Assembly (NCBI GenBank): GCA_965221165.1
Contig: CBDCRP010000003.1
Coordinates: 672,001 to 736,000 of the forward strand
Length of the DNA stretch: 64,000 nucleotides
Reading direction: 5' to 3'
From: a bacterium
GTDB lineage: Bacteria; UBA8248
In this document: in pieces, positions 1 through 64,000 of the stretch
Layout of the letters: the number at the start of each line of letters is the position of its first letter
How positions within the stretch are numbered: position 1 is the stretch's first letter
Translations under genes and position numbers: made by a program
Notes under the pieces: generated by a model
The model's input: the letters and a program-made list of their open reading frames with translations, nothing else
Database searches by the model: none
What the model was told of the DNA's origin: nothing

Positions 1-155
1 CGCTCCTCCTTGCAGTTCGCGCAAGGACAAAGGGCTGCGAGGTAGTCGAAGCCATAGGCGCTCTTCTCACCCCCCGCCCACTCGACGCGAAGCTCGCGTG
101 CGAGCTTGTCCACCGTGAGATCGACGGGATGGGCCTTGTCCTCCGCTTCGCTCAT
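1..155 (-). CDS. DUF971/GBBH-like N-terminal domain protein (partial, runs off window)
   Basis: Not in ORF track. Manual translation MSEAEDKAHPVDLTVDKLARELRVEWAGGEKSAYGFDYLAALCPCANCKEE; CPCAxC motif; AGGAG SD upstream. Confidence 0.75.
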   Translation of the reverse strand, partial: MSEAEDKAHPVDLTVDKLARELRVEWAGGEKSAYGFDYLAALCPCANCKEE

Positions 156-189
156 GGCCTGGAGACTCCTCGATGGCGTTTATGGCGCA

Positions 190-849
190 TTATCTCGCCT
201 TGATTCCGTATTTCTCGTACTTCTTCGCCGAGGAGGAGCTGCGCTTGGCGGATTCGGGCGTCTTGAGTTCCAGCAGATAGGGCCGCTCGGCGGAGGTGGC
301 CTTCACGGCGTCCAGCAGTCCCCCCTCATCCCCCTCGTTTTCCCAGTCGCCTTCTTCGAGCTTCACGAAAACGGGCTTGCCCTCGCCGAAATCAAGGGTG
401 GGAACGCCGAAAATGCCTTGTTCCGCCGCGTCCTCATGCTCTTGCGCGATGAGGGGAACCGTGGCGCCGCTCTTCATGTCCTCCTCCCAGCGCTCGACGT
501 CCAGGCCTACCTCCACGGCGATGTCGCGCAGGACCAGTTCGCTGGTGATGTCCTTGCCGTCCCGGTGCTTCGCCCGGTGCAGCGCCACGTGGTACTTGTC
601 GAACTGGGTCTCGCCCTGTAAGGCCGCGCACTTGGCCGCCTGATGCGGGGGAAGATCCCTGCTCGGGAAGGCCTTATCCTCCCAGGCCTTCCAGTCCTCG
701 CCCCGCGCCGGGCCGAAATTCGCCTGCTCCAGCACGAAGGCCTTGTAATCCACTTTCAGATCGCTTCTTTTCTCCTGAAGGCGAACGAGCCACTCCATGG
801 CCCTGTAGGCGTAGGGTCAGACGTAGCAGTTCCACATGGTGACGTTCAT
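190..849 (-). CDS. DsbA/FrnE-like thioredoxin-fold protein, probable selenoprotein (UGA 817-819)
   Basis: AGGAGG SD and ATG at 849; MNVTMWNCYV-UGA-PYAYRAMEW continues in frame into ORF 190..798; GIFGVPT cis-Pro motif. Confidence 0.85.
787..803 (-). promoter_or_regulatory. candidate SECIS hairpin
   Basis: GGGCCA-UGGAG-UGGCUC, loop starts 20 nt after the UGA. Confidence 0.55.
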
Positions 850-956
850 GGTTTCCTCCTTAAAATGCGCCATAACGAAACATAATTTCGGCATCATACA
901 CCACACGAACAAAGATGAGAACACAGAGCGAAGCCTCATGAAACAGCCGTTTTACG

Positions 957-1556
957 CTAATTTCGAGGCTCCAGCGCCTTGTTCAGCAACGCTCCCGCGC
1001 CCGCATTCAAGGGAATCTCCCTGGCGATCTCCTGTCCGCGCGCGGACATTTTCGCCCACGTTTTCCGCAAAATACCGACGATTTTCTCCTCGTCATGAAG
1101 CCGGGAAAAATCCCAGAAATAGCTCTCCAAAAACACCAGGCAGGCGACATCCTCCAGCGTTTGGGTTTCAGGGTCGGACTTCAAACCTTGTTTTCTCAAC
1201 AACATCCGCACCCGGGTTATCGTTTCCTCGTCATAACCCACCTTTTCGAGAATCTCGGCAACTTTTTCCCCATGATAGTCGTAAAGACGGGTCCGCCATT
1301 GGTGATAGCCCTTGCGATCCAGAGGATAATCCGAGCGTGGAATCTCCCACCTGCATATATGCTGGCTGCGAACCGCCAGACGCAGGGCTTCAGAGGCTTG
1401 CGGTTCTATGGTTTCGAGCCACTTCGTCATTCTCATCGAGTATAAAAGCTCTTTGGGATAATCCTCGCCCTCGAAACTCTCGGTATTCGGATCCTGAGAA
1501 TTCGCTCCATCGATACAACGCAACGCATCTTCAAAACGTGTGAATTTTTCACTCAT
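957..1556 (-). CDS. DUF4202 family protein
   Basis: IDxANxxDPN, HICRWEIPRxDYP, LEDVACLVFL, KTWAKMS motifs; start re-picked at MSEKF. Confidence 0.8.
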   Translation of the reverse strand: MSEKFTRFEDALRCIDGANSQDPNTESFEGEDYPKELLYSMRMTKWLETIEPQASEALRLAVRSQHICRWEIPRSDYPLDRKGYHQWRTRLYDYHGEKVAEILEKVGYDEETITRVRMLLRKQGLKSDPETQTLEDVACLVFLESYFWDFSRLHDEEKIVGILRKTWAKMSARGQEIAREIPLNAGAGALLNKALEPRN

Positions 1557-1636
1557 CGCTTTTACCTTCTTGGTGGTGATAGATATCAACAGCATCATTC
1601 TAAGCAAAACGGCATTAGAATAAACTCCTCTTTGGG

Positions 1637-1665
1637 TTGACAAAAATGAGGAACAGGAATATTTT
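1637..1665 (+). promoter_or_regulatory. sigma70-type promoter of the cobA-reductase operon
   Basis: TTGACA-17 nt-TATTTT in an AT-rich divergent intergenic region. Confidence 0.6.
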
Positions 1666-1673
1666 CCAAGAAA

Positions 1674-1692
1674 GTTAAGTAATTTACTTAAC
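1674..1692. promoter_or_regulatory. palindromic operator candidate
   Basis: Perfect inverted repeat GTTAAGTAA-T-TTACTTAAC just downstream of the -10. Confidence 0.6.
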
Positions 1693-1731
1693 AATAAAAA
1701 GAAAAAATTACACTTCATACAGGAATCTCTC

Positions 1732-2541
1732 ATGTATTCAGGAAATGTGCAGATCGTGGGAGCAGGCCCCGGGGATCCGGACTTGCTTACACTCAAGGCG
1801 GCTAAAGCCTTATCAAACGCAGATGTGGTTATTTTTGATCGCCTCGTGAACCCTGAGATTCTTCAACTTTGCCCGGAAAACTGCCAATTCGTCGACGCTG
1901 GAAAATCCAGCGGGCGCCACACTATGAGCCAAGACGACATCAACGAATCTCTCATCCATTTCGCTCATCGTGGCTTTCAGGTAGTGCGCCTGAAAGGGGG
2001 CGACCCTTTCGTATTCGGGCGTGGCGGCGAAGAAGCGCAAGCCTTGGCCGAAGCCGGTATCCATTATGAAATCATACCGGGTATCAGTTCCGCCTTGGCT
2101 GTGCCCGCCTATGCCGGAATACCCGTCACACACCGAAATCTCGCTTCATCATTCACCGTTGTGACAGCCCATGAAGACCCGAAGAAACCAGAAACACAAG
2201 TGGACTACGCGCATTTGGCAAAGGATAATGGAACGCTCGTTTTTCTCATGGGGGCGCGTTCCATCGGTCGCATATCAGCCGCTCTCATGGAAAACGGCAT
2301 GTCTAAAGACACGCCCACCGCGATAATCGAAAATGGAACCACGAACAGGCAATTGGCCTATCGCTCTCCTTTGGGAGAAGCATCGAGCCTTGCACAACGC
2401 GAAGAAGTATCCCCACCCGCCGTTTTCCTGGTGGGACCAGTCGCCGGCATTGAAGACCTCATTTGGTTCGAGGCAGATGAAAGTCAAGAAATCTCCTGGC
2501 GCTGTTCCACGGAAGAACTCCTCAGTAAAGCTACTTCATAA
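1732..2541 (+). CDS. cobA: uroporphyrinogen-III C-methyltransferase
   Basis: VGAGPGDPDLLT, RLKGGDPFVFGRGGEE, PGISS motifs. Confidence 0.95.
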   Translation: MYSGNVQIVGAGPGDPDLLTLKAAKALSNADVVIFDRLVNPEILQLCPENCQFVDAGKSSGRHTMSQDDINESLIHFAHRGFQVVRLKGGDPFVFGRGGEEAQALAEAGIHYEIIPGISSALAVPAYAGIPVTHRNLASSFTVVTAHEDPKKPETQVDYAHLAKDNGTLVFLMGARSIGRISAALMENGMSKDTPTAIIENGTTNRQLAYRSPLGEASSLAQREEVSPPAVFLVGPVAGIEDLIWFEADESQEISWRCSTEELLSKATS

Positions 2542-2609
2542 ATACCGGGTCTCGGCCTGGCTCCAAATTCATTATCCGATATTTGCATAGTTGTTCATGT
2601 GAGGAGCAT

Positions 2610-4418
2610 ATGATGCACGAAGAATCACTAAAATTAGTGTCTCAAGAAAAATTGGGCGTCATCCCGGTGATTCCTGAAGAACTCGATGACTTTGAAACGG
2701 AAGCCACAAAATTTCAAAATGGAGAAATCGACAACAGCGCGTTTCTTCCTTATCGCTTAAGACGCGGCGTATATGGCCAACGCCAGGCGGATGCGCAGAT
2801 GGTGCGCGTAAAAATACCATTTGGTGGTCTGAGCGCTTCTCAGTTCGAAGCCCTGGGGCGCGTATCTCGTGATTACGCGCCATTGGGAAAAGGCCACGTG
2901 ACGACACGGGAAAATGTGCAGTTTCACTTTGTGCCGCTCTGCCAAGCCACTGATGTGTTGAGGCTTCTCGGCGAAGTGGGGCTCACCACGCGAGAAGCGT
3001 GTGGAAATTGTGTGAGGAACGTCACCGGTTGTCCCTATGCGGGTGTCTGCAAGGATCAGGTTTTCGATACCACACCTTATGCAGGCGCATTCGCACGTTA
3101 CTTTGTGCGCAAGGACTTCACGCAGGACCTCCCACGCAAATTCAAAGTAGCCTTCTCCAGTTGCGCTTCGGACTGTGTAGTCGGTGGAATCCATGACATC
3201 GGTTTCATTCCCGTCATCAAAGAGGTGGAAGGAACATCCGTCCATGGATTCAAGATGCTCGTCGGCGGCGGACTCGCCACTTTCGCGCGCACCGCCGAGG
3301 CGCTTTACGAGTTCGTTCCGGTGTCTGATTTCTTGAGGGTGAGTGAAGCCCTCATCCGGGTTTTTGATCAAGCTACTGAACTCAGGAAATCCCGCTTCAA
3401 GGCGCGCATCAAGTTTCTGGTGAGCTGGATCGGCATAGACGGACTGCGCGAACGTGTTGAGGAAGAACTCAAACAGGATTGGACGAAAGAACCCGTCAAT
3501 CCTGAACCCTATCTTTGGAAAGACGACGAAGACGCAGACGCTCCACCCGTCTTGAACACTTTCCACGGGGCGGGATTAAACCCAAATGGTGATACGGCGG
3601 ATTATTACGCCTGGAGGAATACGAACGTCACCGAGCAAAGGCAAGGAGGCTATTTCGCCGTCGAGGTTAAACTACCATTAGGAAACATTCTTACGGATCA
3701 GTTCTTCACTTTGGCCGATCTTACCCGACGTTTCGCGAGAGGGCGCGCAAGAACGAGTTTCGAGCAAAACATTGTCCTCAGGTGGGTACGCGAAGGAGAG
3801 CTTTATCCCCTCTGGAAAGAGCTTCAGCGTATCGGACTAGCCGAAAGAGGCGCCCGTGAGATATCCGATGTGGTCTCCTGCCCGGGCACGGATTCATGCA
3901 AGCTCGGCATTACCTCCTCCATGGGCTTGGCGAGCGCCATACGCGAAGCGCTCCAGGAAACCGAGCACGACGACCCTCTCACGCGGGAGATACACATCAA
4001 GATGAGCGGTTGTCCGAATTCGTGCGGCCAGCATCACATTGCCAATATAGGCTTTCATGGGGGAACGCTCCGGGCAAATGGCGCGATGCTCCCCGCTTAT
4101 GAAATTTTCCTCGGCGGCCAATATGAAGAAACCGATGGCAAAATCCGCATCGGCAAGCGCATTCAGGCTCGGATTCCCGCAAAGCGTGTTCCCGATGCGC
4201 TCAAGAAAATGTTGTCTCACTACCAAGAAAACAGGAGCGAAGACGAACGTTTCAATGATTTTTTGGACCGTGTCGGTAGTGTTTCTTTCGAGGACTTATT
4301 GCGAGAGTTTCACATTTCAGGTCAATTCAACGATAAACCTGATTCCGATTTGTTCATCGACTGGAGTCAGGAGAAACAATACGTACTGGAAAGAGGAGAA
4401 GGTGAATGCCTGGCCTAG
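2610..4418 (+). CDS. siroheme-dependent nitrite/sulfite reductase (ferredoxin type)
   Basis: RRGVYGQRQ, TTRENVQ, LPRKFK, SCPGTDSC and SGCPNSCGQH siroheme/4Fe-4S motifs; GAGGAG SD. Confidence 0.9.
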   Translation: MMHEESLKLVSQEKLGVIPVIPEELDDFETEATKFQNGEIDNSAFLPYRLRRGVYGQRQADAQMVRVKIPFGGLSASQFEALGRVSRDYAPLGKGHVTTRENVQFHFVPLCQATDVLRLLGEVGLTTREACGNCVRNVTGCPYAGVCKDQVFDTTPYAGAFARYFVRKDFTQDLPRKFKVAFSSCASDCVVGGIHDIGFIPVIKEVEGTSVHGFKMLVGGGLATFARTAEALYEFVPVSDFLRVSEALIRVFDQATELRKSRFKARIKFLVSWIGIDGLRERVEEELKQDWTKEPVNPEPYLWKDDEDADAPPVLNTFHGAGLNPNGDTADYYAWRNTNVTEQRQGGYFAVEVKLPLGNILTDQFFTLADLTRRFARGRARTSFEQNIVLRWVREGELYPLWKELQRIGLAERGAREISDVVSCPGTDSCKLGITSSMGLASAIREALQETEHDDPLTREIHIKMSGCPNSCGQHHIANIGFHGGTLRANGAMLPAYEIFLGGQYEETDGKIRIGKRIQARIPAKRVPDALKKMLSHYQENRSEDERFNDFLDRVGSVSFEDLLREFHISGQFNDKPDSDLFIDWSQEKQYVLERGEGECLA

Positions 4419-4858
4419 AAAAACAATTGGAATTTTTAGACGAGAAATCCGAGGACAAAGTGAAAACGGCGGTATTGCTCGTTGGGCACGGCAGCCGCGC
4501 CCAAAATGCCAATGATGCGCTTTTCCTCGTCGTGGACCATTTTCAAAAAGCATGGTCGCATCGCATAGTAGAGGCCGCATTTTTGGAGATCAGTCACCCT
4601 TCCATTCCCGAAGGAATAGATCTTTGCGTAAATAAAGGGACTGAGAGAATTATCGTCATCCCCTACTTCCTTTTCAAAGGCAATCACGTAAAAATAGACT
4701 TACCCGTTTTCATTAAAGAAGGCCGCAGCAAATACCCGGATATCGATATCATTTTAGGCCCGCATCTCGGGTTTCATCCTAAAATGATCGAGATCGTCGA
4801 AGAACGAATCCAACAAGTGCTCGATACGCTAAAATTCAAGGAGAATGTACTCCAATGA
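4406..4858 (+). CDS. sirohydrochlorin chelatase (CbiX/SirB family)
   Basis: VGHGSR, AFLE, PYFLFxGNHVxxDLP, LGFHP motifs. Confidence 0.85.
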   Translation: MPGLEKQLEFLDEKSEDKVKTAVLLVGHGSRAQNANDALFLVVDHFQKAWSHRIVEAAFLEISHPSIPEGIDLCVNKGTERIIVIPYFLFKGNHVKIDLPVFIKEGRSKYPDIDIILGPHLGFHPKMIEIVEERIQQVLDTLKFKENVLQ

Positions 4859-5829
4859 CCCACAAAAATGGTTCCGCCCGACCTATCGCCATTTATTATG
4901 AACATCCCGAGTGGTTCAAAAAGCTCTTTGACGAACTCGACAGGCGAGGCGTGGAATATGAAAAAATAGAAGCCCACAACCATCGCTTCGACCCGACGGA
5001 AACAGAATCGCCTTATTCGTTGATTGTAAACCGGATGAGCCCATCTGCATGGGCGCGCGGGCATACGCATGCGATACCCTACACACTCGAATATTGCGCG
5101 CATCTCCAAGCAATTGGTGCCAACGTGATCAACGGCTACGAGGCCTATCTCCATGAATTCTCAAAAGTGCGGCAAACCCGTCTACTCAAGAGCCTGGGCG
5201 TCAACCATCCAAAGTCACGGGTGATAAACCATCCCTCCCAGGCCCCTTCGGCGGCTGAGGGATTCGGTTTTCCCGTCATTACGAAGGCAAACATCGGCGG
5301 CAGCGGCGCCGGGATACAAAAATATGATACGCCTCAAGAACTCCAAAAGGCTGCGGATGAAGCGAGCATCGATTTTGGCATCGACAATGTGGCGCTCGTT
5401 CAGGAATACATTCCGCCGCGTGGAGAGCAAATCGTCCGCGTCGAAGTTTTGAACGGTAAATTTCTTTATGCGATCCAACTGGCTTTGCTGGACCCGAACT
5501 CTTTTAATCTCTGCCCGGGCAGTTATTGCCGCCGAAATGATGAAATTGCGTGTGGCGTGAACGGCAGAAACGCCTTGATTGAGAAGGTCGCACCGCCGCA
5601 AGAGGTAATAGACACAGTCGAGAGAATCATGCGGGAAGCTGGCATAGAGGTCGGTGGGGTCGAGTATTTGGTGGGTGATAAAGATGGGGAAATATATTAT
5701 TACGACATCAATGCACTTTCCAATTTTGTGGACGATGCGCAAAATATTGTTGGCTTCGACCCCTGGCCGCTGATGGCCGACTTCGTCCTCGAACGCGCGC
5801 AACACCCCGCTTCCGTACTGAGAGTTTAA
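4855..5829 (+). CDS. RimK-like ATP-grasp ligase
   Basis: KANIGGSGAGI, VQEYIP, YYDINALSNF; ATGA overlap with the chelatase gene. Confidence 0.8.
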   Translation: MTHKNGSARPIAIYYEHPEWFKKLFDELDRRGVEYEKIEAHNHRFDPTETESPYSLIVNRMSPSAWARGHTHAIPYTLEYCAHLQAIGANVINGYEAYLHEFSKVRQTRLLKSLGVNHPKSRVINHPSQAPSAAEGFGFPVITKANIGGSGAGIQKYDTPQELQKAADEASIDFGIDNVALVQEYIPPRGEQIVRVEVLNGKFLYAIQLALLDPNSFNLCPGSYCRRNDEIACGVNGRNALIEKVAPPQEVIDTVERIMREAGIEVGGVEYLVGDKDGEIYYYDINALSNFVDDAQNIVGFDPWPLMADFVLERAQHPASVLRV

Positions 5830-5880
5830 CGAACACCAAAAGCGCTTTGATGCGCACGCACACTTTTCTATAATGCGGGG

Positions 5881-6777
5881 GTGTTAGAGACAGCCGCCGT
5901 ATACGCCCTCATATCAGCAATTCTACTTGCGCTAAGGGATATCTTCGGACGCTTCGCGGTTCGTGGCATAGATCCCATCACGGGAACAGCCTTCACCGCT
6001 GTAATCGGTCTTCCCATTCTCTGGACCGTCTCCGTTTTGAGAGGAGATTTTTCAGACCCTTGGCCGGATTTCGGCTGGCCTCTTCTTTTCATCGCCATCG
6101 CGGGGATTTTCAGAGTCTGCGTTGCGCGTACGATGCTCTTCGCCGCCACGCAGCACATCGGGTCCGCACGTACGAGCACCATCGTCGCGACGAATCTGAT
6201 ATTCGCCGTATTCTTCGGCGTCGTCTTGCTGGGAGAAGCGCTTACATCAACCATCGGGCTGGGCGCCCTCCTGGTATTTGGCGGATACCTTTTCATTGCC
6301 GGGAGTCATGCCAATCATCAAGGGGGGGAATCTCCCAAAAACCTGTACATCGGAATGGGATTGGCTCTCGGTTGCGCACTGGCCTTTGGAGCGGCCGCGG
6401 TGCTTGTGCGGCCATCGGTGGGGTTCTTCACCTCCGCAAACGAGGCGAACTTTTATTCCAACATTTTTGCGGTAGCAGCTTTTTTGCCTTTCCTCTTCCG
6501 CAAAGGAAAAATAAGCGAAATCAAAAGCTGGACCCCAAGCAACTGGACATTTCTCGCATTGGCCGGTTTGTCCGCAAGCATCGGCGTCACGTTTTTATAT
6601 CTCGCGCTGGCACATGCGCCCGTTGTCTATGCCTTCCCCATCTCGCAATCAAGACCTTTGTTCGCTATCGCGATATCGTGGGTTTTTCTCCAGTCAGAAG
6701 AGAAAATGAACTGGCGCGTCGTGGCAGGTGCGCTTACCATCTTTCTGGGTACGATTATTCTGATTTTCAACAAGTAA
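5881..6777 (+). CDS. EamA/DMT family transporter
   Basis: About 10 hydrophobic segments in two repeats, LLGE and EKM motifs. Confidence 0.85.
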   Translation: MLETAAVYALISAILLALRDIFGRFAVRGIDPITGTAFTAVIGLPILWTVSVLRGDFSDPWPDFGWPLLFIAIAGIFRVCVARTMLFAATQHIGSARTSTIVATNLIFAVFFGVVLLGEALTSTIGLGALLVFGGYLFIAGSHANHQGGESPKNLYIGMGLALGCALAFGAAAVLVRPSVGFFTSANEANFYSNIFAVAAFLPFLFRKGKISEIKSWTPSNWTFLALAGLSASIGVTFLYLALAHAPVVYAFPISQSRPLFAIAISWVFLQSEEKMNWRVVAGALTIFLGTIILIFNK

Positions 6778-6950
6778 AACATTGTGACATTTTGTGAGGG
6801 AGAATTGACAAGATAGTCGGCCCTTCATTCTGGAATCAATGATTGTGTGAGGGTCCTCGCGGGAAAAAAATGTGTTGCATGCAACTGGACGTTGGACTAC
6901 ATTTGCAATGAACACTAAATTGCACTAACCATTCAGGAGAACACCACGCC

Positions 6951-7289
6951 ATGATGAATATCGGGGAAGAAAAATCGGATTCTGTGATCGTCCTTACGAT
7001 TGAAGGGCGTGCCGACGGCCTCACCGCACCGGAACTGGAAAACCGAATTTCGGAAATCGTCGATCGTGGTGATACCAATGTCCTGCTTGATTGCGACAAG
7101 ATGACATACGTCAGCAGCGCCGGGCTGCGCATATTTCTCACCGGCGCCAGAAAATGCCAGCAAAACGGCGGCAAATTGATGATCTGCGCGCTACAGCCCG
7201 ATTGCAAGTCAGTGATAGAAACCAGCGGTTTCCATACCGTAATCGATTGCCACGACACCCGTGAGGCAGCACTCGCGGCGGTTTCATAA
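6951..7289 (+). CDS. STAS domain anti-sigma factor antagonist
   Basis: YVSSAGLR phosphorylation-site motif, 112 aa. Confidence 0.9.
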   Translation: MMNIGEEKSDSVIVLTIEGRADGLTAPELENRISEIVDRGDTNVLLDCDKMTYVSSAGLRIFLTGARKCQQNGGKLMICALQPDCKSVIETSGFHTVIDCHDTREAALAAVS

Positions 7290-7300
7290 AGGAGCACTCC

Positions 7301-7954
7301 ATGCTGACATTTGTCGATGAAATCCTGTTGCTGATGCTGGATGACGAGAAAGGTTCGTTCCTCCCCATTCGCGAAAGCACGATGGGATATGTGCTCGCGG
7401 GCGCGGTGCTAATGGATCTGGCATTTGCAAACCGCATCGACACCGACCCCAACCAGTTGATGGTTCTGGACAAAACCCCCATCGGTCACCGGGTGCATGA
7501 CCGGATTCTCGACAGCATCGCGGCTTCCACCGAAGCCAGGGATACAAAGGCCTGGATTGAAACAATTTCCCGGGAGGCGGCCGAAATACGCAGTCAATCA
7601 CTCTCCAGCCTTGTTGATAGCGGTATTCTGGAATCCCAGGAGGAAAAATTCCTGTGGGTCTTCCGGGCGCGGAGATATCCGACGATCGATGGCCGCGCCG
7701 AGCGTGAAGTGAAGCTGCGCATCACCGGCGTATTACTATCGGATGAAACTCCGGATCCAAAAGATGTCGCTATCATCTGCCTCGCTGATGGATGCAACAT
7801 TCTGCGTGACGTGTTTTCCGACAAGGAGATCAACCGGATCCGCCCCCGTATTGATCAGGTTCGCAAGCTGGACCTCATCGGCCGTGAAGTCAGTGGCGCG
7901 ATCATGGAAATAGAACAAGCGATCATGGCGGCGATGACGCATGCCCACCACTAA
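7301..7954 (+). CDS. GPP34 (GOLPH3-like) family protein
   Basis: LTFxDEILLLMLDD, LAGAVLMDL, LVDSGIL..KFLWVF..RYP pattern. Confidence 0.8.
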   Translation: MLTFVDEILLLMLDDEKGSFLPIRESTMGYVLAGAVLMDLAFANRIDTDPNQLMVLDKTPIGHRVHDRILDSIAASTEARDTKAWIETISREAAEIRSQSLSSLVDSGILESQEEKFLWVFRARRYPTIDGRAEREVKLRITGVLLSDETPDPKDVAIICLADGCNILRDVFSDKEINRIRPRIDQVRKLDLIGREVSGAIMEIEQAIMAAMTHAHH

Positions 7955-8086
7955 TAATCGGGGATTTTGAACTTTCACTGAAACGACGGGCGACACCATC
8001 TTCGATTCAAGGGCAGCCGAGGAGGAGTCTATCCTCTCTGGCTGAAACCAGAAGAGTCGGGCACAAACGTATCACATACGCCTTGC

Positions 8087-8545
8087 CTATATATTTCCGA
8101 TATTTCGCTTGCGCACCAAATGTACGCCTCGCATCGAGAGCACCAGTTCGTTTTCCTGGTTGAATGTCCTGAAATCCATGAGGACAATCCCACGCCCAGG
8201 CTCCGAGCGGGAGGCTCTCGTCTCGAGGACTTCCGCCTCGACACGCAAGGTGTCTCCAGGGCGAACGGGCTTTATCCAGCGGATGGAATCCATGCCGGGC
8301 GAACCCATTCCCGTGGTTCCGATAACGCCCGTATCGATAAACAGACGAAACGACGTGCCTATCGTATGAAACCCACTCGCAATAATTCCGCCGTATGGAG
8401 ACTCGGCCGCCGCTTCCTCATCGATATGGAATGGCTGCGGGTCATATAACTTGGCAAACTCTATGATTTCTTCTGTCGAGAGTGATTTTTCTTTCGTATG
8501 AAACTTCTCGCCGACCCTGAAATCCTCAAAATATTTTTCTCTCAT
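8087..8545 (-). CDS. MaoC family dehydratase
   Basis: YFEDF, YDPQPFHID, IASGFHT, PVRPGDTL. Confidence 0.9.
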   Translation of the reverse strand: MREKYFEDFRVGEKFHTKEKSLSTEEIIEFAKLYDPQPFHIDEEAAAESPYGGIIASGFHTIGTSFRLFIDTGVIGTTGMGSPGMDSIRWIKPVRPGDTLRVEAEVLETRASRSEPGRGIVLMDFRTFNQENELVLSMRGVHLVRKRNIGNI

Positions 8546-8569
8546 CGGAATTAACCATGCAATCTCATG

Positions 8570-8968
8570 TTACGCCGAGGTTCCGGGATATTTCTTCTCT
8601 GCTTCCTCGGCCCCTTGCGCCATGTTGTAATCCTCATCGAGTTCCCCCGTTCCGGCAGGGAACTTGACGGTGAAAAAAGTGGCTTCACCATCTACGGCCC
8701 GGCTTCTGTGGTTCGTATACCTGGGAATATGAATCAAATCCCCACGCTCTACGATCTTATCTTCCTCGCCGAGTATATAGTGCAGCTTGCCATCCAGAAT
8801 AAGTGTGAACTGCTCTTCATTCGGGTGCATGTGCAGCGGAGGGCCCTCACCCTCCGGCTTCGTGACGATACCCACTTTCATGAATTCGCCCACAACGCTT
8901 TTGGCCCGGACTTTGGGATTCGTTTTGCTGTTGCTTTCCTTCATTCCCTCGATTTCATAAAAAGGCAT
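8570..8968 (-). CDS. cupin domain protein
   Basis: HMHPNEEQ and GDLIHIP..NH motifs. Confidence 0.85.
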   Translation of the reverse strand: MPFYEIEGMKESNSKTNPKVRAKSVVGEFMKVGIVTKPEGEGPPLHMHPNEEQFTLILDGKLHYILGEEDKIVERGDLIHIPRYTNHRSRAVDGEATFFTVKFPAGTGELDEDYNMAQGAEEAEKKYPGTSA

Positions 8969-8996
8969 TCATTTTCCTCTCTATCATTTGAGCTAT

Positions 8997-10118
8997 CTAT
9001 AATTCCTCATACTCGTTGATGGCCATGGGAAGTTGAACAGGCGCTTTTCGGTTTGCGGAAACATCCATCGCCATGGTGAGCAGCAGATTTCTGTGTCCGT
9101 CTTGCACGGTGGCATGTGGTGTTTCCAAACCTGTATACACACGCCCGAACCAAGCGTTGGTTTCTTCGCGCATCGGACCCCAGAGCTGATCGAATGCGAT
9201 GTCTCCAGGTGGATAACTCGTCAGAAAATCTACGTTTCGCTTCACATCGGGCGTATAACCCGCCGGTTGCGCATTTTCACTGGCGAGCACCAAATCCCTA
9301 TGCGTATCGTCGATGGTGAGAACACCCTCGGTGCCTACGATGCCGATTTCCAGGCTATAGACGGAGCCGGGCCAAACCGTCGGCAGCGCCCATGAGATAT
9401 TCATGCTCCATATCGTCCCATCATCAAAGGTAAAGATGCCCAAAGTCGCGTCCTTGGTGCCATAAGAAGCGCCGAGCACCTTATCCATCGAACGCGCATA
9501 GACTTCGACAGGCGTTTTCCCGTCCATCAGCCACATACAGATATCGAGACTGTGCGTCCCCGAGACGACCATAGGCGTGAGGATGCCCCGGTATTCCGTT
9601 TTCGTTACCGTGGCGATGGGCACCAGGCGGTTCATGAACGCTCTCGTGACCACCGTGGTGACGTCTCCCAATTGACCGGTGCGAATCTTTTCCTTGGCGA
9701 CCAAAAACCGCCTTCTGAAACGCTGGGTATAGCCGACAACCGCATCCAGGCCTGCGTCTTCGACGGCTTTGAGAACCCGGGCGGAATCAGCCGCATTCGT
9801 GGCCAGGGGTTTCTCGATGAACAAGGCATGGCCTCCATCCACCGAAGCCAATATAGGACCTACGTGCTCGTTTTCCTCCGTGGCGATGATGGAAGCCGTC
9901 ACCTCCGGTCGGTCCAAAAGCTCCTTATAGTCCGTAGTGAAAAAATCGGCATTCGTTTCCTCGGCGAGTTTTCTCCCCACTTTCTCGTTGATGTCACAAA
10001 GGCCCAGCCACTCGACGCCCGGATAATCGCGGGCGAATTCAGCACGGACTCTACCGATCGTCCCGCAGCCGACTATGGCCAAACCGATGGGTTCTCTCTT
10101 TCCATTTTCACTACTCAT
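8997..10118 (-). CDS. Gfo/Idh/MocA family oxidoreductase
   Basis: GCGTIG, IEKPLA, GYTQRF, HSLD. Confidence 0.9.
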   Translation of the reverse strand: MSSENGKREPIGLAIVGCGTIGRVRAEFARDYPGVEWLGLCDINEKVGRKLAEETNADFFTTDYKELLDRPEVTASIIATEENEHVGPILASVDGGHALFIEKPLATNAADSARVLKAVEDAGLDAVVGYTQRFRRRFLVAKEKIRTGQLGDVTTVVTRAFMNRLVPIATVTKTEYRGILTPMVVSGTHSLDICMWLMDGKTPVEVYARSMDKVLGASYGTKDATLGIFTFDDGTIWSMNISWALPTVWPGSVYSLEIGIVGTEGVLTIDDTHRDLVLASENAQPAGYTPDVKRNVDFLTSYPPGDIAFDQLWGPMREETNAWFGRVYTGLETPHATVQDGHRNLLLTMAMDVSANRKAPVQLPMAINEYEEL

Positions 10119-10229
10119 TCCCTACTCCCTGGTATGTGCGAGTAAACTTCCATGAAACACGCCCTGAGACGACCTCTCCACTCAACGAGAAATCATGCGA
10201 GAGCGCGCAAAATTCCAACGCCTTAGAAA

Positions 10230-10592
10230 TTAGTCTTTGAGTTCGACGCGAATCGCTACAAGAGGTTTATCTCCATGATTTTCTACGGCGTGCAAACCCT
10301 CTCTACCCAGCCAGAAAGGGATGCCTTCTTTGCGATCTTCGCTGATGGCGCAAGCCTCTCCCTTATCATTGTAATAGCTGATTTTCGGAAAATTCACGAT
10401 CGTAAAGACACTCTCCCATTTATGCGTATGCTCGTTTTCCAGCTCTCCGGGTTGAATCGTCACACGCAAGACGCGGACCCGCTCGTTCTCGAAAATAATT
10501 TCGTGATTATCGGGAGCCGCGAATACGGCATCCAGTTCCTCGGGCGTTCCGGGAATATACTCTGGCCGCTTCGGCGCAACATTTTGGCTCAA
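10230..10592 (-). CDS. cupin-like protein
   Basis: FENERVRVL..PGE..HTH, HAVEN, IRVELK; TTG start after GGAGG. Confidence 0.75.
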   Translation of the reverse strand: MSQNVAPKRPEYIPGTPEELDAVFAAPDNHEIIFENERVRVLRVTIQPGELENEHTHKWESVFTIVNFPKISYYNDKGEACAISEDRKEGIPFWLGREGLHAVENHGDKPLVAIRVELKD

Positions 10593-10625
10593 TTTTATCC
10601 CTCCATGAAAATACAGGCACACCGG

Positions 10626-11561
10626 CTATGTGAATAATGATTTCGGCAGCATGGCATGAACTCCTTTCACTCCATTCACGATTTGCGTGACCCGCAAGTC
10701 TACGGCGAGGCTGCAAAGCGTATAGGCATCATCCTTGCTCATGCCTCGCAACTCTCCGAGGAATTTTATCGTCTCCCGGAGCGCCATTTTGGCCGCGTTA
10801 TCGAGTATGGGATCAAACCCCATCAGGATATAATGCGTATCGGTTTCCGCACGGGGATTTCCCAAGTGCAAATCCTTTCGGACGATAATTTCCATCGTAC
10901 CCGAAAGACCCGTTTCAATGGCCGTCAAGCAAGCCTCCCCGTCTCCCTGGCAACCATGCCCATCGCCCACGGAAAACAGCGCGCCCTCGTTGAAAATCGG
11001 GAAATAGGCGATAGAACCCGAGATGAGCTCTTTATTGTCTAAATTTCCGCCCCAGGCGCTTGGGGGATAACTGCCCACACGACCCACGGAGGGCGGGGGC
11101 GCTACGCCAAAATTACCGAAATACGGCCGCAGAGGCACCTTGACGCCCGCACCCCAGTCTCCCGTTTGCGCATCTAAATCGAGGTCCACTATGACGGCGC
11201 GCGTATACGGAAAATCTTCCGGCAATCCCCCCATCATCGGCCTGATGGCGTTATATCCCCAGTCATAGCGCGTCTTGACTTCATGGATACGAACTTCCAG
11301 CACATCCCCAGGCTGAGCGCCTTCTACGGCGACGGGACCCGTCATGATATGGGGGCCAAGCTCTTGGGGGACTTGCGAAACAATATCCCGCAAATTCTGC
11401 GATGCCCGTTCGCCGAGTTCGGCCAGATATTCTTCTCTGCCCGATTCCGTATGAACCTCCAGCGTATCGCCCGAGCGAATCCACATCACAGGTTCGAGGG
11501 AGGCGTCATAATGACCCCAATGAACGGTATCCGGGTTCGCAATCAATTCATGAGTCGCCAT
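10626..11561 (-). CDS. acetamidase/formamidase family protein (paralog 3)
   Basis: HIMTGPVAVEGA, GGNLDNKEL, GDGHGCQGDGE. Confidence 0.9.
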   Translation of the reverse strand: MATHELIANPDTVHWGHYDASLEPVMWIRSGDTLEVHTESGREEYLAELGERASQNLRDIVSQVPQELGPHIMTGPVAVEGAQPGDVLEVRIHEVKTRYDWGYNAIRPMMGGLPEDFPYTRAVIVDLDLDAQTGDWGAGVKVPLRPYFGNFGVAPPPSVGRVGSYPPSAWGGNLDNKELISGSIAYFPIFNEGALFSVGDGHGCQGDGEACLTAIETGLSGTMEIIVRKDLHLGNPRAETDTHYILMGFDPILDNAAKMALRETIKFLGELRGMSKDDAYTLCSLAVDLRVTQIVNGVKGVHAMLPKSLFT

Positions 11562-12508
11562 CAAAATGCTCCTTCATCAAGGATATCCTTCGGCAGCATC
11601 GCGTGAACGCCTTTGACACCATTCACAATCTGCGTGATGCGCAGATCCACGGCCAAGCTGCACAACGTATAGGCATCATCTTTGCTCATGCCACACAATT
11701 TCCCCAAAAACTTGATTGTCTCCCTGAGAGCCATTTTGGCTGCGTTATCAAGAATAGGGTCGAATCCCATGAGGATATGATGCGTGGCCGTCTCTGCGCG
11801 GGGCATCTCCAAGTTCAAATCTTTTCGGACAATGAGTTCGACTCTTGCGGACATACCGCATTCCAAGGCCGACAGACAGCTCTCTCCATCCCCTTGGCAG
11901 CCGTGTCCATCGCCTATGGCGAACAAAGCGCCATCCTGGAATACGGGAAGATAGGCGCGAGAACCCGCGATGAGTTCCTTGTTGTCCATATTTCCTCCCC
12001 AGATTCCCGGAGGAGTGGATGGAACACGACCAAAATCATCAGGTGGAGCCACACCAAAATTACCGAAATAGGGCCTTAGCTGCACCTTCACGCCTGCTCC
12101 CCAGTCACCCGTATTCGCCTCTTTGTCAATTTCCACAATCACCGTTCTTGAATATGGGAAATCCTCGGGCAAACCACCCGCCAGGGGCCGAATCACGTTA
12201 AAGCCCCAGTCATAGCGCGGCCAAACATCCAGAAACCTCACTTCCAGGACATCGCCCGCCACGGCTTCTTCCACAGCAATGGGTCCCGTGAGGATGTGGC
12301 CGCCTAAGTCTCTTTTTCCACTCTCAGCGATATGACGCAGGTTTTCAGACGCTCTTTCTCGAATTGGAGATTCAAGGGTCCGGATCCCCGGTTCCGTATG
12401 AACTTCGAGCACATCGCCCGAAGCCACGGTGAGAACCGGAGAAAGATCGGAATCATAATAACCCCACTGAATGTTGTCGGGGTTTTGCGTAATCACGTGC
12501 TCGGGCAA
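11561..12508 (-). CDS. acetamidase/formamidase family protein (paralog 2)
   Basis: HILTGPI, GGNMDNKEL, GDGHGCQGDGE. Confidence 0.9.
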   Translation of the reverse strand: MPEHVITQNPDNIQWGYYDSDLSPVLTVASGDVLEVHTEPGIRTLESPIRERASENLRHIAESGKRDLGGHILTGPIAVEEAVAGDVLEVRFLDVWPRYDWGFNVIRPLAGGLPEDFPYSRTVIVEIDKEANTGDWGAGVKVQLRPYFGNFGVAPPDDFGRVPSTPPGIWGGNMDNKELIAGSRAYLPVFQDGALFAIGDGHGCQGDGESCLSALECGMSARVELIVRKDLNLEMPRAETATHHILMGFDPILDNAAKMALRETIKFLGKLCGMSKDDAYTLCSLAVDLRITQIVNGVKGVHAMLPKDILDEGAF

Positions 12509-12533
12509 CGATGGCCCCTTCTAAAAATGAAAC

Positions 12534-13469
12534 TCATTCAAATAAAGATTTGGGCAGCATGGCGTGAACGCCCTTGGTGCCGTTCACAATTTGAGTGACG
12601 CGCAGATCGACCGCCAAGCTGCACAATCTGTAGGCATCATCGGGGCTCATGCCGCGAAGCTCACCCAGGAATTGAATCGTCTCCCGTAAAGCCATCTTCG
12701 CCGCATTATCCAGAATCGGGTCAAAACCCATCAAAATGTAGTGAGATTCCGTTTCCGCGCGCGGGATTCTGATGTTCATGTCCTTGCGAACGTTCATCTC
12801 GAAAGTACCGATGAGGCCCATCTCTATCCCGTTGATATTCGCCTCACCGTCCCCCTGGCAGCCATGCCCGTCTCCCGCCGAGAATAATGCGCCTTCGTTG
12901 AAAATCGGCAAATAAATCGTCGAACCGGCCGTAAATTCCTTACAATCCGTGTTTCCTCCCCACTCCCCGGGCGGAAACGTGGGCACACGCCCAAGCGCTG
13001 ATGACGGCGCTACTCCGAAATTCCCGAAAAAAGGCCCGAGCGGCACCTTGACCCCTGCTCCCCAGTCCCCCGTGCCGCTTTCCTCGTCAACCTCGACAAC
13101 CACCATTCTCGTATAAGGGAAATCCTCCGGCAGACCGCCCACCAAGGGTCTGAATCCGTTATAGCCCCAATCATAGCGGGGTTTGACCTCATGAATCTTG
13201 ATTTCCAGCACGTCGCCGGGTTCGGCGCCCTCGATGGCCACGGGACCCGTCATAATATGCGCCCCAGGGCTCGGGGACATGGTCTCCAGAATTTTTCTGA
13301 GATTTCCAGAAAGTCTCTCTGGATGCTTTTCCAAAAAATCTTTCCGCCCTGATTCGGTTTTCACGACGAGCGTATCGCCGGAAGCTATCGTCAGGACGGG
13401 AGCAAGGGCGGCATCATAAAAACCCCAATGGCAGGTATCGACAGTGGTATCCAGTTCGTGCGTGGCCAC
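12534..13469 (-). CDS. acetamidase/formamidase family protein (paralog 1)
   Basis: HIMTGPV, GGNTDCKEF, GDGHGCQGDGE; AGGAGG SD. Confidence 0.9.
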   Translation of the reverse strand: MATHELDTTVDTCHWGFYDAALAPVLTIASGDTLVVKTESGRKDFLEKHPERLSGNLRKILETMSPSPGAHIMTGPVAIEGAEPGDVLEIKIHEVKPRYDWGYNGFRPLVGGLPEDFPYTRMVVVEVDEESGTGDWGAGVKVPLGPFFGNFGVAPSSALGRVPTFPPGEWGGNTDCKEFTAGSTIYLPIFNEGALFSAGDGHGCQGDGEANINGIEMGLIGTFEMNVRKDMNIRIPRAETESHYILMGFDPILDNAAKMALRETIQFLGELRGMSPDDAYRLCSLAVDLRVTQIVNGTKGVHAMLPKSLFE

Positions 13470-13635
13470 AAGCGCTCCTCCTTCTTGGAATTACAGCGCA
13501 AAGAATATTCCACAAGGATGTCATCGAACATCTATCGAATCCCTGGGCAATACAAATCTAGGGATGTAATCAGAATTCACCATCGACTCTATCATCCAGA
13601 GATTTGAAGATCAAAAATCCATCGTCTGAACCTCT

Positions 13636-14409
13636 TCAGGCAAGAACCGCATTTACGAGCGCAGGTAGAACATCACCCGTTTTTCCCTGAATCCGTATGT
13701 CCGCTTTGGCGTCAAAACGAGTGGGGCCTTCGTTCACGATGATGAGGCGCGCTCCTACCCTTCGAGCGCGCTCGGGCAAGCCGCCCGCCGGCCTCACCGC
13801 CAATGAGGAACCGGCAACCAGGAAAACCTCGGCCTCCCGAGATGCTTCAACGGCCCGGGACAATTTTTCTGGAGGTAAACCTTCTCCAAAGAAAACAGCA
13901 TTTGGTTTCAGCAAGCATCCGCAGTCCTTGCATTTTGGTATGCTCTCACCGCCCTGAACCCGCGCGTGCACCTCGAAACGAGGCAATTTAGACCCACACC
14001 CCACACAAACACACAGATGACTCGTCCCGTGCAACTCCACGATCTTCTCCGGGTCATGGCCCGCTTTTTGATGAAGGCCATCCGTATTTTGCGTCACGAG
14101 TAATTTCAAGCGATCGTACTCGGACAATCTCGCCAAGGCGATATGGCCACCAGAGGGGAGTGCGTTTCGGACCAGATCGTACCCGTCTTGAGCGACCTCC
14201 CAATAGCGTTTTTGTATGTCGGTCGAAGCCAGCCATCGACGAATATCGAAATCCTTGGGGTCGAATCGATCCCAAATCCCTCCTTTGGACCTGAAATCGG
14301 GAATGCCGCTCTCGGTGCTTATGCCGGCCCCGGTAAGACACACCGTCGAGTTAGATTCCAAAACCCATGCCGCTGCTTTCTCGATGAGTTTTTTTTGGGA
14401 ATCGTTCAA
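13636..14409 (-). CDS. cobB: NAD-dependent protein deacylase (sirtuin)
   Basis: TGAGISTESGIPDFR, TQNTDGLHQ, ELHG, two CxxC, GSSL; TTG start re-picked. Confidence 0.85.
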   Translation of the reverse strand: MNDSQKKLIEKAAAWVLESNSTVCLTGAGISTESGIPDFRSKGGIWDRFDPKDFDIRRWLASTDIQKRYWEVAQDGYDLVRNALPSGGHIALARLSEYDRLKLLVTQNTDGLHQKAGHDPEKIVELHGTSHLCVCVGCGSKLPRFEVHARVQGGESIPKCKDCGCLLKPNAVFFGEGLPPEKLSRAVEASREAEVFLVAGSSLAVRPAGGLPERARRVGARLIIVNEGPTRFDAKADIRIQGKTGDVLPALVNAVLA

Positions 14410-14544
14410 TGCTTCTTCCCCGGGTTGAAATAAATAATGGCAATAACAACAATGAGATGTGAAATTCAGCCGCCAATTGATGTATGGTACGCAAGAATAG
14501 AGCGCATGCAAATCAAAAGTGATGAATCGTGGGGATACTGAAAA

Positions 14545-15813
14545 TTGTATGACGCGAAAAAGCACTTGTTCAGATTGATACCGCTCTTCACCATATTCGC
14601 CATCGGGATAAGCCTGTCCGGTTGTAGCGACGCTTTCCTCCCCAAGGTGAAACCGGGTTCCGTCAAAATTCTGAAAAACGCCATTGAAGTGGAATTCACC
14701 CAATTGACCCGTGAGTTCGACCAACTTGACCGAAAAGGCGACCTGGGGCTTTGCGACCCCGTGCTTTTCGGAGTGGCGCGGTTCGCCGTTTATCAAGCAG
14801 TCGAAGAGAAAAGAACCGCCACTATGGCGCAACTGACACGGTTCATCATGCGGGCGCGCGCAGCCATGAGGCGTGCGAAAGAAAAGATGCAGAAAAAACA
14901 ATGTGTCGACCAAGATGGCGATGGCCTTACCGACATCACGGAATATCGTAAATATAAAACGAAGCCCGACAATGCCGATACAGATGGAGATAAAGTTTCC
15001 GATGCCCTGGAAGTTCGCCGCTACAGGACCAACCCACTCAAAGCGGATACGGATGGTGATCTTCTTGACGATGGAGATGAAATAGCACGCGGCTTGAGTC
15101 CCCTCCTCGCCGATAGTGATGGGGATGGATTCATTGACGGGATAGAAATCGCCCATAGTTCGAATGCGCGCGACCCATGTTCTCAACCCCTGGATGCTCA
15201 ACGTCTGGACCGTCTCCGCGAATGCAGAGAGAAAAAGATTCACATCAGAAAAAATCGGGTTCAAATACCCCGAAAACAAACTCCAAAACCCGCACCTAAA
15301 GCAAAACAAAACCCAAAGAAAAAAAGAAGATTCAAGGCCCAAAAACCAAAAATGAGACCCTCCTCCAAGTCTGCCAAAAGATGGGCACAAAACATCAAAA
15401 AAGTGAATTTCAACAAGAAAAAACCGAAACCGACGACTAATCACAATGGTTCGCATCCTGAACAAAGGGTCCAGGCGACCCAAGCCCGCCAGGCGAATGT
15501 AGCTATTTCTTCAGGCCAGGAACCGCAAATTGAAATCACCCAGAAGAAAAAAAATACCCTCACCACAACGCGGGTACAAACGAATCAACGCTTAGCAAAG
15601 AAAGTAAATCACGAGGAGAAACAAACGAAGACAAACCACAAAGAATCACCGAATCACGCACCCGTCGCGGCTTCTTTCGTGGAAAACGCCGATAAAACAG
15701 AAAATCCCGCCACGACTCCCTCCAAAACCAAGTCTCCAAAGTCAAAGGAGAAAAAACCTTCTCCACATGCTCCTCAGACCTTTCCATCCGCGATTTTCTT
15801 GAGGTTATGGTAG
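14545..15813 (+). CDS. lipoprotein with Ca-binding DxDGDG (TSP3-like) repeats and Lys-rich tail
   Basis: Signal peptide with LSGC lipobox; four D-x-DGD-x3-D-x2-E repeats; start uncertain. Confidence 0.7.
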   Translation: MYDAKKHLFRLIPLFTIFAIGISLSGCSDAFLPKVKPGSVKILKNAIEVEFTQLTREFDQLDRKGDLGLCDPVLFGVARFAVYQAVEEKRTATMAQLTRFIMRARAAMRRAKEKMQKKQCVDQDGDGLTDITEYRKYKTKPDNADTDGDKVSDALEVRRYRTNPLKADTDGDLLDDGDEIARGLSPLLADSDGDGFIDGIEIAHSSNARDPCSQPLDAQRLDRLRECREKKIHIRKNRVQIPRKQTPKPAPKAKQNPKKKRRFKAQKPKMRPSSKSAKRWAQNIKKVNFNKKKPKPTTNHNGSHPEQRVQATQARQANVAISSGQEPQIEITQKKKNTLTTTRVQTNQRLAKKVNHEEKQTKTNHKESPNHAPVAASFVENADKTENPATTPSKTKSPKSKEKKPSPHAPQTFPSAIFLRLW

Positions 15814-15964
15814 AGTCATTCATGATGTCGCCGCATTTTCAGATGCGCCGGAGACTGCGCGACCATTTGATGAAGATCGACCCGTCTCAGATGCCAAAAA
15901 TCATCGCATGGCGATTTGAACCGTTTTCATCATCAGAACAACGAAGAGAATAGGAGAAAAGAAC

Positions 15965-17656
15965 ATGGCGGAGCAGAAGACAATGTTGAACCGATTTAGC
16001 CGGCGTATCACCCAGCCGCCTTCCCAGGCCGCTTCTCAGGCAATGCTCTATGGTGCGGGGCTGGATGAAATAGACATGAAAAATCCCCAGGTCGGCATCG
16101 CCAGCATGTGGTGGGAAGGAAATTCCTGCAATTTTCACCTCAATCGGCTCGCTGAATACATCAAACAAAGCGTGAATGCCGATAAAAAAATGGTCGGTCT
16201 TATTTTCAACACGATCGGGGTGAGTGATGGCATATCCATGGGCACGGAGGGCATGAAATACTCCTTGCAATCCCGAGACCTCATCGCCGATTCGATTGAA
16301 ACCGTCGTTGGCGCGCAATGGTACGACGCCCTGGTCACGCTTCCTGGATGCGACAAGAATATGCCCGGCTCCATCATCGCTATGGCGCGACTCGATCGGC
16401 CCAGCCTGATGGTCTATGGCGGCACCATCAGCCCCGGGTTCCTCAATGGGGACAAGCTGGATGTGGTTTCCGCCTTCCAGGCGTATGGAGAATATTTCTC
16501 CGATAAAATTGACGAAGAGCGCTTTCAGTCGGTTATCCGGCATGCCTGCCCGAGCGGCGGTGCTTGCGGGGGCATGTACACGGCGAACACGATGTCTTCA
16601 TCCATCGAAACGCTGGGCATGAGCCTGCCATACAGCGCATCGAATCCCGCTATGAGCGAGGACAAGAAAAACGAGTGTCTCGATGTGGGAAAAGCCATTT
16701 ATCATTTGCTCGAGAACGACATCAAGCCCAGTGACATCATAACAAGAGAAGCATTCGAGAATGCGATTACCATCATCATGGCGCTCGGTGGCTCCACCAA
16801 CGCCGTCATGCACTACATCGCCATCGCCAAGGCCGTCGGGGTCGAACTCACCATTGACGATTTTCAGGAAATCAGCGACAGAACACCTTACATCGCGGAT
16901 TTGAAACCCAGCGGAAAATTCGTCATGGAAGACTTGCACGATGTGGGTGGCGTGCCGGGCGTTCAAAAAATTTTACTGAAAGAAGGCCTGCTCCACGGTG
17001 ATTGCCTTACCGTCACGGGCAAGACGCTTGGCGAGAATATCGAAGCCTTACCCGATCTCCATGCAGGTCAAAAAATCATCGTGCCGCTTTCATCCCCCAT
17101 CAAGAAAACAGGACACCTCCAAATCCTCTACGGCAATCTCGCGAGCGAGGGCGCCGTCGCCAAGATCACGGGAAAAGAAGGGGAGCGTTTCGAGGGTCCC
17201 GCGCGTTGTTTCGACTCCGAAGAGGATGCCCTCAAAGGATTGGAAGAAAAGAAAATTCAAAAAGGGGATGTCGTCATTATTCGTTATGAAGGCCCCAAGG
17301 GCGGCCCCGGTATGCGGGAGATGCTCACGGTTACATCCGCTATCATGGGGGCCGGCCTCGGGAACGACCTGGCCCTCATCACGGACGGCAGATTCTCGGG
17401 CGGCACCCATGGTTTTGTTGTGGGGCACGTCACGCCCGAAGCACAAACCGGCGGCCTCCTCGCTCTCATTGAAGACGATGACACCGTTTTGATTGACGCC
17501 CAAAACCGCATCATGGAACTCAAGGTGCCCGAGGACGAGATAGAAAGGCGGCAAAAGAATTGGAGCGCGCCCCCGCTTAAATTCACCAAGGGTACGCTCT
17601 ACAAATATGCCAAATGCGTATCTTCCGCATCCGAGGGGTGCGTGACGGACGAATAA
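15965..17656 (+). CDS. ilvD: dihydroxy-acid dehydratase
   Basis: [45 protein letters not shown]. Confidence 0.95.
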
Positions 17657-17660
17657 CGAT

Positions 17661-17708
17661 TCATCATGAAAAAGGGGGAGCAAACAACTCCCCCCTTTTT
17701 CATGATGA
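17661..17708. terminator. bidirectional intrinsic terminator
   Basis: Long near-perfect inverted repeat TCATCATGAAAAAGGGGGAG...CTCCCCCCTTTTTCATGATGA between convergent genes. Confidence 0.8.
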
Positions 17709-17728
17709 CAATGCAAATCTAGAATATA

Positions 17729-18184
17729 TTATTTCTTTTTTCTTTGGTTGGCAAATTCTTCAAAATATCCCCCGATGGAGGAAGCCGCCCAGTCAAAACC
17801 AATCTCCTGGGCTTTTAGCAGCACTTCGTCTCCGCTCAGGTCTTCTTCTTCGGCCAAATGAACAAGCGAGCAAATCCCGGCTCGCCCCACACCTTTTCAG
17901 TGGACGAATACGGGGCCATCTTTTCTGGCCTCATGGAGCGCTTCATGGATTTCTTCCGATAACGCATCGTCCATATTCGAGGCGCTTACGGGAATATGGA
18001 CGAAATTCATCCCTAACTCTTCCGCCGCTTTTCTCTCCGCCTCGGGTGGTAGCTCAGGCTCTTCCTCATCGGCAAAACGCAAATTCACCAGGGTTTTTAT
18101 CCCCTTGTTCACCAGGGATGCCATATCCTTCCGACCCGGCTGGCTCCCGAACGCCAGGTTTTCAGTCAACTCAAAATAGTTCAT
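17729..18184 (-). CDS. DUF442/Blh-like phosphatase-fold sulfurtransferase, probable selenoprotein (UGA 17897-17899)
   Basis: GSQP, TLVNLR..EE, HIPV, GPVFVH-UGA-KGVGRA matches the H-C-x4-R loop; frame stays open to TAA at 17729 just before the terminator (151 aa). Confidence 0.85.
17864..17887 (-). promoter_or_regulatory. candidate SECIS hairpin
   Basis: GGGCGAGC-CGGGAUUU-GCUCGCUU, loop starts 18 nt after the UGA. Confidence 0.6.
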
Positions 18185-18208
18185 GCCGTTTTTCCTTGTG
18201 TGATGGCC

Positions 18209-19051
18209 TTATCCCCGCTGCACCAGTTCCCGGCACCGAAGCAAGCAGGTTACTATTTCATTCTCCCCATCGCGCTTGTAAATTCCAAGCAAATTATTGA
18301 GCATTCTCTCCACGATACGCCGAGGAGGGGTTTCCTGTAAAAATCGCATGTCGAAATGATATCCCAGCCCCCTCACAATTGCAGCGCAATCGCCCACGCT
18401 CAAACGTTTCCCCCTATCGAAGGGGTCCAAAAATACAGGTTCCGCATCACCTTGGTATTTGACGATAAAATGCCCCGGCATCCCGACTCCGTGAAACGGA
18501 AGTCCCAATCGCCTGGCGAGAATCAAATACAAGGCGGAAAGTGATATGGGAATGCCCCGCCTGCGCTCCAACACACGATTCATAAAACTGTTCTGCGCAT
18601 CATAGTAATTATCCCGAGCGCCATCGAACTGAAGATCTCCGTGTAGATATTCCACGACTTCGGCGACAATCGCGTCGGCTGCACTCATACCCTCCAGGCG
18701 TTCACGCAAATGATTTTCCATTCTCAACAATTCGTCTTTTTTGATCTCCATGTCTTCGAGGGGGTGGCCGAAGGACGCCAACAAGAAACACGCATCTTCC
18801 AAATCCACATCTCTTATCGAAGAAAGAGACCAATCCGAAAAAGCGATTTCGATTTGCCCGTAATGGAAATCCCTAAGCGATGGCGGCAACATCACCCCCT
18901 TCGCTTGACGCTTTTTCAACATCCACAAGAGTCTCTTCTGTTCCTCAGTCGAGAATCCGGAAACCTGGCGGTCCAAAGCCGTCGTCACATTTGCCGAACC
19001 ATCACCCAGCAAATGACAAACGGCCTCTAGTTGAGAGTCGCTTAATGACAA
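18209..19051 (-). CDS. SirB1-like transglutaminase-like domain protein
   Basis: YYDAQNSFMNRVLERRRGIPISL, GVGMPGHF, DPFDRG, RMLNNL. Confidence 0.85.
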   Translation of the reverse strand: MSLSDSQLEAVCHLLGDGSANVTTALDRQVSGFSTEEQKRLLWMLKKRQAKGVMLPPSLRDFHYGQIEIAFSDWSLSSIRDVDLEDACFLLASFGHPLEDMEIKKDELLRMENHLRERLEGMSAADAIVAEVVEYLHGDLQFDGARDNYYDAQNSFMNRVLERRRGIPISLSALYLILARRLGLPFHGVGMPGHFIVKYQGDAEPVFLDPFDRGKRLSVGDCAAIVRGLGYHFDMRFLQETPPRRIVERMLNNLLGIYKRDGENEIVTCLLRCRELVQRG

Positions 19052-19156
19052 AATGGCACCCCTTGTTTCAGCGGTCGTCCTTCACTGGCCCTGCCCTCGG
19101 AGTATGGTATTATGATTCGAACATATCCACAATTTGCTATCGCCGGGAGGAGTCAC

Positions 19157-20782
19157 ATGCCCACTTACACCGATGTGGTGGCGGATGTTCTTCAAAACGC
19201 GGGCATTGAATTCGTTTTCGGGGTTCCGGGAAGTTTGAGTTCCGTCGAACTCATCGAAGCCGCCAGAAAGCGCGACATGCGCTACATCCTCTGTAGCAAC
19301 GAGAGCAGCGCAGCCGTGAAGGCGGGGACATATGGCATCATGACGGGACGGCCGGGGGTCGTGAGCACGGGGGTCGGCCCAGGGGCAGCCGCCGTCCTTC
19401 ATGGCGTGGCGAACAATTATCTCGAACGCGCCCCATGTCTCATTTTGACCGACCGCTTTTCCGATGAGCAGTTTCGCCGCCAAGGCCGACAAAGGCTCGA
19501 CCAGGATCGTCTGTTGCGCCCTATTACGAAAGGCACTTTCAAGCTCGCGAAAGACAACGCCGCGACAGCCATAAGACGCGCACTGGCTTTGGCCACAGAG
19601 GGAAGACCGGGCCCCGTGCATGTGGACCTCCCGTACGACGTCATGCTCGCGAGCGCCGAAGAAAGCGATTTCCCGCCCAGGGAGAAACCGCAAAAATATA
19701 TAGGGCGCATCGGGTCGGCCCACCCGGGCATCCGCGCAACCATCACCGCGATTTCAGAGTCGAAAAACCCGGCAGTGATAGCTGGCCTTCAGGTAAACAG
19801 ATCGGGACGAGAAGCGGAAGAAGAATTCATCTCTTTCGCCGAGAAACTCGGAGCCCCAGTATTCGCCGCACCGTCGGCGAAGGGTGTATTGCCGGAAAAT
19901 CACCCCCTCGCCATGGGAACCTTCAGAGGCGCGCCCTCCGAGCGGGAACTGATAGACAAATCAGACCTGTTCATTTTGGTGGGCTTCGACACGGTGGAAG
20001 TATTCGCCCCCGGGCATTGGAACTATCCCCAAAAAGTGATCAATCTGGATGAAGTGCCGCATCTCGATGATTTGATTCGGCCGGAAATAGAAGTGGTCGC
20101 CGATCTCGCCGATATCCTGAGAGAGTTGAGCGTCTCCGTCTCCGCCAACCATGCCTGGAACACCGAGGAGATGGATTCTTATAAAAAAATGAGACAATCC
20201 GCGTTATTTCCCACCGGAGAAGGATTGATGCCCGGCGCCGTCATTCGGATTGCCCGGGAATGTCTCCCCGACAACGGCATCATGACCGCCGATGCAGGAA
20301 GCCATAAAGTCCTGGCCAACGACATTTGGGAGACGAGACGTCCTTTGGGTTATCTGACCTCCAGCGGGCTGGGTTCGATGGCGGTCGCCATACCGGCTGC
20401 CATGGCCGCCAAATTAACGGAACCAGACGCGCCTGTTGTCTGCCTTACGGGGGATGGTGGTTTTCTCATGCGCATTGGCGACATGGAAGTCGCCGTTCGC
20501 GAAAATATCCCCTTCGTCGTCGTCGTATTTAACGACCGCTATCTGAATCTGATCAAAATCAAACAGGACAACCGATCTTTCCCGCGCTTTGGCACCGAGT
20601 TTCGTGATTCCGATTATTCATCCGTCTCGAAAGGATTGGGCTGTGAGGGCGAAAGAGTTTCCACAGGAGAGGAGTTGAAAGATGCGCTCAACCGGGCATT
20701 TTTGTCCGATAAACCCTGGGTGATAGACGCAGTCATCAATCCCGATGGCTATGTGGGTTCAAAAGATGTCCGCGCAGAATAA
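19157..20782 (+). CDS. thiamine pyrophosphate-binding enzyme (acetolactate synthase-like)
   Basis: VFGVPG, GRPGPVHVDLP, GDGG..FND TPP motif; GGAGGAG SD. Confidence 0.85.
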   Translation: MPTYTDVVADVLQNAGIEFVFGVPGSLSSVELIEAARKRDMRYILCSNESSAAVKAGTYGIMTGRPGVVSTGVGPGAAAVLHGVANNYLERAPCLILTDRFSDEQFRRQGRQRLDQDRLLRPITKGTFKLAKDNAATAIRRALALATEGRPGPVHVDLPYDVMLASAEESDFPPREKPQKYIGRIGSAHPGIRATITAISESKNPAVIAGLQVNRSGREAEEEFISFAEKLGAPVFAAPSAKGVLPENHPLAMGTFRGAPSERELIDKSDLFILVGFDTVEVFAPGHWNYPQKVINLDEVPHLDDLIRPEIEVVADLADILRELSVSVSANHAWNTEEMDSYKKMRQSALFPTGEGLMPGAVIRIARECLPDNGIMTADAGSHKVLANDIWETRRPLGYLTSSGLGSMAVAIPAAMAAKLTEPDAPVVCLTGDGGFLMRIGDMEVAVRENIPFVVVVFNDRYLNLIKIKQDNRSFPRFGTEFRDSDYSSVSKGLGCEGERVSTGEELKDALNRAFLSDKPWVIDAVINPDGYVGSKDVRAE

Positions 20783-20946
20783 TGAGAATTTTTTGCTTGA
20801 CACGAACCTCTCAACAAAGCATCTTATACGATATCTTGTGTAACCAGATGGGGAGAATTTAGATTTCCCTGTGAACAGACGTCCAGGCAGGGTCTGGGCA
20901 TGATATCCTCGACCCTATAAGGGGTCTCCGCGCGGGAGGATTGTAA

Positions 20947-21153
20947 GTGCCAGAGGGAACAGTAAAGTGGTTTAGCGACAAAAAGGGGTATGGTTTTATT
21001 TCTCGGGAAGATGGCGACGACATCTTCGTTCACTTTTCAGCGATCGTTGCAGATGGATTTAAATCACTGAAAGAAGGTGAAAAGGTTACATTCGAGGTCA
21101 CTCAAGGTCCCAAAGGACTTCAGGCTGCGAATGTAGCAAAACAAGAAGAGTAA
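20947..21153 (+). CDS. cold-shock protein
   Basis: [31 protein letters not shown]. Confidence 0.95.
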
Positions 21154-21191
21154 TTTCCCTCCCGCTATCGCATCTTATTATCGGGGGCAAG

Positions 21192-22547
21192 CTACGCGCC
21201 GGCCCTGATATGCTCCAGGACCGTCTCTGCGGCTTTGTCCCCGCTTCTCACCGCACCCTCTACGGTGGCCGGTAGACCTGTGCGCGTCCAATCTCCAGCC
21301 AAAAAGAAGCCCTCTACAGGCGTTCGGGTATCCATCCGGGAGCTTTGTTCGGCCACCCCATTCGCCCAGGTAGCCGCACGCTCTCGCACCATTACGATAT
21401 CTCGAATACGGTTACGGGGAATTATGCGGCTCAGGCAATCTCTTGCAGAAGATTCTATGGTCGACCGAGCCCTGGATGCGATGGAATCCTCGGCCCCGGC
21501 CAATAGACACACCAGATTTTCCCCCCTTTCTCCAACAACATCAGGGCGAAACAGCCAATCCCAGTCTTCATCCAAAATAGCTTCGAAACGAGGTCCCTCA
21601 TCCGGTTCTTCGAGCCAACAATATGCGCTGGCGATAGGCCCCGGGCATAGTTTCCCCAGATTCGAAAAGGGTGTTTGTCCATTGAGTTCCCGACCCAACA
21701 ATCTAGCCAGAACGTCAGGCGGCACGGCAGATATAACTGCGCCTGCTCGTAAAATCTCACGCTTTCTCACAAGCACACCGTTTATTTTTGAATTTTTGAC
21801 ATCAAAACCAAGCGCGGGCTCCTGAAGTCTCACCTCTCCGCCTAGACGCTGGATGCTTTGCGCCGCTCTATTCGCCCACAGCGTACTCAGAGCCTTCATC
21901 GGTACGCCCAGGGCAGCTCCTTTCGGGCCATGGGCGAAGGCTTCGCGGATCACCGCCTGGAACAACTCCGCACTTCCCTGCTCCAAAGGCAAATTTAATA
22001 CCGCGCGCGCAAACGGCTCCCAAAACCAACGCACCGCCTCATCCTTCTGGCCAAGGCGCTTAAGCATTTCACGCATGGATTCATTCGGGTGCTCATTATT
22101 CGATTTTGAAATGATCTTTGAAAGACCTTTCAGAAGACTCACTTTCTCCAAAAAGCCAGGCCCTCGCCACCTGAGCAAACCCCGGAGTTGCGCAAAAACC
22201 CCTCCACCCTCCGGAAACAACAATTTCGTCCGTCTGAATGAATCCATTTCGCGAATACGGTAGCTCACCTGCAAGGAAGGAGAGAAGAAAACATCATCTG
22301 CGGCGCCCACCCTTGCCAGCAGAGAGCGAAGCGCCGGATTCGCCGCCATAAACAAATGCGGACCCCAGTCCAACTCCAAACCCGTGGGTGCGTGCATGAA
22401 ACTACGCGCCCGGCCCCCGAGAAGCTTCCCCGCCTCGAGCACCACCACTCCGATGCCCGACTCGGCAAGGCGCAAGGCGGCGGACAGGCCTGCGGCGCCG
22501 GCTCCGACGATGATAACCGGCCGTTCGGGCCCGAGAGGTGCAGGCAT
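21192..22547 (-). CDS. hpnE: hydroxysqualene dehydroxylase
   Basis: GAGAAGL, GGRARSF, ERAAT, LAGDWTRTGLPATVEGAVRSG; follows hpnC/D. Confidence 0.85.
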   Translation of the reverse strand: MPAPLGPERPVIIVGAGAAGLSAALRLAESGIGVVVLEAGKLLGGRARSFMHAPTGLELDWGPHLFMAANPALRSLLARVGAADDVFFSPSLQVSYRIREMDSFRRTKLLFPEGGGVFAQLRGLLRWRGPGFLEKVSLLKGLSKIISKSNNEHPNESMREMLKRLGQKDEAVRWFWEPFARAVLNLPLEQGSAELFQAVIREAFAHGPKGAALGVPMKALSTLWANRAAQSIQRLGGEVRLQEPALGFDVKNSKINGVLVRKREILRAGAVISAVPPDVLARLLGRELNGQTPFSNLGKLCPGPIASAYCWLEEPDEGPRFEAILDEDWDWLFRPDVVGERGENLVCLLAGAEDSIASRARSTIESSARDCLSRIIPRNRIRDIVMVRERAATWANGVAEQSSRMDTRTPVEGFFLAGDWTRTGLPATVEGAVRSGDKAAETVLEHIRAGA

Positions 22548-24707
22548 TTATGATTCCAGAAAACAGCGGAGCGCTTCTTGTAGTTTTTCCCTGGACTTCA
22601 ATGAAGGCCGATAATTCATGTGCCGAAAATGATTCTCATCCATTTCACTTAGAAGCCTCCTGTAAATTCGGCCCATGATTCTGGCAGGAAGAAGGTTCTC
22701 TTTTTTCTCATGACGCAACGCCTCATTCGCCCGCTCGTAATATCCACGCGCCCGTTGCGCCAGAAGCCGAAGAAGACTCAAAACCTGAGAAGTATCTTTT
22801 TTGTCTCTCAGATCGGAGGCTGTTACACCATATTTTTCCATTTCGCTTTGCGGAATATAGAAACGGCCCTGTTCCGCATCCTCCCAAACATCTCTTAAAA
22901 TATTCGTCATCTGAAGCGCTCTTCCCAAACAAACGGCATAGTCTTTCGCAAATTCCGATTTCACGCCGAAGATGCCCAGGCACGCCAGCCCGACCGCAGA
23001 AGCCACCTTGTCGCAATAGTTTTCAAGCTCTGAGAAATCTTCGAATCGACTCTCCTCCAAATCCATCGCCACGCCGTCACAAATCGTCCGGAAATGCTCT
23101 GGCGGCAAGTCATATTTTCCCGCCGCCCACGCGAGTTCCCCAATTATCGGATGGGATGGACTCTCCTCGCACAAATGAGCCAGCGCCTCTTTCCATTCGC
23201 GCAACGAGTTTTTTTTGCCGGGTATCTCGCCCGGCTCATCGGCGATATCGTCGGCCATGCGGCAATACGCATAAACCGCTGTAATAGCGCGCCTTTTCTC
23301 CGCAGGCAGGCTGAAAAAAGACAGATAAAAATTCGACTTGCTCGCGCGAATAAACCAGCGGCAATATGCGCGGTTCAACTCTTCTTCCGCACGCCGATCC
23401 ACGCTGGATTCGAGTCGATAGACCGGACGAAACGCAGCGAGCAACGACCTGGCTTTATCCCAAGCATTCAAAATCGGAGAGCCTGAGCAAACGTTCCACT
23501 TCTCGTGGGAAATCGAGTCCAGTGCTGCAACGCCACCTCTCCAAATCGCACGAAGTTCACGACCCAATGCGCCGCGGGTCCGGTACAGGAGCGGCAAACC
23601 TCGTCTGAAGAGACGCTTCGTCCTTTTTATCTGAAAAACAAGAAACGCGCGCAGTTGAGGCGTCGCAACGTCCGCGATCAAATCAGCCTCGGATAAGGCG
23701 AATCTTTTCATTTCATCCTGAGGCATGTAGACGATGCCTCGTTCGGCATCTTCTTTTACATCTTGTAAATGATTCGCAATCTGCAAGGCCGTGCATATAG
23801 CATCCGAAGAACGGAGGGCTTCCTCATCACGTATCCCGTGCAACATGAGAACTATCCGCCCAACCGGGTTCGCCGATCGGCGGCAATAATCGAGCAAAGT
23901 TTCGTAGTCTGGATACCGGACAACCGTGACGTCTTGCCGGAATGCCGAGAGTAGATCCTGAAAAGGCTGCAAGGGCAAATCAAATTGCTGAATCGTGTGA
24001 GACAGCGCCATGAAAACGTCCGTTTCCGCGACTCCCTTCCGGGCCAACACGAGCTTTTCTTCCCATTCATCGAGGCGGGCGAGGCGCTCATGGGCGGGAC
24101 TGGTCGTATCCGCGATGTCATCAGCGCCTCTGGCGAACGCGTATACCGCGGCGACATGCGGCCTTATCTTCGCCGGCAGCAATTTCGAGGCGACGGGGAA
24201 ATTCTCGTAGTGGCCCGCTACGATTTTCATGCACACATCATAAGCGGCGCTTACATCATGCTCAGAAATGTTTTTTGTCTCTTTACCCAAATCTCGTATT
24301 TCCTCGCCCTTTATGAGAGATTCTATCAATCGCGCATCCGCAGGCAAGAAATCAAAATCCCCCAAAGAGGAAGGATGCACCCATTCATGCCTGCTCACCC
24401 CTAAATTCTTCGCCACCCCGCTTTCCCATTTACAACCATAAAAACGAAGGTGAACACTTCTATCGGGATAACGATGCCGGGTCTCCCAATGAAGACGACC
24501 AACGCGCACTTCGATCCCAAGTTCCTCGCAAATTTCCCGGTGTAAGGCATCCTGGGGATTTTCGCCACACTCTATTTTACCGCCCGGAAATTCCCAGAGA
24601 CCCGGCATGTGTCCGCCCGCCGGACGCCGGCAGATGAGAATACGCCCCTCATTCCAAATAATTCCGGCGACGACGCTTAGCTCTAGAGCAGGAGCTTCAT
24701 CTTTCAT
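22548..24707 (-). CDS. NUDIX (MutT/NudG-like) - HpnC - HpnD fusion
   Basis: WEFPGGK..REICEELG Nudix box; HYENFPVAS and ADDIAD (HpnC); SNFYLSF, ADDIADE, TNILRDV (HpnD); one 719-aa ORF. Confidence 0.85.
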   Translation of the reverse strand: MKDEAPALELSVVAGIIWNEGRILICRRPAGGHMPGLWEFPGGKIECGENPQDALHREICEELGIEVRVGRLHWETRHRYPDRSVHLRFYGCKWESGVAKNLGVSRHEWVHPSSLGDFDFLPADARLIESLIKGEEIRDLGKETKNISEHDVSAAYDVCMKIVAGHYENFPVASKLLPAKIRPHVAAVYAFARGADDIADTTSPAHERLARLDEWEEKLVLARKGVAETDVFMALSHTIQQFDLPLQPFQDLLSAFRQDVTVVRYPDYETLLDYCRRSANPVGRIVLMLHGIRDEEALRSSDAICTALQIANHLQDVKEDAERGIVYMPQDEMKRFALSEADLIADVATPQLRAFLVFQIKRTKRLFRRGLPLLYRTRGALGRELRAIWRGGVAALDSISHEKWNVCSGSPILNAWDKARSLLAAFRPVYRLESSVDRRAEEELNRAYCRWFIRASKSNFYLSFFSLPAEKRRAITAVYAYCRMADDIADEPGEIPGKKNSLREWKEALAHLCEESPSHPIIGELAWAAGKYDLPPEHFRTICDGVAMDLEESRFEDFSELENYCDKVASAVGLACLGIFGVKSEFAKDYAVCLGRALQMTNILRDVWEDAEQGRFYIPQSEMEKYGVTASDLRDKKDTSQVLSLLRLLAQRARGYYERANEALRHEKKENLLPARIMGRIYRRLLSEMDENHFRHMNYRPSLKSREKLQEALRCFLES

Positions 24708-25520
24708 TCAGGCTCCATGGGTTTGATTCCGCGCAACTGTATCTTCCGAATATCCCGACAATCTTCTTAGAATACTGGAAAAGACAATGGGCTCCGCCAT
24801 GGGTAACGCTTCGGCTAGTTCTTGTTCATCCGCAAAATGCACGCCTGGCAGGACCAATCCCGGCATTCGCAGTTTAATGGAATCCTTGGCGAACGGCCAC
24901 GGAGAAATTTCCAAATCATCCACGTTTGCGGTTTTCACCTTCAAGCCACTTTGCGTCAAGGGATGGACGGCCTCATCGGGCGGTGTAATTTCAGGCGCCC
25001 GGCACGCCAGGAGGGATAAGGTATCGCAAACCCTGAGCAAGGACACGGAATTTTCAATCGCATCCCTGTGTTCCGGCCCGATGAGGGAGTCCAGCTTTTT
25101 CCGCCGCTTCAATTCAGCATGAATGAACCCGTTCAGCACTCTTGAAACCTCTCGCAGAGCGCCCTCCCTCCCCCCAGCGGCGAGCGAGGAAAAATGGAGG
25201 CTGACCAGATAACCGGTAAATGGATGAAAAGACGCACAAGAATCTACGCCCTCCGCCCATATTTCTATCGCCTTGTCCGCCGTTATGCCAAAAAAACTAT
25301 AAGGCAGTTTCGTCATTTCATCCCATTTCGGCGTGGCATCCGAGCGACACCACCCCACATCATGGTTGTCGACAGCGAACAAAACCTTCTCTCTGAGTTC
25401 ATCAGGGGGGGGAGGCAGCGATTCAATCCCTGCCCAGTTTCGCGCAATCGTACCTGCTGCCCGGGCGTGGTCATGCTGAGAGATGAGGCGAACTTGATTA
25501 TCTCGTGGACGAACTATCAT
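24708..25520 (-). CDS. DUF3891 family protein
   Basis: MIVR..ISQHDHA, HDVGW, LVSLH, CDTLSL, PWPF. Confidence 0.75.
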   Translation of the reverse strand: MIVRPRDNQVRLISQHDHARAAGTIARNWAGIESLPPPPDELREKVLFAVDNHDVGWCRSDATPKWDEMTKLPYSFFGITADKAIEIWAEGVDSCASFHPFTGYLVSLHFSSLAAGGREGALREVSRVLNGFIHAELKRRKKLDSLIGPEHRDAIENSVSLLRVCDTLSLLACRAPEITPPDEAVHPLTQSGLKVKTANVDDLEISPWPFAKDSIKLRMPGLVLPGVHFADEQELAEALPMAEPIVFSSILRRLSGYSEDTVARNQTHGA

Positions 25521-25669
25521 TTGCGACACCACAGAAACGGCGGCGAATACACCCTCAGTGCGTCGACTTTCCCGGTCCAAATCCCCAAAAACATTTCATT
25601 TCGCTGACAAAAAATGTAACAACCACCACTGCGACAAACAAGAGAAAAACGAGTAAATGTAGCATCTAC

Positions 25670-25697
25670 TTGAACAAACGTGTGCAAAACACATAAT
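25670..25697 (+). promoter_or_regulatory. sigma70-type promoter upstream of metX
   Basis: TTGAAC-16 nt-CATAAT. Confidence 0.45.
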
Positions 25698-25753
25698 TTT
25701 GCTACAAGTCAGTATATATTCTGATCCTGGAAATAAGGAAATCGCGCCAAATC

Positions 25754-27190
25754 ATGAGTCAAAAAAATTCTCCGCAGGACCCCGGTTCGGTCGGCCTTGC
25801 GAAAACACATACGATTACCCTTCCCGAGCCGTTCCAGACCGATTCGGGCGAAACATTGCCCGAAATCCATGTTGCCTACGAGACATACGGAGAACTCTCC
25901 CCGAGTGGTGATAACGCGGTTTTGGTTATCCACGCTCTAACGGGCGATGCGCATGCAGCCGGCTTTCACAGCCTCGATGATCCGCGCCCGGGCTGGTGGG
26001 ACCCGATGATCGGCCCCGGTAAGGCCATCGACACCCGAAAATACTTTGTCGTCTCCTCCAACAACCTGGGGGGATGCTCGGGATCTACCGGACCCACTTC
26101 CATCAATCCCGCCACGGGACACGCTTATAATATCGGCTTTCCCGTCGTCACGGTGGAGGACACGGTACGGGTCCATAAATTGCTTCTTGAGCGTTTGGGC
26201 GTAAAGCGCCTCAAAACGGTTATCGGCGGTTCGCTCGCAGGGATGCAAACCCTGGAATGGGGCTTGCGCTACAGCGACTTCTGCGACTCCGTCATACCGG
26301 TCGCAGGAGCTACACGCTTGGACCCGATGGGAATCGCCTGGGACAAAATCGCCCGCAGGGCCATCATGGCGGACGGCGGTTGGGAAAACGGCGACTACGC
26401 CGCAGGCAAAGGCCCACGCAAGGGCCTGAGCGCGGCGCGCATGCTGGCCCACATTACCTACCTGAGCAAGGGAATCATGTGGGAGAAATTCGGCCGCGAG
26501 ATTCGAGATAAAGACAAAATGCTGGACGATATCGCCTCCCGGTTCGAAGTGGAGAGCTACCTCGATCACCAGGGAGACAAATTCGTCGAGCGTTTCGACG
26601 CGAATTCGTATTTGTATATATCCCGCATGATGGATCTATATGACGCCTCCTTGGGTTTCGAGAGCCTCGAAGCGTCCTTATCCCGACTCAAGACCAAATG
26701 TATGCTCGTATGCTTCATATCCGATTGGCTCTTCCCGCCGGAGAGAAGCATGGAGATTGCCCAGATTCTCCAAAAACGAGAGCAGGAAGTAGAGTTGCAC
26801 ACGGTGGAATCCACCTACGGGCACGATGCCTTCCTGGTTCAATACGATAAACTCACCGAGATCGTCGGTGGTTTTCTGGCCAGACTCGAACGTGGCGGCC
26901 CTATCGGCATCAACGCGACTCCCATACCTCGGGGGTGCAACCGGCTCGTCCTCTCCATACCGGGTCATTGTGTAAACAAACCTATTTTGTGGGAACTCGG
27001 CAAAAAATACTCGTTTTCCATCAACATCATGAGAAGCGAGATAGATGCCCAATCAGGGTGGCAGGTATGTGAATTCGATGGAAACGAGGAAGAAATCGTA
27101 CAAGCGGTGGCAGAACTCCGAAATATGGGGATCTGGGTCGACCCCGGGGGGCATGACGCCATCGACCACGACCGTGCCGAAGTGGTATAA
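25754..27190 (+). CDS. metX: homoserine O-acetyltransferase with C-terminal NIL domain
   Basis: HALTGD, GWWD, GSTGP, GGSLAG, RFDANSY, YGHDAFL; extra domain of about 80 aa with PILWEL..INIMRSEI..GW. Confidence 0.88.
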   Translation: MSQKNSPQDPGSVGLAKTHTITLPEPFQTDSGETLPEIHVAYETYGELSPSGDNAVLVIHALTGDAHAAGFHSLDDPRPGWWDPMIGPGKAIDTRKYFVVSSNNLGGCSGSTGPTSINPATGHAYNIGFPVVTVEDTVRVHKLLLERLGVKRLKTVIGGSLAGMQTLEWGLRYSDFCDSVIPVAGATRLDPMGIAWDKIARRAIMADGGWENGDYAAGKGPRKGLSAARMLAHITYLSKGIMWEKFGREIRDKDKMLDDIASRFEVESYLDHQGDKFVERFDANSYLYISRMMDLYDASLGFESLEASLSRLKTKCMLVCFISDWLFPPERSMEIAQILQKREQEVELHTVESTYGHDAFLVQYDKLTEIVGGFLARLERGGPIGINATPIPRGCNRLVLSIPGHCVNKPILWELGKKYSFSINIMRSEIDAQSGWQVCEFDGNEEEIVQAVAELRNMGIWVDPGGHDAIDHDRAEVV

Positions 27191-27259
27191 ATCGAAAATT
27201 GCGGCGATACATTCACCGGCATTCAAAAGATCCATTAAAAACAAGACGGAGGCAACGCC

Positions 27260-27892
27260 ATGGGTGAGTTGAAAGAACCGATTGTTGTGGTGAAATACTC
27301 GGATTACACCTGACCATTTTGCTATGTCGCCACCGTTGGTGGCACGCCTGTGATTGAAGAAGACCCCGACGTGGTCGTCGAGTGGGTCAGCTGGGAGGGA
27401 AGACCCCCGGGGCGGGAGTTCGCCGGCTACTCTCCGGAGCAGAAAAAAGAAAGTTACGAGACGAACCACAAACCTCTCGCCGATAAGTATGGCGTACCCA
27501 TCAGGGTCGCGGGAGACGACTACCGCACCACCAACCTCCACATGGCCACCTATTACGCCCGGGACAAGGGGAAATTCAAGGAATTTCGGAATCGCTGCTA
27601 CAAGGCCCGCTGGGTGGAGAACCTGAGCCTGGAGGATTTGGACGTCATCGCCAAACTCGGCGAGGATGTCGGCCTCGACGGAGAGGAAATCAAAGCCGTC
27701 ATCGCCGAGAAACGCTACATCGGCGCGCTGCACAGCCAGCGCGCCCAGGGAAAAGGTCTGGGTATTTACGGAATCCCCACATTCGTGGTGGAGGGAAAAC
27801 TGTTTTGGGGTATAGACGTTATCGATGACGTCAAGGACGAGGTTGCCCGCGTGAAGCAGGAACGGCTCGAAAAGGAAAAAGAAGAGAGCTGA
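27260..27892 (+). CDS. DsbA/HCCA-isomerase-like protein, probable selenoprotein (UGA 27311-27313)
   Basis: GGAGG SD; MGELKEPIVVVKYSDYT-UGA-PFCYV (UxxC) in frame with ORF 27350..27892; GIYGIPTF, LFWG. Confidence 0.9.
27326..27345 (+). promoter_or_regulatory. candidate SECIS hairpin
   Basis: GU(C)GCCACC-GUU-GGUGGCAC, loop starts 22 nt after the UGA. Confidence 0.6.
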
Positions 27893-27934
27893 ACCTGCTC
27901 ACCGGCGGTTCCGCTCCGCCCATACGAATGAATG

Positions 27935-27966
27935 AAACACCCTGCTCGGTGAGCAGGGTGTTTTTT
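27935..27966 (+). terminator. intrinsic terminator
   Basis: AAACACCCTGCTC-GGT-GAGCAGGGTGTTT followed by a T run. Confidence 0.8.
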
Positions 27967-28042
27967 CTCCTGCCTTTTTGCCCTTTCACTCCCGATTCGA
28001 TAAGCTGGAAGTTCTCTATCCACCATATGAGGAGAGAATCCG

Positions 28043-29635
28043 ATGGCGCAATTCGACGGAGTCGTGATCGGGGCGGGACATAATGGCCTGGTATGCGCGG
28101 CGTATCTCGCCCGGGCGGGGCTCAAAGTCGCCGTTTTGGACAGTGAACCCGAAATCGGCGGCGGGTCGAGCACGAAAGATTTTCTGCTGCCCGGCTACCG
28201 CTCCAACATGCACGCGAATTTCTTCATCGGTCTCGATGATTTTCCAATCGTCAAAGACCTGGAGTTGACCAAATACGGGTTCAATTGGCTCACGCCCGAC
28301 GTGCAGCACGCCACGCTGTATCGTGACGGCACGGCCATTCTGCTGCACCGCGACCCGGAGAAAAGCGCGGCCTCCATCTCTAGGTTCTCGCAAAAAGACG
28401 CTGAATCATACGCCTATCTGCACCGGCGATTCGCCGTGGAACTCGCCCCTCTCCTGCGCAGTTTTTTGTTCCATCCGCCCTTGCCTCCGGTCGAAATCGC
28501 CTCCCGCATGGAAAGCGATGCCGGACGGGAGATTTTGAGCTTTGCCAAAATGTCGATTTTCGAGGCCATCGAATCACACTTCGAGCATCCCAAAATGCGG
28601 GCCTTGTTCTTCTTGTTCTCTCACGCCATCACGGTGGAGGACGCGCCGGGCACGGGTATTTTTCTCCCGAGTCTGTTTTCCACCCACACGACGCTCGGGC
28701 TTCCGGTGGGAGGCGCGATGCAACTGCCTTTGGCGCTCGAGCGCATCGTCATCCAGAACGGTGGCGTTGTCTTGAGAAACAGCCATGTGCGGGAAGTGAT
28801 ACGGGAAAACGGACGCGCAACGGGCGTCATGCTCGATAATGGAGAGAGGATGATGGCGACGCATTTCGTCGCCTCGAGCCTCAATGCGCCGGCATCCATC
28901 AAAATGGCCGGAGAAGACGCCTTCCCCGATGAGGTGAACGAAAAGGTGCGAAACTGGGACTGGGGTTTCCATTCCCTGAGCACGTTGCATCTCGCCCTGG
29001 CAGAAATCCCGCGATATACCGCAGAGAATTTCGACTCAGACGTGGGCGAAGCGTACAACATCATCTTCGGTGCGGATTCCGGTGAGGAGATGGCCGAGAA
29101 CACGGAAGAGCGCAAAAACGGCCTGCTGCCGTCGCGCCCGATGGGCAACGGCTCATGCAACAGCCAGCATGATCCCTCCTATGCGCCCCCAGGCGGCCAC
29201 GTCGCCTTCTGGTGGCCGGGAGCCCCCTATGAACTGAAAGACGGCGGCCCTCAAAAGTGGGATGAAATAAAAAAGGAATACACCGAGCGCCTGGTGGACG
29301 TATGGCGAGGCTACGCTCCCAATCTCACGCCCGAGAACGTTCGCGCGGCGGATATCTACACCCCGCTCGACGTGGAACGCGGAAACAAGAACATGGTCCG
29401 TGGCGGGGTGCGCATGGGGGCGTACATTCCCGAGCAATTGGGGATCAACAGGCCCCATCCCCTGCTCTCCGGCATGAGGACTCCTCTGGAAGGGTTCTAC
29501 CTGTGCAGTTCGAGTTGCCAGGGGGGTGGTTTGAACGGAGCGCCCGGCTATAACGCAGCCGGCGCAATTGCGGATGATTTAGGCGTCGAGAAATGGTGGG
29601 AGCCGCTTCCTGCGCCTGCGGCGCCCGCCAACTAA
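28043..29635 (+). CDS. phytoene dehydrogenase-like FAD-dependent oxidoreductase
   Basis: IGAGHNGLVCAAYLA, DPSYAPPG, RTPLEGFYLC, GAPGYNAA. Confidence 0.85.
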   Translation: MAQFDGVVIGAGHNGLVCAAYLARAGLKVAVLDSEPEIGGGSSTKDFLLPGYRSNMHANFFIGLDDFPIVKDLELTKYGFNWLTPDVQHATLYRDGTAILLHRDPEKSAASISRFSQKDAESYAYLHRRFAVELAPLLRSFLFHPPLPPVEIASRMESDAGREILSFAKMSIFEAIESHFEHPKMRALFFLFSHAITVEDAPGTGIFLPSLFSTHTTLGLPVGGAMQLPLALERIVIQNGGVVLRNSHVREVIRENGRATGVMLDNGERMMATHFVASSLNAPASIKMAGEDAFPDEVNEKVRNWDWGFHSLSTLHLALAEIPRYTAENFDSDVGEAYNIIFGADSGEEMAENTEERKNGLLPSRPMGNGSCNSQHDPSYAPPGGHVAFWWPGAPYELKDGGPQKWDEIKKEYTERLVDVWRGYAPNLTPENVRAADIYTPLDVERGNKNMVRGGVRMGAYIPEQLGINRPHPLLSGMRTPLEGFYLCSSSCQGGGLNGAPGYNAAGAIADDLGVEKWWEPLPAPAAPAN

Positions 29636-29636
29636 A

Positions 29637-30038
29637 CTAATTCTTCGTATCGGGAATCATCACCACCGCCTCGATTTCTACGATGTCGTCCTGATTCAAC
29701 CTACTCACTTCTACAATGGTGCGCGTGGGGAGATTCGGCCCGAAGTATTCCTCGTACAGCCGGTTGATGGCCGGGCGATGGGCATCCATGTCTCTCACGT
29801 AGACGACGGTGGAAACAAAGGTCGCAAGCGACCCTCCCGCCGCCTCGGCAATGGCTTTGAGATTCTCGAAAGTCCTTCTGGCGCGCGCCTCTATGGTTCC
29901 TTCAACGAGTTCCCCGGAATCGGGGTCGATGCCGCGTTGACCGGCGATGAACAACAGATTCCCCACGCGGCGCGCCTGAACGAAAGGGCCGGTGGGTGAA
30001 GGCGCCAGGCTTGTTTGAATGGTTTGAGGCGACTCCAA
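29637..30038 (-). CDS. RidA family protein
   Basis: APSPTGPF, LFIAGQ, PTRT, VEIEA; TTG start re-picked. Confidence 0.85.
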   Translation of the reverse strand: MESPQTIQTSLAPSPTGPFVQARRVGNLLFIAGQRGIDPDSGELVEGTIEARARRTFENLKAIAEAAGGSLATFVSTVVYVRDMDAHRPAINRLYEEYFGPNLPTRTIVEVSRLNQDDIVEIEAVVMIPDTKN

Positions 30039-30096
30039 GGCGTTCCCCCGATTTGAACGCTGGAAAAACTGCCCGATGGGACTCTCTAGTGCGTCG

Positions 30097-30321
30097 CTAT
30101 TTTTTCTTGCCCTTGGGCAATTCCGCCGGAAAAGCGATCTTGAGCCATTGCTGGGTGAGTATCGTCGCGGCATTCTCATCTTTTCCCGGAATGAATGCGA
30201 TGGGCTCCCTGGGCTGGTCCCCATCCTGCTCGAGCATAAAGACATCCACGCCAAACCCGTACAGATCATGCTCGCGGGCTGCGAGGTTATATTTCACCCC
30301 ATTGTTCGTCAGTTGGTTCAT
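30097..30321 (-). CDS. hypothetical protein
   Basis: 74-aa ORF with AAGGA SD, co-oriented with ridA. Confidence 0.55.
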   Translation of the reverse strand: MNQLTNNGVKYNLAAREHDLYGFGVDVFMLEQDGDQPREPIAFIPGKDENAATILTQQWLKIAFPAELPKGKKK

Positions 30322-30557
30322 CTCGGATTATCCTTTCAAAGTCTCTGGCGAAAACTCGACGATGACGATTTCGACTCTCCCTATCATAGCGGATGGCTTG
30401 AACCCCCGTAAAGTTTGGAGGGCGATCTCAAACCCATTTTTTAATCAACCTTTCGCTGGTTCACACTCCAAGCCCGATAGTCCGGCCCGACACACCGCGC
30501 CCCTGGAACCCATCTGCCTTGACCCCATTTGGGGCCTATGATAAACGCAAAAACCAT

Positions 30558-30632
30558 GGGCCGTTAGCTCAGTGGCAGAGCGCTGCCTTCACACGGCAGA
30601 AGTCACTGGTTCAAATCCAGTACGGCCCACCA
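30558..30632 (+). tRNA. tRNA-Val (CAC)
   Basis: Cloverleaf; anticodon arm CTGCC-TTCACAC-GGCAG; GGTTCAAATCC; encoded CCA. Confidence 0.95.
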
Positions 30633-30671
30633 TTTTAATTTCGTACAGCACTCAACGGAAAACGACTGTTC

Positions 30672-31724
30672 CTAGATGTCGATGCCGTCCAGAAGTTCTT
30701 TCATCTGTATTTTTCTTCCCTCTTCCGCCGAGCGGCACGAACCTTCCACCAGTGCGAGGGCATGGACGGCCTCGCGAGGACCGGTTTCTGGGGCAACTCC
30801 CGTGCGGGCGCAATCGGCGAACTCTTCTACCTCATCGATTATCATATCCGCCATTTCAGGCACGGGCAGGTCCGTCCAACCGGCCTCTCCCGCCTTTTGA
30901 ATCGCCAGCGTCGTCTCATCGTTGGTTCGGTGGGCCAGGATGATGTTCTCCCGCACCATCTCGAGAGAGACCACCGCCTGGGTGCCGTGCAGCTTGAGCG
31001 TGAATACGCCCGGCGTCACGAAACTCGTCATCAGGGTGGAGACGGGGCCTCCCTCATGCTCGGTAATCGTCATCGTCACGTCATCGATCTCGGCCGGCGT
31101 GGCCAGTTTTTTGTGGATCCCCGATACGCTTACGGGTTCCCCCAACAGATAGTTCAGCGTGTCGCAGTGGTGAATCCCCATCTGCATGAGGGGGCCGCCC
31201 GGACACTCATCCCGGAAAAAACGCCACTTCTCCGGCGTGAAAAACTGCCCCATGTGGTTCGAGAACACCGCCTCCGCCCAAAGCGGCTTACCAATAGTTC
31301 CATCTTCTATCAGCGCCCGGATTTTCCGGTGCCCCGCCGCGCGCCGGTAACAATGCCCCACCGCCAGAATCTGTCCGGACGCCCTCCAGGCTTTCAGCAC
31401 TTCCGGCGTCTCGGCCAAAACATTCGTTATCGGTTTCTCCACCCAGACGTGCTTGCCCGCCTCGAGCGCGGAGATTATCTGGGCCGCATGAACCTTGTTG
31501 GGCGTGGTGAGCAGCACTCCCTCTACATCGGGATTCTCCAGCATCGCCTCATAGCTCGACGCCGCCTCGCAACCATGCTCCTCGGCGAAAGAGGCGCGCT
31601 TTTCCTCATCGCGCGTGTAGCAGGTGATTAAATCTATCTTTTCGCTTCTGCGCAGGGCGTCGGCTATCGGCGTCGCCCACCACCCAAGGCCCACGAGAGC
31701 CGTTCTGAAATTTTCCTGAGACAT
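30672..31724 (-). CDS. Gfo/Idh/MocA family oxidoreductase
   Basis: GLGWW, GKHVWVEKP, GIHHCD. Confidence 0.9.
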   Translation of the reverse strand: MSQENFRTALVGLGWWATPIADALRRSEKIDLITCYTRDEEKRASFAEEHGCEAASSYEAMLENPDVEGVLLTTPNKVHAAQIISALEAGKHVWVEKPITNVLAETPEVLKAWRASGQILAVGHCYRRAAGHRKIRALIEDGTIGKPLWAEAVFSNHMGQFFTPEKWRFFRDECPGGPLMQMGIHHCDTLNYLLGEPVSVSGIHKKLATPAEIDDVTMTITEHEGGPVSTLMTSFVTPGVFTLKLHGTQAVVSLEMVRENIILAHRTNDETTLAIQKAGEAGWTDLPVPEMADMIIDEVEEFADCARTGVAPETGPREAVHALALVEGSCRSAEEGRKIQMKELLDGIDI

Positions 31725-31786
31725 GAAAACTCCTCGTTTTCAACATCCGGTTCCTGAGAAAGATTTCCCACCGAAGTGAGAATCGT

Positions 31787-34360
31787 CTACATCAAACTTA
31801 TCGGGTCGACATCCACCGCCAGGCGAACGGAAGAAAAGGCTGTCTGCCCGTCAAATTCCGCCGTCAGCGATTTGAGCGCCTCGCCCAGGCGCCTCGACGT
31901 CCTGGCCTTGAGAATCATGTGATACCGCCATACGCCGCGAATTCTCAAAAGAGGCGCAGGCGCGGGGCCCAGGTATTCGACTCCATCCGTATCGGCAGTG
32001 CGCCCGGCGGCTCCGGCGCCACGTTCCCTCAGATAAGAGGCCGTCCATTCACCGGCTTTCGCGGCAAGATGCTTGTTTTTCGACTCGAAACGCAGTCTGG
32101 CCAGGCGTCGATACGGCGGGTAGCCCATCCGCTCCCTCGCCAGGGCTTCTCTCTTGTAAAACCCGGCGTAATCATGCGTACGGGCGCACTGAACCGCGAA
32201 ATGATCCGGCCTGAATGTCTGAATGAGGACCTCTCCCGGCAAATCGGCGCGGCCCGCCCGGCCGGCCACCTGCGTCAATAGCTGAAAAGTCCGCTCGCTC
32301 GCCCTGAAATCCGGCAGATGAAGCCCGACGTCGGCCACCACGACGCCCACGAGCGTCAGTTTCGGGAAATCATGGCCCTTCGCCACCATTTGCGTCCCGA
32401 TCAATACGTCGATTTCCCCGTTTCGCATGGCGCCGAATATCCGTTCGTACGCGCCCGCGCGACGGGTGGTGTCGCGATCCAGACGCTGCACGCGTGCTTC
32501 GGGGAATCGCGCCCTCACGGCCTCCTCCACGCGCTCCGTCCCCACGCCGAAATAACCCACGCGCTCGCTACGGCACGAAGGGCACCTACTGGGTGGATGC
32601 GCGCTGTAATCGCACCAATGGCACTGCACCCTTCCCCCGCCGTCACGGTGAAAAGTCAAGGGAATCGAACAATTGCGACACTGAAGCGCCTCGCCACAAT
32701 CGCGGCACAGGATCACCGAGGAGAACCCGCGCCGATTCAGGAACAACAGCGTCTGCTCGCCTTTCGCCAGCCGCTCTTTTATGGCCGCCACCAAATCGCG
32801 CGTCAAAAGCTCGGGCGTCTTGGGATCGGAGCCTGCCTCTTTTCTTAAATCCACCAATCGCACTTCCGGCAACGTTCCCCCCGTGGGTCGATGTGACAAC
32901 GTGCGAAGGCGGTAGCGACCGCTTCTGGCGCTCGTATAGCTTTCAATCGATGGCGTCGCCGAACCCAGCACGACCGGAACCCCCAAGTTTCTGGCGCGCA
33001 CGATTCCGGTATCCCTCGCGTGGTAGCGGGGGGATTCCTCCTGCTTGTAGGAGCCGTCGTGCTCCTCGTCCACCGCGATCATTCCCAGGTTCGGAATCGG
33101 GGCGAAAACGGCGGACCTCGTGCCCACGACGATGGACGCATCCCCGCTCTTGATTCGCCGCCATTCGGATATGCGTTTTTTTTCCGAATAGGCGCTATGC
33201 AGACAAGCCACCAAATGACCAAAACGCTCGTGAAACCGCCCCAACAATTGGGGGGTCAGGCCGATTTCCGGCACGAGAATCAAAGCGCCCGACCCGTTAT
33301 CGAGAGCCTTTTGCGCCAGTTGAATATAGACTTCCGTTTTCCCGCTTCCCGTGACGCCGTGAAGAAGCGTCACCGAAAATTCCCTTTTTTGAATATCCCT
33401 ACTCACCAATTCGAGCGATTCTTTCTGCTCATCCGTAAGGTCCATAAAAGGCGCACCGGGGTTTGGACGCAGGTCGCGCACATCCTCCTCATCGGGCGCG
33501 AGGTCTTCCTCCATCTCGATCCATCCCTTTTTCTCCAAAGCCGCGCATGCAGTGCGCGCGCCTTTCGAGAGGATTTCCAGTTCCTGCACTCGCATCCGCC
33601 CACCATCCGCCTGGCCCAAGAGACGCAGGATTTCCGCTTGGCGTTTCGCGCGTTTTTCCAAATCCTTCAAATCATCCTCTCCGGGCTTCTCGCAAAGACG
33701 CGCGTACTTGGTCTTTCTGGGTCTTGAACCACCCACGGCATCGACAATTTTCTCCACGAAGCCCGCATCGAGAAGGCGCATGAGTTCCGGGCGCGTTCCG
33801 CGTCCGAACGAAGCCGTAAGGGAACCGATGGTTCTCGGAGCCTTGCGGAGCGCCACCAGAATTCCCGCCTTGTGGCTTCCCTTTCCCTCTGAGGGTTTCA
33901 GCCCGGGCAAGCCCAGGCCGCCTTCCGCGAACGCGGCCTCGCGCCTGCCCGATTCACTCAGCCGGTAACGCTCTACGGTTTTCTTCTCTTTGTGGGAAGG
34001 AAGCGCGAATTTAAGCGCCTCCCCCCAGCCGCAACAATAGTATTCCGCCACCCACTTGGTGAGTTCCAAAAGCTCCGGCGTGAGCAACGGCTCATCGTCT
34101 ATCATCTCCAGAACGGATTTTATCGAGGCAGGCTCCACCCCGGCCGGCGGACTCTCGCCCGGCGGGCCGACGACGTATCCCGTAACCTTCCTTTTTCCCA
34201 GCGGCACCAGTACGCGCAGCCCGGGCGCCAGCCTCTCCGCGAACTCATGACCCGCCCGGTAGGTGAGCGGCTTGAGCTGCGGGACGCTGAGCGCAACCTC
34301 GACATAAAGACTTCCCGGTTCTCGCGCTTTCGCGACCTCTTTTTTGATGGTGTATTTCAC
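31787..34360 (-). CDS. priA: primosomal protein N'
   Basis: HGVTGSGKTEVY, DEEH, Cys-rich region, GTQMVAKGHDF, QVAGRAGR; GTGA overlap with upstream stop. Confidence 0.95.
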   Translation of the reverse strand: MKYTIKKEVAKAREPGSLYVEVALSVPQLKPLTYRAGHEFAERLAPGLRVLVPLGKRKVTGYVVGPPGESPPAGVEPASIKSVLEMIDDEPLLTPELLELTKWVAEYYCCGWGEALKFALPSHKEKKTVERYRLSESGRREAAFAEGGLGLPGLKPSEGKGSHKAGILVALRKAPRTIGSLTASFGRGTRPELMRLLDAGFVEKIVDAVGGSRPRKTKYARLCEKPGEDDLKDLEKRAKRQAEILRLLGQADGGRMRVQELEILSKGARTACAALEKKGWIEMEEDLAPDEEDVRDLRPNPGAPFMDLTDEQKESLELVSRDIQKREFSVTLLHGVTGSGKTEVYIQLAQKALDNGSGALILVPEIGLTPQLLGRFHERFGHLVACLHSAYSEKKRISEWRRIKSGDASIVVGTRSAVFAPIPNLGMIAVDEEHDGSYKQEESPRYHARDTGIVRARNLGVPVVLGSATPSIESYTSARSGRYRLRTLSHRPTGGTLPEVRLVDLRKEAGSDPKTPELLTRDLVAAIKERLAKGEQTLLFLNRRGFSSVILCRDCGEALQCRNCSIPLTFHRDGGGRVQCHWCDYSAHPPSRCPSCRSERVGYFGVGTERVEEAVRARFPEARVQRLDRDTTRRAGAYERIFGAMRNGEIDVLIGTQMVAKGHDFPKLTLVGVVVADVGLHLPDFRASERTFQLLTQVAGRAGRADLPGEVLIQTFRPDHFAVQCARTHDYAGFYKREALARERMGYPPYRRLARLRFESKNKHLAAKAGEWTASYLRERGAGAAGRTADTDGVEYLGPAPAPLLRIRGVWRYHMILKARTSRRLGEALKSLTAEFDGQTAFSSVRLAVDVDPISLM

Positions 34361-35325
34361 GGACGAGGCGTCCCGCCGTTCATGATGGTCTGGAGGTGAT
34401 CCCGGGTGAGATTCCGCCCGCTCAGGATTCCGGCGACTCGTTTGCCCTTCAGGTCCATTTTCATCGCAGCCGCCGTCGCGGCGGCGCCCGCGCCCTCGGC
34501 GATGAGGTGCGTTTCCGAGACGAGCAGACGAATGGCGTCGCACAATTCCTCCTCGCTCACCATCACGATTTCATCCACATATCGCCTCATCATCGAGAAC
34601 GTCAGTTCAAAAGGCATCCTCGTGGCGAGACCATCCGCAAAGGTGTTCGCCGCCGGCTGGGGCAGCATTTCTCCTGCGTAAAAACTCTTGAAGAACGCCG
34701 GAGCGTTTTCCGCCTGAACCCCCACGACATGCACTTTTGCGTTGATGTGCTTGGCGACGAGGCCCGCGCCGCACACCCCGCTGCCCCCGCCGAGGGGAAC
34801 GATGATCACCTCGACATCCGGTTCGCGCTCCATGATTTCCAGCGTCTGGGTCGCCACGCCCGCGATGAGGTGCGGCTCGTTGGCCGAGTGAACATAGCGC
34901 ATACCCCGCGCTTCGCATTGCTCCTCACACCACACCCTGGCGTCATCGAAATCCTTGCCCACGAATGCGACTTCCGCCCCCAGTCTCTCGATGGCCGAGA
35001 TTTTATCCGGATTGGCTCCATTCGGCGCCGCCACCAACGCCTTTACACCGAAAATCCGCGCGGCATAGGCGATGGACTGCCCATGGTTGCCGGTCGACGC
35101 CGTGATGAGGCCCGATTTCTTCTCATCCGGCCCAAGCTGGGCGACGAGATTCACGCCGCCGCGCACCTTGAATGCGCCGATGGGCTGCATGGACTCGAAT
35201 TTCATGAAATACCTACACCCCATGCGCTCAGAGAGCACCGGCACCTCGTGAAAGGGCGTGGGCTGCAAATATGCGGCAATGCGTTTTTGCGCCGCCAAAA
35301 CATCGTCAAACGCAGGCTCGCTCAT
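34357..35325 (-). CDS. PLP-dependent threonine/serine dehydratase
   Basis: GAFKVRG, STGNHGQ, GGGSG, EGAGA. Confidence 0.9.
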   Translation of the reverse strand: MSEPAFDDVLAAQKRIAAYLQPTPFHEVPVLSERMGCRYFMKFESMQPIGAFKVRGGVNLVAQLGPDEKKSGLITASTGNHGQSIAYAARIFGVKALVAAPNGANPDKISAIERLGAEVAFVGKDFDDARVWCEEQCEARGMRYVHSANEPHLIAGVATQTLEIMEREPDVEVIIVPLGGGSGVCGAGLVAKHINAKVHVVGVQAENAPAFFKSFYAGEMLPQPAANTFADGLATRMPFELTFSMMRRYVDEIVMVSEEELCDAIRLLVSETHLIAEGAGAAATAAAMKMDLKGKRVAGILSGRNLTRDHLQTIMNGGTPRP

Positions 35326-35578
35326 GGTTCCTCCGGTGGTGGGCGTATCCCGTATTCTTATAGCAAAATTTACGCCGCCGGGAGCCACCACGAAACGAGA
35401 AAAAGACGGTTTTTTCTATCCATCTGAAATCTCGGGCATTACACCCCGCTACGTGCGTGATCGAGGAGGGGCCATCCCGGCCGGCTTTCGCCCGTAGATG
35501 CGGATGTTGACCCCCTTCGTCGCGCAACCTAGAATGCCTGCACGAACAAAAACGATTTCTTTGCCGTGGAGGTTTATT

Positions 35579-35908
35579 ATGAAAAGCGCTCTGGAAATAG
35601 CGATGGAGAAAACTTCCGCCATCGGGGAGAAAGCGCGCCAGGAACTGGAAAAACTCACCCCCGAGCAAAGGGACAAGATTGAGGAAATCAAAAAGGTATA
35701 CGCGGGGAAAATCGCTGAAAAAGACGTTCTCCACCAACAGGAATTGCTGAAAATGACGGGCGGCGCTCCCATCGAAGCCGTCGAGGCGCAACTCGAAACC
35801 GAGGCCAGAGAGGCGCTTGGCGCATTCCGCCAGAAATTCCGGGACGAGCGTGAGGCGCTCGAAGCCGAGCGTGACGAGAAAATAGAAGCCATCAAACAAG
35901 AAAGTTGA
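35579..35908 (+). CDS. small coiled-coil hypothetical protein
   Basis: MKSALEIAMEKT N-terminus, GGAGG SD. Confidence 0.7.
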   Translation: MKSALEIAMEKTSAIGEKARQELEKLTPEQRDKIEEIKKVYAGKIAEKDVLHQQELLKMTGGAPIEAVEAQLETEAREALGAFRQKFRDEREALEAERDEKIEAIKQES

Positions 35909-35915
35909 CCCATCC

Positions 35916-36887
35916 ATGAGCCGTGTTGCGATTGTCCGTTGTCGAGATTATGAGAGAGAGCGCGTAAGCGACGCCGTCGCCCAAGCCTTCGAAGCCCTGG
36001 GTGGCGCAGCGCAATTCACCTCTAAAACCGATGAGATTCTCCTGAAACCCAATATCCTGAAAGGCGCGCCGCCGGAAAGCGCGTTGACCACCCACCCCGA
36101 AATACTCCGGGCGGTGGCGGAGCAAATTCAGAACTCGGCCTCCCCTCCCCGAATACTGTCCATGGGCGACAGCCCCGCCTGGGGAAGCCTCGCCAGTTGC
36201 GCCGAGCAAGCCGGTTTATTGGAAATATGCGAGGAACTCGGACTTCCGCTCACCCAATTCCGGCAAGGGGTAAAAATCCCCAATCCGGACGGGGTCGTTT
36301 ATGCGCACCTCACCATGGCGAAAGAGGCCATGGGCGTAGACGGAATCATCAACCTGCCGAAGCTCAAGACCCATTGCCAGCTTTATATGACGGGCGCGGT
36401 CAAGAATCTGTTCGGTTGCGTGGCGGGAAAAAGAAAGGCGTGGTGGCACTTCAAGGCGGGAACTTTCGAGGATTATTTTCCGCTCATGCTCATTGAAACG
36501 GCGCGATTGTTGAATACGAGGCTCTCCGTTCTGGACGCCGTCTACGCGATGGAAGGCCAGGGTCCCGCACAGGGAACCCCCCGCCGGGTGGGCGTCATCA
36601 TCGCGAGCGCAGACCCGGTGGCGCTCGACCGTGTCGCCTGCGAGGTATCAGGACTCGCGCCCGAAAAACTGAGAACCCTGGAAGCCGCCCGGCTGACGGG
36701 CTTCGGTGAGGCGGATTTGGACAAAATCGAAGTGGTGGGACTGCCCCTTCAGGAGGCGAAACTCTCCAGTCCCCTGGTCGAGCCCAGAATGATACCGATA
36801 GGCTTCAGCATCCCGCGCGTCGTCAAGAGCACGCTGAAACAACAGTGGCTCACGCGCGTGCGGGAACCTCTCCGGAAAATTTCATAG
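35916..36887 (+). CDS. DUF362 domain protein
   Basis: LLKPN, TTHP, NLPKLKTH, GAVKNLFG, MEGQGP, DPVALD. Confidence 0.9.
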   Translation: MSRVAIVRCRDYERERVSDAVAQAFEALGGAAQFTSKTDEILLKPNILKGAPPESALTTHPEILRAVAEQIQNSASPPRILSMGDSPAWGSLASCAEQAGLLEICEELGLPLTQFRQGVKIPNPDGVVYAHLTMAKEAMGVDGIINLPKLKTHCQLYMTGAVKNLFGCVAGKRKAWWHFKAGTFEDYFPLMLIETARLLNTRLSVLDAVYAMEGQGPAQGTPRRVGVIIASADPVALDRVACEVSGLAPEKLRTLEAARLTGFGEADLDKIEVVGLPLQEAKLSSPLVEPRMIPIGFSIPRVVKSTLKQQWLTRVREPLRKIS

Positions 36888-36901
36888 ATTTTCTTGCTAA
36901 A

Positions 36902-37675
36902 TTAGATATTCGAGCGGCTTTGCGAGCCGTCCACGTTCCAGCAGGCCCCATGCACCAGGCTCGCTCTCGGGCTCACCATGAAGACGGCCACGGCGGAGAG
37001 TTCCTCGGGGCGACCGAACCGGCCCAGCGGCATTTCCGAGTCGATGAAGCCCTTCAATCCATCCACCGCCTCATTTGTCCTCCGCTCCCAGACCCCGCCC
37101 GGGAAAATGATGCTGCCGGGGGCGATTGAATTGACCCGAATGTTATCCTGCGCCGTCTGCTGTGCGAGGCCCTTGGAGAAGCTGATGAGCGCCGCCTTGG
37201 ATGCGTTGTACGTCATCGCGCCCTTCGATTCGCGGCCATAGATAGAGGCGACGTTCAGGATAGAGCCTCCGCCTCTTTTTTTCATCTCCGGTATCACGAG
37301 ACGCGAGAGCGTCACCGCATGATAGAGGTTGAAATCGAACCCTTCGCGCCATTCCGCGTCCGTGATGTCGAGAAACGCCTTGGGGTTGCTGCCGCCTACG
37401 TTGTTCACGAGAATATCGACGCCGCCGAACGCATCGAGCGCCTTGCGCAAAAAAGCATCGGGCACGCCCTCTTGCGTCACGTCGCCCACCAAACCCGCCG
37501 TGCGGCCGCCGCCCAGCGCGTTCAGTTCATCGACGGCCTCACGCAGGCGCTCCTCTCCCCGCGCGCTTATCGCCACGTGGCAGCCCTCGCCCACCAGATC
37601 CTTTGCGATATGAAAGCCGAGGCCCCGACTGCCGCCTGAGATCATCGCCACTTTATCGGTGAGCATCAAATCCAT
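36902..37675 (-). CDS. SDR family oxidoreductase
   Basis: GGSRGLG, NNVG, YNASK. Confidence 0.92.
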   Translation of the reverse strand: MDLMLTDKVAMISGGSRGLGFHIAKDLVGEGCHVAISARGEERLREAVDELNALGGGRTAGLVGDVTQEGVPDAFLRKALDAFGGVDILVNNVGGSNPKAFLDITDAEWREGFDFNLYHAVTLSRLVIPEMKKRGGGSILNVASIYGRESKGAMTYNASKAALISFSKGLAQQTAQDNIRVNSIAPGSIIFPGGVWERRTNEAVDGLKGFIDSEMPLGRFGRPEELSAVAVFMVSPRASLVHGACWNVDGSQSRSNI

Positions 37676-37746
37676 TGTTTTTCCTCCCGAGCCGGAGAGT
37701 GCGGAGGCACGCGGCGAGCGGCCCCGAGAAGCATCACATGATGTCC

Positions 37747-38931
37747 CTAAGCGGGCTCGTCCAGCGTCTGCGCGGCGCGCAGCAGCGTCATCGAGTCCGT
37801 CCCGTCGCCGTGCAGGAAGGTGAGCAGGTCGCGCATCATCTTCTCCGTCGGCGTTTCCTTCATGATGCCGATGCCACCGAGAATATCCGTGGCGAAAGCG
37901 ATCGTCTTGAGCGCCACCTGATCGCTGAACACCTTTCCGTAGCGCGTGAAGCGCGTGTTGTAGCTCTCATCGTTCTCCACGCCCCAACTGATGCGCCACA
38001 TGAACTGCTCGGCCACCTCGATGTTCATGAGCATCTCGGCGAGTTGGTGCTGTATCGTCTGATGCTCGATGATGGGCTTGCCGCCCTGTATGCGCTCTTT
38101 CGCGTGCTGGAGACAGAAATTGTAAATACCGCGCGCAATGCCCGTATTACACGCCGGAAGCTCGGCGCTGCCCCGGAACACCGTGCCGAAGGTGTGAAAA
38201 CCCTTATTCACCCCGCCCAGGATGTCGTCCTTATGAACGCGCACGTTGTCGTAGTAGCTCTCGGCATTGGGATACAGCCTGTAGCCGAGCTTGTCGTGCA
38301 CGTTGCCGTAGGTAACGCCCTCCTGGTCCCCGTGTACGAGAAAGCAGCTAGTCCCCTGATGAAGCGGAACAGTGGGGTCCGTCCTCGCGAAGACCAGCAG
38401 GATTTTCGCCCAACTCGTGAGGGAGGTGAACCGTTTCGCACCGTTGATGACGTAGTAATCGCCATCCTCGACCGCCGAGGTTTTAAGGCCCAGACTGGGG
38501 TCGGACTGGCGGTAGATGTTGTCCGAACCGTAATCCGGCTCCGTTATCACGAACGAGCCCACGCAGTCGTGATCCTCGACGAACATCTTGCCCCATTTTT
38601 CGATCTGCGCCTCCGTGCCGCATTTGAAGAGCGCGTTCGATATCTTCCAGCACTGGCTCAGACACTTGATGACGCCGATCTCGATTTGCGCGCCCGTCCA
38701 GAGACAGAGAGCCTTCGTCGTCGTATCGGCCCCGATGCCTCCATGTTCCTCGGGAACCGCCATGGTGCGCAGGCCGAGCTGCGACGCCTTGTTGAGGAGC
38801 TCGCCCGGATAGCAATCCTTCGGGTCGGGCCGCCTGTCCATTTCCGCGGCGACGGGCGCGACATCGCGCTCCATGAAATCCCGGGTCAGATCCGCCAGCG
38901 CCAACTGCTCTTCAGTGAATGGATATTGCAT
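37747..38931 (-). CDS. acyl-CoA dehydrogenase family protein
   Basis: TEPDYGSD, INGAKRF, KLGYR, ERIQGGKPI, GGIG. Confidence 0.9.
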   Translation of the reverse strand: MQYPFTEEQLALADLTRDFMERDVAPVAAEMDRRPDPKDCYPGELLNKASQLGLRTMAVPEEHGGIGADTTTKALCLWTGAQIEIGVIKCLSQCWKISNALFKCGTEAQIEKWGKMFVEDHDCVGSFVITEPDYGSDNIYRQSDPSLGLKTSAVEDGDYYVINGAKRFTSLTSWAKILLVFARTDPTVPLHQGTSCFLVHGDQEGVTYGNVHDKLGYRLYPNAESYYDNVRVHKDDILGGVNKGFHTFGTVFRGSAELPACNTGIARGIYNFCLQHAKERIQGGKPIIEHQTIQHQLAEMLMNIEVAEQFMWRISWGVENDESYNTRFTRYGKVFSDQVALKTIAFATDILGGIGIMKETPTEKMMRDLLTFLHGDGTDSMTLLRAAQTLDEPA

Positions 38932-39040
38932 AACTCCTCCAAATCTTTGAGAAGAACTCTCATCAAAAGTAAGTGCGTATTCCTTGGTTATCCTCTCGCG
39001 CCCATGGTGTCAACATGAATCCGGCATACCACCCAGCGCC

Positions 39041-40723
39041 TCAAGCGCCCGCATGGCGCGCCGCCGCCTCACGCAACTCATCCCCTATCGGGACCCTCTG
39101 GTGCGCCGGGGCGTCATCAGGCCCCAACGATACATGGATGTTGGCCAGCCAGTTCTCATCATCGCGCTCGGGAGAATCAGACCTCGTATGCGCCCCCCGG
39201 CTTTCGGCGCGCATGGCCATCGAGCCCAGCATCGCCTCTGCGGTAAGGCACATGAGCCTCGACTGTGCATGGCGCGAGAGGAGCGAACCGGCGGACGTCA
39301 TTCCCGCTATTCTCTCTTTGTGAGCGGCTATCTTCGTGATGCCCTCTTGCAGCGCCGGCGCATCGCGCTCAATGCCGCCGGAGGAAAACATGATTTCGCG
39401 TATATTCTCTTCTATTTCATCCAGTTGGTCCTCATCCACCACGTCCACGCCCGCTGCGCCCACCTCACCTTTTTCAGGCGGCCCGCCCTCTCCCGCCACG
39501 TGGGCGGCGGCCCGGCCCGCCCGGTCACCCATCACCGCGCACACGGTGAGGCCCCCGCTCGCCAGGCGATTCGCTCCGTGCAAGCCGCCTCCGTTCTCAC
39601 CGGCGGCGAAAAGACCGTCCACGTCCGTTCGCCCGTTCGTGTCGATGAGGACGCCGCCCATGCACGAGTGCGCGGCGGGAGCGATTTCTATCGGCTCTTT
39701 CCGCACGTCGAGACCCGCCGCCTCGAAATCATCGATGATCTCGCCCATCACGTCTCTCAGCCCCTGGTAGGGCACCTGTGTCAAATCAAGATACACGCCG
39801 CCGTTTTCGCCTCCCCGCCCCTCTATGATTTCGCGGTGCATCGCGCGGGAGAGAACATCGCGCTTGGCGTGTTCCATATCGTCGGGCGCATAGCGGGTCA
39901 TGAACCGTTCATTCAGATTGTTCCTGATTCTCGCTTCGGGGAAGGAAAGGGCCATGCCCCCTGAGTTTCTGCCCCTGAGCTGCGGCGGATGGGCCAGCGC
40001 CGTGGGGGTGAACTGCACGAATTCCATGTCCCGCAATCGCGCCCCGGCGTCGAGCGCAGCCCCGTAGCCGACTCCCGCGACGCCCGGCGCATTCGTCGTT
40101 ACGGGATACATTCCCCCCAAACCGCCCATCGCCAGAATCGTGGCGCGCGCATACGCCCGAAGCAGATTCCCGTTTTCTTCCACCTGAAAATCGGCTCCCA
40201 CTACCCTCCCGCCGGCATCGCGCAGCAACCCGACGAAGGATAGCCCCTCCAGAACGCGCGCTCCGCTCTGCGCGAGTCTCGCGCCCAGAACCATCATCAT
40301 CCGGGGGCCGCCGCCTGGCACGCGCGCTCCCCGGGGGTAGGTATGCCCGGGAAGTTTCGTGGGCGTCATTCGACCGTTTTTCTCCAAAAAAGGAACCACA
40401 TGAGCGCGCAGACGCTCTATCGCGGCTCCCGATTCGGATGCGACCGTACGCACCAGGGCAGGGTCTGACATGAACCATCCGCTGCGGAAATTATCCGCCA
40501 CCATGGTTTCCACGGAATCATCCGGCAGGGAAAAACCCTCGAGTATCGTTGCGAAAACACCGCCCGCGCGCGCGGAATTTCCGCTCAAACCGGCCTCGCC
40601 CTTCATGGCGATGCAAACGTCCGCCCCTTCTTCGCGCGCCGCGAGAGCAGCCAGCGTTCCCGCCAGCCCTCCGCCGACGACCAATACATCCGTGCGTATT
40701 TCTTCCACGATTTCTCCGAACAT
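39041..40723 (-). CDS. SdhA/FrdA/NadB-family FAD-binding oxidoreductase
   Basis: GGGLAG, DMEFVQF, AHSCMGG, LHGANRL, RAESRGAH. Confidence 0.85.
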   Translation of the reverse strand: MFGEIVEEIRTDVLVVGGGLAGTLAALAAREEGADVCIAMKGEAGLSGNSARAGGVFATILEGFSLPDDSVETMVADNFRSGWFMSDPALVRTVASESGAAIERLRAHVVPFLEKNGRMTPTKLPGHTYPRGARVPGGGPRMMMVLGARLAQSGARVLEGLSFVGLLRDAGGRVVGADFQVEENGNLLRAYARATILAMGGLGGMYPVTTNAPGVAGVGYGAALDAGARLRDMEFVQFTPTALAHPPQLRGRNSGGMALSFPEARIRNNLNERFMTRYAPDDMEHAKRDVLSRAMHREIIEGRGGENGGVYLDLTQVPYQGLRDVMGEIIDDFEAAGLDVRKEPIEIAPAAHSCMGGVLIDTNGRTDVDGLFAAGENGGGLHGANRLASGGLTVCAVMGDRAGRAAAHVAGEGGPPEKGEVGAAGVDVVDEDQLDEIEENIREIMFSSGGIERDAPALQEGITKIAAHKERIAGMTSAGSLLSRHAQSRLMCLTAEAMLGSMAMRAESRGAHTRSDSPERDDENWLANIHVSLGPDDAPAHQRVPIGDELREAAARHAGA

Positions 40724-41412
40724 CACATATCGGGATAAGGGAGCGGGTCCCGTTCACCGATTTCCTCGAACCCCTTTCGCCTCAGGATGCAAGCGTCGCA
40801 TGACCCGCAGGGCCGCCCCTCGTCCAGCGGATCGTAGCAGGTATGGGTGAGAGAAAAATCCACTCCCAACTCCAGACCTTTAAGCACGATGTCGGACTTT
40901 CGCATTGTGCTCAAAGGCGTATGGATCACAAGAGGCGCGCCCCCCACGCCCGATTTCGTGGCCAGGCGCGCCATGCGTTCATAGGCTTCGATGTATTCGG
41001 GGCGGCAATCCGGATAGCCGGAATAATCGAGCGCGTTCACCCCGATAAAAATATCACTCGCGCCCTTCACCTCGGCCAAGGCCAGCGCATAGCTCAGAAA
41101 AATGGTGTTTCGCGCGGGCACATAGGTAACGGGTATGCCCTCTCCGATGTCGGCGCGCTCCTTGGGCACCTCGATGTCGTCGGTGAGCGCGCTCCCGCCG
41201 ATGGCGCGCATGTCGATGGACAATACGGCATGGCCCGATGCGCCGATTTGTTTCGCCACTTTTTTCGCGGCTATAAGTTCACACCGGTGCCTTTGCCCGT
41301 AGTCGAAACTGAGCGCCTCGCAGGCGAAGCCTTGCCCGTTCGCTATCGCCAGAACGACGGCGGAATCCATGCCGCCGCTCAGGAGAACGACCGCCACTCT
41401 TTTCCCGTCCAC
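40723..41412 (-). CDS. queC: 7-cyano-7-deazaguanine synthase
   Basis: LSGGMDS, YGQRH, YVPARN, GYPDCR, CGSCDAC; GTG start with AGGAG. Confidence 0.95.
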
Positions 41413-41530
41413 GTACGAACTCCTGCCTCTGCCGGTTGGATGAGCCTCTCTGCGAAAAAACGCATAATAGGGTATTCTAGCGCTTCGGCAAAGGTGAATG
41501 ACGTGTTTCTTCCACCTGGAGGAGAGGACG

Positions 41531-42331
41531 ATGCCCGTTGCGACGGTGAATGGAGTGAACCTCGCGTACGTCATGAAAGGCAGGGGAGCGCCCCTCGTCG
41601 CGATGCACGGATTCGCCAACTCCATATACACCTGGGAGCCGGTGATGGATGCGTTTTCCCGGCGTTTTCAGGCCTTCGCATACGATCATCGCGGCCACGG
41701 GGGGTCGAGCAAAAAACAAAACCCTTATGAGATTCAAACCCTCACCGATGATCTGCTGGGTCTCCTGAACTTCTGGGGACTCGACAGGGTCCACCTCATG
41801 GGACACAGCATGGGCGGGCGCGTCGCCCTGTTGTTCGCCTTACAACACCCCGAGAGACTCGAGAGCCTGATGCTCATCGGCGCCTCCGCAGCAGCACCCG
41901 AAGGAGAAGTGAGACGACGATTCGAACTTCTTCGAAAAATGGCGCTCGATGAAGGAATGGCGGCGGTTCTCAAGAGCGAGGATATGCGGGCAACCCTCCC
42001 CCGGGACTACATCGACGGCCCAAGTGCGGAGAAATTCAAAAGGCTATTCCTCAAAAACACACCCACCGACTACGCCGCGGCGGCAGACGCCATCCTCCAA
42101 ACGCCGGACATGACGGCGCGCCTGGGTGAAATCCAGGCTCCCGCCTGGGTTTGCACGGGCGAGGGAGACGCCGGGGCGATGGCATATGGGGAGATGTTCG
42201 AGGAGCGAATCCCGGGTTGCGTGAGAACGATTATCCCCGCCTGCGGGCATTTTCCGATGCAGGATGCGCCCGAGGCTTTTTGCGCCGCGTTCGATGACTT
42301 CGTCGAGGCGGCGATTGATTCGGACTCATAA
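41531..42331 (+). CDS. alpha/beta hydrolase
   Basis: HGF, DHRGHG, GHSMGG, GH. Confidence 0.9.
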
Positions 42332-42342
42332 GGAGAACCTCC

Positions 42343-42744
42343 ATGACGCATGACGAGGCGGTGGCCTTCCTGAGCGAGCAGCACTACGGCGTCCTGAGCA
42401 CCCTGCTCGAGGACGGGAGATCGCACCCCACGCCCATCGTGTTCGACTACAAAGAAGGAGTCGCGGAGATTTCCATGACGTGGGACCGCGTGAAGGCCAA
42501 AAACCTGAAGCGCGACCCCAGGGCAACGCTTTGCGTGATGCCGCAAGACAGCTTCTATCCCTACCTCTGCGCGGAAGGCGAGGCAGAACTCATCGAAGAC
42601 CCGGACGGCACGAAAAACCTCGACCTCTACAGGCGCATCACCGGAAAGGACCCCGACGACCTCGATGAATACTTAGGAGCGATGAAAAACGAGAAACGAC
42701 TCGTGGCCAGACTGAGCGTCAAGAGGATGTATCCGATTGGGTGA
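42343..42744 (+). CDS. PPOX-class (pyridoxamine 5'-phosphate oxidase-like) protein
   Basis: LSTL..DG, KAKNLKRDPRATL. Confidence 0.8.
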   Translation: MTHDEAVAFLSEQHYGVLSTLLEDGRSHPTPIVFDYKEGVAEISMTWDRVKAKNLKRDPRATLCVMPQDSFYPYLCAEGEAELIEDPDGTKNLDLYRRITGKDPDDLDEYLGAMKNEKRLVARLSVKRMYPIG

Positions 42745-42802
42745 GCCGGCCCTCGTTTGTGTTATGATTCGAAGTGAACCCACCAAATAAGGAGGATGCT
42801 TC

Positions 42803-43117
42803 ATGGCCGTCACCGCAATCGTCCGTTTCCCGTTTCCTGAAGAAAAAAGCGAGGAGGAGCTGGTTGCTGGTTTCGAGAGTTCGTCGGCCCTCTACCGCGA
42901 TGTACCGGGCCTCTTGCGTAAATACTATCTGTTGTCCGAGGACCGGCGGACCGGGGGCGGGGTCTATATCTTCGAATCGCGCGCCGACGCCGAGCGCGTC
43001 CATGACGACGTATGGCGCGCCAGGCTGCGCGAGCGCATGGGAGTCGAGCCCGAGGTCCAATACTTCGACTCGCCCGTCATCGTCGACAACGAAGCCAAGG
43101 CCGCTTCCACCGCATAA
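42803..43117 (+). CDS. YdhR-like putative monooxygenase (copy 1)
   Basis: YRDVPGLLRKYY, GGGVYIF, SPVIVDN. Confidence 0.8.
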   Translation: MAVTAIVRFPFPEEKSEEELVAGFESSSALYRDVPGLLRKYYLLSEDRRTGGGVYIFESRADAERVHDDVWRARLRERMGVEPEVQYFDSPVIVDNEAKAASTA

Positions 43118-43129
43118 GGAGGGTGCTCT

Positions 43130-43447
43130 ATGGCCGTCACCGCAATCGTCCGCTTCACGCTTCCCGAGGGGAAGACCCACGAGGAGATGGCCGCGGCCTT
43201 CGAGAGGTCGGCTCCTCTCTACCGCGACGTGCCGGGGCTGGTGCGCAAATACTACCTGGTGTCGGACGACGTGCGCACCGGCGGCGGGGTCTATCTGTTC
43301 GAGTCGCGCGCCGACGCCGAGCGCCTCTACGACGACGCCTGGCGCGCCGGGCTGCGCGAGCGCCTCGGAGTCGAGCCTACGATCGAATACTTCGAATCGC
43401 CCGTCATCGTCGACAACGAGGTCGGGGCGATCTCGACCGCGTCCTAG
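43130..43447 (+). CDS. YdhR-like putative monooxygenase (copy 2)
   Basis: Tandem paralog of 42803..43117. Confidence 0.8.
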   Translation: MAVTAIVRFTLPEGKTHEEMAAAFERSAPLYRDVPGLVRKYYLVSDDVRTGGGVYLFESRADAERLYDDAWRAGLRERLGVEPTIEYFESPVIVDNEVGAISTAS

Positions 43448-43552
43448 TTCGCGCGGAGGTTCTCTCCCTTTCGAGGATGTCTCCCGGGCGACTCGATGTA
43501 TCCGCTCGTTCGTGTCCAGCAGGACGGAATAGTTGAAAAGGCGGGGGGCCAT

Positions 43553-44173
43553 ATGTTCCGGGCCAACGCGCTGACGCTCTGCATCGTCTTCCTGGTATTG
43601 GGCGTAGGCGGAAGAATCGCGCTTCAGTATGGACTCACCGGCGACCACGGCATACGCCCGGTGCGGCGGAGCGCTTCCAAAACAGCCAAGTGCGCATGCG
43701 TTCTTCTGATTACATCGTTTATTGGGACGCTCGTTATTTCTCTGCTCGAAGCTACAGGAACGATTCGGCCGCAAATCCATCTCGGCGCGTCCGGGAACCT
43801 CATCGGCGCGGCAGCCTCTCTGGCCGGCATCACCACCATGATAATAGCTCAATGGCAAATGGGGACAGCATGGAGATTCGGCGTCGATGAAACCGAGCAA
43901 ACCGATCTGGTGACGAGGGGCTTGTACTCTCTCGTCAGAAACCCGATCTACAGCGGCGTGTTCCTGTTCGGCATCAGCTTGCTGGTATTGCTCCCACACG
44001 TATATATGCTGTTTTTTCTGATCCTGGCTTATCTGAGCATCGAGTTGCAGGTCCGCTTCGTGGAAGAGCCGCATCTTCATCGTCTACACGGCGCGGCTTA
44101 CGAAAAATACGCCAATCAAGCCGGTCGCTATTTTCCAAGATTTGTTACCGGCTCCGGATTATCGGGGAAATGA
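43553..44173 (+). CDS. isoprenylcysteine carboxylmethyltransferase family membrane protein
   Basis: QMGTAWR, LVTRGLYSLVRNPIY, EE..L, RYFP. Confidence 0.85.
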   Translation: MFRANALTLCIVFLVLGVGGRIALQYGLTGDHGIRPVRRSASKTAKCACVLLITSFIGTLVISLLEATGTIRPQIHLGASGNLIGAAASLAGITTMIIAQWQMGTAWRFGVDETEQTDLVTRGLYSLVRNPIYSGVFLFGISLLVLLPHVYMLFFLILAYLSIELQVRFVEEPHLHRLHGAAYEKYANQAGRYFPRFVTGSGLSGK

Positions 44174-44218
44174 CACACGCTCCCGGTTGAGGCGGGCATA
44201 CAGGGAACCGCGCTCGGC

Positions 44219-45034
44219 TCAGCCTACGAGCGCCTCCAGACGCGCGCGGATTTCTTCGGGGAGAGCGTCGCCGCCGGATGCCGCCGCGTTCTCGCTCATG
44301 CGGCCCGTCCTGCCGGTGGCGGGAATGATGGAGGAGACGCTCTCGTCCGCAAGAAGGTATTTCAATAGCGCCTGCCCCGGCGTTCCGTCATGGTGGGCCT
44401 TCAACTCCGGCATACGGGCGATGCTGCCTCCCGGGCCGAGCAGGCCACACTTTAAGTGACTGAAAGGCCGCATGACGATCACGCCCAAGTCCATCTCCCG
44501 GGCCAAAGGCAGAACCTCCTCGCGGCACTTCACCTCGCCCAGATAGTAGGGTATCTGGATAGTGTCGTATGCGCCCGTCTTCATGGCTTCGATGAGTTCG
44601 GGGAAATTCTCCGGCCTTCTGTCGGTGATGCCGAAATGCAGGATTCTCCCCTCTTTTTGAAACGCCTGCATGGCGGGCGTCACCTCGCGCCAGCCCGCCA
44701 TGTTGTGAATCTGCAACAGATCTATCACGTCCGTGCGGAGCCGTTTGAAGGAGCGCTCGATGCTCGCGCGGGCCGCAGAAGCGCTCGACTCCCACACCTT
44801 GGTCGCCAGAACGATTTTATCCCTGCTCCCGGCCAGAGCTTCGCCCAGCACCCGCTCCGATTCCCCGTATATGGGCGCGGTGTCGAAAAAATTGATCCCG
44901 CACGCCAGGCATTCGCGAACGATCTCGACGCACCGGGCGGGGTCGCTGCTCGCCATGTGCATGAAATTATGGGAAGTGCCCAGGCCAATCTCGCTCACGT
45001 GCAGCCCGGTCCTGCCGATACGGCGATGGTTCAT
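44219..45034 (-). CDS. aldo/keto reductase
   Basis: IGLGT, DTAPIYG, LATK, IDLLQIH. Confidence 0.92.
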   Translation of the reverse strand: MNHRRIGRTGLHVSEIGLGTSHNFMHMASSDPARCVEIVRECLACGINFFDTAPIYGESERVLGEALAGSRDKIVLATKVWESSASAARASIERSFKRLRTDVIDLLQIHNMAGWREVTPAMQAFQKEGRILHFGITDRRPENFPELIEAMKTGAYDTIQIPYYLGEVKCREEVLPLAREMDLGVIVMRPFSHLKCGLLGPGGSIARMPELKAHHDGTPGQALLKYLLADESVSSIIPATGRTGRMSENAAASGGDALPEEIRARLEALVG

Positions 45035-45070
45035 GGTCTTATTCCTGGTGATGAGTCAGACGTTCCCCCA

Positions 45071-45754
45071 TCATCCCGTCGCTCTCGTAAGAATCTCGCG
45101 GTAACCCTGGTACACCGCCTCCCCGTAGGCGGGCGGGGCGTGCACTTCGGTGAGCTTTCCGCCTTCTATCGTCTTATCCGACGCGTATGGGTTGAAGACG
45201 GCCTCTCCATCCGGGAAGATGAGGGTGGGACTCGTCATCGGCAGACCCTCCTCGTCCCTTAAGCGCATGGCTTCCCTGTAATCGTCCATTACCCCTTCTT
45301 CAAATACGCCCGATTCCAGGTCCGCGCCCACCCTGGAGCCATCGAGACCCGCCTCTTCTGCGATCTCGCAAAGAACCGAAACCTCATCCACGCGTCTGCC
45401 CTCATAAAAAAAACCGCGCCTGAGCTTCAAATCATAGACGCGCGCCTTTACCGGGTCTTGCGCGTATGCGCTCGCGTAGGCCTGAAAGGCAAGCATCGTG
45501 GTTCTCAGGTATTCTTCGTGCGGCCAGCTTCGACACGGCGAGAGCGGCTCCTGAACCGCCACCAGGGGCCATTCCTGATCCACGATGTAGCGAGGCGCAG
45601 GCCGGTCGTTGATGACTTCCAGCGGGAACGCGCGCCACTTGAGATGCAGTTTGCCCTCGAAATCCGGCATCACCCTGTCCAGCCGCGCCGCGGCCAGGTA
45701 TGCCCAGGGTCAATGGTATTCATGAAAAATCTCGACAACCGCCATGTTCGTCAT
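45071..45754 (-). CDS. DsbA/FrnE-like protein, probable selenoprotein (UGA 45710-45712)
   Basis: GAGG SD; MTNMAVVEIFHEYH-UGA-PWAYLAAARL in frame with ORF 45071..45673; WRAFPLE, SPTL. Confidence 0.85.
45679..45697 (-). promoter_or_regulatory. candidate SECIS hairpin
   Basis: CUGGCCGC-GGC-GCGGCUGG, loop starts 21 nt after the UGA; lower helix CCCUG/CAGGG. Confidence 0.6.
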
Positions 45755-45933
45755 CACATGCCCTCACTGAAAATAAGAATGCCCTATGAGCGAAAACAAC
45801 GAAGTGAAGCGTCCCCTCTCCCCGATGATGTACACCCCGGGTTCATCGAGGGCAAGTTGTTGCTCCACCCCGACCCCTCATACACCGGATACGAGGTATG
45901 GTATCATCCGGAAAAATGGAGGAGACCGCTGGA

Positions 45934-46350
45934 ATGAACCCTGAGAACGAAACGATCGCCTGCATTCTGTCTGCCGCCGAGACCATCGCCGTGGTGGGTC
46001 TTTCGGACGATCCCTCGCGCGCGAGCCACCGAATCGCCGCCTATCTCAAGGAAGCGGGCTACCGGGTCATTCCGGTAAACCCCAGAATCGAATCCGCCTT
46101 GGGAGAAAAAGCCTATCCGCGTCTGGGAGACGTCCAAGAGCACATAGACATCGTCAACGCCTTCAGGCGCTCCGAGCAAATCCCCTCCCTGGTGGATGAG
46201 GCTATCCAAAACCGCCCGCGCGCGTTCTGGATGCAAAGGGGCATCGCCCATCCCGCCTCCGCGCGCCGCCTGGAGGATGCGGGCATCACGGCGATTCAAG
46301 ACCTCTGCATCAAGACCGTCCACCGGGAACTCGCGCAAACCCCTCGATGA
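45934..46350 (+). CDS. CoA-binding protein (YccU-like)
   Basis: IAVVGLS, VIPVNP, WMQxGI, DLCI. Confidence 0.9.
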   Translation: MNPENETIACILSAAETIAVVGLSDDPSRASHRIAAYLKEAGYRVIPVNPRIESALGEKAYPRLGDVQEHIDIVNAFRRSEQIPSLVDEAIQNRPRAFWMQRGIAHPASARRLEDAGITAIQDLCIKTVHRELAQTPR

Positions 46351-46420
46351 GAACGGGCCGCTGGCATTCTCCCAAAAACTCCATCGCTACCTGCTCCTCG
46401 GCGCAGGTGTGCTGATAGTT

Positions 46421-47194
46421 ATGGGGATCTTTGGCCTTTTGGAGAATTTCCTGCTCTATCATCCCTACCGGGAAATCGAGCAAACGCCCAAAACCTACGG
46501 CGTCGCTTACGAGAACGTCTCCTTCAGCGCCGCAGACGGCGTGCGCCTGCACGGCTGGTACGTCGCGCCGAAGACCCCGGACGGCCCGGTTCTCCTGTGG
46601 GCGCACGGCAACGCCGGCAACCTCTCCCACCGCGCGGAGAACATCGCGCTCATTCAAGTGCAGTTGGGGGCCGGCGTCTTCATCTTCGACTACCGGGGGT
46701 ACGGGAAAAGCGAGGGCAGGCCGAGCGAGGAGGGTCTCTACGCAGACGGCAGGGCCGCTTACGCCTGGCTCGTGAAACGCATACCTCACGAGCGCGTTTT
46801 TCTGTTCGGGCGCTCCCTGGGCGCGGCCGTGATGGTCAAGCTCGCCGTGGAGGGAAAAAAAGCGCGCGGCCTCATACTGGAGAGCCCCTTCGAGAGCACC
46901 CTCGCCATGGGGAAGAAGATGTTTCCCTTCCTGCCGGTGGGCTGGTTCATCTCCGCAAAATTCGACAGCGCGGCCATGCTCCCGGAAGTGGAGATGCCCT
47001 TGCTCGTTCTGCACGGCGATGTGGACGGCATAGTGCCCCACGCGCAGGGAAGGCGGCTCTACGAGGCGGCGCGCACGCCTTATAAACGCTTTTTCACCAT
47101 CAAGGGCGCGGGCCACAACGACACGTATTTCACGGGGGGCGCCGCCTACTGGGCGGCATGGCGGGATTTTCTGAAAGATCCTGAATCAAGATGA
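46421..47194 (+). CDS. alpha/beta hydrolase (ABHD13/YfhR-like)
   Basis: HGNAGN, DYRGYGKS, GRSLG, HG..D, AGHND; start uncertain. Confidence 0.85.
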   Translation: MGIFGLLENFLLYHPYREIEQTPKTYGVAYENVSFSAADGVRLHGWYVAPKTPDGPVLLWAHGNAGNLSHRAENIALIQVQLGAGVFIFDYRGYGKSEGRPSEEGLYADGRAAYAWLVKRIPHERVFLFGRSLGAAVMVKLAVEGKKARGLILESPFESTLAMGKKMFPFLPVGWFISAKFDSAAMLPEVEMPLLVLHGDVDGIVPHAQGRRLYEAARTPYKRFFTIKGAGHNDTYFTGGAAYWAAWRDFLKDPESR

Positions 47195-48013
47195 ACCGGA
47201 AGTCGGCTCCCTTCTCCTGCCCCGGCGTCTCGCGCGAAACTCCCGCAGCAGCCTCTCATGGTGTACGCTCGTGAAGAAACTCTCGACGAATGCGTTCACC
47301 GGGCGGTTGATGAGGTTCTCCGGCGTATCGACCTGAACAATTACGCCATCGCGCATCACGGCGATCCTGTCTGCGATTTGAAACGCATCCGTCAAATCAT
47401 GCGTCACCAGCAGGCTGATCGCCCCGATCTCATCATGCACCCTTCTCAACTCTTTGCGGACCTCGAGCCTGGCGACCGGATCGATATTCGCCAAAGGCTC
47501 ATCGAGAAGAAAAACGCGAGGCGGTATCGCGATGGCGCGGCCAATCGCGACTTTCTGCTGCTGGCCCGCGCTCAGGCTGTCCGGGCGGCGGCGGGACCAT
47601 TTTTTACTGATCCCCAGACGCCGCATCACATCCTGCGCTCGCTCGTTCAGGATGCCCGGCAGCCATCGGCGGATTTTGAGCGCGAAACTCAGGTTCGAGT
47701 ATTTTTTTTCATCGAAAACCTTCATGTGCGGCCACAGCGCGTAGCTCTGGAACACGAGTTGCACCCCGCGCCGGCCGGGCGGGATGCCGTTCAGTCGCAC
47801 GCCGTCCAAGTAGATATGGCCCGCATCCTCATCCTCCACGCCGGCTATCAAGCGCAACAGGGTCGATTTCCCGCAACCCGTGGGCCCGACGAGCACCATG
47901 AATTCCCCCTCTTCGAGCGCAAGGGAAAGATTATCGACCGCGCACACGTCGTCAAAATCTTTTTTGAGTCCCGTAATCGTCAGACGGCTCATGCTTCTCT
48001 CCGGCCCGTTCAT
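47186..48013 (-). CDS. ABC transporter ATP-binding protein (MalK/PotA-like)
   Basis: GPTGCGKST, LSAGQQQ, LLDEP, VTHD. Confidence 0.9.
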   Translation of the reverse strand: MNGPERSMSRLTITGLKKDFDDVCAVDNLSLALEEGEFMVLVGPTGCGKSTLLRLIAGVEDEDAGHIYLDGVRLNGIPPGRRGVQLVFQSYALWPHMKVFDEKKYSNLSFALKIRRWLPGILNERAQDVMRRLGISKKWSRRRPDSLSAGQQQKVAIGRAIAIPPRVFLLDEPLANIDPVARLEVRKELRRVHDEIGAISLLVTHDLTDAFQIADRIAVMRDGVIVQVDTPENLINRPVNAFVESFFTSVHHERLLREFRARRRGRRREPTSGSS

Positions 48014-48366
48014 TCCCCAGGCGCTAGTTCGTTCAGCGCCTCCATACCCGGCGTGAATATCTCCTCCAGAACGAGCGGCCCATCGCCCGCGTTGCTTGTG
48101 GCGTGCTCCTGGTTGGGCGGAAAAACCACGACGCCGCCCGGCCCGAGCACCACCTCCCGTCCGGCGCACCCGAACCTCGCGCGTCCTTCGAGAACAATCG
48201 TCATCTGCTCGTTGGGATGCGAATGGGGGTTGTATATGTCCACACCGGCGCGAATCGTCTGGCGAAGCACGGTAAGCTTCTCACCCGCCACCACGCGCTG
48301 AATCCTCTCTCCGGTATCGTGCGCTTCCATCTCCTCGAAATGGTAGTATTTCACTCTCTTCTCCAT
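48010..48366 (-). CDS. cupin domain protein
   Basis: HSHPNEQ, PPNQEH. Confidence 0.85.
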   Translation of the reverse strand: MEKRVKYYHFEEMEAHDTGERIQRVVAGEKLTVLRQTIRAGVDIYNPHSHPNEQMTIVLEGRARFGCAGREVVLGPGGVVVFPPNQEHATSNAGDGPLVLEEIFTPGMEALNELAPGE

Positions 48367-48500
48367 CTGAATGGATGAAACTTTACAGAAAAATTAAGTT
48401 CGGGCCGGAGAACCAACCGATTCATCGTATAGAAGTATTTGCATCCGCTCAATCGTTCTCCTAAAGTGTTTGCAGGCCGCTTAACCGTATGGAGACCGTC

Positions 48501-49022
48501 ATGAAGCGAACCCCTATTTACATCGCCGCCATCGTCTTTCTCGCCGTGTTCTGGACGTTTTATCAGGCAGGCGCATCGGGGCTCGGACCCGGCGCGCGCG
48601 CGCCCGAGCTCAAAGGCGGGCCCTGGCTGGGCGGCGAACCACTGAAACTCTCGGAATTACGCGGCAAGGTCGTGTTGCTCGACATGTGGACGTTCGCCTG
48701 AATCAATTGCGTGCGGGAGATCCCCACGCTGCGCTCGTGGCACGAGCGATATGAGGACAAGGGGCTGGTCGTCATCGGAAACCACGCGCCCGAGTTCAAC
48801 TTTGACAAGAAAAAAGCGAACGTGGAAGAAGCCATGGCCAAGCTCGGCATCAAATACCGCGTCGTGATGGATAATGAATTCACCAACTGGGACGCCTTTC
48901 AAAATCGCTTCTGGCCGACAAAATACCTGATCGACAAAAAAGGCGTCGTGCGCTTCAAGACGATTGGAGAGGGCAACCACGCGCGCACCGAGGCGATGAT
49001 CATGAAACTGCTCGCCGAATGA
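48501..49022 (+). CDS. exported TlpA/DipZ-like redoxin, probable selenoprotein (UGA 48699-48701)
   Basis: Joins ORFs 48489..48701 and 48711..49022 in one frame: LRGKVVLLDMWTFA-UGA-INCVREIP (UxxC); HAPEF, WPTKYLIDK; N-terminal signal/anchor. Confidence 0.92.
48709..48729 (+). promoter_or_regulatory. candidate SECIS hairpin
   Basis: GCGUG(C)GGG-AGAU-CCCCACGC with bulge, loop starts 17 nt after the UGA. Confidence 0.65.
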
Positions 49023-50008
49023 TGGAAACCGAAGAAACGGCGCAACCGGCGAGCACCCCCGCCTATCCCTACTCGTCTCTCTTAAGGATCACCCACTGGC
49101 TGAACGTCCCCCTCCTGCTCCTCATGATGGCGAGCGGGTTTCAGATATGGTGGGCATACCCCGCGTTCGGGCCGGACAGGCCCAACCCGGAGGCCATCTT
49201 CGAATCACTGCGGGGCACGGAGGTACAGGCCGACCCGCGCGCCATCAACCTGGGCGCCGACTACAGGGTTTTCGTCCAAGGCCTCACGAAAACCTTCGGC
49301 ATCGGGGAATGGCTCGCGGGCGCGCTGCGCTGGCACTTCGCTCTCATGTGGCCCTACACCATCAACGGGCTGATTTTCCTTCTTCTCCTGCTCTTGACGG
49401 AGGAAGGGAGGCACTACCGAATAAGGCAGGGAGATTTCTCCGGCGCGAAGGAGATGCTCTTACACCCCATCAAAACCTTTCACCATCCTCCCGGAGAGGG
49501 AAAATTCAACCCGATACAAAAACTCGCGTACAACACCGTCATACTGGCCGGGGTGATGTCCGTCCTCACGGGTCTCGCCATCCTCAAACCCGTCCAGTTC
49601 AAGTGGCTGACCCGGCTTTTCGGGGGCTATCAGCCGAGCAGATTCCTGCATTTTCTCGTCATGTTGTTTCTCGTCATTTTCATGATCGGCCATTTTCTCA
49701 TGGTGATATCCCACGGATGGCGGCGAGGGCTTGCACCCATGATCGTCGGAATCAAGGCGGAGCGCGACGCTTTTCAGGCCAGACAAAGGCAATTCGCCAA
49801 AAATCTCGGCCGCGTAGCCGCCGAGGGAGCGATTCTGCTGGTTTCCTTTTGGCTCGGAACCCTCATCGCGGATATGATGAACGCAGCCTTGGGCGGCGAG
49901 GCATCGGGCGCGTGGTTCGGCGCGCTCGGCTACCTCTTCGTGCGGGCGGGCCTCATGCGAGGGGGGCGCATCGAAGGCTTTCGCTGGAAGCGAAGCCTCG
50001 GGAGTTGA
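49019..50008 (+). CDS. cytochrome b/b6 domain membrane protein (YdhU/PhsC-like)
   Basis: RITHW, RWHF, FNPIQKLAY, RFLHF..GH heme His pattern; ATGA overlap. Confidence 0.88.
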   Translation: MMETEETAQPASTPAYPYSSLLRITHWLNVPLLLLMMASGFQIWWAYPAFGPDRPNPEAIFESLRGTEVQADPRAINLGADYRVFVQGLTKTFGIGEWLAGALRWHFALMWPYTINGLIFLLLLLLTEEGRHYRIRQGDFSGAKEMLLHPIKTFHHPPGEGKFNPIQKLAYNTVILAGVMSVLTGLAILKPVQFKWLTRLFGGYQPSRFLHFLVMLFLVIFMIGHFLMVISHGWRRGLAPMIVGIKAERDAFQARQRQFAKNLGRVAAEGAILLVSFWLGTLIADMMNAALGGEASGAWFGALGYLFVRAGLMRGGRIEGFRWKRSLGS

Positions 50009-50012
50009 GCGA

Positions 50013-50303
50013 ATGAGCACGGAAGAACAAATGGAATTCATACTGCCGACCAAACTGGCGAAGCGTAGGCTTTTCGTGGGCAGGCTGGTTTTGAGCGTCG
50101 TTTGCATCAACGCGCTTCTCTCTCTCCTCGCCGCATATCTGCTGAGCGGGCCGATGACCTGGCTAACGCGGTTTGAGTTCGGGTTCCTGGCCTGGGCCTC
50201 CATCTTATTCCCGACTTCTCTCGTTCTGGCGGTCCCGATAATGGCGCCCATCATCATTAAAATACTGAAATCCCCGCCTGCGTCCTCTGAAGAGAGAAGA
50301 TGA
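50013..50303 (+). CDS. small membrane protein
   Basis: Two hydrophobic segments; ATGA overlap with next gene. Confidence 0.65.
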   Translation: MSTEEQMEFILPTKLAKRRLFVGRLVLSVVCINALLSLLAAYLLSGPMTWLTRFEFGFLAWASILFPTSLVLAVPIMAPIIIKILKSPPASSEERR

Positions 50304-51112
50304 AAAAAGGCGAAAAGCGAAACCCAGGCGTTGGCGTGGACAAGTCTTCATCGTCCCGGCGCGGATTCATGAAAATGCTCCTTGGCCTCGCCTCCGTATT
50401 CATGGCCGGGTGTTCCCGCCTGAACGAAGAGCCCAAGGTGCAGGCCGTCCTCAGTTGGTTCGATCGCCTGAACCACAAGGTGGGCCTCATGACGGACAGC
50501 AACCACCGACTGGCGCGCACCTACCCCAGAAGCGCCGTTCAGCCCGAACAAATGCGGCCCAACGGCTCGGTGGTCTCGCCGAACTCCCAGCTCATCCAGA
50601 CGCCCCCCGAGAAGTGGCGCCTCGTCGTGGGGGAAGCCCATCTGCAAAAGGGCCGGATGATGAAAAGACACTGGGCCAGGGAATACACGCTTGCGCAGCT
50701 TCGCGAGATGCCCGTTCTCGAGCAGACGGTGGAGCACGTTTGCGTCGAGGGCTGGAGCGCCATCTGCCACTGGCAGGGAGTGCACCTCGCGCGCTTCATC
50801 GAGATGCACAAGCTCAGGCCCGAGAGCCGCTACGTGTTCTTCCTGTGCGACGACATGCTCGCCACCGCGAACGGGCACGAGCGCTACAGCGTGACGTTCG
50901 ACTTAAAGCAGGCGATGCACCCGCAGAACGTGCTGGCGTATGAATACAACGGCGAGACGCTGCCCGTGAACCACGGCGCTCCCATCCGCCTCGCCTCGCC
51001 CGCGAACGTGGGCTGGAAGAGCGCGAAATTCCTGCGCTACGTCTTTTTCACGAACGAGGACCTGGGCGGATTATGGGAGAAGCAGGGGTATCCGCGCTAT
51101 TATGGATTCTGA
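50300..51112 (+). CDS. sulfite-oxidase-family molybdopterin oxidoreductase, Tat-exported putative lipoprotein
   Basis: SRRGFMK twin-Arg, MAGC, HVCVEGWS Mo-ligand Cys, HGAPIRL, GWKSAK, WEKQGY. Confidence 0.88.
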   Translation: MKKGEKRNPGVGVDKSSSSRRGFMKMLLGLASVFMAGCSRLNEEPKVQAVLSWFDRLNHKVGLMTDSNHRLARTYPRSAVQPEQMRPNGSVVSPNSQLIQTPPEKWRLVVGEAHLQKGRMMKRHWAREYTLAQLREMPVLEQTVEHVCVEGWSAICHWQGVHLARFIEMHKLRPESRYVFFLCDDMLATANGHERYSVTFDLKQAMHPQNVLAYEYNGETLPVNHGAPIRLASPANVGWKSAKFLRYVFFTNEDLGGLWEKQGYPRYYGF

Positions 51113-51126
51113 TGCCCCCGAAAGTC

Positions 51127-51156
51127 TTGACAAGCCCCCGCCCGCCTACATATAAA
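51127..51156 (+). promoter_or_regulatory. sigma70-type promoter for tRNA-Asn
   Basis: TTGACA-18 nt-TATAAA. Confidence 0.55.
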
Positions 51157-51221
51157 CCCCTTACGCTTGGGAGCCGGCGCCGATTCCGGTAGAATGCCGA
51201 CTCAAGCGGAACGCCTCTCGA

Positions 51222-51296
51222 TCCGGCGTAGCTCAACGGCAGAGCAATCGGCTGTTAACCGATGGGTTGTAGGTTCGAATCCTACCGCCGGAGCCA
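51222..51296 (+). tRNA. tRNA-Asn (GTT)
   Basis: Cloverleaf; ATCGG-CTGTTAA-CCGAT; GGTTCGAATCC; encoded CCA. Confidence 0.95.
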
Positions 51297-51425
51297 GGAA
51301 ATACTATAAGTATTTGATTTTATTATCCTTAATAAATAGAAAGAAATGTCCGACCCACCATTCGGCCCACGAAGAATTACTGAATAATGGGCATCCGGCA
51401 CCAGTGAAAAGACGGAGAAGTGCAA

Positions 51426-52058
51426 ATGAGTGTGTTTCAGGCCAATTGTCCGTACTGCGGGACAAAAGCCGTTGCATTTAAGATCGTTACAAGCCGACGA
51501 GTGCAATCGAGGACAAATAATCGGTGGGACTCTCTCGCGACTTGTGGATTCTGCACCCGCGGGATACTCGCGACCTTCGAGACGCTACAAACCAATACCA
51601 TTCCAGAAAAACTACTGGATTCAAACAGGGATAACGAAGTGGAGCTAAAGACGATTTCTCCATCGCCGCCAAGTACGGGAGCCCCAGCAGACACGCCTCC
51701 CAGGGCTGCGAACTACTACAGGCAAGGAATGGAAAACCTACGAAACAACTACGACGCCCCCGGCAGCATGTTTAGGTCAGCACTAGAGGCCGGCCTAAAA
51801 GAGAAATTTCCGGACATCGACGGCTCGTTGTACGAACGGATCGAGAAAGCGGCGAACCAACAAGGTTTGACTCCTGACTTGGCTGATTGGGCACATCGGA
51901 TTCGGCTCGATGGCAACGACGCGGTACATGGCGACGAGGAATTCTTGAAGGAGGATGCGGAGCGTCTTCACGCCTTCACCGAACTGGTCTTTCTATATCT
52001 GTTCACCTTGCCCGGGATGTTGGAGAAGGCCCGGGACGAACAGACGGATGGCGGCTGA
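51426..52058 (+). CDS. DUF4145 domain protein with N-terminal Zn ribbon
   Basis: CPYC..CGFC; MFRSALE, LYERIE, IRLDGNDAVH (RxxGNxxxH). Confidence 0.8.
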   Translation: MSVFQANCPYCGTKAVAFKIVTSRRVQSRTNNRWDSLATCGFCTRGILATFETLQTNTIPEKLLDSNRDNEVELKTISPSPPSTGAPADTPPRAANYYRQGMENLRNNYDAPGSMFRSALEAGLKEKFPDIDGSLYERIEKAANQQGLTPDLADWAHRIRLDGNDAVHGDEEFLKEDAERLHAFTELVFLYLFTLPGMLEKARDEQTDGG

Positions 52059-52084
52059 TCTGACGCAGCGCCTTGCGATTCCCC

Positions 52085-52942
52085 TCAAACGCCGTTTTTC
52101 GCTTTTTCGAGGGTGGCGACGTTCATCGGGTGCGCATTGCGGCGGCGTTTGTCGAAGCGGACGCCCAAACGCGCGGCCTCGGCGAGACTCAAGCCCGCTT
52201 CTCGCAATTCGTCTCGGCTGAACCCCTTGCCGGGCCTCCATTCTCCGCGCGCATCTCTCACGAGAGCGGAAAATCCATTTTGCGTGGCAAGCATTTCCGA
52301 TGGTTCATTCGGCTGCTCCCGAGGCGGGTCGGCGGCAACCTCGATGAGCGTCGAGAGCCCATCTTCCCCGGACGGTTCGGGCTCATCCGGCAATTCATCC
52401 GAGACCGCTGCCGCCAAGGGTTCCTCATGCGCAGGGGCGAGGTCGCCGGTAATTTCCGGTTCGCTTTCCTGAGGGATATCCGGCCCGGGTGCAGACGCCT
52501 TCACAACGCTTTCAGCCACAGCCGGGACGGCATCCTCATGCTCTTGCGGCGGCTCAGCCTCATCAGGCAAATCACTTGATTCCGGCGCAGACAAAACCTC
52601 GAAGTCGGCCCCATATCCTCGAGGTGGCTCGGGATCGTGAGAAGGCTCAAGTTCATTCGGCGACTCGTCTGCTCCCGACGCCGCCAGCAATTCAAAATCG
52701 GGGCCATAGTCTTTTTCCTGCATATCCATCCCGCTCCTCGAATCGGAGCGCGTTTGTTCACCGGAAGCCAATAAATCGAAGTCAGCGCCATATCCGCTTT
52801 CCTCCGCCCCAAGTGCGGAATCCGGGGATTTTCGCTTGACGGCAAAAGGCGGCGGGATTTCATACCCCTCTTCCCCCGGCCCGGGGGGTGCGGAGCGCTT
52901 GGAGCCGGCGATGCGGTTTAAGAGTTTCTTTCTGATTTGCAT
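52085..52942 (-). CDS. acidic repeat protein with C-terminal ribosomal protein eL13 (L13e)-like domain
   Basis: RPGKGFSRDELREAGL...LGVRFDKRRRNAHPMNV matches the L13e RxGRGFSxxELxxAG..G..D.RR pattern; AGGGG SD. Confidence 0.7.
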   Translation of the reverse strand: MQIRKKLLNRIAGSKRSAPPGPGEEGYEIPPPFAVKRKSPDSALGAEESGYGADFDLLASGEQTRSDSRSGMDMQEKDYGPDFELLAASGADESPNELEPSHDPEPPRGYGADFEVLSAPESSDLPDEAEPPQEHEDAVPAVAESVVKASAPGPDIPQESEPEITGDLAPAHEEPLAAAVSDELPDEPEPSGEDGLSTLIEVAADPPREQPNEPSEMLATQNGFSALVRDARGEWRPGKGFSRDELREAGLSLAEAARLGVRFDKRRRNAHPMNVATLEKAKNGV

Positions 52943-53195
52943 GCCCCCTCTTTCAACTCAGAAATTCATTGCGTGGATAATCTCTCGTCGAGGTATTACA
53001 GGGGGGGCGGTAACAAAACTGGATAGGCTACGGGTTAAAACTAACGATTCCAGAGGCTCGCTGTCAAGGCGCTCGCTCCCGAGCGCGCGCATGCGCCGGG
53101 GATGATCATCGGCGCGGGACGTCCACGAGGACGGGCGAATGCGCCCTCCTCCGTCAGTCCGCTTTTATCCGCCCCCCCTTGGCGCCGGTTGTATT

Positions 53196-53513
53196 CTATC
53201 CATCCCCCTGATGGATGGTTCTCAGGTCTCGCTCGAGATCTTCAAGGTCGTATTGGGCCGGCGCTTTTCTCGCGCGGGCATAATCCGTCATCTCCCACAA
53301 GGACACCCCGGCATCGCGAGCGGCCCGCGCGAGCGTGAGCTTTCCATCCCCGTACAGCCGGACGTAGTGCTCCAGCTTCCATTGCCGGATCGCGCTCGAG
53401 AGCAGCCGGCGCACGGTGGTTGAACGATCGGACTGCTCCACATCCTCGATGAGTTCCAATTCGCGGACCAACTCCAGGGGGAGTCTGGCGCCCACCATCC
53501 GTTCTTTCTTCAT
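53196..53513 (-). CDS. UPF0175 family putative antitoxin (RHH + HTH)
   Basis: VGARLP, DRSTTVR, YGDGKLTLARAARDAGVS, EDLERDL; ATGA overlap. Confidence 0.75.
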   Translation of the reverse strand: MKKERMVGARLPLELVRELELIEDVEQSDRSTTVRRLLSSAIRQWKLEHYVRLYGDGKLTLARAARDAGVSLWEMTDYARARKAPAQYDLEDLERDLRTIHQGDG

Positions 53514-54025
53514 CTCTTCGCCTCCCGTGCGAGTCTCAATACTTCCACCACGACGGCCGGGGAGAGCCATAATATCCGAGTGATATCCCGAATCGTGGCC
53601 TCGAATTCTCCCAAGTCAAGGTATCCTCGCAAGTACGCTTCCAACAATGCGCCGACGGCGCCCAAGTGTTCTACCCCGACCGCCGCGGCCACGCTTCGGG
53701 CTTCCTTGTCATCAGCGATCAGTCGCAGGCCCCGCAGGTCCGCGAGCGCGATGGACTCGGCCTCCCCCCGGTCCAGCCGGGAGCGCCCCATCAGCCGTTG
53801 CATCAGGTCTTGCTCCTCGGCGGTCAAGCGCACCGTCCGCAGCCAGCCGTCTTCCATAGCGGTCTCAAGTTGTTCCACGCCCAGGGCGCGAACAACCCTG
53901 CCGGTATCGATTGTCTCCTCCTTCACGACAGCCCCTATCAGCACCTCGCCGTAGAGTTCGTTCAAGAGTCCCAGACGCCCGAGCTTGGCGAGGACAATCA
54001 ACGAAGAGGCGTCGGCTACGATCAT
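53510..54025 (-). CDS. DUF3368 / PIN domain putative toxin
   Basis: IVADASSLI, LDRGEAESIALA, ADDKEAR. Confidence 0.85.
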   Translation of the reverse strand: MIVADASSLIVLAKLGRLGLLNELYGEVLIGAVVKEETIDTGRVVRALGVEQLETAMEDGWLRTVRLTAEEQDLMQRLMGRSRLDRGEAESIALADLRGLRLIADDKEARSVAAAVGVEHLGAVGALLEAYLRGYLDLGEFEATIRDITRILWLSPAVVVEVLRLAREAKR

Positions 54026-54152
54026 TCAATCTCCTTCAGAAATCTCACCACTACATTACCTGATGATAACATATTTTACAATTGTTTACAATTCGGGATT
54101 GACATGCTCTCCACCGCTGCTTGGCCACACCGGCTGGTGCACCCCTCCGCCG

Positions 54153-54914
54153 TCAGGCTCCTACCTCTTCCGCCAACTCCTCGGCGGTTTGTGCGATGAG
54201 CGCGATGTCCTGGGGTCTCGAGAGCCTGTGATCCCCATCCTTTACGAGCGTCAGGCGCACGTCGTCGCTTTTGAGGGCGCGCGCCAGGCGTAAACTCGTT
54301 TCCCACGGCACGCTCTCATCGCGCATCCCGTGGATGAGGCGAACGGGGCAAGCGAGCGGGATATCATCGCGCAGGAGCAGATGGTTCGCTCCCTCCTCGA
54401 GCAGTTTCCTGGTGATGGGGTATGGCGCCTCGTATTCCGATTCACGCATGAAGTACCCCTGCGCATCGAGTTCCCGCCGCGTGGCTTCGGCGAGCGCGCT
54501 GCGTATCAAATCCTCGGTGAAGTCGGGGGCCGCCGCCACTCCCACGATGCCCTCCACGCGCCCGGGCCGTGCCAGGGCGGCGAGCAGCATAATCCATCCG
54601 CCCATGCTCGATCCGACGAGCACCTGGGGACCCCGGGCGACGCGGTCCAGTATCGCGACGGCATCCTCCGCCCACTCCCCGATGGTTCCCTCCTCGAATT
54701 TTCCCGAAGATTCCCCGTGGCCGCCGTAATCGAAGCGGACGTAGGCGCGCCCCACCTCTCGGCAATGCGCCTCGAGCGCACTCGCCTTCGTCCCGCTCAT
54801 GTCCGAGTGAAAACCGCCCAGGAACATCAGGCCGGGAGATTTCCCCTCCAGCCGGAACCAGGCGAGCGAAGTCCCGCCCGGTCGAGAGAGGAAACTCGAA
54901 GCGGCGTCAGCCAT
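54153..54914 (-). CDS. alpha/beta hydrolase (ABHD10-like)
   Basis: GFHSDMSGTKA, GSSMGGW, APDF, GDHRLS. Confidence 0.9.
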   Translation of the reverse strand: MADAASSFLSRPGGTSLAWFRLEGKSPGLMFLGGFHSDMSGTKASALEAHCREVGRAYVRFDYGGHGESSGKFEEGTIGEWAEDAVAILDRVARGPQVLVGSSMGGWIMLLAALARPGRVEGIVGVAAAPDFTEDLIRSALAEATRRELDAQGYFMRESEYEAPYPITRKLLEEGANHLLLRDDIPLACPVRLIHGMRDESVPWETSLRLARALKSDDVRLTLVKDGDHRLSRPQDIALIAQTAEELAEEVGA

Positions 54915-54922
54915 TTTTCGTT

Positions 54923-55456
54923 CTAGGATGATTTCTTGAGATGTTCGAGCAAACGAGCGGGGACGCCCCGGACCGCAGCTTCCGCCGCTTCGTCCAGGCA
55001 CCGCCCATCCTCGTCGAATACCTTATGGACGCTCCCGATGGAGGCCTGGCCGGGCAGAACTTCTCCGCCGATATGGGTGAGAATGTGTCTTAAGTGCGAT
55101 AGCGCGTTGTCCGCGCTCGGCCCCATCGCCACACCCAGGATGGCGATGGTCTTGCCCTCGAACGTCGAGGGGTAGCCCAGGTTGTCTATAGCCAGTTTGA
55201 GCGTGCTGCTGATGCTGCCGTGATACTCGGGCGTCGCGATGAGGATTCCCGCCGCCCCCGTCACCAAACCTTTCAGCATCTCGGGGTCTTTCGATTCGCT
55301 CGGCTCTCCGGGCAGGGGCAAATCCAGATCGCCCAGATGCACGCGGGTGATCTCGAAATCACCCTCCCCCAACTCGTCGAGCGCGAGCGCAAGCGCCTTG
55401 TCCGTATTGTTTTGCGGCCTGCGACTACCGCCGAACACGAGAATATAGGGGGGCAT
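54923..55456 (-). CDS. NADPH-dependent FMN reductase
   Basis: GSRR, ATPEYHGSIS..LK..ID. Confidence 0.9.
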   Translation of the reverse strand: MPPYILVFGGSRRPQNNTDKALALALDELGEGDFEITRVHLGDLDLPLPGEPSESKDPEMLKGLVTGAAGILIATPEYHGSISSTLKLAIDNLGYPSTFEGKTIAILGVAMGPSADNALSHLRHILTHIGGEVLPGQASIGSVHKVFDEDGRCLDEAAEAAVRGVPARLLEHLKKSS

Positions 55457-55470
55457 TTCCGTCTTTTCGA

Positions 55471-56577
55471 TTAAGCAGCGACGCCCGCAGGCTCGGGAAG
55501 TACGATGGGCTCGGTATCCTTGAGAAGCGGCAGAACCTCCCTGCCGAAAATTTCCGCCTCTTCCTTGTGCGGCCATCCGTTCATGATGAAGTGGCGCACG
55601 CCCGCGTCGTAATACTCTCTAATGACGCCGGCGACCATCTCCGGCGTGCCGACGAACATGGTTCCAGCACCCCCACGCACCTTGTTCACCCCCATCCAAA
55701 TCGTATCGGTGAGCCAGAGACTCCCCCGGGAGCCCATCTCGTTGATGCGCATCTGGCCGGTGGATTCGGTGTTGTTCTTCATGTCGGCCCACGTACCCGT
55801 GTTCGAGATGTCGCTCCTGTCAATAAGCGCCTCGGCGGCGCGCACCGCCTCTTCCCTCGTCTCGCGCACGCAGACCAGATGGCGGATGCCGTAACTCAGC
55901 GGGCGCTCGCGGCCATATTCCTGCGACTTCTTCACGCCCTCCTCGATGTCCTTTCCGACGATTTCGGGTTCTGCGGCGTACATCACGTGCACATCCCCGT
56001 GCTCCCAGGCCACCCGCTTTCCCGGGTCCGAGCTGCCCGCCAGGAAGATCGGGGGGTTGGGCTTCGTCACCCTCTCGGGGAAGATGGCCGCATTTTCGAT
56101 TTCAAAGAATTTTCCCTTGTAGTCCAGCGGACCGTCCGAGTCCCACAGCTTGCGCACCACGTCGAGAAACTCCCCCGTGCGCGCATAGCGATCGTCATGC
56201 GGCATGAAATCCCCGTATCTTTTCTGATCGACGGGCGTGCTGCCCGTCACCACGTTCAGCGTACAGCGCCCGCCGGTCAGATAATCAAGGCTGTTCGCCT
56301 GCTGCGCCGCATAGACCGGGCCGGTGATTCCGGGCCTGAAAGCCACCAGAAACTTGATTTTTTTCGTTCGGCTCGATATCGCGCCAGCCGCCGTCCACGC
56401 ATCGATGCAGTGCGTGCCGCACGGCACCAGGATATTGGCGAAACCCGCCTCCTCGGCCGACCTCGTCACCTCGGCAAGATAGTCCAGGGTGGCGGGACGA
56501 TCAGGCGTCTTCTGGTTCACCTGCGTCCCGTCTCCCGCCCTGTGGGAGCAAAGCGCCCAGATATATTCGGTAGACAT
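55471..56577 (-). CDS. LLM-class flavin-dependent monooxygenase (SsuD-like)
   Basis: AEEAGF, FLVAFRPG, LNVVTG, HDDRYARTGEF, VGTPE. Confidence 0.88.
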   Translation of the reverse strand: MSTEYIWALCSHRAGDGTQVNQKTPDRPATLDYLAEVTRSAEEAGFANILVPCGTHCIDAWTAAGAISSRTKKIKFLVAFRPGITGPVYAAQQANSLDYLTGGRCTLNVVTGSTPVDQKRYGDFMPHDDRYARTGEFLDVVRKLWDSDGPLDYKGKFFEIENAAIFPERVTKPNPPIFLAGSSDPGKRVAWEHGDVHVMYAAEPEIVGKDIEEGVKKSQEYGRERPLSYGIRHLVCVRETREEAVRAAEALIDRSDISNTGTWADMKNNTESTGQMRINEMGSRGSLWLTDTIWMGVNKVRGGAGTMFVGTPEMVAGVIREYYDAGVRHFIMNGWPHKEEAEIFGREVLPLLKDTEPIVLPEPAGVAA

Positions 56578-56860
56578 ATATGACCTCCTGGATGCGTCCC
56601 TGACCGGCGCGACGCACAGGCCGAAAAAGCGTCAACATCTCAACCGGGGTACGTCCACCAAGATAAAGCCATCGCCATCATGAATCAAGCCCATGCGTCG
56701 AGCAGCCCGAAGATGCGCAGCAGCTTGAGGCATCGAGAATGAACGTACCGGAATCAGGCGAATATCCCGATGAATGGATCACGCGGGCGCGATAGCCTGC
56801 ACAAAATCACGGGAACCCCGAAGCGGCCCGGTCGAGCCGAATACCGATCGAAGCGAACTT

Positions 56861-57448
56861 TTATGGCTTTTTATCCAGGACGACCATGTAGAGACGCTCC
56901 CGCTTGCGTTCTACGATGACGTTGCGGCGCTCCATCTCGTGCCCCGACAGCCGCAACCACATCGAATACTCGCCAGGGCCAAGACTCTTCACTTCGAGCG
57001 CCGGATCGGCTTTGCCGTAATACCGGCTGTCGATGAAGACTTCCGCACCCGGCGGGTCCGAGCGGACGACCATGCGCCCGGCTCCGTCTCTCGTGAGCGT
57101 CATCTCGATGGGCATCTTCTTCACGCGCAAATCGACTTCCAGAACCTGGCCGGCAAAACCCGGAAACTCCGCCCGTATCGAATGACGCCCATAGTCCACG
57201 CCCTTCACCTCGACGGGCCTTAGGGAATACGCGGCCCCGCGCGGATTGCCGTTAAAAATAATGGCGGCGCCCTCAGGCTTGCTCGTCACGATGACGTCGC
57301 CCTTGCCCCTCGGGGTTTCGGCGGGTTTCTGCCCCCGCAAACACCCCGCTCCCGACGCCAGAGCGCAAAGTGCGAACAAAACGAGAATTGAACGGATGGA
57401 GCGCTTCAGTGGCCACATTGAAGCCGAGAGTCTTTTATTCATGCTCAT
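56861..57448 (-). CDS. PEGA domain (lipo)protein
   Basis: VTSKPEGA, VRSDPPGAEVFID; signal peptide with GAGC. Confidence 0.8.
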   Translation of the reverse strand: MSMNKRLSASMWPLKRSIRSILVLFALCALASGAGCLRGQKPAETPRGKGDVIVTSKPEGAAIIFNGNPRGAAYSLRPVEVKGVDYGRHSIRAEFPGFAGQVLEVDLRVKKMPIEMTLTRDGAGRMVVRSDPPGAEVFIDSRYYGKADPALEVKSLGPGEYSMWLRLSGHEMERRNVIVERKRERLYMVVLDKKP

Positions 57449-57589
57449 CCCCCCCTGTCTTGCTGAGTCCTGAGCCTTCCTCAAATGAGCCTTCCTCAAA
57501 TTTACCCTGTTTGGCGCATGAGTGAAAGTCGCCGCAACAGAGGAACCCGGAGTACGCTTGCCGATTCACCGCCCATGAGGAATGATGGG

Positions 57590-59326
57590 ATGTATTCCAG
57601 AAAACCTACACCTACGGGAGAACATTTCAAGATGCGAGGCCACCTGAGAGGACTGACGAACTACGGCGATCCGGGCTTCAGCGTTTTCGCAAGAGGCGCT
57701 TACGTGCGGGGCTTCGGCCTGACGAAAGAGGATTTGGAAAAACCCATCGTCGGCATCGCCCAGACCTGGAGCGAACTCAATCCGTGCCATCGCCACTTAA
57801 GGGAAATCGCCGAGGCCGTCAAACGCGGCGTCTGGCAGACGGGAGGACTGCCGCTGGAGTTTCCCACCATCTCTTTGGGGGAAATGTACTTAAACCCCAC
57901 GGCCATGTTCTTCAGGAATCTCCTCTCGATGGACACCGAGGAGATGATAAAGGGCCAGCCCATGGACGGCGTGGTGCTCCTCGGCGGCTGCGACAAGACC
58001 CTGCCTGCGCAGCTCATGGGCGCGGCGAGCGCAGGCATTCCCGCCATCTGCGTGACGGCGGGGCCGATGATCGGCGGACGCTTCGAGGACAAGGTGCTGG
58101 GCGCGTGTTCGGATTGTCGCGGAACGTGGGCCGAATACAGGGCGGGCAATTACGATGATGAGCGGCTCGAGGAGGTTCAGGGTTCGCTCTTCCCCTCCAC
58201 GGGCACCTGCATGGTGATGGGCACGGCCAGCACCATGGCGTCTCTCACCGAGGCGATGGGCATGATGCTCCCGGGCCTTGCGGCGGTTCCGGCGGTGAAC
58301 TCGCAACGCATCCGCCTGGCGGAGCAAAGCGGGCGGCGCATCACCGACCTGATCGAAAAAAACATAACGCCCGATAAGATCATCACACGAAAAGCATTCG
58401 AGAACGCCATTCGCGTGCTCATGGCCGTCGGCGGCTCGACGAACGCCGTCGTTCACCTGCCGGCCATCGCCGGACGCCTGGGTCTGGACCTCCCGCTCTC
58501 CCTATTCGATGAAATTTCCAGAACCACGCCCATGCTCGGCAACATCCGGCCATCGGGGGATAAATACCTGATGGAGGACCTGGCTGCCGCGGGCGGAATC
58601 CCGGTGGTGATGAAAGAACTGGAACCCCTGCTTCACGGGGACTGCCTGACGGTGACGGGAGAGACCGTGACGCAAAACCTCAGACAAGTCCAAAGGGCGC
58701 AGGATTGGCAGGACGTCATCTACACGCGGGAAAACCCAATTTCGGAAGAAGGCGGCCTCGTCATCGTCAAAGGCACGCTTGCGCCCGACGGCGCGGTCAT
58801 CAAGATTTCGGCGGCCACCTCCGATTTGTTGACGCACACGGGCCCGGCGGTCGTCTTCTCATCGCAGCAGGACCTGATCGAACGAATCGACGACCCCGAC
58901 CTCCCCGCGACGGCGGAGAGCGTTTTCGTCCTTCAGAACACCGGGCCCATCGGCGCGCCCGGCTTCCCGGAGGCCGGCTCCCTGCCCCTCCCCAAGAAGC
59001 TGCTCGAAGCGGGCGTGCGCGACGTCGTCCGCGTCTCGGACGCGCGAATGAGCGGAACGGCGTCCGGAACCATCGTGCTGCACGTGGCGCCGGAAGCGGC
59101 CGCGGGAGGCCCCCTCGCCCTGGTTCAAGACGGGGACATGATCACCCTGGACGTTCCCAACCGAAAGCTCGACCTGAACATGCCGGAGGAAGAACTGGAG
59201 CGCCGCCGCGCCGCCTGGGAGCCTGTGCCGCCCCATTACGACAGGGGCTACGGCAGGCTGTTCATCGAAAACGTGCTCCAGGCGCCCGATGGCTGTGATT
59301 TCGGTTTCCTGCAAAAAGTGGAGTAA
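57590..59326 (+). CDS. IlvD/Edd family dehydratase (sugar-acid dehydratase type)
   Basis: LNPCH, PTAMFFRNL, GGCDKT, CMVMGTASTM, SDARMSGT. Confidence 0.9.
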   Translation: MYSRKPTPTGEHFKMRGHLRGLTNYGDPGFSVFARGAYVRGFGLTKEDLEKPIVGIAQTWSELNPCHRHLREIAEAVKRGVWQTGGLPLEFPTISLGEMYLNPTAMFFRNLLSMDTEEMIKGQPMDGVVLLGGCDKTLPAQLMGAASAGIPAICVTAGPMIGGRFEDKVLGACSDCRGTWAEYRAGNYDDERLEEVQGSLFPSTGTCMVMGTASTMASLTEAMGMMLPGLAAVPAVNSQRIRLAEQSGRRITDLIEKNITPDKIITRKAFENAIRVLMAVGGSTNAVVHLPAIAGRLGLDLPLSLFDEISRTTPMLGNIRPSGDKYLMEDLAAAGGIPVVMKELEPLLHGDCLTVTGETVTQNLRQVQRAQDWQDVIYTRENPISEEGGLVIVKGTLAPDGAVIKISAATSDLLTHTGPAVVFSSQQDLIERIDDPDLPATAESVFVLQNTGPIGAPGFPEAGSLPLPKKLLEAGVRDVVRVSDARMSGTASGTIVLHVAPEAAAGGPLALVQDGDMITLDVPNRKLDLNMPEEELERRRAAWEPVPPHYDRGYGRLFIENVLQAPDGCDFGFLQKVE

Positions 59327-59331
59327 AGCCC

Positions 59332-60378
59332 TTGCGCCGCGTTCGCGTCGTCACACGCTTGCTGCCCTGCATCCGGGCCTTGCGCGGCAGGCCCGTCTCG
59401 CCTGCGACCCAAGAACGCCTGGCCCGCGCGGTGGATGAGGAGAAAATAGAACTCATCATCGAACCCGAAGCCGAAAAGCGCATGGCGGCGATGGAAGAGG
59501 CGGATTTTTTCTTTTGCGAAAACGACCCGCTTCCCGGTGATTTTTATGCGCGCGCGAAAAAACTGAAACTCATCCAGGCGGGCGGCTATTTCTTTGAAAA
59601 ACTACAAATCGAGCGCGCCACGGGGGCGGGAGTGCCCGTGATGACCTTCCCGATGCCGATCACCGATTCGGTGGCGGATCACGTCATCATGCTCCTGCTC
59701 GCGCTGGCGAGAAACTTTGAAGTTGGAGTGCGCGCCGCCCGCGAGGGTTCCGAAAACCCCCCATCTCCCCAAAGGGCCGACGGCAGCGCGTACAACTGGA
59801 CGCAAACGCAAGGCATCGCTCCCCTTCGCGGGGTGCGCCTGGGCGTCCTGGGGATGGGCGACATCGGACGCGGCGTGGCGTTGCGCGCCCGCGCGTTCGG
59901 GATGGAGATTATCTACTGGAACAGAACGCCGCTGCCCGAATCCGTGGACGAGGCGCTGGGCGCGCGCCCCGTGGGGCGGGAGGAGTTGTTCCGAAACGCG
60001 GACGCGCTGCTGGTCGGCGTGGGCTTGAATGAGGAGACGCGCGGCATCGTCGGCGAAGAGGAAATCAGGGCGCTCCCCAAAGGGGCATACATCCTCAACA
60101 TCGGGCGCGGGGCCCTGATCGATCAGGAAGCCATGTATCACGCGCTCGCGGACGGCCACCTCGGCGGAGCGGGGCTGGACGTGTTCGATCCCGAACCGTT
60201 TCCGGCTGAACACCCCCTGCTGCGCCTGCCCAACGTCATCCCCACGCCGCACTGCGCGGGCGGAGACGATGAGAACATCATCACCGAAATCGAGCTTTTC
60301 TTCGCGAACGTCCACCGCGCCCTTGCCGGCGAAGCGCCCTCAGGGGTCGTGAACGGCGTCGCCTGGCGGGGTTTGTAG
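59332..60378 (+). CDS. D-isomer-specific 2-hydroxyacid dehydrogenase
   Basis: GMGDIG, NIGRG, LDVF..EP, TPHCAG. Confidence 0.88.
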   Translation: MRRVRVVTRLLPCIRALRGRPVSPATQERLARAVDEEKIELIIEPEAEKRMAAMEEADFFFCENDPLPGDFYARAKKLKLIQAGGYFFEKLQIERATGAGVPVMTFPMPITDSVADHVIMLLLALARNFEVGVRAAREGSENPPSPQRADGSAYNWTQTQGIAPLRGVRLGVLGMGDIGRGVALRARAFGMEIIYWNRTPLPESVDEALGARPVGREELFRNADALLVGVGLNEETRGIVGEEEIRALPKGAYILNIGRGALIDQEAMYHALADGHLGGAGLDVFDPEPFPAEHPLLRLPNVIPTPHCAGGDDENIITEIELFFANVHRALAGEAPSGVVNGVAWRGL

Positions 60379-60381
60379 GCG

Positions 60382-61104
60382 ATGTGCGGGCGCTTCACCC
60401 TCACCAAACCCATTCCCTGGCTCGCGGAAATTCTGGGTGTCGGGAACCCCGAAAGCGTGGGCGAGGTTCCGCCGAGATACAACGTCTCACCGGGGACGGA
60501 CGTCCTCATCGTCCGATCCCGGGAGCGGGAGGCGCGCGAGTTGGGCATCACCCGCTGGGGCCTGGTGCCCTTCTGGGCGAAGGACCCCGATTTCGGGGCC
60601 AGAACGATCAACGCGCGCTCTGAAACAGCCGCCCAGAAACCCGCCTTCCGCGCCGCCTTTCGCTACAGGCGATGCCTCATCCCCGCGGATGGATTTTACG
60701 AATGGGCGGGGAGCGGGAGAAAAAAACAGCCCTGGTTCATTCACCTTCAAAACAGAAAACCCTTCGCGTTCGCGGGTCTGTGGGAGAGTTGGAGCGGGGC
60801 GGACGGGAGCGTTCTCGATACCTGCACGATCCTCACGACGGAAGCGAACGAGAAACTTGCCGAACTGCATCACAGAATGCCCGTCATCCTGCCCGAGGAT
60901 TCCTACGCGGAGTGGCTGGACCCGAGCGAGAACCGCGCGAAAGCCGTCCAGGAGCATCTACAGCCATATCCCTCAGACGCCTTTTCGTATTACCCCGTGA
61001 GCGAGCGTGTCAACAGCCCGAGAAACGATGACGCCGCCTGCCTAGAAAGACACGTAGAGCAAGAGAAGCCCCCACGGCTTCAGGGGTCGCTGTTCGGGGA
61101 TTGA
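60382..61104 (+). CDS. SOS response-associated peptidase (SRAP/YedK)
   Basis: MCGRF, RYNVSP, INARSE, DGFYEW, HHRMP. Confidence 0.93.
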   Translation: MCGRFTLTKPIPWLAEILGVGNPESVGEVPPRYNVSPGTDVLIVRSREREARELGITRWGLVPFWAKDPDFGARTINARSETAAQKPAFRAAFRYRRCLIPADGFYEWAGSGRKKQPWFIHLQNRKPFAFAGLWESWSGADGSVLDTCTILTTEANEKLAELHHRMPVILPEDSYAEWLDPSENRAKAVQEHLQPYPSDAFSYYPVSERVNSPRNDDAACLERHVEQEKPPRLQGSLFGD

Positions 61105-61223
61105 GGCTCCGGAACCCGTAGTGACACGGTTCCTCCCTCTTCGGTCGGAATCGACTCATCGGGGCTGTCCCACGGGCCCCTGTGCCCGCCCGCAGAACTG
61201 CGGCGCGCGCCGTCAAACCATGC

Positions 61224-61466
61224 GGGACGCATATATGCGTCCCCTACACCCATCTGTTCGGGTCATCACCCCTAGGGGCGGTTTGAAAGGAATATCCCTG
61301 GATTCGCAAGGCCATTCGCGTGAACGGCCCTACGTTCGTGAAGGGTGGGAAAACAAAAGGGCGGACACGCAGGTCCGCCCCTACGTCCAGATGCCGCAAC
61401 CTCCGTTTCCATCGCGGGGTGCGCGCGGCATGGGAAATCCGGGCGGACACATAGGTCCGCCCCTAC
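61224..61466. repeat. cluster of GTAG-type REP-like palindromes
   Basis: Hairpins ending in CCCTAC at 61224-61247, 61310-61333, 61359-61384 and 61441-61466; the last two are nearly identical. Confidence 0.75.
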
Positions 61467-61522
61467 GGAAGAATATTCATATTACGGGATGCCAGTGTTA
61501 TCAATCTCTTACAAGCTGAATC

Positions 61523-62716
61523 TCAAGAGATGGATGAGCCCTCCGGTTGCTCTTCTATCGGCGCATCCGTGGTGAGGCGCTTTTTCGCGGTGGGCGCGTA
61601 GCCGCCGCCCGCCATCGTGGAGGCGATTTCGAGAATCTCGCGCATCGCTTCGGGCATCCCCGAGGGATAGGCATCGTCGGGACACTTGCTGTTCGTCATG
61701 TAGGCGCACGGCTTGCACTCGATGCAGCGGATGACCTCCCCATCCCGCGCGGAGAACGCCTTGTTCGCATAGTCCGGGTCGGTGAGCATCGCGCGCCCCA
61801 CACCGACGAAATCAGCGCCTGCGTCGAGATAGTCCTGAATCCGCGCAGGCTCGAAGGCGGCCCCGTTCGCAACGAGAGGAACGTCCACCACCGCACACAG
61901 CCGCGCGAACGCGGGGTTGTACAAATCGGGCATGACGGGCAGCCCCACGCGCGCGTTTCTCGAACAATGGAGAATGTCGACCCCCGCCTCCACGAGCGCG
62001 GGCGCCAGAGCAAGCATATCCTCCACCGTGAATCCGTTCTCGAAGGGCTCCAGAAGACCCAGGCGATAGCTTATGACCATAGCGTCGCCCCCGCCCTCGC
62101 GCACCGCCTGCGCCACCTCGAGCGGAAAGCGCATGCGGTTTTCGAGCGAGCCGCCGTAGCCGTCCGTCCGCTGGTTCGAGGCCGGGGAGAAGAACTGCTG
62201 GCACAGATACCAGGTGGCCCCGTGAATCTCGAGCATCCGGCCCCCCGCCTCGCGCACCCGCCGCGCCGCGTCTCCGTAAGCCTTAACGGCGGTTTTGATA
62301 TCCGCCTCGCTCATTTCGCGCGGCACCTCGTCCTCGGTGGGGTGCGGGACGGGAGAAGGCCCCACGGGCTCCATGCCCGTGATGGCGCTGAGCGCCGTTC
62401 TGCCCGCGTGATAAATCTGGACCGCGAGCGGAGCGCCCGCTTCTTCCACCGCCTGAATCAACTCGCGAAGAGCGGGTACGTGCGCATCCTCATGCGTGCC
62501 GAGCTGGTTGGGAAACCCCTTCCCCTCCTGGTTGACGTAGGTCGCCTCGGTGAAGCACACCGCAGCGCCCCCTCTGGCGCGGGCGGTGTAGTGCGCGTGC
62601 GACCAGGCGGAGGGCGCGCCGTCTTCTTCGGCGCGCGAGGTCGTCATCGCGGACATCAGAATCCGGTGCTTCACCCTCTGGCCGCGCACTTCGATGGGAT
62701 CCGTAAATTTCGCCAT
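61523..62716 (-). CDS. NADH:flavin oxidoreductase (Old Yellow Enzyme family)
   Basis: QIYHAGR, EIHGA..YL.QQF, RTDGYGGSLENRMRF, C-terminal CIECKPC..C. Confidence 0.9.
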   Translation of the reverse strand: MAKFTDPIEVRGQRVKHRILMSAMTTSRAEEDGAPSAWSHAHYTARARGGAAVCFTEATYVNQEGKGFPNQLGTHEDAHVPALRELIQAVEEAGAPLAVQIYHAGRTALSAITGMEPVGPSPVPHPTEDEVPREMSEADIKTAVKAYGDAARRVREAGGRMLEIHGATWYLCQQFFSPASNQRTDGYGGSLENRMRFPLEVAQAVREGGGDAMVISYRLGLLEPFENGFTVEDMLALAPALVEAGVDILHCSRNARVGLPVMPDLYNPAFARLCAVVDVPLVANGAAFEPARIQDYLDAGADFVGVGRAMLTDPDYANKAFSARDGEVIRCIECKPCAYMTNSKCPDDAYPSGMPEAMREILEIASTMAGGGYAPTAKKRLTTDAPIEEQPEGSSIS

Positions 62717-62828
62717 GTAGAAAATACTCCCGAAAATCACCCTTGAGAATACCATCGCGGCGAGCACAGCCGCGCCCGCCGCGATGCGTTCTCCAATCAG
62801 GAAGCGGGGGCCACGCCCGCTCCCTCGT

Positions 62829-63623
62829 TTAATTTCGCGCCAGAAAATCCTCGATGTCCTTCAAGGATTCCTCAAAGCACTGGATGAGGAAGAAGTGGCT
62901 CGCCTCCTCGTAAATCTTGATCTCACAACCCGGTACGCGGTCGGCTATCTCACGCGAGGCGCTCGCCGCGCACAGCACGTCCTGCCCGCCCGCGAGCACC
63001 AGCGTCGGGCACTTGACTTCGTGCAAGCGGTCGAGCGCATCGTGCGTGAGGCAGGCATGGGTGGAATTGACGTAGCCGGGTATCGGGCGAGCCGGGTCCG
63101 CGAGTACCGTCTCGAAGGCGTCGAGTTGCTCCTGGTTTTCGTTGAAATAACGAGGCGGGAAGAAGAAAAGCGATTGATGCTTGGCCGCCGGGCCATAGCC
63201 CTGGGCCTTCACTACCTCGTTGATGTTGTAGAGGATTTGATAGCCGTAGCGATCCAGCTTGCCGAAAGAGGCGGTGATGAGCAGGCTCCGCACGCGGTCG
63301 GGATAGTCGAGCGCCATCATCTGGGCGATGGCTCCCCCCATCGAGCGGCCGATGACGTGCGCGGGCTCGGTGATGCCCACCGCATCCATGAGGCCGATGG
63401 TATCGGCCGCGAAATGGCTGGACGTGTAGGGATAATCGGGCGCGGAACTCCTGCCCGCTCCCCGGTTGTCGAAGGCCAGCACGCGGTAGTTCTTCTCCAG
63501 ACTCGCGATTTGCGGCTTCCACGCGCTGCAATCGCCCGCGAGACCATGGATGAGAACGACGGGCACGCCCTCCCCGTAATCCTCGTAATAAAGCTCTACA
63601 TCACCCACCTGAACCTTCGGCAT
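62829..63623 (-). CDS. alpha/beta hydrolase
   Basis: HGL, DNRGAGRS, GRSMGG, SH. Confidence 0.9.
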   Translation of the reverse strand: MPKVQVGDVELYYEDYGEGVPVVLIHGLAGDCSAWKPQIASLEKNYRVLAFDNRGAGRSSAPDYPYTSSHFAADTIGLMDAVGITEPAHVIGRSMGGAIAQMMALDYPDRVRSLLITASFGKLDRYGYQILYNINEVVKAQGYGPAAKHQSLFFFPPRYFNENQEQLDAFETVLADPARPIPGYVNSTHACLTHDALDRLHEVKCPTLVLAGGQDVLCAASASREIADRVPGCEIKIYEEASHFFLIQCFEESLKDIEDFLARN

Positions 63624-63728
63624 CTCGAAAACCCTCTTCTGTTAGAAGTCAAAAACTTACCCTTGGCCGCATTTTGTCGATCGAGCCTTCTTACAAGGCC
63701 GGGGAATACTCTTTCTCAACAACCGAAA

Positions 63729-64000
63729 TCAGTTCTTCTTGCCCTCGGCGCCCTCGGCCACCTTCTCCATGAATTCCTCGTTGTCGAACACCCAGCCGAG
63801 GCACCGCATGACGTTCTGCATCCCGAAGACGTGCAAGTCGGGCCCGTACATGCTCGCCACGCAGTCGGAGAGCATTACCACGCGGTAATCGTAGTTGAAG
63901 GCGGTGAAGGCCGTGTTCAGAACGCAGGTGTTCGTGTTGATGCCCATGAGGCAGATGTTTTTGGTGTTCAAGGAATCGAGGAGCATCTGGAGGTCCGTTC
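63729..64000 (-). CDS. isochorismatase/cysteine hydrolase family protein (partial)
   Basis: GINTNTCV..TA..A..DY..LSDC; 5' part lies outside the window. Confidence 0.85.
   Translation of the reverse strand, partial: TDLQMLLDSLNTKNICLMGINTNTCVLNTAFTAFNYDYRVVMLSDCVASMYGPDLHVFGMQNVMRCLGWVFDNEEFMEKVAEGAEGKKN

Follow-up and report, generated by a model that had tools for sequence, protein, structure and literature searches.

Five genes in the window, the 64,000-nucleotide stretch of DNA analysed here, are very probably intact selenoprotein genes in which an in-frame UGA is decoded as selenocysteine (Sec, U) by the ordinary bacterial route, as judged from sequence comparison. The in-frame TGA codons are located at 817-819, 17897-17899 and 45710-45712 on the minus strand, and at 27311-27313 and 48699-48701 on the plus strand. 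The initial annotation had placed recoded UGAs at 817, 17897, 27311, 45710 and 48699, each with an open frame around it; all five are TGA, with open frame before and after the codon in 5/5. Reading through each site gives one protein with a single Pfam domain that runs across the UGA and scores above its cut-off. Standard gene calling shortens all five genes and, as had been anticipated, public protein collections hold them only in truncated or split form. The five genes are unlinked and lie among housekeeping genes. The predicted genes are as follows:

190..849, minus strand: DsbA/FrnE-like selenoprotein gene encoding 219 aa, with residue 11 as Sec within C-Y-V-U-P-Y-A, a single Sec without a resolving Cys
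17729..18184, minus strand: DUF442/TIGR01244-type P-loop sulfur-transferase-like selenoprotein gene encoding 151 aa, with residue 96 as Sec within V-H-U-K-G-V-G-R-A-G (H-U-X4-R)
27260..27892, plus strand: DsbA/FrnE-like selenoprotein gene encoding 210 aa, with residue 18 as Sec within D-Y-T-U-P-F-C (UxxC)
45071..45754, minus strand: DsbA/FrnE-like selenoprotein gene encoding 227 aa, with residue 15 as Sec within E-Y-H-U-P-W-A, a single Sec
48489..49022, plus strand: TlpA/ResA/DipZ-C-like thiol-disulfide oxidoreductase selenoprotein gene encoding 177 aa, with residue 71 as Sec within F-A-U-I-N-C (UxxC)

The PF01323 DSBA domain (Pfam cut-off 25.6) is matched by 190-849 at 65.2 bits over residues 3-154, by 27260-27892 at 97.0 bits and by 45071-45754 at 47.4 bits. 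Standard calling yields only 190-798, 27350-27892 and 45071-45673, respectively. DsbA-like relatives in public collections are N-terminally short, with 200-208 aa, and the database homologues of 190-849 are N-terminally short in 40/40. The claim that each UGA occupies the position of a catalytic Cys holds: in alignments with homologues that are either solved or full-length, U falls on their catalytic Cys, and Cys is present in homologues at the U columns, a check that had been suggested. At site 817 the U is matched by the 'CPYA' Cys of PDB 7dk9 (E 2e-13), and at 27311 and 45710 by the Cys that opens the FrnE CPWC motif (E 4e-8 for 45710). Database homologue searches found no close full-length Cys homologue for sites 817 and 45710, and the Cys pairing at these two sites comes from distant structures.

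Table 1 of a 2026 review (PMC13188914) gives DsbA-like selenoprotein form 1 as PF01323 with UxxC, and form 2 is given there only as 'DxxUP'. The gene at 27260-27892 resembles form 1 in its DSBA domain, in the predicted Sec standing first in U-P-F-C and in the hairpin that follows. Form 1 shares its domain and Sec position with 190-849 and 45071-45754 too, but in these two genes Ala replaces the resolving Cys; the UxxC motif of form 1 is present only in 27260-27892 and is absent from 190-849 (U-P-Y-A) and 45071-45754 (U-P-W-A). The U-P-Y/F-A motif is kept in 30/30 orthologues of 190-849, and 7dk9, the nearest solved relative of this protein, also has C-P-Y-A. Compared with the form 1 entry, these single-Sec UxxA forms appear to be uncatalogued. 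Seven of the eight DsbA-like genes in this genome are Sec forms.

Gene calling splits 48489-49022 into ORFs at 48489-48701 and 48711-49022. The product of the whole gene has a hydrophobic N-terminus. A cytochrome b561-like gene (49019-50008) follows, its start overlapping the stop of 48489-49022. The read-through product matches AhpC-TSA at 50.6 bits (cut-off 26) and Redoxin at 42.1 bits (cut-off 26.6). At site 48699, U-I-N-C pairs with C-I-N-C of DipZ, with U at the first Cys (E 1e-41), and the C-terminal domain of Mycobacterium DipZ is the closest solved relative. Table 1 of the review lists thiol:disulfide interchange, Redoxin-family and TlpA-type selenoproteins (PF13098, PF08534 and cd02966) with UxxC or UGC (PMC13188914). 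The present protein is like those entries, as a predicted thioredoxin-fold, membrane-anchored reductase with UxxC that exceeds the AhpC-TSA and Redoxin cut-offs, but it lies far under the cut-offs of Sec-specific NCBIfam models (NF041054, 25.9 versus 300).

The gene at 17729-18184 is called as ORFs of 95 aa and 53 aa, and the same pieces are found in public collections. It matches PF04273 BLH_phosphatase at 41.4 bits, above the cut-off of 26.1, and NCBIfam TIGR01244 at 55.1 bits, below the cut-off of 85.85. Both PDB 2f46 and classical PTPs have their P-loop Cys where the U of site 17897 stands; 3gxg, like 2f46 a DUF442 structure, was also aligned. Among 30 full-length homologues, column 96 shows Cys in 28 and Ser in the other two, and H95 and R101 are invariant among 31 sequences. 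In Table 1 of the review, forms 1-5 of the rhodanese-like sulfurtransferase selenoproteins are PF00581 (PMC13188914). Like those forms, the protein has a Cys-X4/5-Arg active-site loop whose sulfur-carrying nucleophile would be replaced by Sec. Its fold family is different, PF04273/TIGR01244 (DUF442, with a PTP-like P-loop), and the Rhodanese model is unmatched. The terms DUF442, PF04273, TIGR01244, 'phosphatase' and 'sulfur transferase' are absent from the main text of that review, and the DUF442 family appears not yet to be listed as a selenoprotein family and its Sec member to be uncatalogued. Both DUF442 genes of this genome (2/2) are Sec forms. Three rhodanese Sec genes are also found in this genome.

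Conservation of the TGA itself is the decisive evidence for the predicted recoding. An orthologue search of 40 related genomes shows the TGA retained in near-full-length orthologues of as many as 33 related genomes, at identities as low as about 37-50%. Site 817 retains it in 33/33 full-length orthologue matches (49-97% identity) and site 27311 in 40/40 matches (37-95%). Site 17897 retains it in 46/46 near-full-length matches (39-89%) and in 24/24 other genomes of the same family, and TGA stands at this position in 12/12 orthologue loci whose sequence was read. At 45710 it is kept in 62/63 matches, the remaining one stopping short of residue 15, and at 48699 in 31/33, the other two being open-frame forms in out-of-class genomes. 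Paralogues within the genome pair U/U or U/C. It is highly improbable that the TGAs are true stops created by sequencing or assembly errors, or by recent nonsense mutations in pseudogenes. The assembly does consist of 3 contigs, its contamination is estimated at 8.47% and it contains large internal duplications, and a crotonase gene (C2:1289981-1290706), the negative control, does carry a TGA that is found only in this genome, the position being open in 15/15 orthologues. The five TGAs, however, recur in independent genomes in the proportions just given, and each is flanked by conserved protein sequence in both directions. There is likewise very little likelihood that standard annotation is right and that the short products (N-truncated DsbA-like proteins, a 95-aa DUF442 fragment and two TlpA-like halves) are functional. 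Public collections hold forms of these lengths, 95, 53 and 200-208 aa, but such entries are predictions rather than observations; the short products either miss the catalytic motif or break up a single domain, and in-frame protein conservation continues beyond the UGA.

A SECIS-like hairpin follows each UGA of these putative selenoprotein genes, with the loop start counted from the U of the UGA:

781..810, minus strand: hairpin of site 817, core GGGCCAU-GGA-GUGGCUC at 787-803, apical loop GGA at +24, -10.7 kcal
17858..17892, minus strand: hairpin of site 17897, GGGCGAGC-CGGGAUUU-GCUCGCU, loop at +21, -12.3 kcal
27329..27343, plus strand: hairpin of site 27311, GCCACC-GUU-GGUGGC, loop at +25, -8.9 kcal
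45666..45704, minus strand: hairpin of site 45710, core GGCCGC-GGC-GCGGCU, loop at +24, -19.2 kcal
48709..48729, plus strand: hairpin of site 48699, GCGUG-C-GGG-AGAU-CCC-CACGC, loop at +20, -12.1 kcal

The initial annotation had described G-containing hairpin loops starting at +17 to +22, which agrees with these positions when counting begins after the codon; a G is found in the first two loop bases. Its claim of a Shine-Dalgarno sequence and ATG upstream of four genes is also borne out, strongly at 817 and 27311 and moderately at 17897 and 45710; at 48699 these are seen only before the second ATG. A second hairpin is present at about +33 of site 48699. The hairpins count as evidence by position, not by stability. 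Under criteria fixed after inspection of other candidate sites in the genome, a position-specific hairpin is present at 5/5 sites at -8.9 kcal or lower, versus 13% of 400 controls at -8 kcal or lower, and also at 30 of the 53 other candidate Sec sites of the genome. Over the 60 nt after the UGA, the folding energy is no lower than at random coding positions in this GC-rich genome, the sites ranging from -12.9 to -23.6 kcal versus a control mean of -16.8 kcal, with 10-77% of controls as low. The hairpin of site 817 has 98.3% of cells paired over 30 orthologues; double-sided compensatory changes number 0 among these 30, and 167/500 shuffles score as high. Its bases are also constrained by the conserved peptide. 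The hairpin of site 17897 is nearly invariant in 12 orthologues, and synonymous diversity in this gene is 0.118 over the hairpin (codons 100-107) versus 0.308 gene-wide, although this is not the gene's lowest window.

A search of the genome for the Sec machinery, as had been suggested, finds selA, selB, selD and tRNA-Sec, all outside the window. The scores are 564 bits for selA, 384 bits for selB, 330 bits for selD and 75.9 bits for tRNA-Sec (anticodon UCA), all above curated cut-offs. The selA and selB genes are adjacent on C3 (1580000-1584211), and selD has one in-frame TGA of its own. ARAGORN finds 49 tRNAs, of which tRNA-SeC(tca) is the only one with UCA. Since TGA is the stop of 1050 of the 2416 ORFs of at least 300 aa, the code is not reassigned. 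It is scarcely credible, then, that UGA is a sense codon genome-wide for Trp or Gly (tables 4 and 25). In-frame TGAs are indeed numerous, with 14730 raw read-through candidates, mostly trivial, but apart from the frequent use of TGA as a stop, neither tRNA-Trp nor tRNA-Gly occurs with a UCA anticodon among the 49 tRNAs and the recoded positions pair with Cys, not with Trp or Gly. Read-through of the UGAs as Cys or another standard residue, by mis-acylated tRNA-Sec or by facultative Cys insertion when selenium is scarce, is unlikely. Homologues do have Cys at the U columns, and Cys and Sec at a recoded UGA look the same in sequence. The full Sec synthesis route is nevertheless present, selA and selD included, the sole UCA tRNA has tRNA-Sec architecture, and if TGC or TGT sufficed, it would be difficult to account for a UGA with its hairpin persisting across deep divergence.

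With Sec as the probable inserted residue, SelD would supply selenophosphate, SelA would convert Ser-tRNA-Sec to Sec-tRNA-Sec, and SelB would bind the hairpin, which is part of the coding sequence and has its apical loop some 20-25 nt past the U of the UGA, and bring the tRNA to the ribosome. Sec would stand in for the nucleophilic Cys in all five proteins. In the three DsbA/FrnE-like proteins, predicted to be cytoplasmic, and in the membrane-anchored TlpA/DipZ-like reductase, it would be the N-terminal Cys of a CxxC-type motif; in the two single-Sec UxxA DsbA-like forms, resolution would have to come from an external thiol. In the DUF442/TIGR01244-type sulfur transferase, Sec would replace the P-loop Cys and would bear a selenenyl-sulfide or persulfide intermediate.

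The suggested genome-wide count is high: a conservative scan puts the number of selenoprotein genes in the 3.69-Mb genome at about 58. The Sec gene types include CMD/AhpD-like, UGSC, DsbA-like, Prx-like, OsmC, rhodanese, GrdA/B and others. Among published counts, the Olavius algarvensis Delta 1 symbiont has at least 57 selenoproteins and a Methylomirabilota MAG has 63 (PMC13188914), while the BSepDB top-10 have 46-63 genes and include three UBA8248 MAGs, labelled Nitrospinota/Nitrospinae, with 48-54 (PMC13326102). The count here is near these published maxima of 57-63, although it rests on our own criteria, which differ from those of BSepDB. The nearest named database proteins are from MAGs labelled Nitrospinota/Nitrospinae or Candidatus Tectomicrobia. 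As in the selenoprotein-rich bacteria described in these sources (PMC13188914, PMC13326102), dozens of the Sec genes are of the thiol-oxidoreductase type; both such lineages and most of these families are already known. Five sites in 64 kb, the very high density first noted for the window, mark no special island, because random placement of 58 sites on 3.69 Mb puts at least five in some 64-kb span in 53% of 5000 simulations. A second 64-kb span with at least five sites exists in the genome. The number of Sec genes in the window reflects a genome-wide habit of using Sec for Cys.

The source genome (3.69 Mb, three contigs), of which the window is C3:672001-736000, carries in-frame TGAs at window positions 817, 17897 and 45710 on the minus strand and at 27311 and 48699 on the plus strand. 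TGA is present at all five coordinates as the initial annotation had stated, and its interpretation of them as five UGA-recoded selenoprotein genes is right; the finding is real. When TGA is read as selenocysteine (Sec, U), each of the five loci encodes one uninterrupted protein.

Selenocysteine genes of the window, with the position of the in-frame TGA in brackets
190-849, minus strand, DsbA-like gene (817), 219 aa, Sec motif MNVTMWNCYV-U-PYAY
17729-18184, minus strand, DUF442-type gene (17897), 151 aa, Sec motif GPVFVH-U-KGVGRAG
27260-27892, plus strand, DsbA-like gene (27311), 210 aa, Sec motif KYSDYT-U-PFCY
45071-45754, minus strand, DsbA-like gene (45710), 227 aa, Sec motif IFHEYH-U-PWAY
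48489-49022, plus strand, TlpA-like gene (48699), 177 aa, Sec motif MWTFA-U-INCV

The UGA of each gene is crossed by a single Pfam domain that scores above the curated cut-off: DSBA in 190-849 (65.2 bits), 27260-27892 (97.0 bits) and 45071-45754 (47.4 bits), BLH_phosphatase (DUF442) in 17729-18184 (41.4 bits), and AhpC-TSA (50.6 bits) or Redoxin (42.1 bits) in 48489-49022. None of the five proteins reaches the cut-off of a Sec-specific NCBIfam model. Gene calling with table 11 returns N-terminally shortened ORFs for the three DsbA-like genes (190-798, 27350-27892 and 45071-45673) and two pieces each for the DUF442-type gene (17897-18184 and 17729-17890) and the TlpA-like gene (48489-48701 and 48711-49022).

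In all five proteins the Sec aligns with a catalytic Cys, the position that had been proposed for it. At sites 27311 and 45710 its counterpart is the first Cys of Deinococcus FrnE's CPWC motif; at site 817 it is the Cys of C-P-Y-A in the DSBA-domain structure 7dk9, for which a literature search returned a mention only in a methods preprint; and at site 48699 it is the first Cys of the C-I-N-C motif of the Mycobacterium DipZ C-terminal domain (E 1e-41). For site 17897 the match is to the P-loop Cys, both in the DUF442 structure 2f46 and in classical tyrosine phosphatases. Among 30 full-length homologues from a library of 1.84 billion proteins, 28 have Cys and 2 have Ser in this column, between an invariant His95 and an invariant Arg101. 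The homologue motif, H-C-X4-R, is the short loop of the DUF442 proteins, which NCBIfam names sulfur transferases.

The decisive test in favour of recoding is conservation of the UGA, for which each read-through protein was searched against the six frames of 40 related genomes. Site 17897 is TGA in each of the 46 matches that span 143 or more of 150 residues (39-89% identity); the gene has two paralogues per genome, occurs in all 24 other members of the family that were searched, and was not found in seven genomes of another family of the class. TGA is likewise kept in 33/33 full-length matches of site 817 (49-97% identity, class-wide), in 40/40 matches of site 27311 (37-95%) and in 62 of 63 matches of site 45710, the exception beginning at residue 28, short of the Sec. 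At site 48699 it is found in 31 of 33 matches (TGA forms 51-93% identical); the two stop-free matches, both from genomes outside the class and 45-50% identical, are presumably Cys forms. Since in-frame protein is conserved on both sides of the TGAs at such depth, they are neither errors nor the marks of pseudogenes. An in-frame TGA in a crotonase (enoyl-CoA hydratase) gene, C2:1289981-1290706, at the G-x-G-x-x-F-[S/C]-A-G position, serves as a negative control: it occurs in the source genome alone and the frame is open in 15/15 orthologues, so that the test discriminates. Judged from these alignments, the crotonase TGA probably reflects either a recent nonsense change or an error of assembly. 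Among 24 sequencing runs listed for the organism there is no RNA run. Logan contigs from 4 of these runs on 17600-28000 all cover UGAs 17897 and 27311; among the 42 differences listed of about 1731, none lies at 17897-17899 or 27311-27313, and one is a synonymous change at 27310.

A complete Sec machinery, the presence of which had been put forward as a check, is encoded in the genome. The selA (564 bits) and selB (384 bits) genes adjoin at C3:1580000-1584211, while selD (330 bits), which carries one in-frame TGA of its own, and tRNA-Sec (Rfam 75.9 bits) are on contig C2. ARAGORN assigns the latter as tRNA-SeC with anticodon UCA, the sole UCA tRNA among 49 genome tRNAs. UGA is not a general sense codon, because, of the 2416 ORFs with 300 aa or more, 1050 end in TGA.

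Each UGA of the five genes is followed by a SECIS-like hairpin at SelB distance. With the U of UGA as reference, the five apical loops begin at +24, +21, +25, +24 and +20, each with a G in its first two bases; the earlier value of +17 to +22 is correct when counting begins after the codon. In a genome this rich in GC, the stability of a hairpin is not evidence by itself. Folding energies of the 60-nt stretches 3' of the UGAs range from -12.9 to -23.6 kcal, where 1500 random in-frame positions average -16.8 (sd 5.3), and raw folding energy is not enriched after the five UGAs relative to 1500 random sense codons or 1500 Cys codons. With a position-specific criterion (a simple hairpin whose loop starts at +20 to +26, is 3-8 nt long and has a G as its first or second base), every one of the five sites has a hairpin of -8.9 kcal or lower, 13% of 400 random sense codons reach -8 kcal and 58% lack such a hairpin, a contrast somewhat favoured by the criterion having been picked after inspection of other candidate Sec sites. 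Of 53 such sites elsewhere in the genome, 30 reach -8 kcal and 38 reach -6. The site 17897 hairpin, GGGCGAGC-CGGGAUUU-GCUCGCU, is nearly invariant across 12 orthologues of the DUF442 gene, whose synonymous diversity is 0.118 in codons 100-107 vs 0.308 gene-wide, with one other stretch even lower. At site 817, pairing is kept in 98.3% of cells across 30 orthologues; these show zero double-sided changes and no excess of covariation over shuffles (167/500), since a conserved peptide, R-A-M-E-W-L, is encoded by the same bases. The SECIS assignment is thus carried by position and conservation rather than covariation, and on these two sequence features is well supported.

The initial suggestion of a selenoprotein-rich organism is borne out by a genome count of 58 Sec genes. 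Every TGA with an open frame on both sides (n = 14730) was scanned, 700 were kept by a six-frame hexamer contest on the flanks, and these candidates were compared with all genome ORFs before representatives were run against Pfam. In 22 of the 30 representatives a domain of a known selenoprotein family lies across the U. The remainder comprises one GrdB whose model ends at the residue immediately before U, one weak GRDB match short of U, the case for which rests on U/U paralogue pairs, two with a domain across U from families not known for Sec (crotonase and CoA-transferase), one merely possible LysW-like zinc ribbon, and three rejected. The count of 58, a rough lower bound on its own criteria (at least 70 aa, one UGA per frame), includes representatives, which alone were Pfam-checked, and paralogues pairing U with U; two of the genes lie in diverged duplicated segments. 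By family, the Sec genes are CMD/AhpD-like (13), UGSC (7), DSBA (7), OsmC (4), deiodinase/Prx-like (3), AhpC-TSA (3), rhodanese (3), GrdA (2), GrdB (2), GrdB-like (2) and DUF442 (2), with one each of TlpA-like, thioredoxin, glutaredoxin-DinB, ArsC, Rdx/SelW, MGMT, DUF3179, DsrE, SelD and CoA-transferase. Sec forms make up 7 of the genome's 8 DSBA-domain genes and both of its DUF442 genes.

Several kinds of candidate were removed: U/U pairs from large duplicated segments, as false positives; TGAs linked to NifU, luciferase and D12-methyltransferase, which lie outside the domains; and the crotonase TGA, found in the source genome alone. A six-fold 'U' repeat at C3:818507-820019 is an artefact mimicking a multi-Sec protein, its six evenly spaced TGAs being antisense to a plus-strand repeat ORF (C3:817800-820800, at least 879 aa). 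The small LysW-like ORF, C3:2103077-2103373, has its TGA at the second Cys of C-P-G-U-G and adjoins a glutaredoxin-like U-A-P-C candidate at C3:2102874; its Pfam match is weak and it is uncounted. The assembly, with an estimated contamination of 8.47%, contains large, slightly diverged duplications (C2:637-644 kb against C2:781-788 kb, inverted; the start of C2 against the start of C3), and duplication doubles two counted genes, a DsbA-like gene (C2:33248/C3:75533) and a rhodanese gene (C2:71258/C3:37215).

The five Sec genes of the window compare with a mean of 58 × 64/3686 = 1.0 per window, about a five-fold excess. A 'selenoprotein island' is ruled out, since some 64-kb span with at least five sites arises in 53% of simulations of random placement and the genes nearby belong to unrelated housekeeping functions (sulfite/nitrite reductase, IlvD, a TPP enzyme, squalene/phytoene synthase, hydrolases and an aldo-keto reductase). 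C3:1846763-1910763 likewise holds five. The sole apparent operon link in the window is the overlap of the TlpA-like gene with the start of a cytochrome b561-like gene. None of 278 raw read-through candidates examined in the window is convincing beyond the five, and a TGA with a hairpin at 56632 on the minus strand was rejected as lying upstream of the start of a luciferase-like monooxygenase. The G+C content steps at about 28 kb from 0.51-0.54 (1-28000) to 0.58-0.62 (28001-64000), with Sec genes on both sides. A minus-strand tRNA-Pro(GGG) gene, 50482-50558, falls within the 5' region of a long ORF, 50300-51112, that has an Oxidored_molyb (MsrP/YedY-like) domain at residues 103-259; the MsrP/YedY-like gene therefore probably starts downstream of the tRNA and is probably not co-transcribed with the TlpA-like and cytochrome b561-like genes.

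The second DUF442 Sec gene, C3:1702789-1703235, follows an OsmC-like Sec gene (GF-U-LLTQ) at a distance of 25 nt, so that C3:1702080-1703235 appears to be an operon of two selenoprotein genes. The hairpin loop of this second DUF442 gene, CGGGAUUU, is identical to that of the window copy, though the proteins are only 43% identical. A CoA-transferase-family gene, C2:359280-360155, has PF01144 across an in-frame TGA at ...LTEHA-U-ASVLAG, followed by a SECIS-like hairpin (-10.0 kcal, loop at +24). The TGA is kept in all 18 orthologue-level matches of 80-91% identity (16 of 18 same-genus genomes plus the source genome), and paralogues of 35-54% identity have an open frame with Cys or His at the U column. 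Taken on its sequence, this gene likely encodes a selenoprotein.

The prokaryotic selenoprotein families tabulated in the 2026 review PMC13188914, in the accessible part of that source, number 119 and include DsbA-like (UxxC, in which a resolving Cys accompanies the Sec), thiol:disulfide interchange, Redoxin and TlpA types as well as CMD, UGSC, OsmC, rhodanese, deiodinase-like, MGMT, DUF3179, DsrE, GrdA/B, SelW-like and ArsC; most of the genome's repertoire and sites 27311 and 48699 are thus of known kinds. BSepDB holds 111 families (PMC13326102, accessible text). In the main text of PMC13188914 there is no mention of DUF442, PF04273, TIGR01244, 'phosphatase' or 'sulfur transferase', nor of PF01144 or 'CoA transferase', and the CoA-transferase family is not in its Table 1. 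Literature searches returned no record of a selenoprotein DUF442 or a selenocysteine TIGR01244, a form that BSepDB's own entries may hold, and no relevant record of a bacterial selenoprotein CoA-transferase with an in-frame UGA. The window probably contains one new Sec family and the rest of the genome probably a second, and the UxxA DsbA-like proteins 190-849 and 45071-45754, with a single Sec and Ala instead of the resolving Cys, appear to be uncatalogued. The source-genome count of 58, made on its own criteria, stands beside published maxima, as given in the accessible part of PMC13188914, of at least 57 for the Olavius Delta 1 symbiont and 63 for a Methylomirabilota MAG. In the accessible text of PMC13326102, three UBA8248 MAGs labelled Nitrospinota/Nitrospinae are in the BSepDB top ten with 48-54, so that a selenoprotein-rich organism of this general label is on record. 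With a textbook mechanism, and with uncultured lineages rich in selenoproteins already described, the claim as a whole is confirmed rather than surprising, ordinary in mechanism and incremental in novelty. A broader proposal, given slightly less than even confidence, is that 17729-18184 founds an uncatalogued Sec family (a DUF442/TIGR01244-type, PTP-fold P-loop sulfur transferase with H-U-X4-R), with two paralogues fixed in every searched genome of the bacterial family and one of them beside a Sec-OsmC gene, and that, with the uncatalogued UxxA DsbA-like proteins and CoA-transferase, it would make the selenoproteome of the genus one of the largest and densest in bacteria, with 58 or more genes in 3.7 Mb, and one extending beyond classical thiol-redox folds.

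Standard annotation had been expected to split or truncate such genes, and all five are indeed in public collections only as fragments with the active site missing or split. In a collection of 5.8 billion proteins, the DUF442 gene has 28 matches, all products of 84-95 aa, one of them named at source 'sulfur transferase domain-containing protein [Nitrospinae bacterium]'. Four representatives, each of a different 50%-identity cluster, stop exactly at ...V/I-H, the residue before Sec, and one 53-aa product begins just past it. For sites 817 and 45710, 0/40 and 0/65 homologues align over more than 92% of the query, and all lack the N-terminal motif; where names are given, they read 'hypothetical protein' or 'protein-disulfide isomerase-like protein with CxxC motif' and are from MAGs labelled Nitrospinota or Candidatus Tectomicrobia. 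A DUF442 relative of 94 aa, database protein P0014, has its first 57 residues joined directly to the C-terminal 37 and lacks the entire active-site region, which identifies it, as a sequence record, as a deletion variant or a mis-assembly in some sample.

Sec would be inserted at the five UGAs. The UxxC proteins (27311 and 48699) would cycle via an intramolecular selenenyl-sulfide, the latter probably outside the cytoplasmic membrane in view of its hydrophobic N-terminus, while the UxxA proteins (817 and 45710) would act with a single selenol and depend on an external thiol for resolution. The DUF442 protein may carry sulfane sulfur or selenium on its Sec, as in persulfide-type transferases. 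Because the genes are stored as fragments, functional and metabolic inferences for the lineage miss a large redox and sulfur-handling toolkit and a dependence on selenium. In the UxxA DsbA-like forms, a dithiol oxidoreductase occurs naturally as a single-selenol variant. A DUF442-type Sec protein would bring a new fold to the list of Sec enzymes and, with a Cys homologue, P0031, at 48% identity, a natural Sec/Cys pair for probing the benefit of Sec in persulfide transfer.

Follow-up and report, generated by a model that had tools for sequence, protein, structure and literature searches.

Bacteria supply electrons for the repair of oxidized proteins in the periplasm by two separate routes: thiol electrons arrive through DsbD/CcdA, and quinol electrons pass through MsrQ to MsrP. 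The locus analyzed here lies in a 64,000-nucleotide stretch of bacterial DNA (the window) and appears to set a selenocysteine (Sec) version of the thiol-type supply at the head of a quinol-type operon. Do the genes of this operon specify one electron transfer system, or two systems that share a transcript? The answer that we prefer, to which we give about an even chance, is that one transcript encodes two parallel arms that repair oxidative damage in the envelope and that are linked by co-expression, not by direct electron exchange.

Four tightly packed genes form an operon

Four plus-strand genes are tightly packed between positions 48501 and 51112 and encode, in order, a redoxin, a cytochrome b, a 96-amino-acid membrane protein, and a molybdenum enzyme (Table 1). 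The earlier note on this DNA had described a four-gene operon with two ATGA overlaps, and the open reading frame (ORF) coordinates confirmed this description. The overlaps lie at 49019 to 49022 (redoxin and cytochrome b) and at 50300 to 50303 (small protein and molybdenum gene), and 4 nucleotides separate the cytochrome b stop codon from the small-protein ORF. The same tight four-gene operon was found at two related loci, L001 and L002. At the junction of redoxin and cytochrome b, the ATGA overlap is present in the window and in L001, and L002 has a 7-nucleotide gap containing GAGG.

Table 1. Features of the operon, in window coordinates
Feature	Position	Strand	Description
Redoxin	48501..49022	+	Periplasmic DipZ-type thioredoxin fold, U-I-N-C; upstream alternative ATG at 48489
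Candidate Sec codon TGA	48699..48701	+	Codon 67 from ATG 48501, codon 71 from ATG 48489
SECIS-like hairpin	48709..48729	+	GCGUG-C-GGG[AGAU]CCC-CACGC; begins 8 nt 3' of the TGA
Second hairpin	48732..48748	+	Identical in the window, L001, and L002
Cytochrome b	49019..50008	+	329 aa, PF01292 (FdnI/HyaC) type
Small membrane protein	50013..50303	+	96 aa, two clear hydrophobic helices, without known family
Molybdenum enzyme	50300..51112	+	270 aa, Tat-signal lipoprotein, single sulfite-oxidase-fold domain (YedY/MsrP-like size class)

The redoxin coding region consists of two ORFs (48489 to 48701 and 48711 to 49022) that share one frame and are divided by the TGA. It had been proposed that the overlap with cytochrome b is reached only if this UGA is read through. 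The overlap itself stands, but the word "only" does not, as a 103-amino-acid ORF starting at GTG 48711 also gets there. Gene callers begin the ORF at this GTG, and ten database clusters consist of such fragments of 97 to 104 amino acids; the product would be without the active-site residue. Because no Shine-Dalgarno motif was visible ahead of the cytochrome b start in the window, selenium gating of the downstream genes through translational coupling is plausible, judging from the sequence; in L002, the same site is the gap with GAGG.

Scans of positions 48000 to 51500 revealed nothing promoter-like ahead of the redoxin gene and three terminator-like sites, a count that is uninformative against the 3.8 expected. 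ARAGORN called a tRNA-Pro on the minus strand (50482 to 50558), which we rejected as a false call; it falls inside the molybdenum gene and is not backed by any tRNA match in Rfam.

The first gene encodes a candidate selenoprotein

Is the in-frame TGA a selenocysteine codon? Translation through it gives ...LLDMWTFA-U-INCVRE..., which places Sec at the first Cys position of a CxxC motif (U-I-N-C). The protein is conserved to both sides of the TGA in one frame across the window, L001, and L002 (alignment A4), and the GC3 value is 0.77 on either side. The TGA itself is conserved in L001 (position 4398; 91% amino acid identity) and in L002 (position 4343; 73%). At the Sec column, all 22 full-length homologs aligned (A4) carry Cys, as does the homolog at another locus, L064; the database homologs include Cys forms with 45 to 59% identity. 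With TGA kept in three loci and Cys in every full-length homolog aligned, the suggestion that the first gene encodes a selenoprotein holds up as a real candidate, with UGA at the redox-active position. ATG 48501 (MKRTP...) is a likelier start than ATG 48489, since GGAG lies 7 nucleotides 5' of it and L001 has a TAG stop three codons ahead of the equivalent ATG.

The SECIS-like hairpin that follows the TGA has z-scores of -1.2 to -2.1, which are weak on energy alone. Its apical stem-loop is kept in all three loci (three sequences only), and its lower stem is remodelled in L002; the 111 nucleotides around the TGA have a mean column identity of 93% among the window, L001, and L002. No SECIS family from Rfam was found around the TGA, either at the gathering threshold or at E values up to 10, where two matches were at chance level. 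The genes selA, selB, selC, and selD are absent from the 64-kb window.

The redoxin matched the AhpC-TSA and Redoxin families of Pfam (E values of 2e-13 and 1e-10), and the structure of DipZ (PDB 2hyx) matched it at an E value of 1.3e-41, with the CINC of DipZ aligned with the Sec site. Hydropathy revealed one N-terminal hydrophobic helix, which may be a signal peptide or an anchor. For PF00578, PF08534, and cd02966, selenoproteins with a UxxC motif have already been catalogued (Table 1 of a 2026 review, PMC13188914). The lineage is reported to be rich in Sec: Table 2 of the BSepDB paper (PMC13326102) lists three Nitrospinota-labelled UBA8248 genomes with 48 to 54 selenoprotein genes each. Six redoxin terms had no occurrences in the BSepDB supplement.

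Three DsbA-like genes elsewhere in the window also have TGA at the redox Cys, and one of these TGAs is kept in L001. With read-through, their DSBA scores climbed from 49, 76, and 23 bits to 65, 97, and 47 bits, and the profile matches began at position 1 or 2 compared to positions 24, 60, and 84 without it. The locus contributes four probable selenoproteins to this lineage.

The cytochrome b and molybdenum enzyme form a widespread pair distinct from MsrPQ

The cytochrome b matched PF01292 at an E value of 9e-17, and all 28 sequences of alignment A3 have His at the positions of its residues H26, H106, H211, and H225. Four His on transmembrane helices, distributed one, one, and two, are the heme-ligand pattern of FdnI. 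The structural model (pLDDT of 74.6) had its best fold matches in 1kqf_C (E value of 4.7e-3) and 4gd3_A, i.e., FdnI and HyaC, and matched STEAP/NOX-type folds only at E values above 1. MsrQ, a ferric-reductase-domain heme b protein, belongs to the latter folds. By sequence, no PDB chain matched the cytochrome b at E values up to 0.01.

The fourth gene had been read as a Tat molybdoenzyme, and our data bear this out. The protein matched PF00174 at an E value of 2e-27, and the Tat arginines and G-C lipobox (R20, R21, G37, and C38) are invariant in all 26 aligned molybdenum enzymes, as are C148 and C183. The Tat model TIGR01409 matched a clade member (P0022) and was not reported for the window protein. 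C148 aligned with the Cys of RCVEAWS in YedY (1xdq), which we take to be the Mo ligand. The model of the enzyme (pLDDT of 79.2) matched the folds of YedY (1xdq and 1xdy; E value of about 1e-11), SorA (2blf; 5e-12), and SoxCD (2xts; 2e-9). On the MsrP equivalog, the enzyme scored 70.9 bits versus a cut-off of 207, and six relatives tested scored 70.6 to 102.9. The description of the module as MsrPQ-like but distinct is therefore borne out on both counts: the layout is alike, the membrane subunit is not homologous, and the molybdenum enzyme falls under the MsrP cut-off.

Relatives of the molybdenum enzyme are encoded by at least 586 stretches of a species-level genome collection, and we analyzed the neighborhoods of the best 80. 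In 79 of these 80 loci, the molybdenum gene is preceded on its own strand by a cytochrome b homolog, and the two genes adjoin except in L063. Neighbors of the pair include an ECF sigma factor (18 of the 80 loci), NrsF (PF06532; 12 loci), and MsrA (PF01625; 5 loci), and secreted Met-rich or MXKDX proteins were found near the pair in 19 (20 were flagged, and L024 was removed by eye). These neighbors were seen in Proteobacteria. The cited portions of work on Azospira (PMC4436054) and Brucella (PMC8315932) report the same genes as the accessory set of hypochlorite-induced MsrPQ. No Met-rich protein, NrsF, or MsrA was found near the window operon or among the ORFs listed for L001 and L002; therefore, a function for the window pair is carried over from relatives that are 33 to 38% identical. 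By analogy, the gene neighbors in the wider family point to methionine sulfoxide reduction by the molybdenum enzyme. Our literature search found no experimental study of a pairing between a sulfite-oxidase-fold molybdenum enzyme and an FdnI-type cytochrome b.

Could the pair instead run in the oxidizing direction? The molybdenum enzyme would then oxidize sulfite, or sulfane or selenium species borne by the Sec/Cys pair of the redoxin, much as SoxCD acts on SoxY-bound sulfur, and electrons would pass through cytochrome b to quinone. SorA matches the enzyme model as well as YedY does, and FdnI and HyaC, the nearest folds of the cytochrome b, are quinone-linked anchors that carry electrons from periplasmic enzymes to quinone. 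However, the enzyme scored only 31 to 41 bits on the NCBIfam SorA, SorT, and SoxC models, versus cut-offs of 420 to 600. The sulfite and sulfane dehydrogenase targets are also longer, at 365 to 389 amino acids (SorA, 373; SoxC, 389), and because the window enzyme has only 270, it is without their second domain. The neighbors in the wider family indicate methionine sulfoxide repair, and a scan of 61 window ORFs revealed no genes for sulfur oxidation. We consider the oxidizing direction distinctly unlikely.

Lineage-specific features do not establish a single complex

The operon of the window differs from the wider family in several respects. The cytochrome b has a C-terminal extension of about 85 amino acids with one or two further hydrophobic helices, which is present in 3 of the 28 sequences (A3) and is lineage specific. 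The small membrane protein had no match in Pfam or NCBIfam, and a protein atlas search gave a best score of 0.87, under the 0.9 lead level. It occurs in 2 of the 80 loci, with 75% identity in L001 and 50% in L002, and four related clusters were found among 1.84 billion representatives; its four sequences share 34 invariant columns. The molybdenum enzymes of the window clade carry Cys at position 156 (17 of 17, versus 0 of 9 in the wider family), and an insertion is a further feature of the clade. We also considered that the redoxin might mature the operon's own cytochrome, and rejected this idea: the cytochrome is of the b type, has no CxxCH, and has no Cys in its extension.

One potential explanation for these features is that all four products form one membrane complex, in which the helix of the redoxin would pack on the cytochrome b tail and the small protein. 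Electrons would move among quinol/heme b, Mo, and the selenylsulfide, which would provide reducing power to the periplasm free of CcdA; alternatively, the redoxin would cycle Cys156 beside the Mo site. The Sec-redoxin, cytochrome b extension, small protein, and C156 co-occur in this clade only, the redoxin and cytochrome b genes overlap in the window and in L001 (with the short gap in L002), and the scan of 61 window ORFs found no gene for CcdA/DsbD (PF02683). Yet shared descent explains the co-occurrence equally well, because all of these features occur together within one lineage. Nor is a thiol relay visible in the membrane: Cys is absent from the cytochrome b tail, and the small protein has just one, which L002 does not retain. 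By established redox chemistry, quinol is also poorly suited to reducing a typical thioredoxin-type couple. Among the 120 longer redoxin homologs listed, none is fused to PF00174 or PF01292, which is weak evidence. Prediction of a complex of cytochrome b, small protein, and molybdenum enzyme gave a score of 0.00 (mark, 0.32), evidence neither way. A single complex of the four products is, in our judgment, very unlikely. We regard as more improbable still its fullest form, in which one complex would link the quinone pool via heme b to both sulfoxide reduction at Mo and selenylsulfide/thiol chemistry, with contact at Cys156 and with synthesis made dependent on selenium by translational coupling.

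The redoxin accompanies the pair within one lineage

The redoxin had been expected to be co-conserved with the cytochrome b and molybdenum pair. This is the case within the Nitrospinota-labelled lineage and does not extend to the wider family. The redoxin and the pair occur together in the window, in L001 and L002, and in four further pairs on contigs of the same size (2917376, 2934324, 13159, and 45156); a fifth redoxin and molybdenum enzyme pair consists of NCBI proteins three accession numbers apart. Accession numbers imply the same gene order in a metagenome-assembled genome (MAG) with a 63% identical molybdenum enzyme. A redoxin relative was found anywhere in only 4 of the 80 loci, and within 4.5 kb of the pair in only 2 of the 78 further loci (L064 and L076).

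Given this distribution, the redoxin might be a passenger unrelated to the pair. It would then be a periplasmic thiol-disulfide reductase of the ordinary kind, serving, for example, in the maturation of cytochrome c or copper centers, and would head this operon by chance in one lineage. Its rarity near the pair outside the clade is consistent with this idea, as are its best NCBIfam matches, ResA and TlpA, both far under their cut-offs. Adjacency alone says little, because synteny also takes in upstream genes with no evident link to the operon: those for a hydrolase and an ABC ATPase at both L001 and L002, and CoA-binding and DsbA-like genes at L001 as well. However, the same-strand overlap or gap of at most 7 nucleotides persists at 73% protein identity, the gene order is implied in the MAG, and the redoxin family is tied to methionine sulfoxide reductases (Msr) through fusion: among the 120 longer homologs listed, 2 are fused to MsrB (and 51 to CcdA/DsbD). 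We therefore rate an unrelated passenger as unlikely.

A proposed function in envelope repair

We return to two parallel arms on one transcript as the preferred reading. In the first arm, quinol electrons would pass through a two-heme cytochrome b of the FdnI/HyaC type to the lipid-anchored, Tat-exported molybdenum enzyme, which would act on periplasmic proteins as a reductase of methionine sulfoxide or of a related S- or Se-oxide. The arm would perform the task of MsrPQ with another membrane subunit, and the cytochrome b tail and the small membrane protein would probably serve as additional subunits in the membrane. In the second arm, the redoxin would act in the periplasm as a thiol-disulfide reductase akin to the C-terminal domain of DipZ, and Sec at the attacking position would raise its reactivity. 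It would most likely be recharged by a CcdA/DsbD-type protein encoded elsewhere, and would reduce oxidized Cys residues or thiol-dependent Msr enzymes.

We infer what the substrate is, which way electrons flow, where the redoxin obtains its electrons, and that the arms are independent. Several points count against this reading or may alter it. Met-rich proteins, NrsF, and MsrA are missing near the operon, no CcdA/DsbD gene turned up among the 61 scanned ORFs, and selA, selB, selC, and selD lie outside the window if present. Cytochromes of the FdnI/HyaC type work in the oxidizing direction too, and an ATGA overlap such as that between redoxin and cytochrome b is often seen for subunits of one complex. 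The features that belong to the clade alone (C156, the insertion, the small protein, and the cytochrome b tail) may point to a function that has changed.

The pairing of cytochrome b with the molybdenum enzyme is widespread, and its neighbors correspond to the MsrPQ hypochlorite response. Should the pair constitute a second type of methionine sulfoxide reductase in the periplasm, such repair would be under-annotated in many bacteria of soil and water. A redoxin wired into the pair would represent a new way of powering envelope thiol chemistry, and if all four products form one complex, periplasmic thiol redox power would be supplied by a route without CcdA/DsbD.

Comparison with known systems

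A search of the literature found no paper that joins selenoprotein, molybdopterin, cytochrome b, and redoxin, and none of relevance on selenoproteins with DipZ. Among known systems, MsrPQ (YedYZ) of Escherichia coli, YedY1Z1-MrpX of Azospira, and BcrXQP of Brucella each have a Tat-exported single-domain molybdenum enzyme of the sulfite-oxidase fold beside a heme b membrane protein, as in the window. YedY1Z1-MrpX and BcrXQP are controlled by SigF/NrsF, and the wider family of the window pair likewise has ECF sigma/NrsF, a Met-rich protein, and MsrA. In contrast to MsrPQ, the partner in the window is a PF01292 cytochrome of the FdnI/HyaC type, not of the MsrQ type, and the molybdenum enzyme is a lipoprotein. 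Compared to all of these systems, the window lineage adds the Sec-redoxin, the small membrane protein, and the cytochrome b tail, and is without the regulators and the Met-rich protein. FdnI and HyaC, from formate dehydrogenase-N and hydrogenase-1, share their Pfam family, nearest fold, and four-His pattern with the window cytochrome b, but the latter has a sulfite-oxidase-fold molybdenum protein as its partner, with no iron-sulfur subunit between, and carries the C-terminal extension.

For the redoxin, the best solved relative is DipZ of Mycobacterium tuberculosis (Rv2874; 2hyx and 5cyy). Both proteins are extracytoplasmic, with C-I-N-C in DipZ and U-I-N-C in the window; DipZ has Cys and is fused to a CcdA membrane domain, whereas the window redoxin has Sec and is a separate protein with a single helix, without a CcdA gene in its vicinity. 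The known UxxC redoxin, TlpA-like, and Prx-like selenoproteins share with it the families PF00578 and PF08534, the motif, and the replacement between Sec and Cys, but the cited portion of the review that catalogues them (PMC13188914) does not mention an operon with cytochrome b and a molybdenum enzyme. In PilB of Neisseria and the MsrB-redoxin fusions (P0380 and P0382), as in the window, a periplasmic thioredoxin-fold reductase is genetically tied to methionine sulfoxide reduction. There, however, the redoxin feeds a thiol-dependent Msr, and the neighbor in the window is a molybdenum enzyme, a kind that in known cases does not depend on thiols.

Reading through an in-frame TGA in the first gene of the operon

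An earlier note had described a four-gene operon with two ATGA overlaps, the first gene of which, encoding a redoxin, contains an in-frame UGA at 48699 that would have to be read through to reach the overlap with the cytochrome b gene. The layout was recovered at 48501-51112, where we found the ORFs together with their Pfam families. Adjacent genes overlap by ATGA at the first and third junctions, and a 4-nt gap separates the second gene from the third. Reading through the TGA yields a single thioredoxin-fold protein with the motif WTFA-U-INC, assigned by Pfam to AhpC-TSA/Redoxin. ATG 48501 is the likelier start, because GGAG lies 7 nt 5' of it and because L001, a closely related locus, has a TAG stop three codons before its equivalent ATG.

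Coordinates of features in the window and in two related loci (L001 and L064)
Feature	Position	Strand	Remarks
DsbA-like gene	190-849	-	TGA at 819; WNCYV-U-PYAY (CxxU or UPYA)
Acetamidase/formamidase (FmdA_AmdA) paralogs	10626-13469	-	three in tandem, 311-315 aa each
719-aa ORF	22548-24707	-	NUDIX domain plus two squalene/phytoene synthase stretches
DsbA-like gene	27260-27892	+	TGA at 27311; YT-U-PFC; ORF cut at TGA
DsbA-like gene	45071-45754	-	TGA at 45712; HEYH-U-PWAY; L001 counterpart 769-1473 (-)
Redoxin ORF halves	48489-48701 and 48711-49022	+	one frame, split only by TGA 48699-48701
Cytochrome b	49019-50008	+	329 aa; PF01292 (prokaryotic cytochrome b561)
Small membrane protein	50013-50303	+	96 aa; no Pfam assignment
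Mo enzyme	50300-51112	+	270 aa; PF00174 (Mo-binding oxidoreductase domain)
tRNA-Pro (GGG), ARAGORN call	50482-50558	-	antisense within Mo enzyme gene; no Rfam tRNA match
tRNA-Asn and following genes	51222-54025		tRNA within 110 nt 3' of Mo gene, then DUF4145 gene and UPF0175/PIN-like pair
L001, between Mo gene and tRNA-Asn-matching stretch	7053-11870		three TRAP-type transporter-like ORFs (by eye), epimerase-like gene
L064 (Rubrivivax sp. RP6-9), DipZ-like fusion	7111-8364		in-frame TAA, a pseudogene or sequencing error

Comparison with relatives indicates with high probability that the TGA is a selenocysteine codon. Both L001 (91% protein identity) and L002, from a Tectomicrobia-labelled MAG (73%), retain it, with protein conservation on both flanks. 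The corresponding alignment column is Cys in 22/22 full-length homologs (42-55% identity), in which the second Cys of the U-I-N-C motif is invariant. The closest solved structure is the C-terminal thioredoxin-like domain of Mycobacterium tuberculosis DipZ (2hyx, E 1.3e-41), whose C-I-N-C aligned to U-I-N-C. The ten nearest database clusters (67-97% identity) are fragments of 97-104 aa that all start past the TGA, as expected of gene-caller output from a selenocysteine gene. A hairpin, GCGUG-C-GGG[AGAU]CCC-CACGC, begins 8 nt 3' of the TGA; its apical part is common to the window, L001, and L002, its lower stem is remodelled in L002, and a second hairpin just 3' of it is identical in all three. 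Both are weak by energy alone (z -1.2 to -2.1); covariation would need more than three sequences, and Rfam yielded no matching family.

Selenium use beyond the operon

Selenocysteine use by the organism appears to be widespread. Three DsbA-like genes carry a TGA exactly at the redox Cys position, each followed by a hairpin. With read-through, the DSBA profile match began at position 2 rather than 60 for 27260-27892 (score 76 to 97 bits), at 2 rather than 24 for 190-849 (49 to 65 bits), and at 1-2 rather than 84 for 45071-45754 (23 to 47 bits). The product of the first is probably a selenoprotein of a known type, DsbA-like form 1 (UxxC); the TGA of the last is also kept in L001. Close relatives carry Nitrospinota or Nitrospinae names in databases, and three Nitrospinota-labelled genomes of GTDB phylum UBA8248 are listed among the ten bacteria richest in selenoproteins, each with 48-54 such genes (PMC13326102, BSepDB, Table 2). 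No selenocysteine machinery was found within the 64-kb window.

Catalogued UxxC selenoproteins already include forms of PF00578, PF08534, and TlpA-like redoxins (PMC13188914, Table 1), and the redoxin alone is therefore of a known type. What is new is the operon, together with the unstudied family of Mo/cytochrome b pairs to which it belongs; the literature searched (Haft and Tolstoy 2025 not covered) describes neither, and the one BSepDB supplement covered contains none of six redoxin terms. Expression of the cytochrome b and later genes may plausibly depend on selenium, because neither the window nor L001 shows a Shine-Dalgarno motif ahead of the cytochrome b start.

Elsewhere in the window, an amine-oxidase-type flavoprotein gene adjoins the 719-aa ORF, which is possibly a fused squalene synthesis gene. 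The stretch at the tRNA-Asn is possibly an island. The tRNA-Pro call, which has no Rfam tRNA match, is probably false.

The membrane proteins and the Mo enzyme

Four histidines of the cytochrome b (H26, H106, H211, and H225) are invariant in 28/28 aligned relatives. The closest folds to its model (pLDDT 74.6) were FdnI (1kqf_C, E 4.7e-3) and HyaC (4gd3_A), and STEAP- and NOX-type folds, the class to which MsrQ belongs, matched only at E above 1. A C-terminal extension of ~85 aa, with one or two further hydrophobic helices, is confined to the window, L001, and L002. The small protein has two clear hydrophobic helices by hydropathy and is kept in L001, L002, and a fourth genome, with 34 invariant columns; its relatives form only four clusters among 1.84 billion representatives. 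In the relative P0008 (362 aa, 2.93 Mb contig) it is annotated as a single ORF with the Mo enzyme; the two may be truly fused or, with no stop between them, the start may have been placed too far upstream.

In the Mo enzyme both an RR and a G-C lipobox are invariant, and one Cys aligned to that of RCVEAWS in YedY (MsrP). Its single-domain model (pLDDT 79.2) matched SorA and YedY about equally (E near 1e-11). Its score was 70.9 bits with the MsrP model, whose cut-off is 207, and 31-41 bits with the SorA, SorT, and SoxC models (cut-offs 420-600); since it falls below all of these cut-offs, it lies outside the named subfamilies. That the operon encodes an oxidising, SoxCD-like module is distinctly unlikely. 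Eight residues past the predicted Mo-ligand Cys, Cys156 is present in 17/17 members of the window lineage versus 0/9 of the wider family.

Place of the redoxin

Scanning one genome per species turned up relatives of the Mo enzyme in at least 586 stretches; we analysed the best 80, which are therefore no random sample. A cytochrome b homolog lies 5' of the Mo gene on the same strand in 79/80 loci (the exception is L061), adjoining it in all but L063. The small protein occurs in 2/80, and a redoxin relative (tblastn and profile) in 4/80: L001 and L002, both with TGA, L064, and L076. In L064 a CcdA-redoxin fusion broken by TAA, 3' of the cytochrome b/Mo pair after an MXKDX gene, contains the relative as its C-terminal domain; L076 has a distant one about 4 kb away on the other strand. 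Redoxin and pair are co-conserved within the lineage (the operon in L001 and L002) but not in the wider family. Also within the lineage, Mo-enzyme and redoxin-fragment clusters share contig sizes (2917376, 2934324, 13159, and 45156), which indicates co-occurrence, and the NCBI accession numbers of a Mo enzyme (MEE9274137.1, 63% identical) and a redoxin fragment (MEE9274140.1) differ by three.

Could the redoxin be a passenger in the operon? Adjacency partly reflects general synteny, since unrelated upstream genes are also shared, a hydrolase and an ABC ATPase with L001 and L002, and CoA-binding and DsbA-like genes with L001. What sets the four genes apart, in the window as in L001 and L002, is that they share one strand and are joined by overlaps or gaps of ≤13 nt. 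We consider a passenger fairly unlikely.

By domain content, the longer redoxin relatives are mostly DipZ-like: among the 120 listed, 51 bear the CcdA/DsbD membrane domain PF02683 (counted by hand) and two an MsrB fusion, and none is fused to PF00174 or PF01292. The CcdA and MsrB fusions thus suggest that the family usually acts as a CcdA-fed periplasmic reductase for thiol-dependent clients, including Msr enzymes. A single complex of all four products would fit the lack of a CcdA near the operon among the window ORFs scanned, as well as the co-occurrence in the lineage of the redoxin, the cytochrome b tail, the small protein, and Cys156; common descent, however, accounts equally well for these traits, and we regard such a complex as distinctly unlikely. 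The simplest reading, whose chances we judge to be about even, is that of two parallel repair arms expressed together from the operon, in which the pair would form one arm and the redoxin the second.

Comparison of the cytochrome b/Mo pair with MsrPQ

The 80 loci are mostly proteobacterial. Beside the pair we found an ECF sigma factor in 18, the NrsF anti-sigma (PF06532) in 12, and MsrA (PF01625) in five, all Pfam-checked. A secreted Met-rich or MXKDX-repeat protein, in most cases directly flanking the pair, was present in 19 (20 flagged, L024 removed by eye). Hypochlorite-induced periplasmic methionine sulfoxide repair is described in Azospira, with SigF/NrsF, YedY1Z1, and the sacrificial Met-rich MrpX (PMC4436054), and in Brucella, with BcrS/AbcS and BcrXQP (PMC8315932); a yedY homolog is under SigF control in Caulobacter too (PMC3511200). 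The neighbour set of the pair is the accessory set of such repair.

The enzymes of these three bacteria are, as described in the same papers, canonical MsrPQ homologs, whereas the Mo enzyme of the pair belongs to another branch of the same fold and its cytochrome is non-homologous to MsrQ. An MsrPQ-like but distinct module had been proposed: the likeness holds for layout and neighbour set, and the distinctness consists in the failure of two defining features of MsrPQ. Judged by gene association, the pair probably works like MsrPQ. Sulfite-oxidase-fold proteins of ~255 aa with a PF01292 cytochrome b are widespread in Proteobacteria (the 80 loci), and this wider family appears to be an as yet unstudied counterpart of MsrPQ.

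Follow-up and report, generated by a model that had tools for sequence, protein, structure and literature searches.

Why does a bacterial genome encode a protein that ends in a domain resembling eL13? eL13 itself counts as a hallmark of the archaeal and eukaryotic ribosome, and to our knowledge its fold has been described solely from ribosomal proteins of these two domains of life. The gene that raises the question lies on the minus strand of the 64,000-nucleotide stretch of DNA analysed here (the window), where an open reading frame at 52085..52942 encodes an orphan protein of 285 amino acids followed by a stop codon. Its start ATG is at 52942, and the purine-rich sequence AGAGGGGG just upstream is a plausible ribosome-binding site. 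The source genome (3.69 Mb in 3 contigs, 96% complete) carries bL12 on the same contig as the gene and is therefore bacterial, which bears out the claim of an initial annotation, made from the sequence alone, that an eL13-like domain occurs here in a bacterium. The locus is also not chimeric, since its gene order recurs in 14 other assemblies and a public 1227-base contig, probably from the source sample, spans positions 52126-53352 without differences. The related loci belong to Nitrospinota MAGs.

We delimited the C-terminal domain (residues 222-285; 52088..52279, minus strand) from HMM matches, model confidence, fold matches and invariant alignment columns. The Pfam eL13 model (PF01294, Ribosomal_L13e) matches the 285-residue protein with 32.2 bits against a cut-off of 24.9 (E 1.2e-7), a match limited to residues 235-271 and model positions 62-98 of 180. 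The NCBIfam model of archaeal L13e, NF008914, matches residues 232-280 (model positions 25-73 of 83) with 52.3 bits (E 3.3e-14), a score that falls short of its equivalog cut-off of 96 and so sets the protein apart from eL13 proper. Homologue searches recovered 84 proteins at E<=1e-3, the query itself counted, and a 30-member family profile searched against PDB sequences gave 67 matches at E<=1 (best E 4.9e-9; Pyrobaculum eL13 at E 7.6e-7), all of them eL13 among the matches listed (the best 60 of 67). The family alignment contains 29 invariant columns, 23 of which fall within the C-terminal domain and include W235, R236, G238-R243, D264-N269, H271 and N274, and the composition of residues 223-285 gives a net charge of about +6.

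The predicted structure points the same way. AlphaFold2 run on the family alignment models residues ~225-285 with pLDDT >90 as two short strands, forming a β-hairpin, and three helices. Foldseek returned eL13 chains alone among the top 50 rows, with E values from 1.4e-3 to 1e-2, none of which reaches 1e-3, and compact alignments of 60-70 columns at an rmsd of 2.2-3.0 Å; the fold was settled by a VIA-align structure search, in which eL13 chains are the only match to the domain. eL13 itself has been classed under CATH 1.10.10 in one published table (PMC11354259). The Nitrospinota protein thus shares with eL13 (PF01294/NF008914) a core of ~60 residues, a β-hairpin followed by three helices, and the pattern GxGFS...EL..AG...D.RR..H..N. 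Since HMM, PDB-profile and Foldseek matches all point to eL13, the likeness is real and specific. The initial annotation had called the last ~60 residues eL13-like; the C-terminal peptide that it quoted is present, and by sequence and predicted fold this stretch is a true eL13-type domain, homologous on its sequence matches to archaeal and eukaryotic eL13. The comparison ends with the core. Whereas eL13 of archaea and eukaryotes is a small basic protein in its own right, the Nitrospinota protein holds the eL13 core alone, at the C-terminus of an acidic bacterial protein with a pI of 4.41, and we found no ribosomal or translation genes linked to the gene at the locus.

The remainder of the protein consists of an N-terminal peptide and a long acidic arm. 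The conserved basic peptide (residues 1-20; 52883..52942, minus strand) was defined by alignment and charge; it carries a net charge of +6 and is modeled with a low-confidence helix at residues 3-12. Conservation at >=90% in the family alignment includes R10, K15, P22 and P30-32, the last of these in a nearly invariant IPPP stretch. The arm that follows (residues 21-221; 52280..52882, minus strand) is acidic, Pro-rich and predicted to be disordered on the basis of composition, length variation and a pLDDT of 41-54 for the residues before ~225. Residues 21-222, for which the model gives no strands, contain 51 Asp or Glu and 29 Pro and have a net charge of -42, in agreement with the initial annotation, which had described about 220 acidic, Pro-rich, probably disordered residues ahead of the domain. 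This middle region differs in length among orthologues, with repeats gained or lost across the family alignment, and an ESM Atlas search with residues 1-222 gave no usable match.

Within the arm we identified three copies of a motif of the form Y-G-[AP]-D-F-[DE]-[LV]-L, all on the minus strand: YGADFDLL at residues 51-58 (52769..52792), YGPDFELL at residues 79-86 (52685..52708) and YGADFEVL at residues 110-117 (52592..52615). Across the family, 82 of the 84 members carry a family-wide form of this YG motif (0-4 copies per protein), and in the source genome the motif is repeated in the eL13-domain reading frame only, with 3 single matches among 21,036 other open frames. The AlphaFold2 model places neither the motifs nor the tail against the eL13 domain. 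A match of the YG motif to eukaryotic linear motifs of the LIR, SIM or clathrin-box type suits some family members only and was dropped.

The same C-terminal domain is found in a second and much larger setting. It ends proteins of 764-930 amino acids at four loci (L022-L025) from Thermodesulfobacteriota, Gammaproteobacteria, Rhodothermales and Multivoraceae, which score 18.9-28.4 bits against the Pfam eL13 model, two of the four above cut-off. A search with one of these large proteins recovered at least 426 proteins at E<=1e-3 (8000 candidates scored), which span several phyla, and no functional name is attached to any of the 120 matches listed. The genes form two-gene modules (L022:5391-12390; L023:5841-12368; L024:5484-12390; L025:5889-12417; L027:4959-11202). 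The first gene encodes a protein of 660-930 amino acids in which a basic N-terminal helix leads into acidic disordered sequence, then into a chain of Ig-like domains and finally into the eL13-like end, and the second encodes a helicase of ~1400 amino acids with DEAD, Helicase_C and MrfA Zn-binding domains. The helicase gene lies directly downstream in all five loci examined, starting about 8-17 bases before the stop codon of the first gene, and is split into two frames in L023. Four of these five helicases were tested, and all four score as PADLOC DruE (E 1e-153 to 1e-160); Pfam detects no nuclease domain in these DruE-like, YprA-family helicases. We modeled one member of the large family on 61 aligned sequences, namely 60 taken from the 120 listed matches and the protein of one same-genus genome, G023, and obtained an all-β chain of β-sandwich domains followed by a three-helix end domain (pLDDT 86.9), for which the best fold matches are the Ig chains of titin and contactin. 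In one large protein (P0091), residues 418-498, which form the last Ig-like domain, match the phage virion structural family phrog_2155 (E 4.9e-11).

Comparison of the Nitrospinota protein with this large Ig-chain family (L022-L025, L027; P0085-P0204) reveals a shared outline and a different build. Both have a C-terminal domain with a Trp signature, in both a basic helix at the N-terminus precedes acidic disordered sequence, and in one same-genus genome a large member occupies the very tRNA-Asn slot in which the short gene lies. In contrast to the large proteins, the Nitrospinota protein has no all-β body of ~450-500 residues, and its gene has no helicase partner; a RAZR-like gene and tRNA-Asn lie downstream instead. 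The YG motif is absent from the large family, with strict matches in 0 of 120 large proteins and loose matches in 1 of 120 (mean of shuffled sequences 0.35), and the N-termini of the two families are not detectably homologous (hhalign probability 1.6%). Descent of the short gene from an Ig-chain gene by deletion is therefore unproven. The copy in same-genus G023 has no more than 49% identity over 45 residues, in an alignment whose match starts after the Trp-bearing hairpin.

An upstream Ig-chain gene paired with a nuclease-less DruE-like helicase appears by analogy to resemble the layout of Druantia type III (DruH-DruE), in which two genes likewise encode an Ig-like partner with a C-terminal domain and a YprA-family helicase. 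Excerpts of two preprints describe E. coli DruH as a protein of Ig-like domains and a C-terminal domain that holds ssDNA between Ig5 and the C-terminal domain (10.64898/2026.05.12.722862; 10.64898/2026.05.12.724681), and an excerpt of a further paper describes a Druantia III-like branch with helicases that mostly lack a nuclease (PMC12458937). The parallel is architectural only, because the large relatives match neither PADLOC models nor solved DruH by sequence. At E<=0.1, PADLOC returned nothing for the 285-residue protein or four large relatives, and the search of a large relative against PDB sequences yielded eL13 chains and three chance-level Ribonuclease 3 rows, with no solved DruH. The helicases of the large relatives, at ~1400 amino acids and with no nuclease domain by Pfam, are a further point of difference from Druantia type III, and the Nitrospinota protein itself has no defining part of that system except the terminal domain. 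The excerpts of these three sources make no mention of an eL13-like domain (10.64898/2026.05.12.722862, 10.64898/2026.05.12.724681, PMC12458937), and a search of the full-text literature found, among the matches listed, no paper on such a domain in bacteria or in Druantia-type systems.

From which pool did the Nitrospinota gene draw its domain? The initial annotation had proposed cross-domain transfer and repurposing as an RNA-binding or ribosome-interacting factor, and a reading of this kind holds that an archaeal eL13 gene moved straight into the bacterium, was extended by an acidic tail and today acts as a regulator bound to the bacterial ribosome or to rRNA. That the domain obtains its best score with NF008914, the model of the archaeal short form (E 3.3e-14), is in keeping with that proposal, as is the presence of archaeal-type short proteins among the domain matches. 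A 65-residue domain query matched 337 representatives at E<=1e-3, of which the short family fills the top 16 (E 3e-20 or better). The best match outside the family is a large protein of 689 amino acids (P0215; E 3.1e-13) vs E 4.3e-9 for the best archaeal-type short protein, so the nearest relatives are large bacterial proteins; after P0215 the matches are a mix of long proteins and proteins of 55-160 amino acids. Ten clusters were looked up (nine short ones and P0215), three of which are named: two are archaeal (Hecatellales and Thermococci) and the third is a 'large subunit ribosomal protein L13e'. The Trp that precedes GxGF by three residues (W235 here) is typical of the bacterial forms, being present in 79 of 79 family proteins and 112 of 146 large bacterial proteins vs 6 of 79 archaeal-type short proteins.

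Phylogenetic analysis with archaeal eL13 leans the same way without deciding the matter. In a tree of 214 non-redundant domains from 339 extracted (58-59 columns), the short family forms one clade (SH-aLRT 99), which lies within a larger cluster (SH-aLRT 85) made up of 97 long rows, 8 short ones and 9 of intermediate length. Constrained trees that group the family with long proteins or with archaeal-type proteins both score above the free quick tree. In the final topology test, which used 49 rows (5 family, 22 long and 22 short, with three long-branch rows dropped), the tree grouping the family with long proteins is better by 6.7 lnL (p-AU 0.73 vs 0.27), and the AU test does not discard the archaeal grouping; a fast constrained search with 97 rows gave the reverse order, family and archaeal-type proteins together being better by 15.9 lnL. 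Because the domain is common in bacteria, P0215 is the best match, the Trp is shared and the tree signal, though weak, leans to the large proteins, a fresh archaeal transfer is not needed: most likely, judging from these sequence comparisons, the domain reached the Nitrospinota gene from a bacterial pool rather than from archaeal eL13. We consider the archaeal route, together with ribosome docking, unlikely. eL13 does bind rRNA in solved ribosomes, which favors the docking part of that proposal; against it stand the strongly acidic character of the whole protein and a locus with no linked ribosomal or translation genes, and the occupation of the same slot by the large form in the same-genus genome G023 further argues against the archaeal route.

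The slot itself is a variable one. It opens on the 3′ side of a tRNA-Asn gene (GTT; 51222..51296, plus strand), which also borders the slot in relatives, and its conserved far border is an alpha/beta hydrolase gene identified by Pfam (54153..55001, minus strand). At 14 related loci the eL13-domain gene has the hydrolase gene on one side and tRNA-Asn on the other, with a gene for a molybdopterin oxidoreductase beyond the tRNA, and the hydrolase border is kept in five of five further genomes. The slot is empty, with the hydrolase gene abutting tRNA-Asn, in a genome of the same genus (G033; L035:4204-4394) and in one of another genus (G039). Other same-genus genomes hold different cargo: an HNH-domain protein in G025 (L033:4093-5739); DUF6998 and an unknown 428-aa protein in G034 (L034:4334-6289); and in G023 a 660-aa protein with an eL13-like end, whose gene overlaps that of a DruE-like helicase of 1425 amino acids, together with a nucleoside transporter. 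Since its occupants differ among relatives, the 3′ side of tRNA-Asn is a variable site for accessory or defence-type cargo. Elsewhere in the window, ARAGORN calls a tRNA-Pro(GGG) at 50482-50558 (minus strand) inside the molybdopterin oxidoreductase reading frame, probably a false positive because Rfam gives none at gathering score, and the G+C content rises from ~0.49-0.55 (positions 1-27000) to ~0.57-0.64 (positions 28000-64000), with a step near 27-28 kb, shortly before a tRNA-Val (30558-30632), that may mark the border of another island.

Two RNase-type modules flank the gene, as the initial annotation had proposed, and both proved to be variable insertions. On the tRNA side, a reading frame at 51420..52058 (plus strand) encodes a Cys4 zinc ribbon and a HEPN-type DUF4145 domain (Pfam 51.4 bits), with a weak match to PADLOC PD-T7-4 (E 1.2e-3) and a strong match to phrog_1305 (E 2.7e-33); a zinc ribbon with DUF4145 is given, in an excerpt of the source, as the architecture of RAZR, an abortive-infection RNase (PMC13017515). 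This RAZR/PD-T7-4-like gene occurs in none of 25 related loci, and in public contigs of two runs, which skip ~760 bases, the tRNA side runs straight into the 3′ end of the eL13-domain gene; together these observations mark it as a recent, strain-variable insertion of ~760 bases beside tRNA-Asn. On the hydrolase side lies a toxin-antitoxin-type pair of a UPF0175 gene (53196-53570, minus strand; Pfam 39.8 bits) and a PIN-like gene (53510-54025, minus strand), for which PIN models score below their cut-offs. Of the 25 related loci, 9 have a full-length UPF0175 gene and 4 a full-length PIN-like gene, and remnants occur at others; in relatives UPF0175 thus often stays intact where its PIN-like neighbor has decayed or disappeared. 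Both flanking modules are co-resident cargo and not partners of the eL13-domain gene.

We next determined the range of the family in 51 Nitrospinota genomes. Of the 22 other genomes of the same genus, 18 gave a match, vs none of the 29 genomes that represent 14 other genera. In G023, which is counted among the 18, the match is confined to the end domain of a 661-aa frame, and the short family is therefore present in 17 of 22 same-genus genomes, in each case with intact frames and in 1-3 copies per genome. The short family is confined to one Nitrospinota genus. A whole-genome scan with PF01294 matched none of the 14 control genomes, which included four archaea, and is thus a scan without a positive control. 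Intact frames, invariant columns and the conserved motif count for selection, and on this sequence evidence the gene is a real, lineage-specific accessory gene. The opposite reading, that it is a decaying and functionless remnant of an Ig-chain/eL13-domain gene, draws on the terminal domain being all that is common with the large family and on other decaying cargo in the slot, such as the PIN remnants; we regard it as extremely improbable given frames that stay intact in up to three copies per genome, the invariant residues of the domain, the conservation of N-terminal peptide and motif, and the plausible ribosome-binding site before the start.

Additional copies of the gene in relatives lie among Mutator, IS1595, DDE_3 and IS110 transposases (L011:4352-5620; L019:3576-7293 and 11570-12706; L021:10551-14051) and adjoin an ankyrin-repeat protein (L019) or autotransporters (L011 and L021); across the extra copies at L010, L011, L018, L019 and L021, no neighbor is common beyond pairs. 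Such surroundings bring up a putative link of the gene to phage conflict. Under this reading, which overlaps the one we prefer, the protein would be an orphan sensor, decoy or regulator in conflicts with phages or mobile elements, derived from a Druantia-III-like partner and acting alone or with an unrecognised effector. It accords with the tRNA-flanking slot, which holds the RAZR-like gene and the PIN/UPF0175 pair here and an HNH protein or a DruE-like system in relatives, with a domain that also ends the helicase partner family, with a fast-evolving middle region of variable repeat number, and with the extra copies among IS transposases. We nevertheless rate it as tentative and rather unlikely, since neither a protein query nor the PADLOC DruE3 model finds a DruE-like helicase in the 96% complete source genome, PADLOC and PHROGs give no match for the protein or its domain, viral contigs contain no relative of the protein, no neighbor is conserved across the extra copies, and most of the genus keeps the gene stably in the same place, as defence cargo seldom is. 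As the source genome has no DruE-like helicase, a role in defence would need to work without DruE.

The ankyrin-repeat gene near one extra copy and the autotransporters near others bear on a further reading, in which the bacterium is putatively host-associated and the protein is 'eukaryote-like', its eL13-type domain and acidic-hydrophobic motifs mimicking host components. A fold that is otherwise archaeal or eukaryotic would suit such a mimic, as would short motifs repeated in an acidic disordered region, which resemble eukaryotic linear motifs. We judge this very unlikely, because the nearest relatives of the domain are bacterial and we saw neither a signal peptide nor linkage to a secretion system.

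The reading that we prefer, to which we assign a probability of roughly 0.55, is that the protein is a nucleic-acid-binding module on an acidic, motif-bearing tether, with a domain drawn from the bacterial pool, and not a structural protein of the ribosome. The protein comprises three parts: the basic N-terminal peptide, a polyacidic, Pro-rich tether of ~200 residues with three YG motifs, and the basic eL13-fold domain of ~60 residues. The conserved Arg/Lys/His surface of the domain (GKGFS...DKRRRNxH) may bind the backbone of a nucleic acid, either RNA or ssDNA, by analogy with eL13 in ribosomes and with the C-terminal region of DruH and its ssDNA. The acidic tail would then serve as a flexible arm, and its repeated motifs may attract a partner or shield the basic ends. 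In a bolder version, which we hold to be improbable, the eL13 fold would be the nucleic-acid-sensing end module of a large, undescribed Druantia-like branch of bacterial immunity that pairs an Ig-chain sensor with a nuclease-less DruE-like helicase, and the Nitrospinota protein a copy of that module cut loose onto a polyacidic, motif-bearing arm, a stalk-like 'tentacle' that docks on rRNA, ribosomes or ssDNA and recruits partners via YGxDFxxL.

For the Nitrospinota gene itself the pay-off is the smaller one, as it is an orphan restricted to one genus whose role we infer. It follows from these data that bacteria widely carry the eL13 core fold as a mobile module, attached mainly to partners of Druantia-type helicases, and that one lineage has rebuilt this module into a new acidic tether protein. 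They offer a testable handle on what the eL13 fold may bind outside the ribosome and on how an abundant, unnamed helicase-linked pair works.
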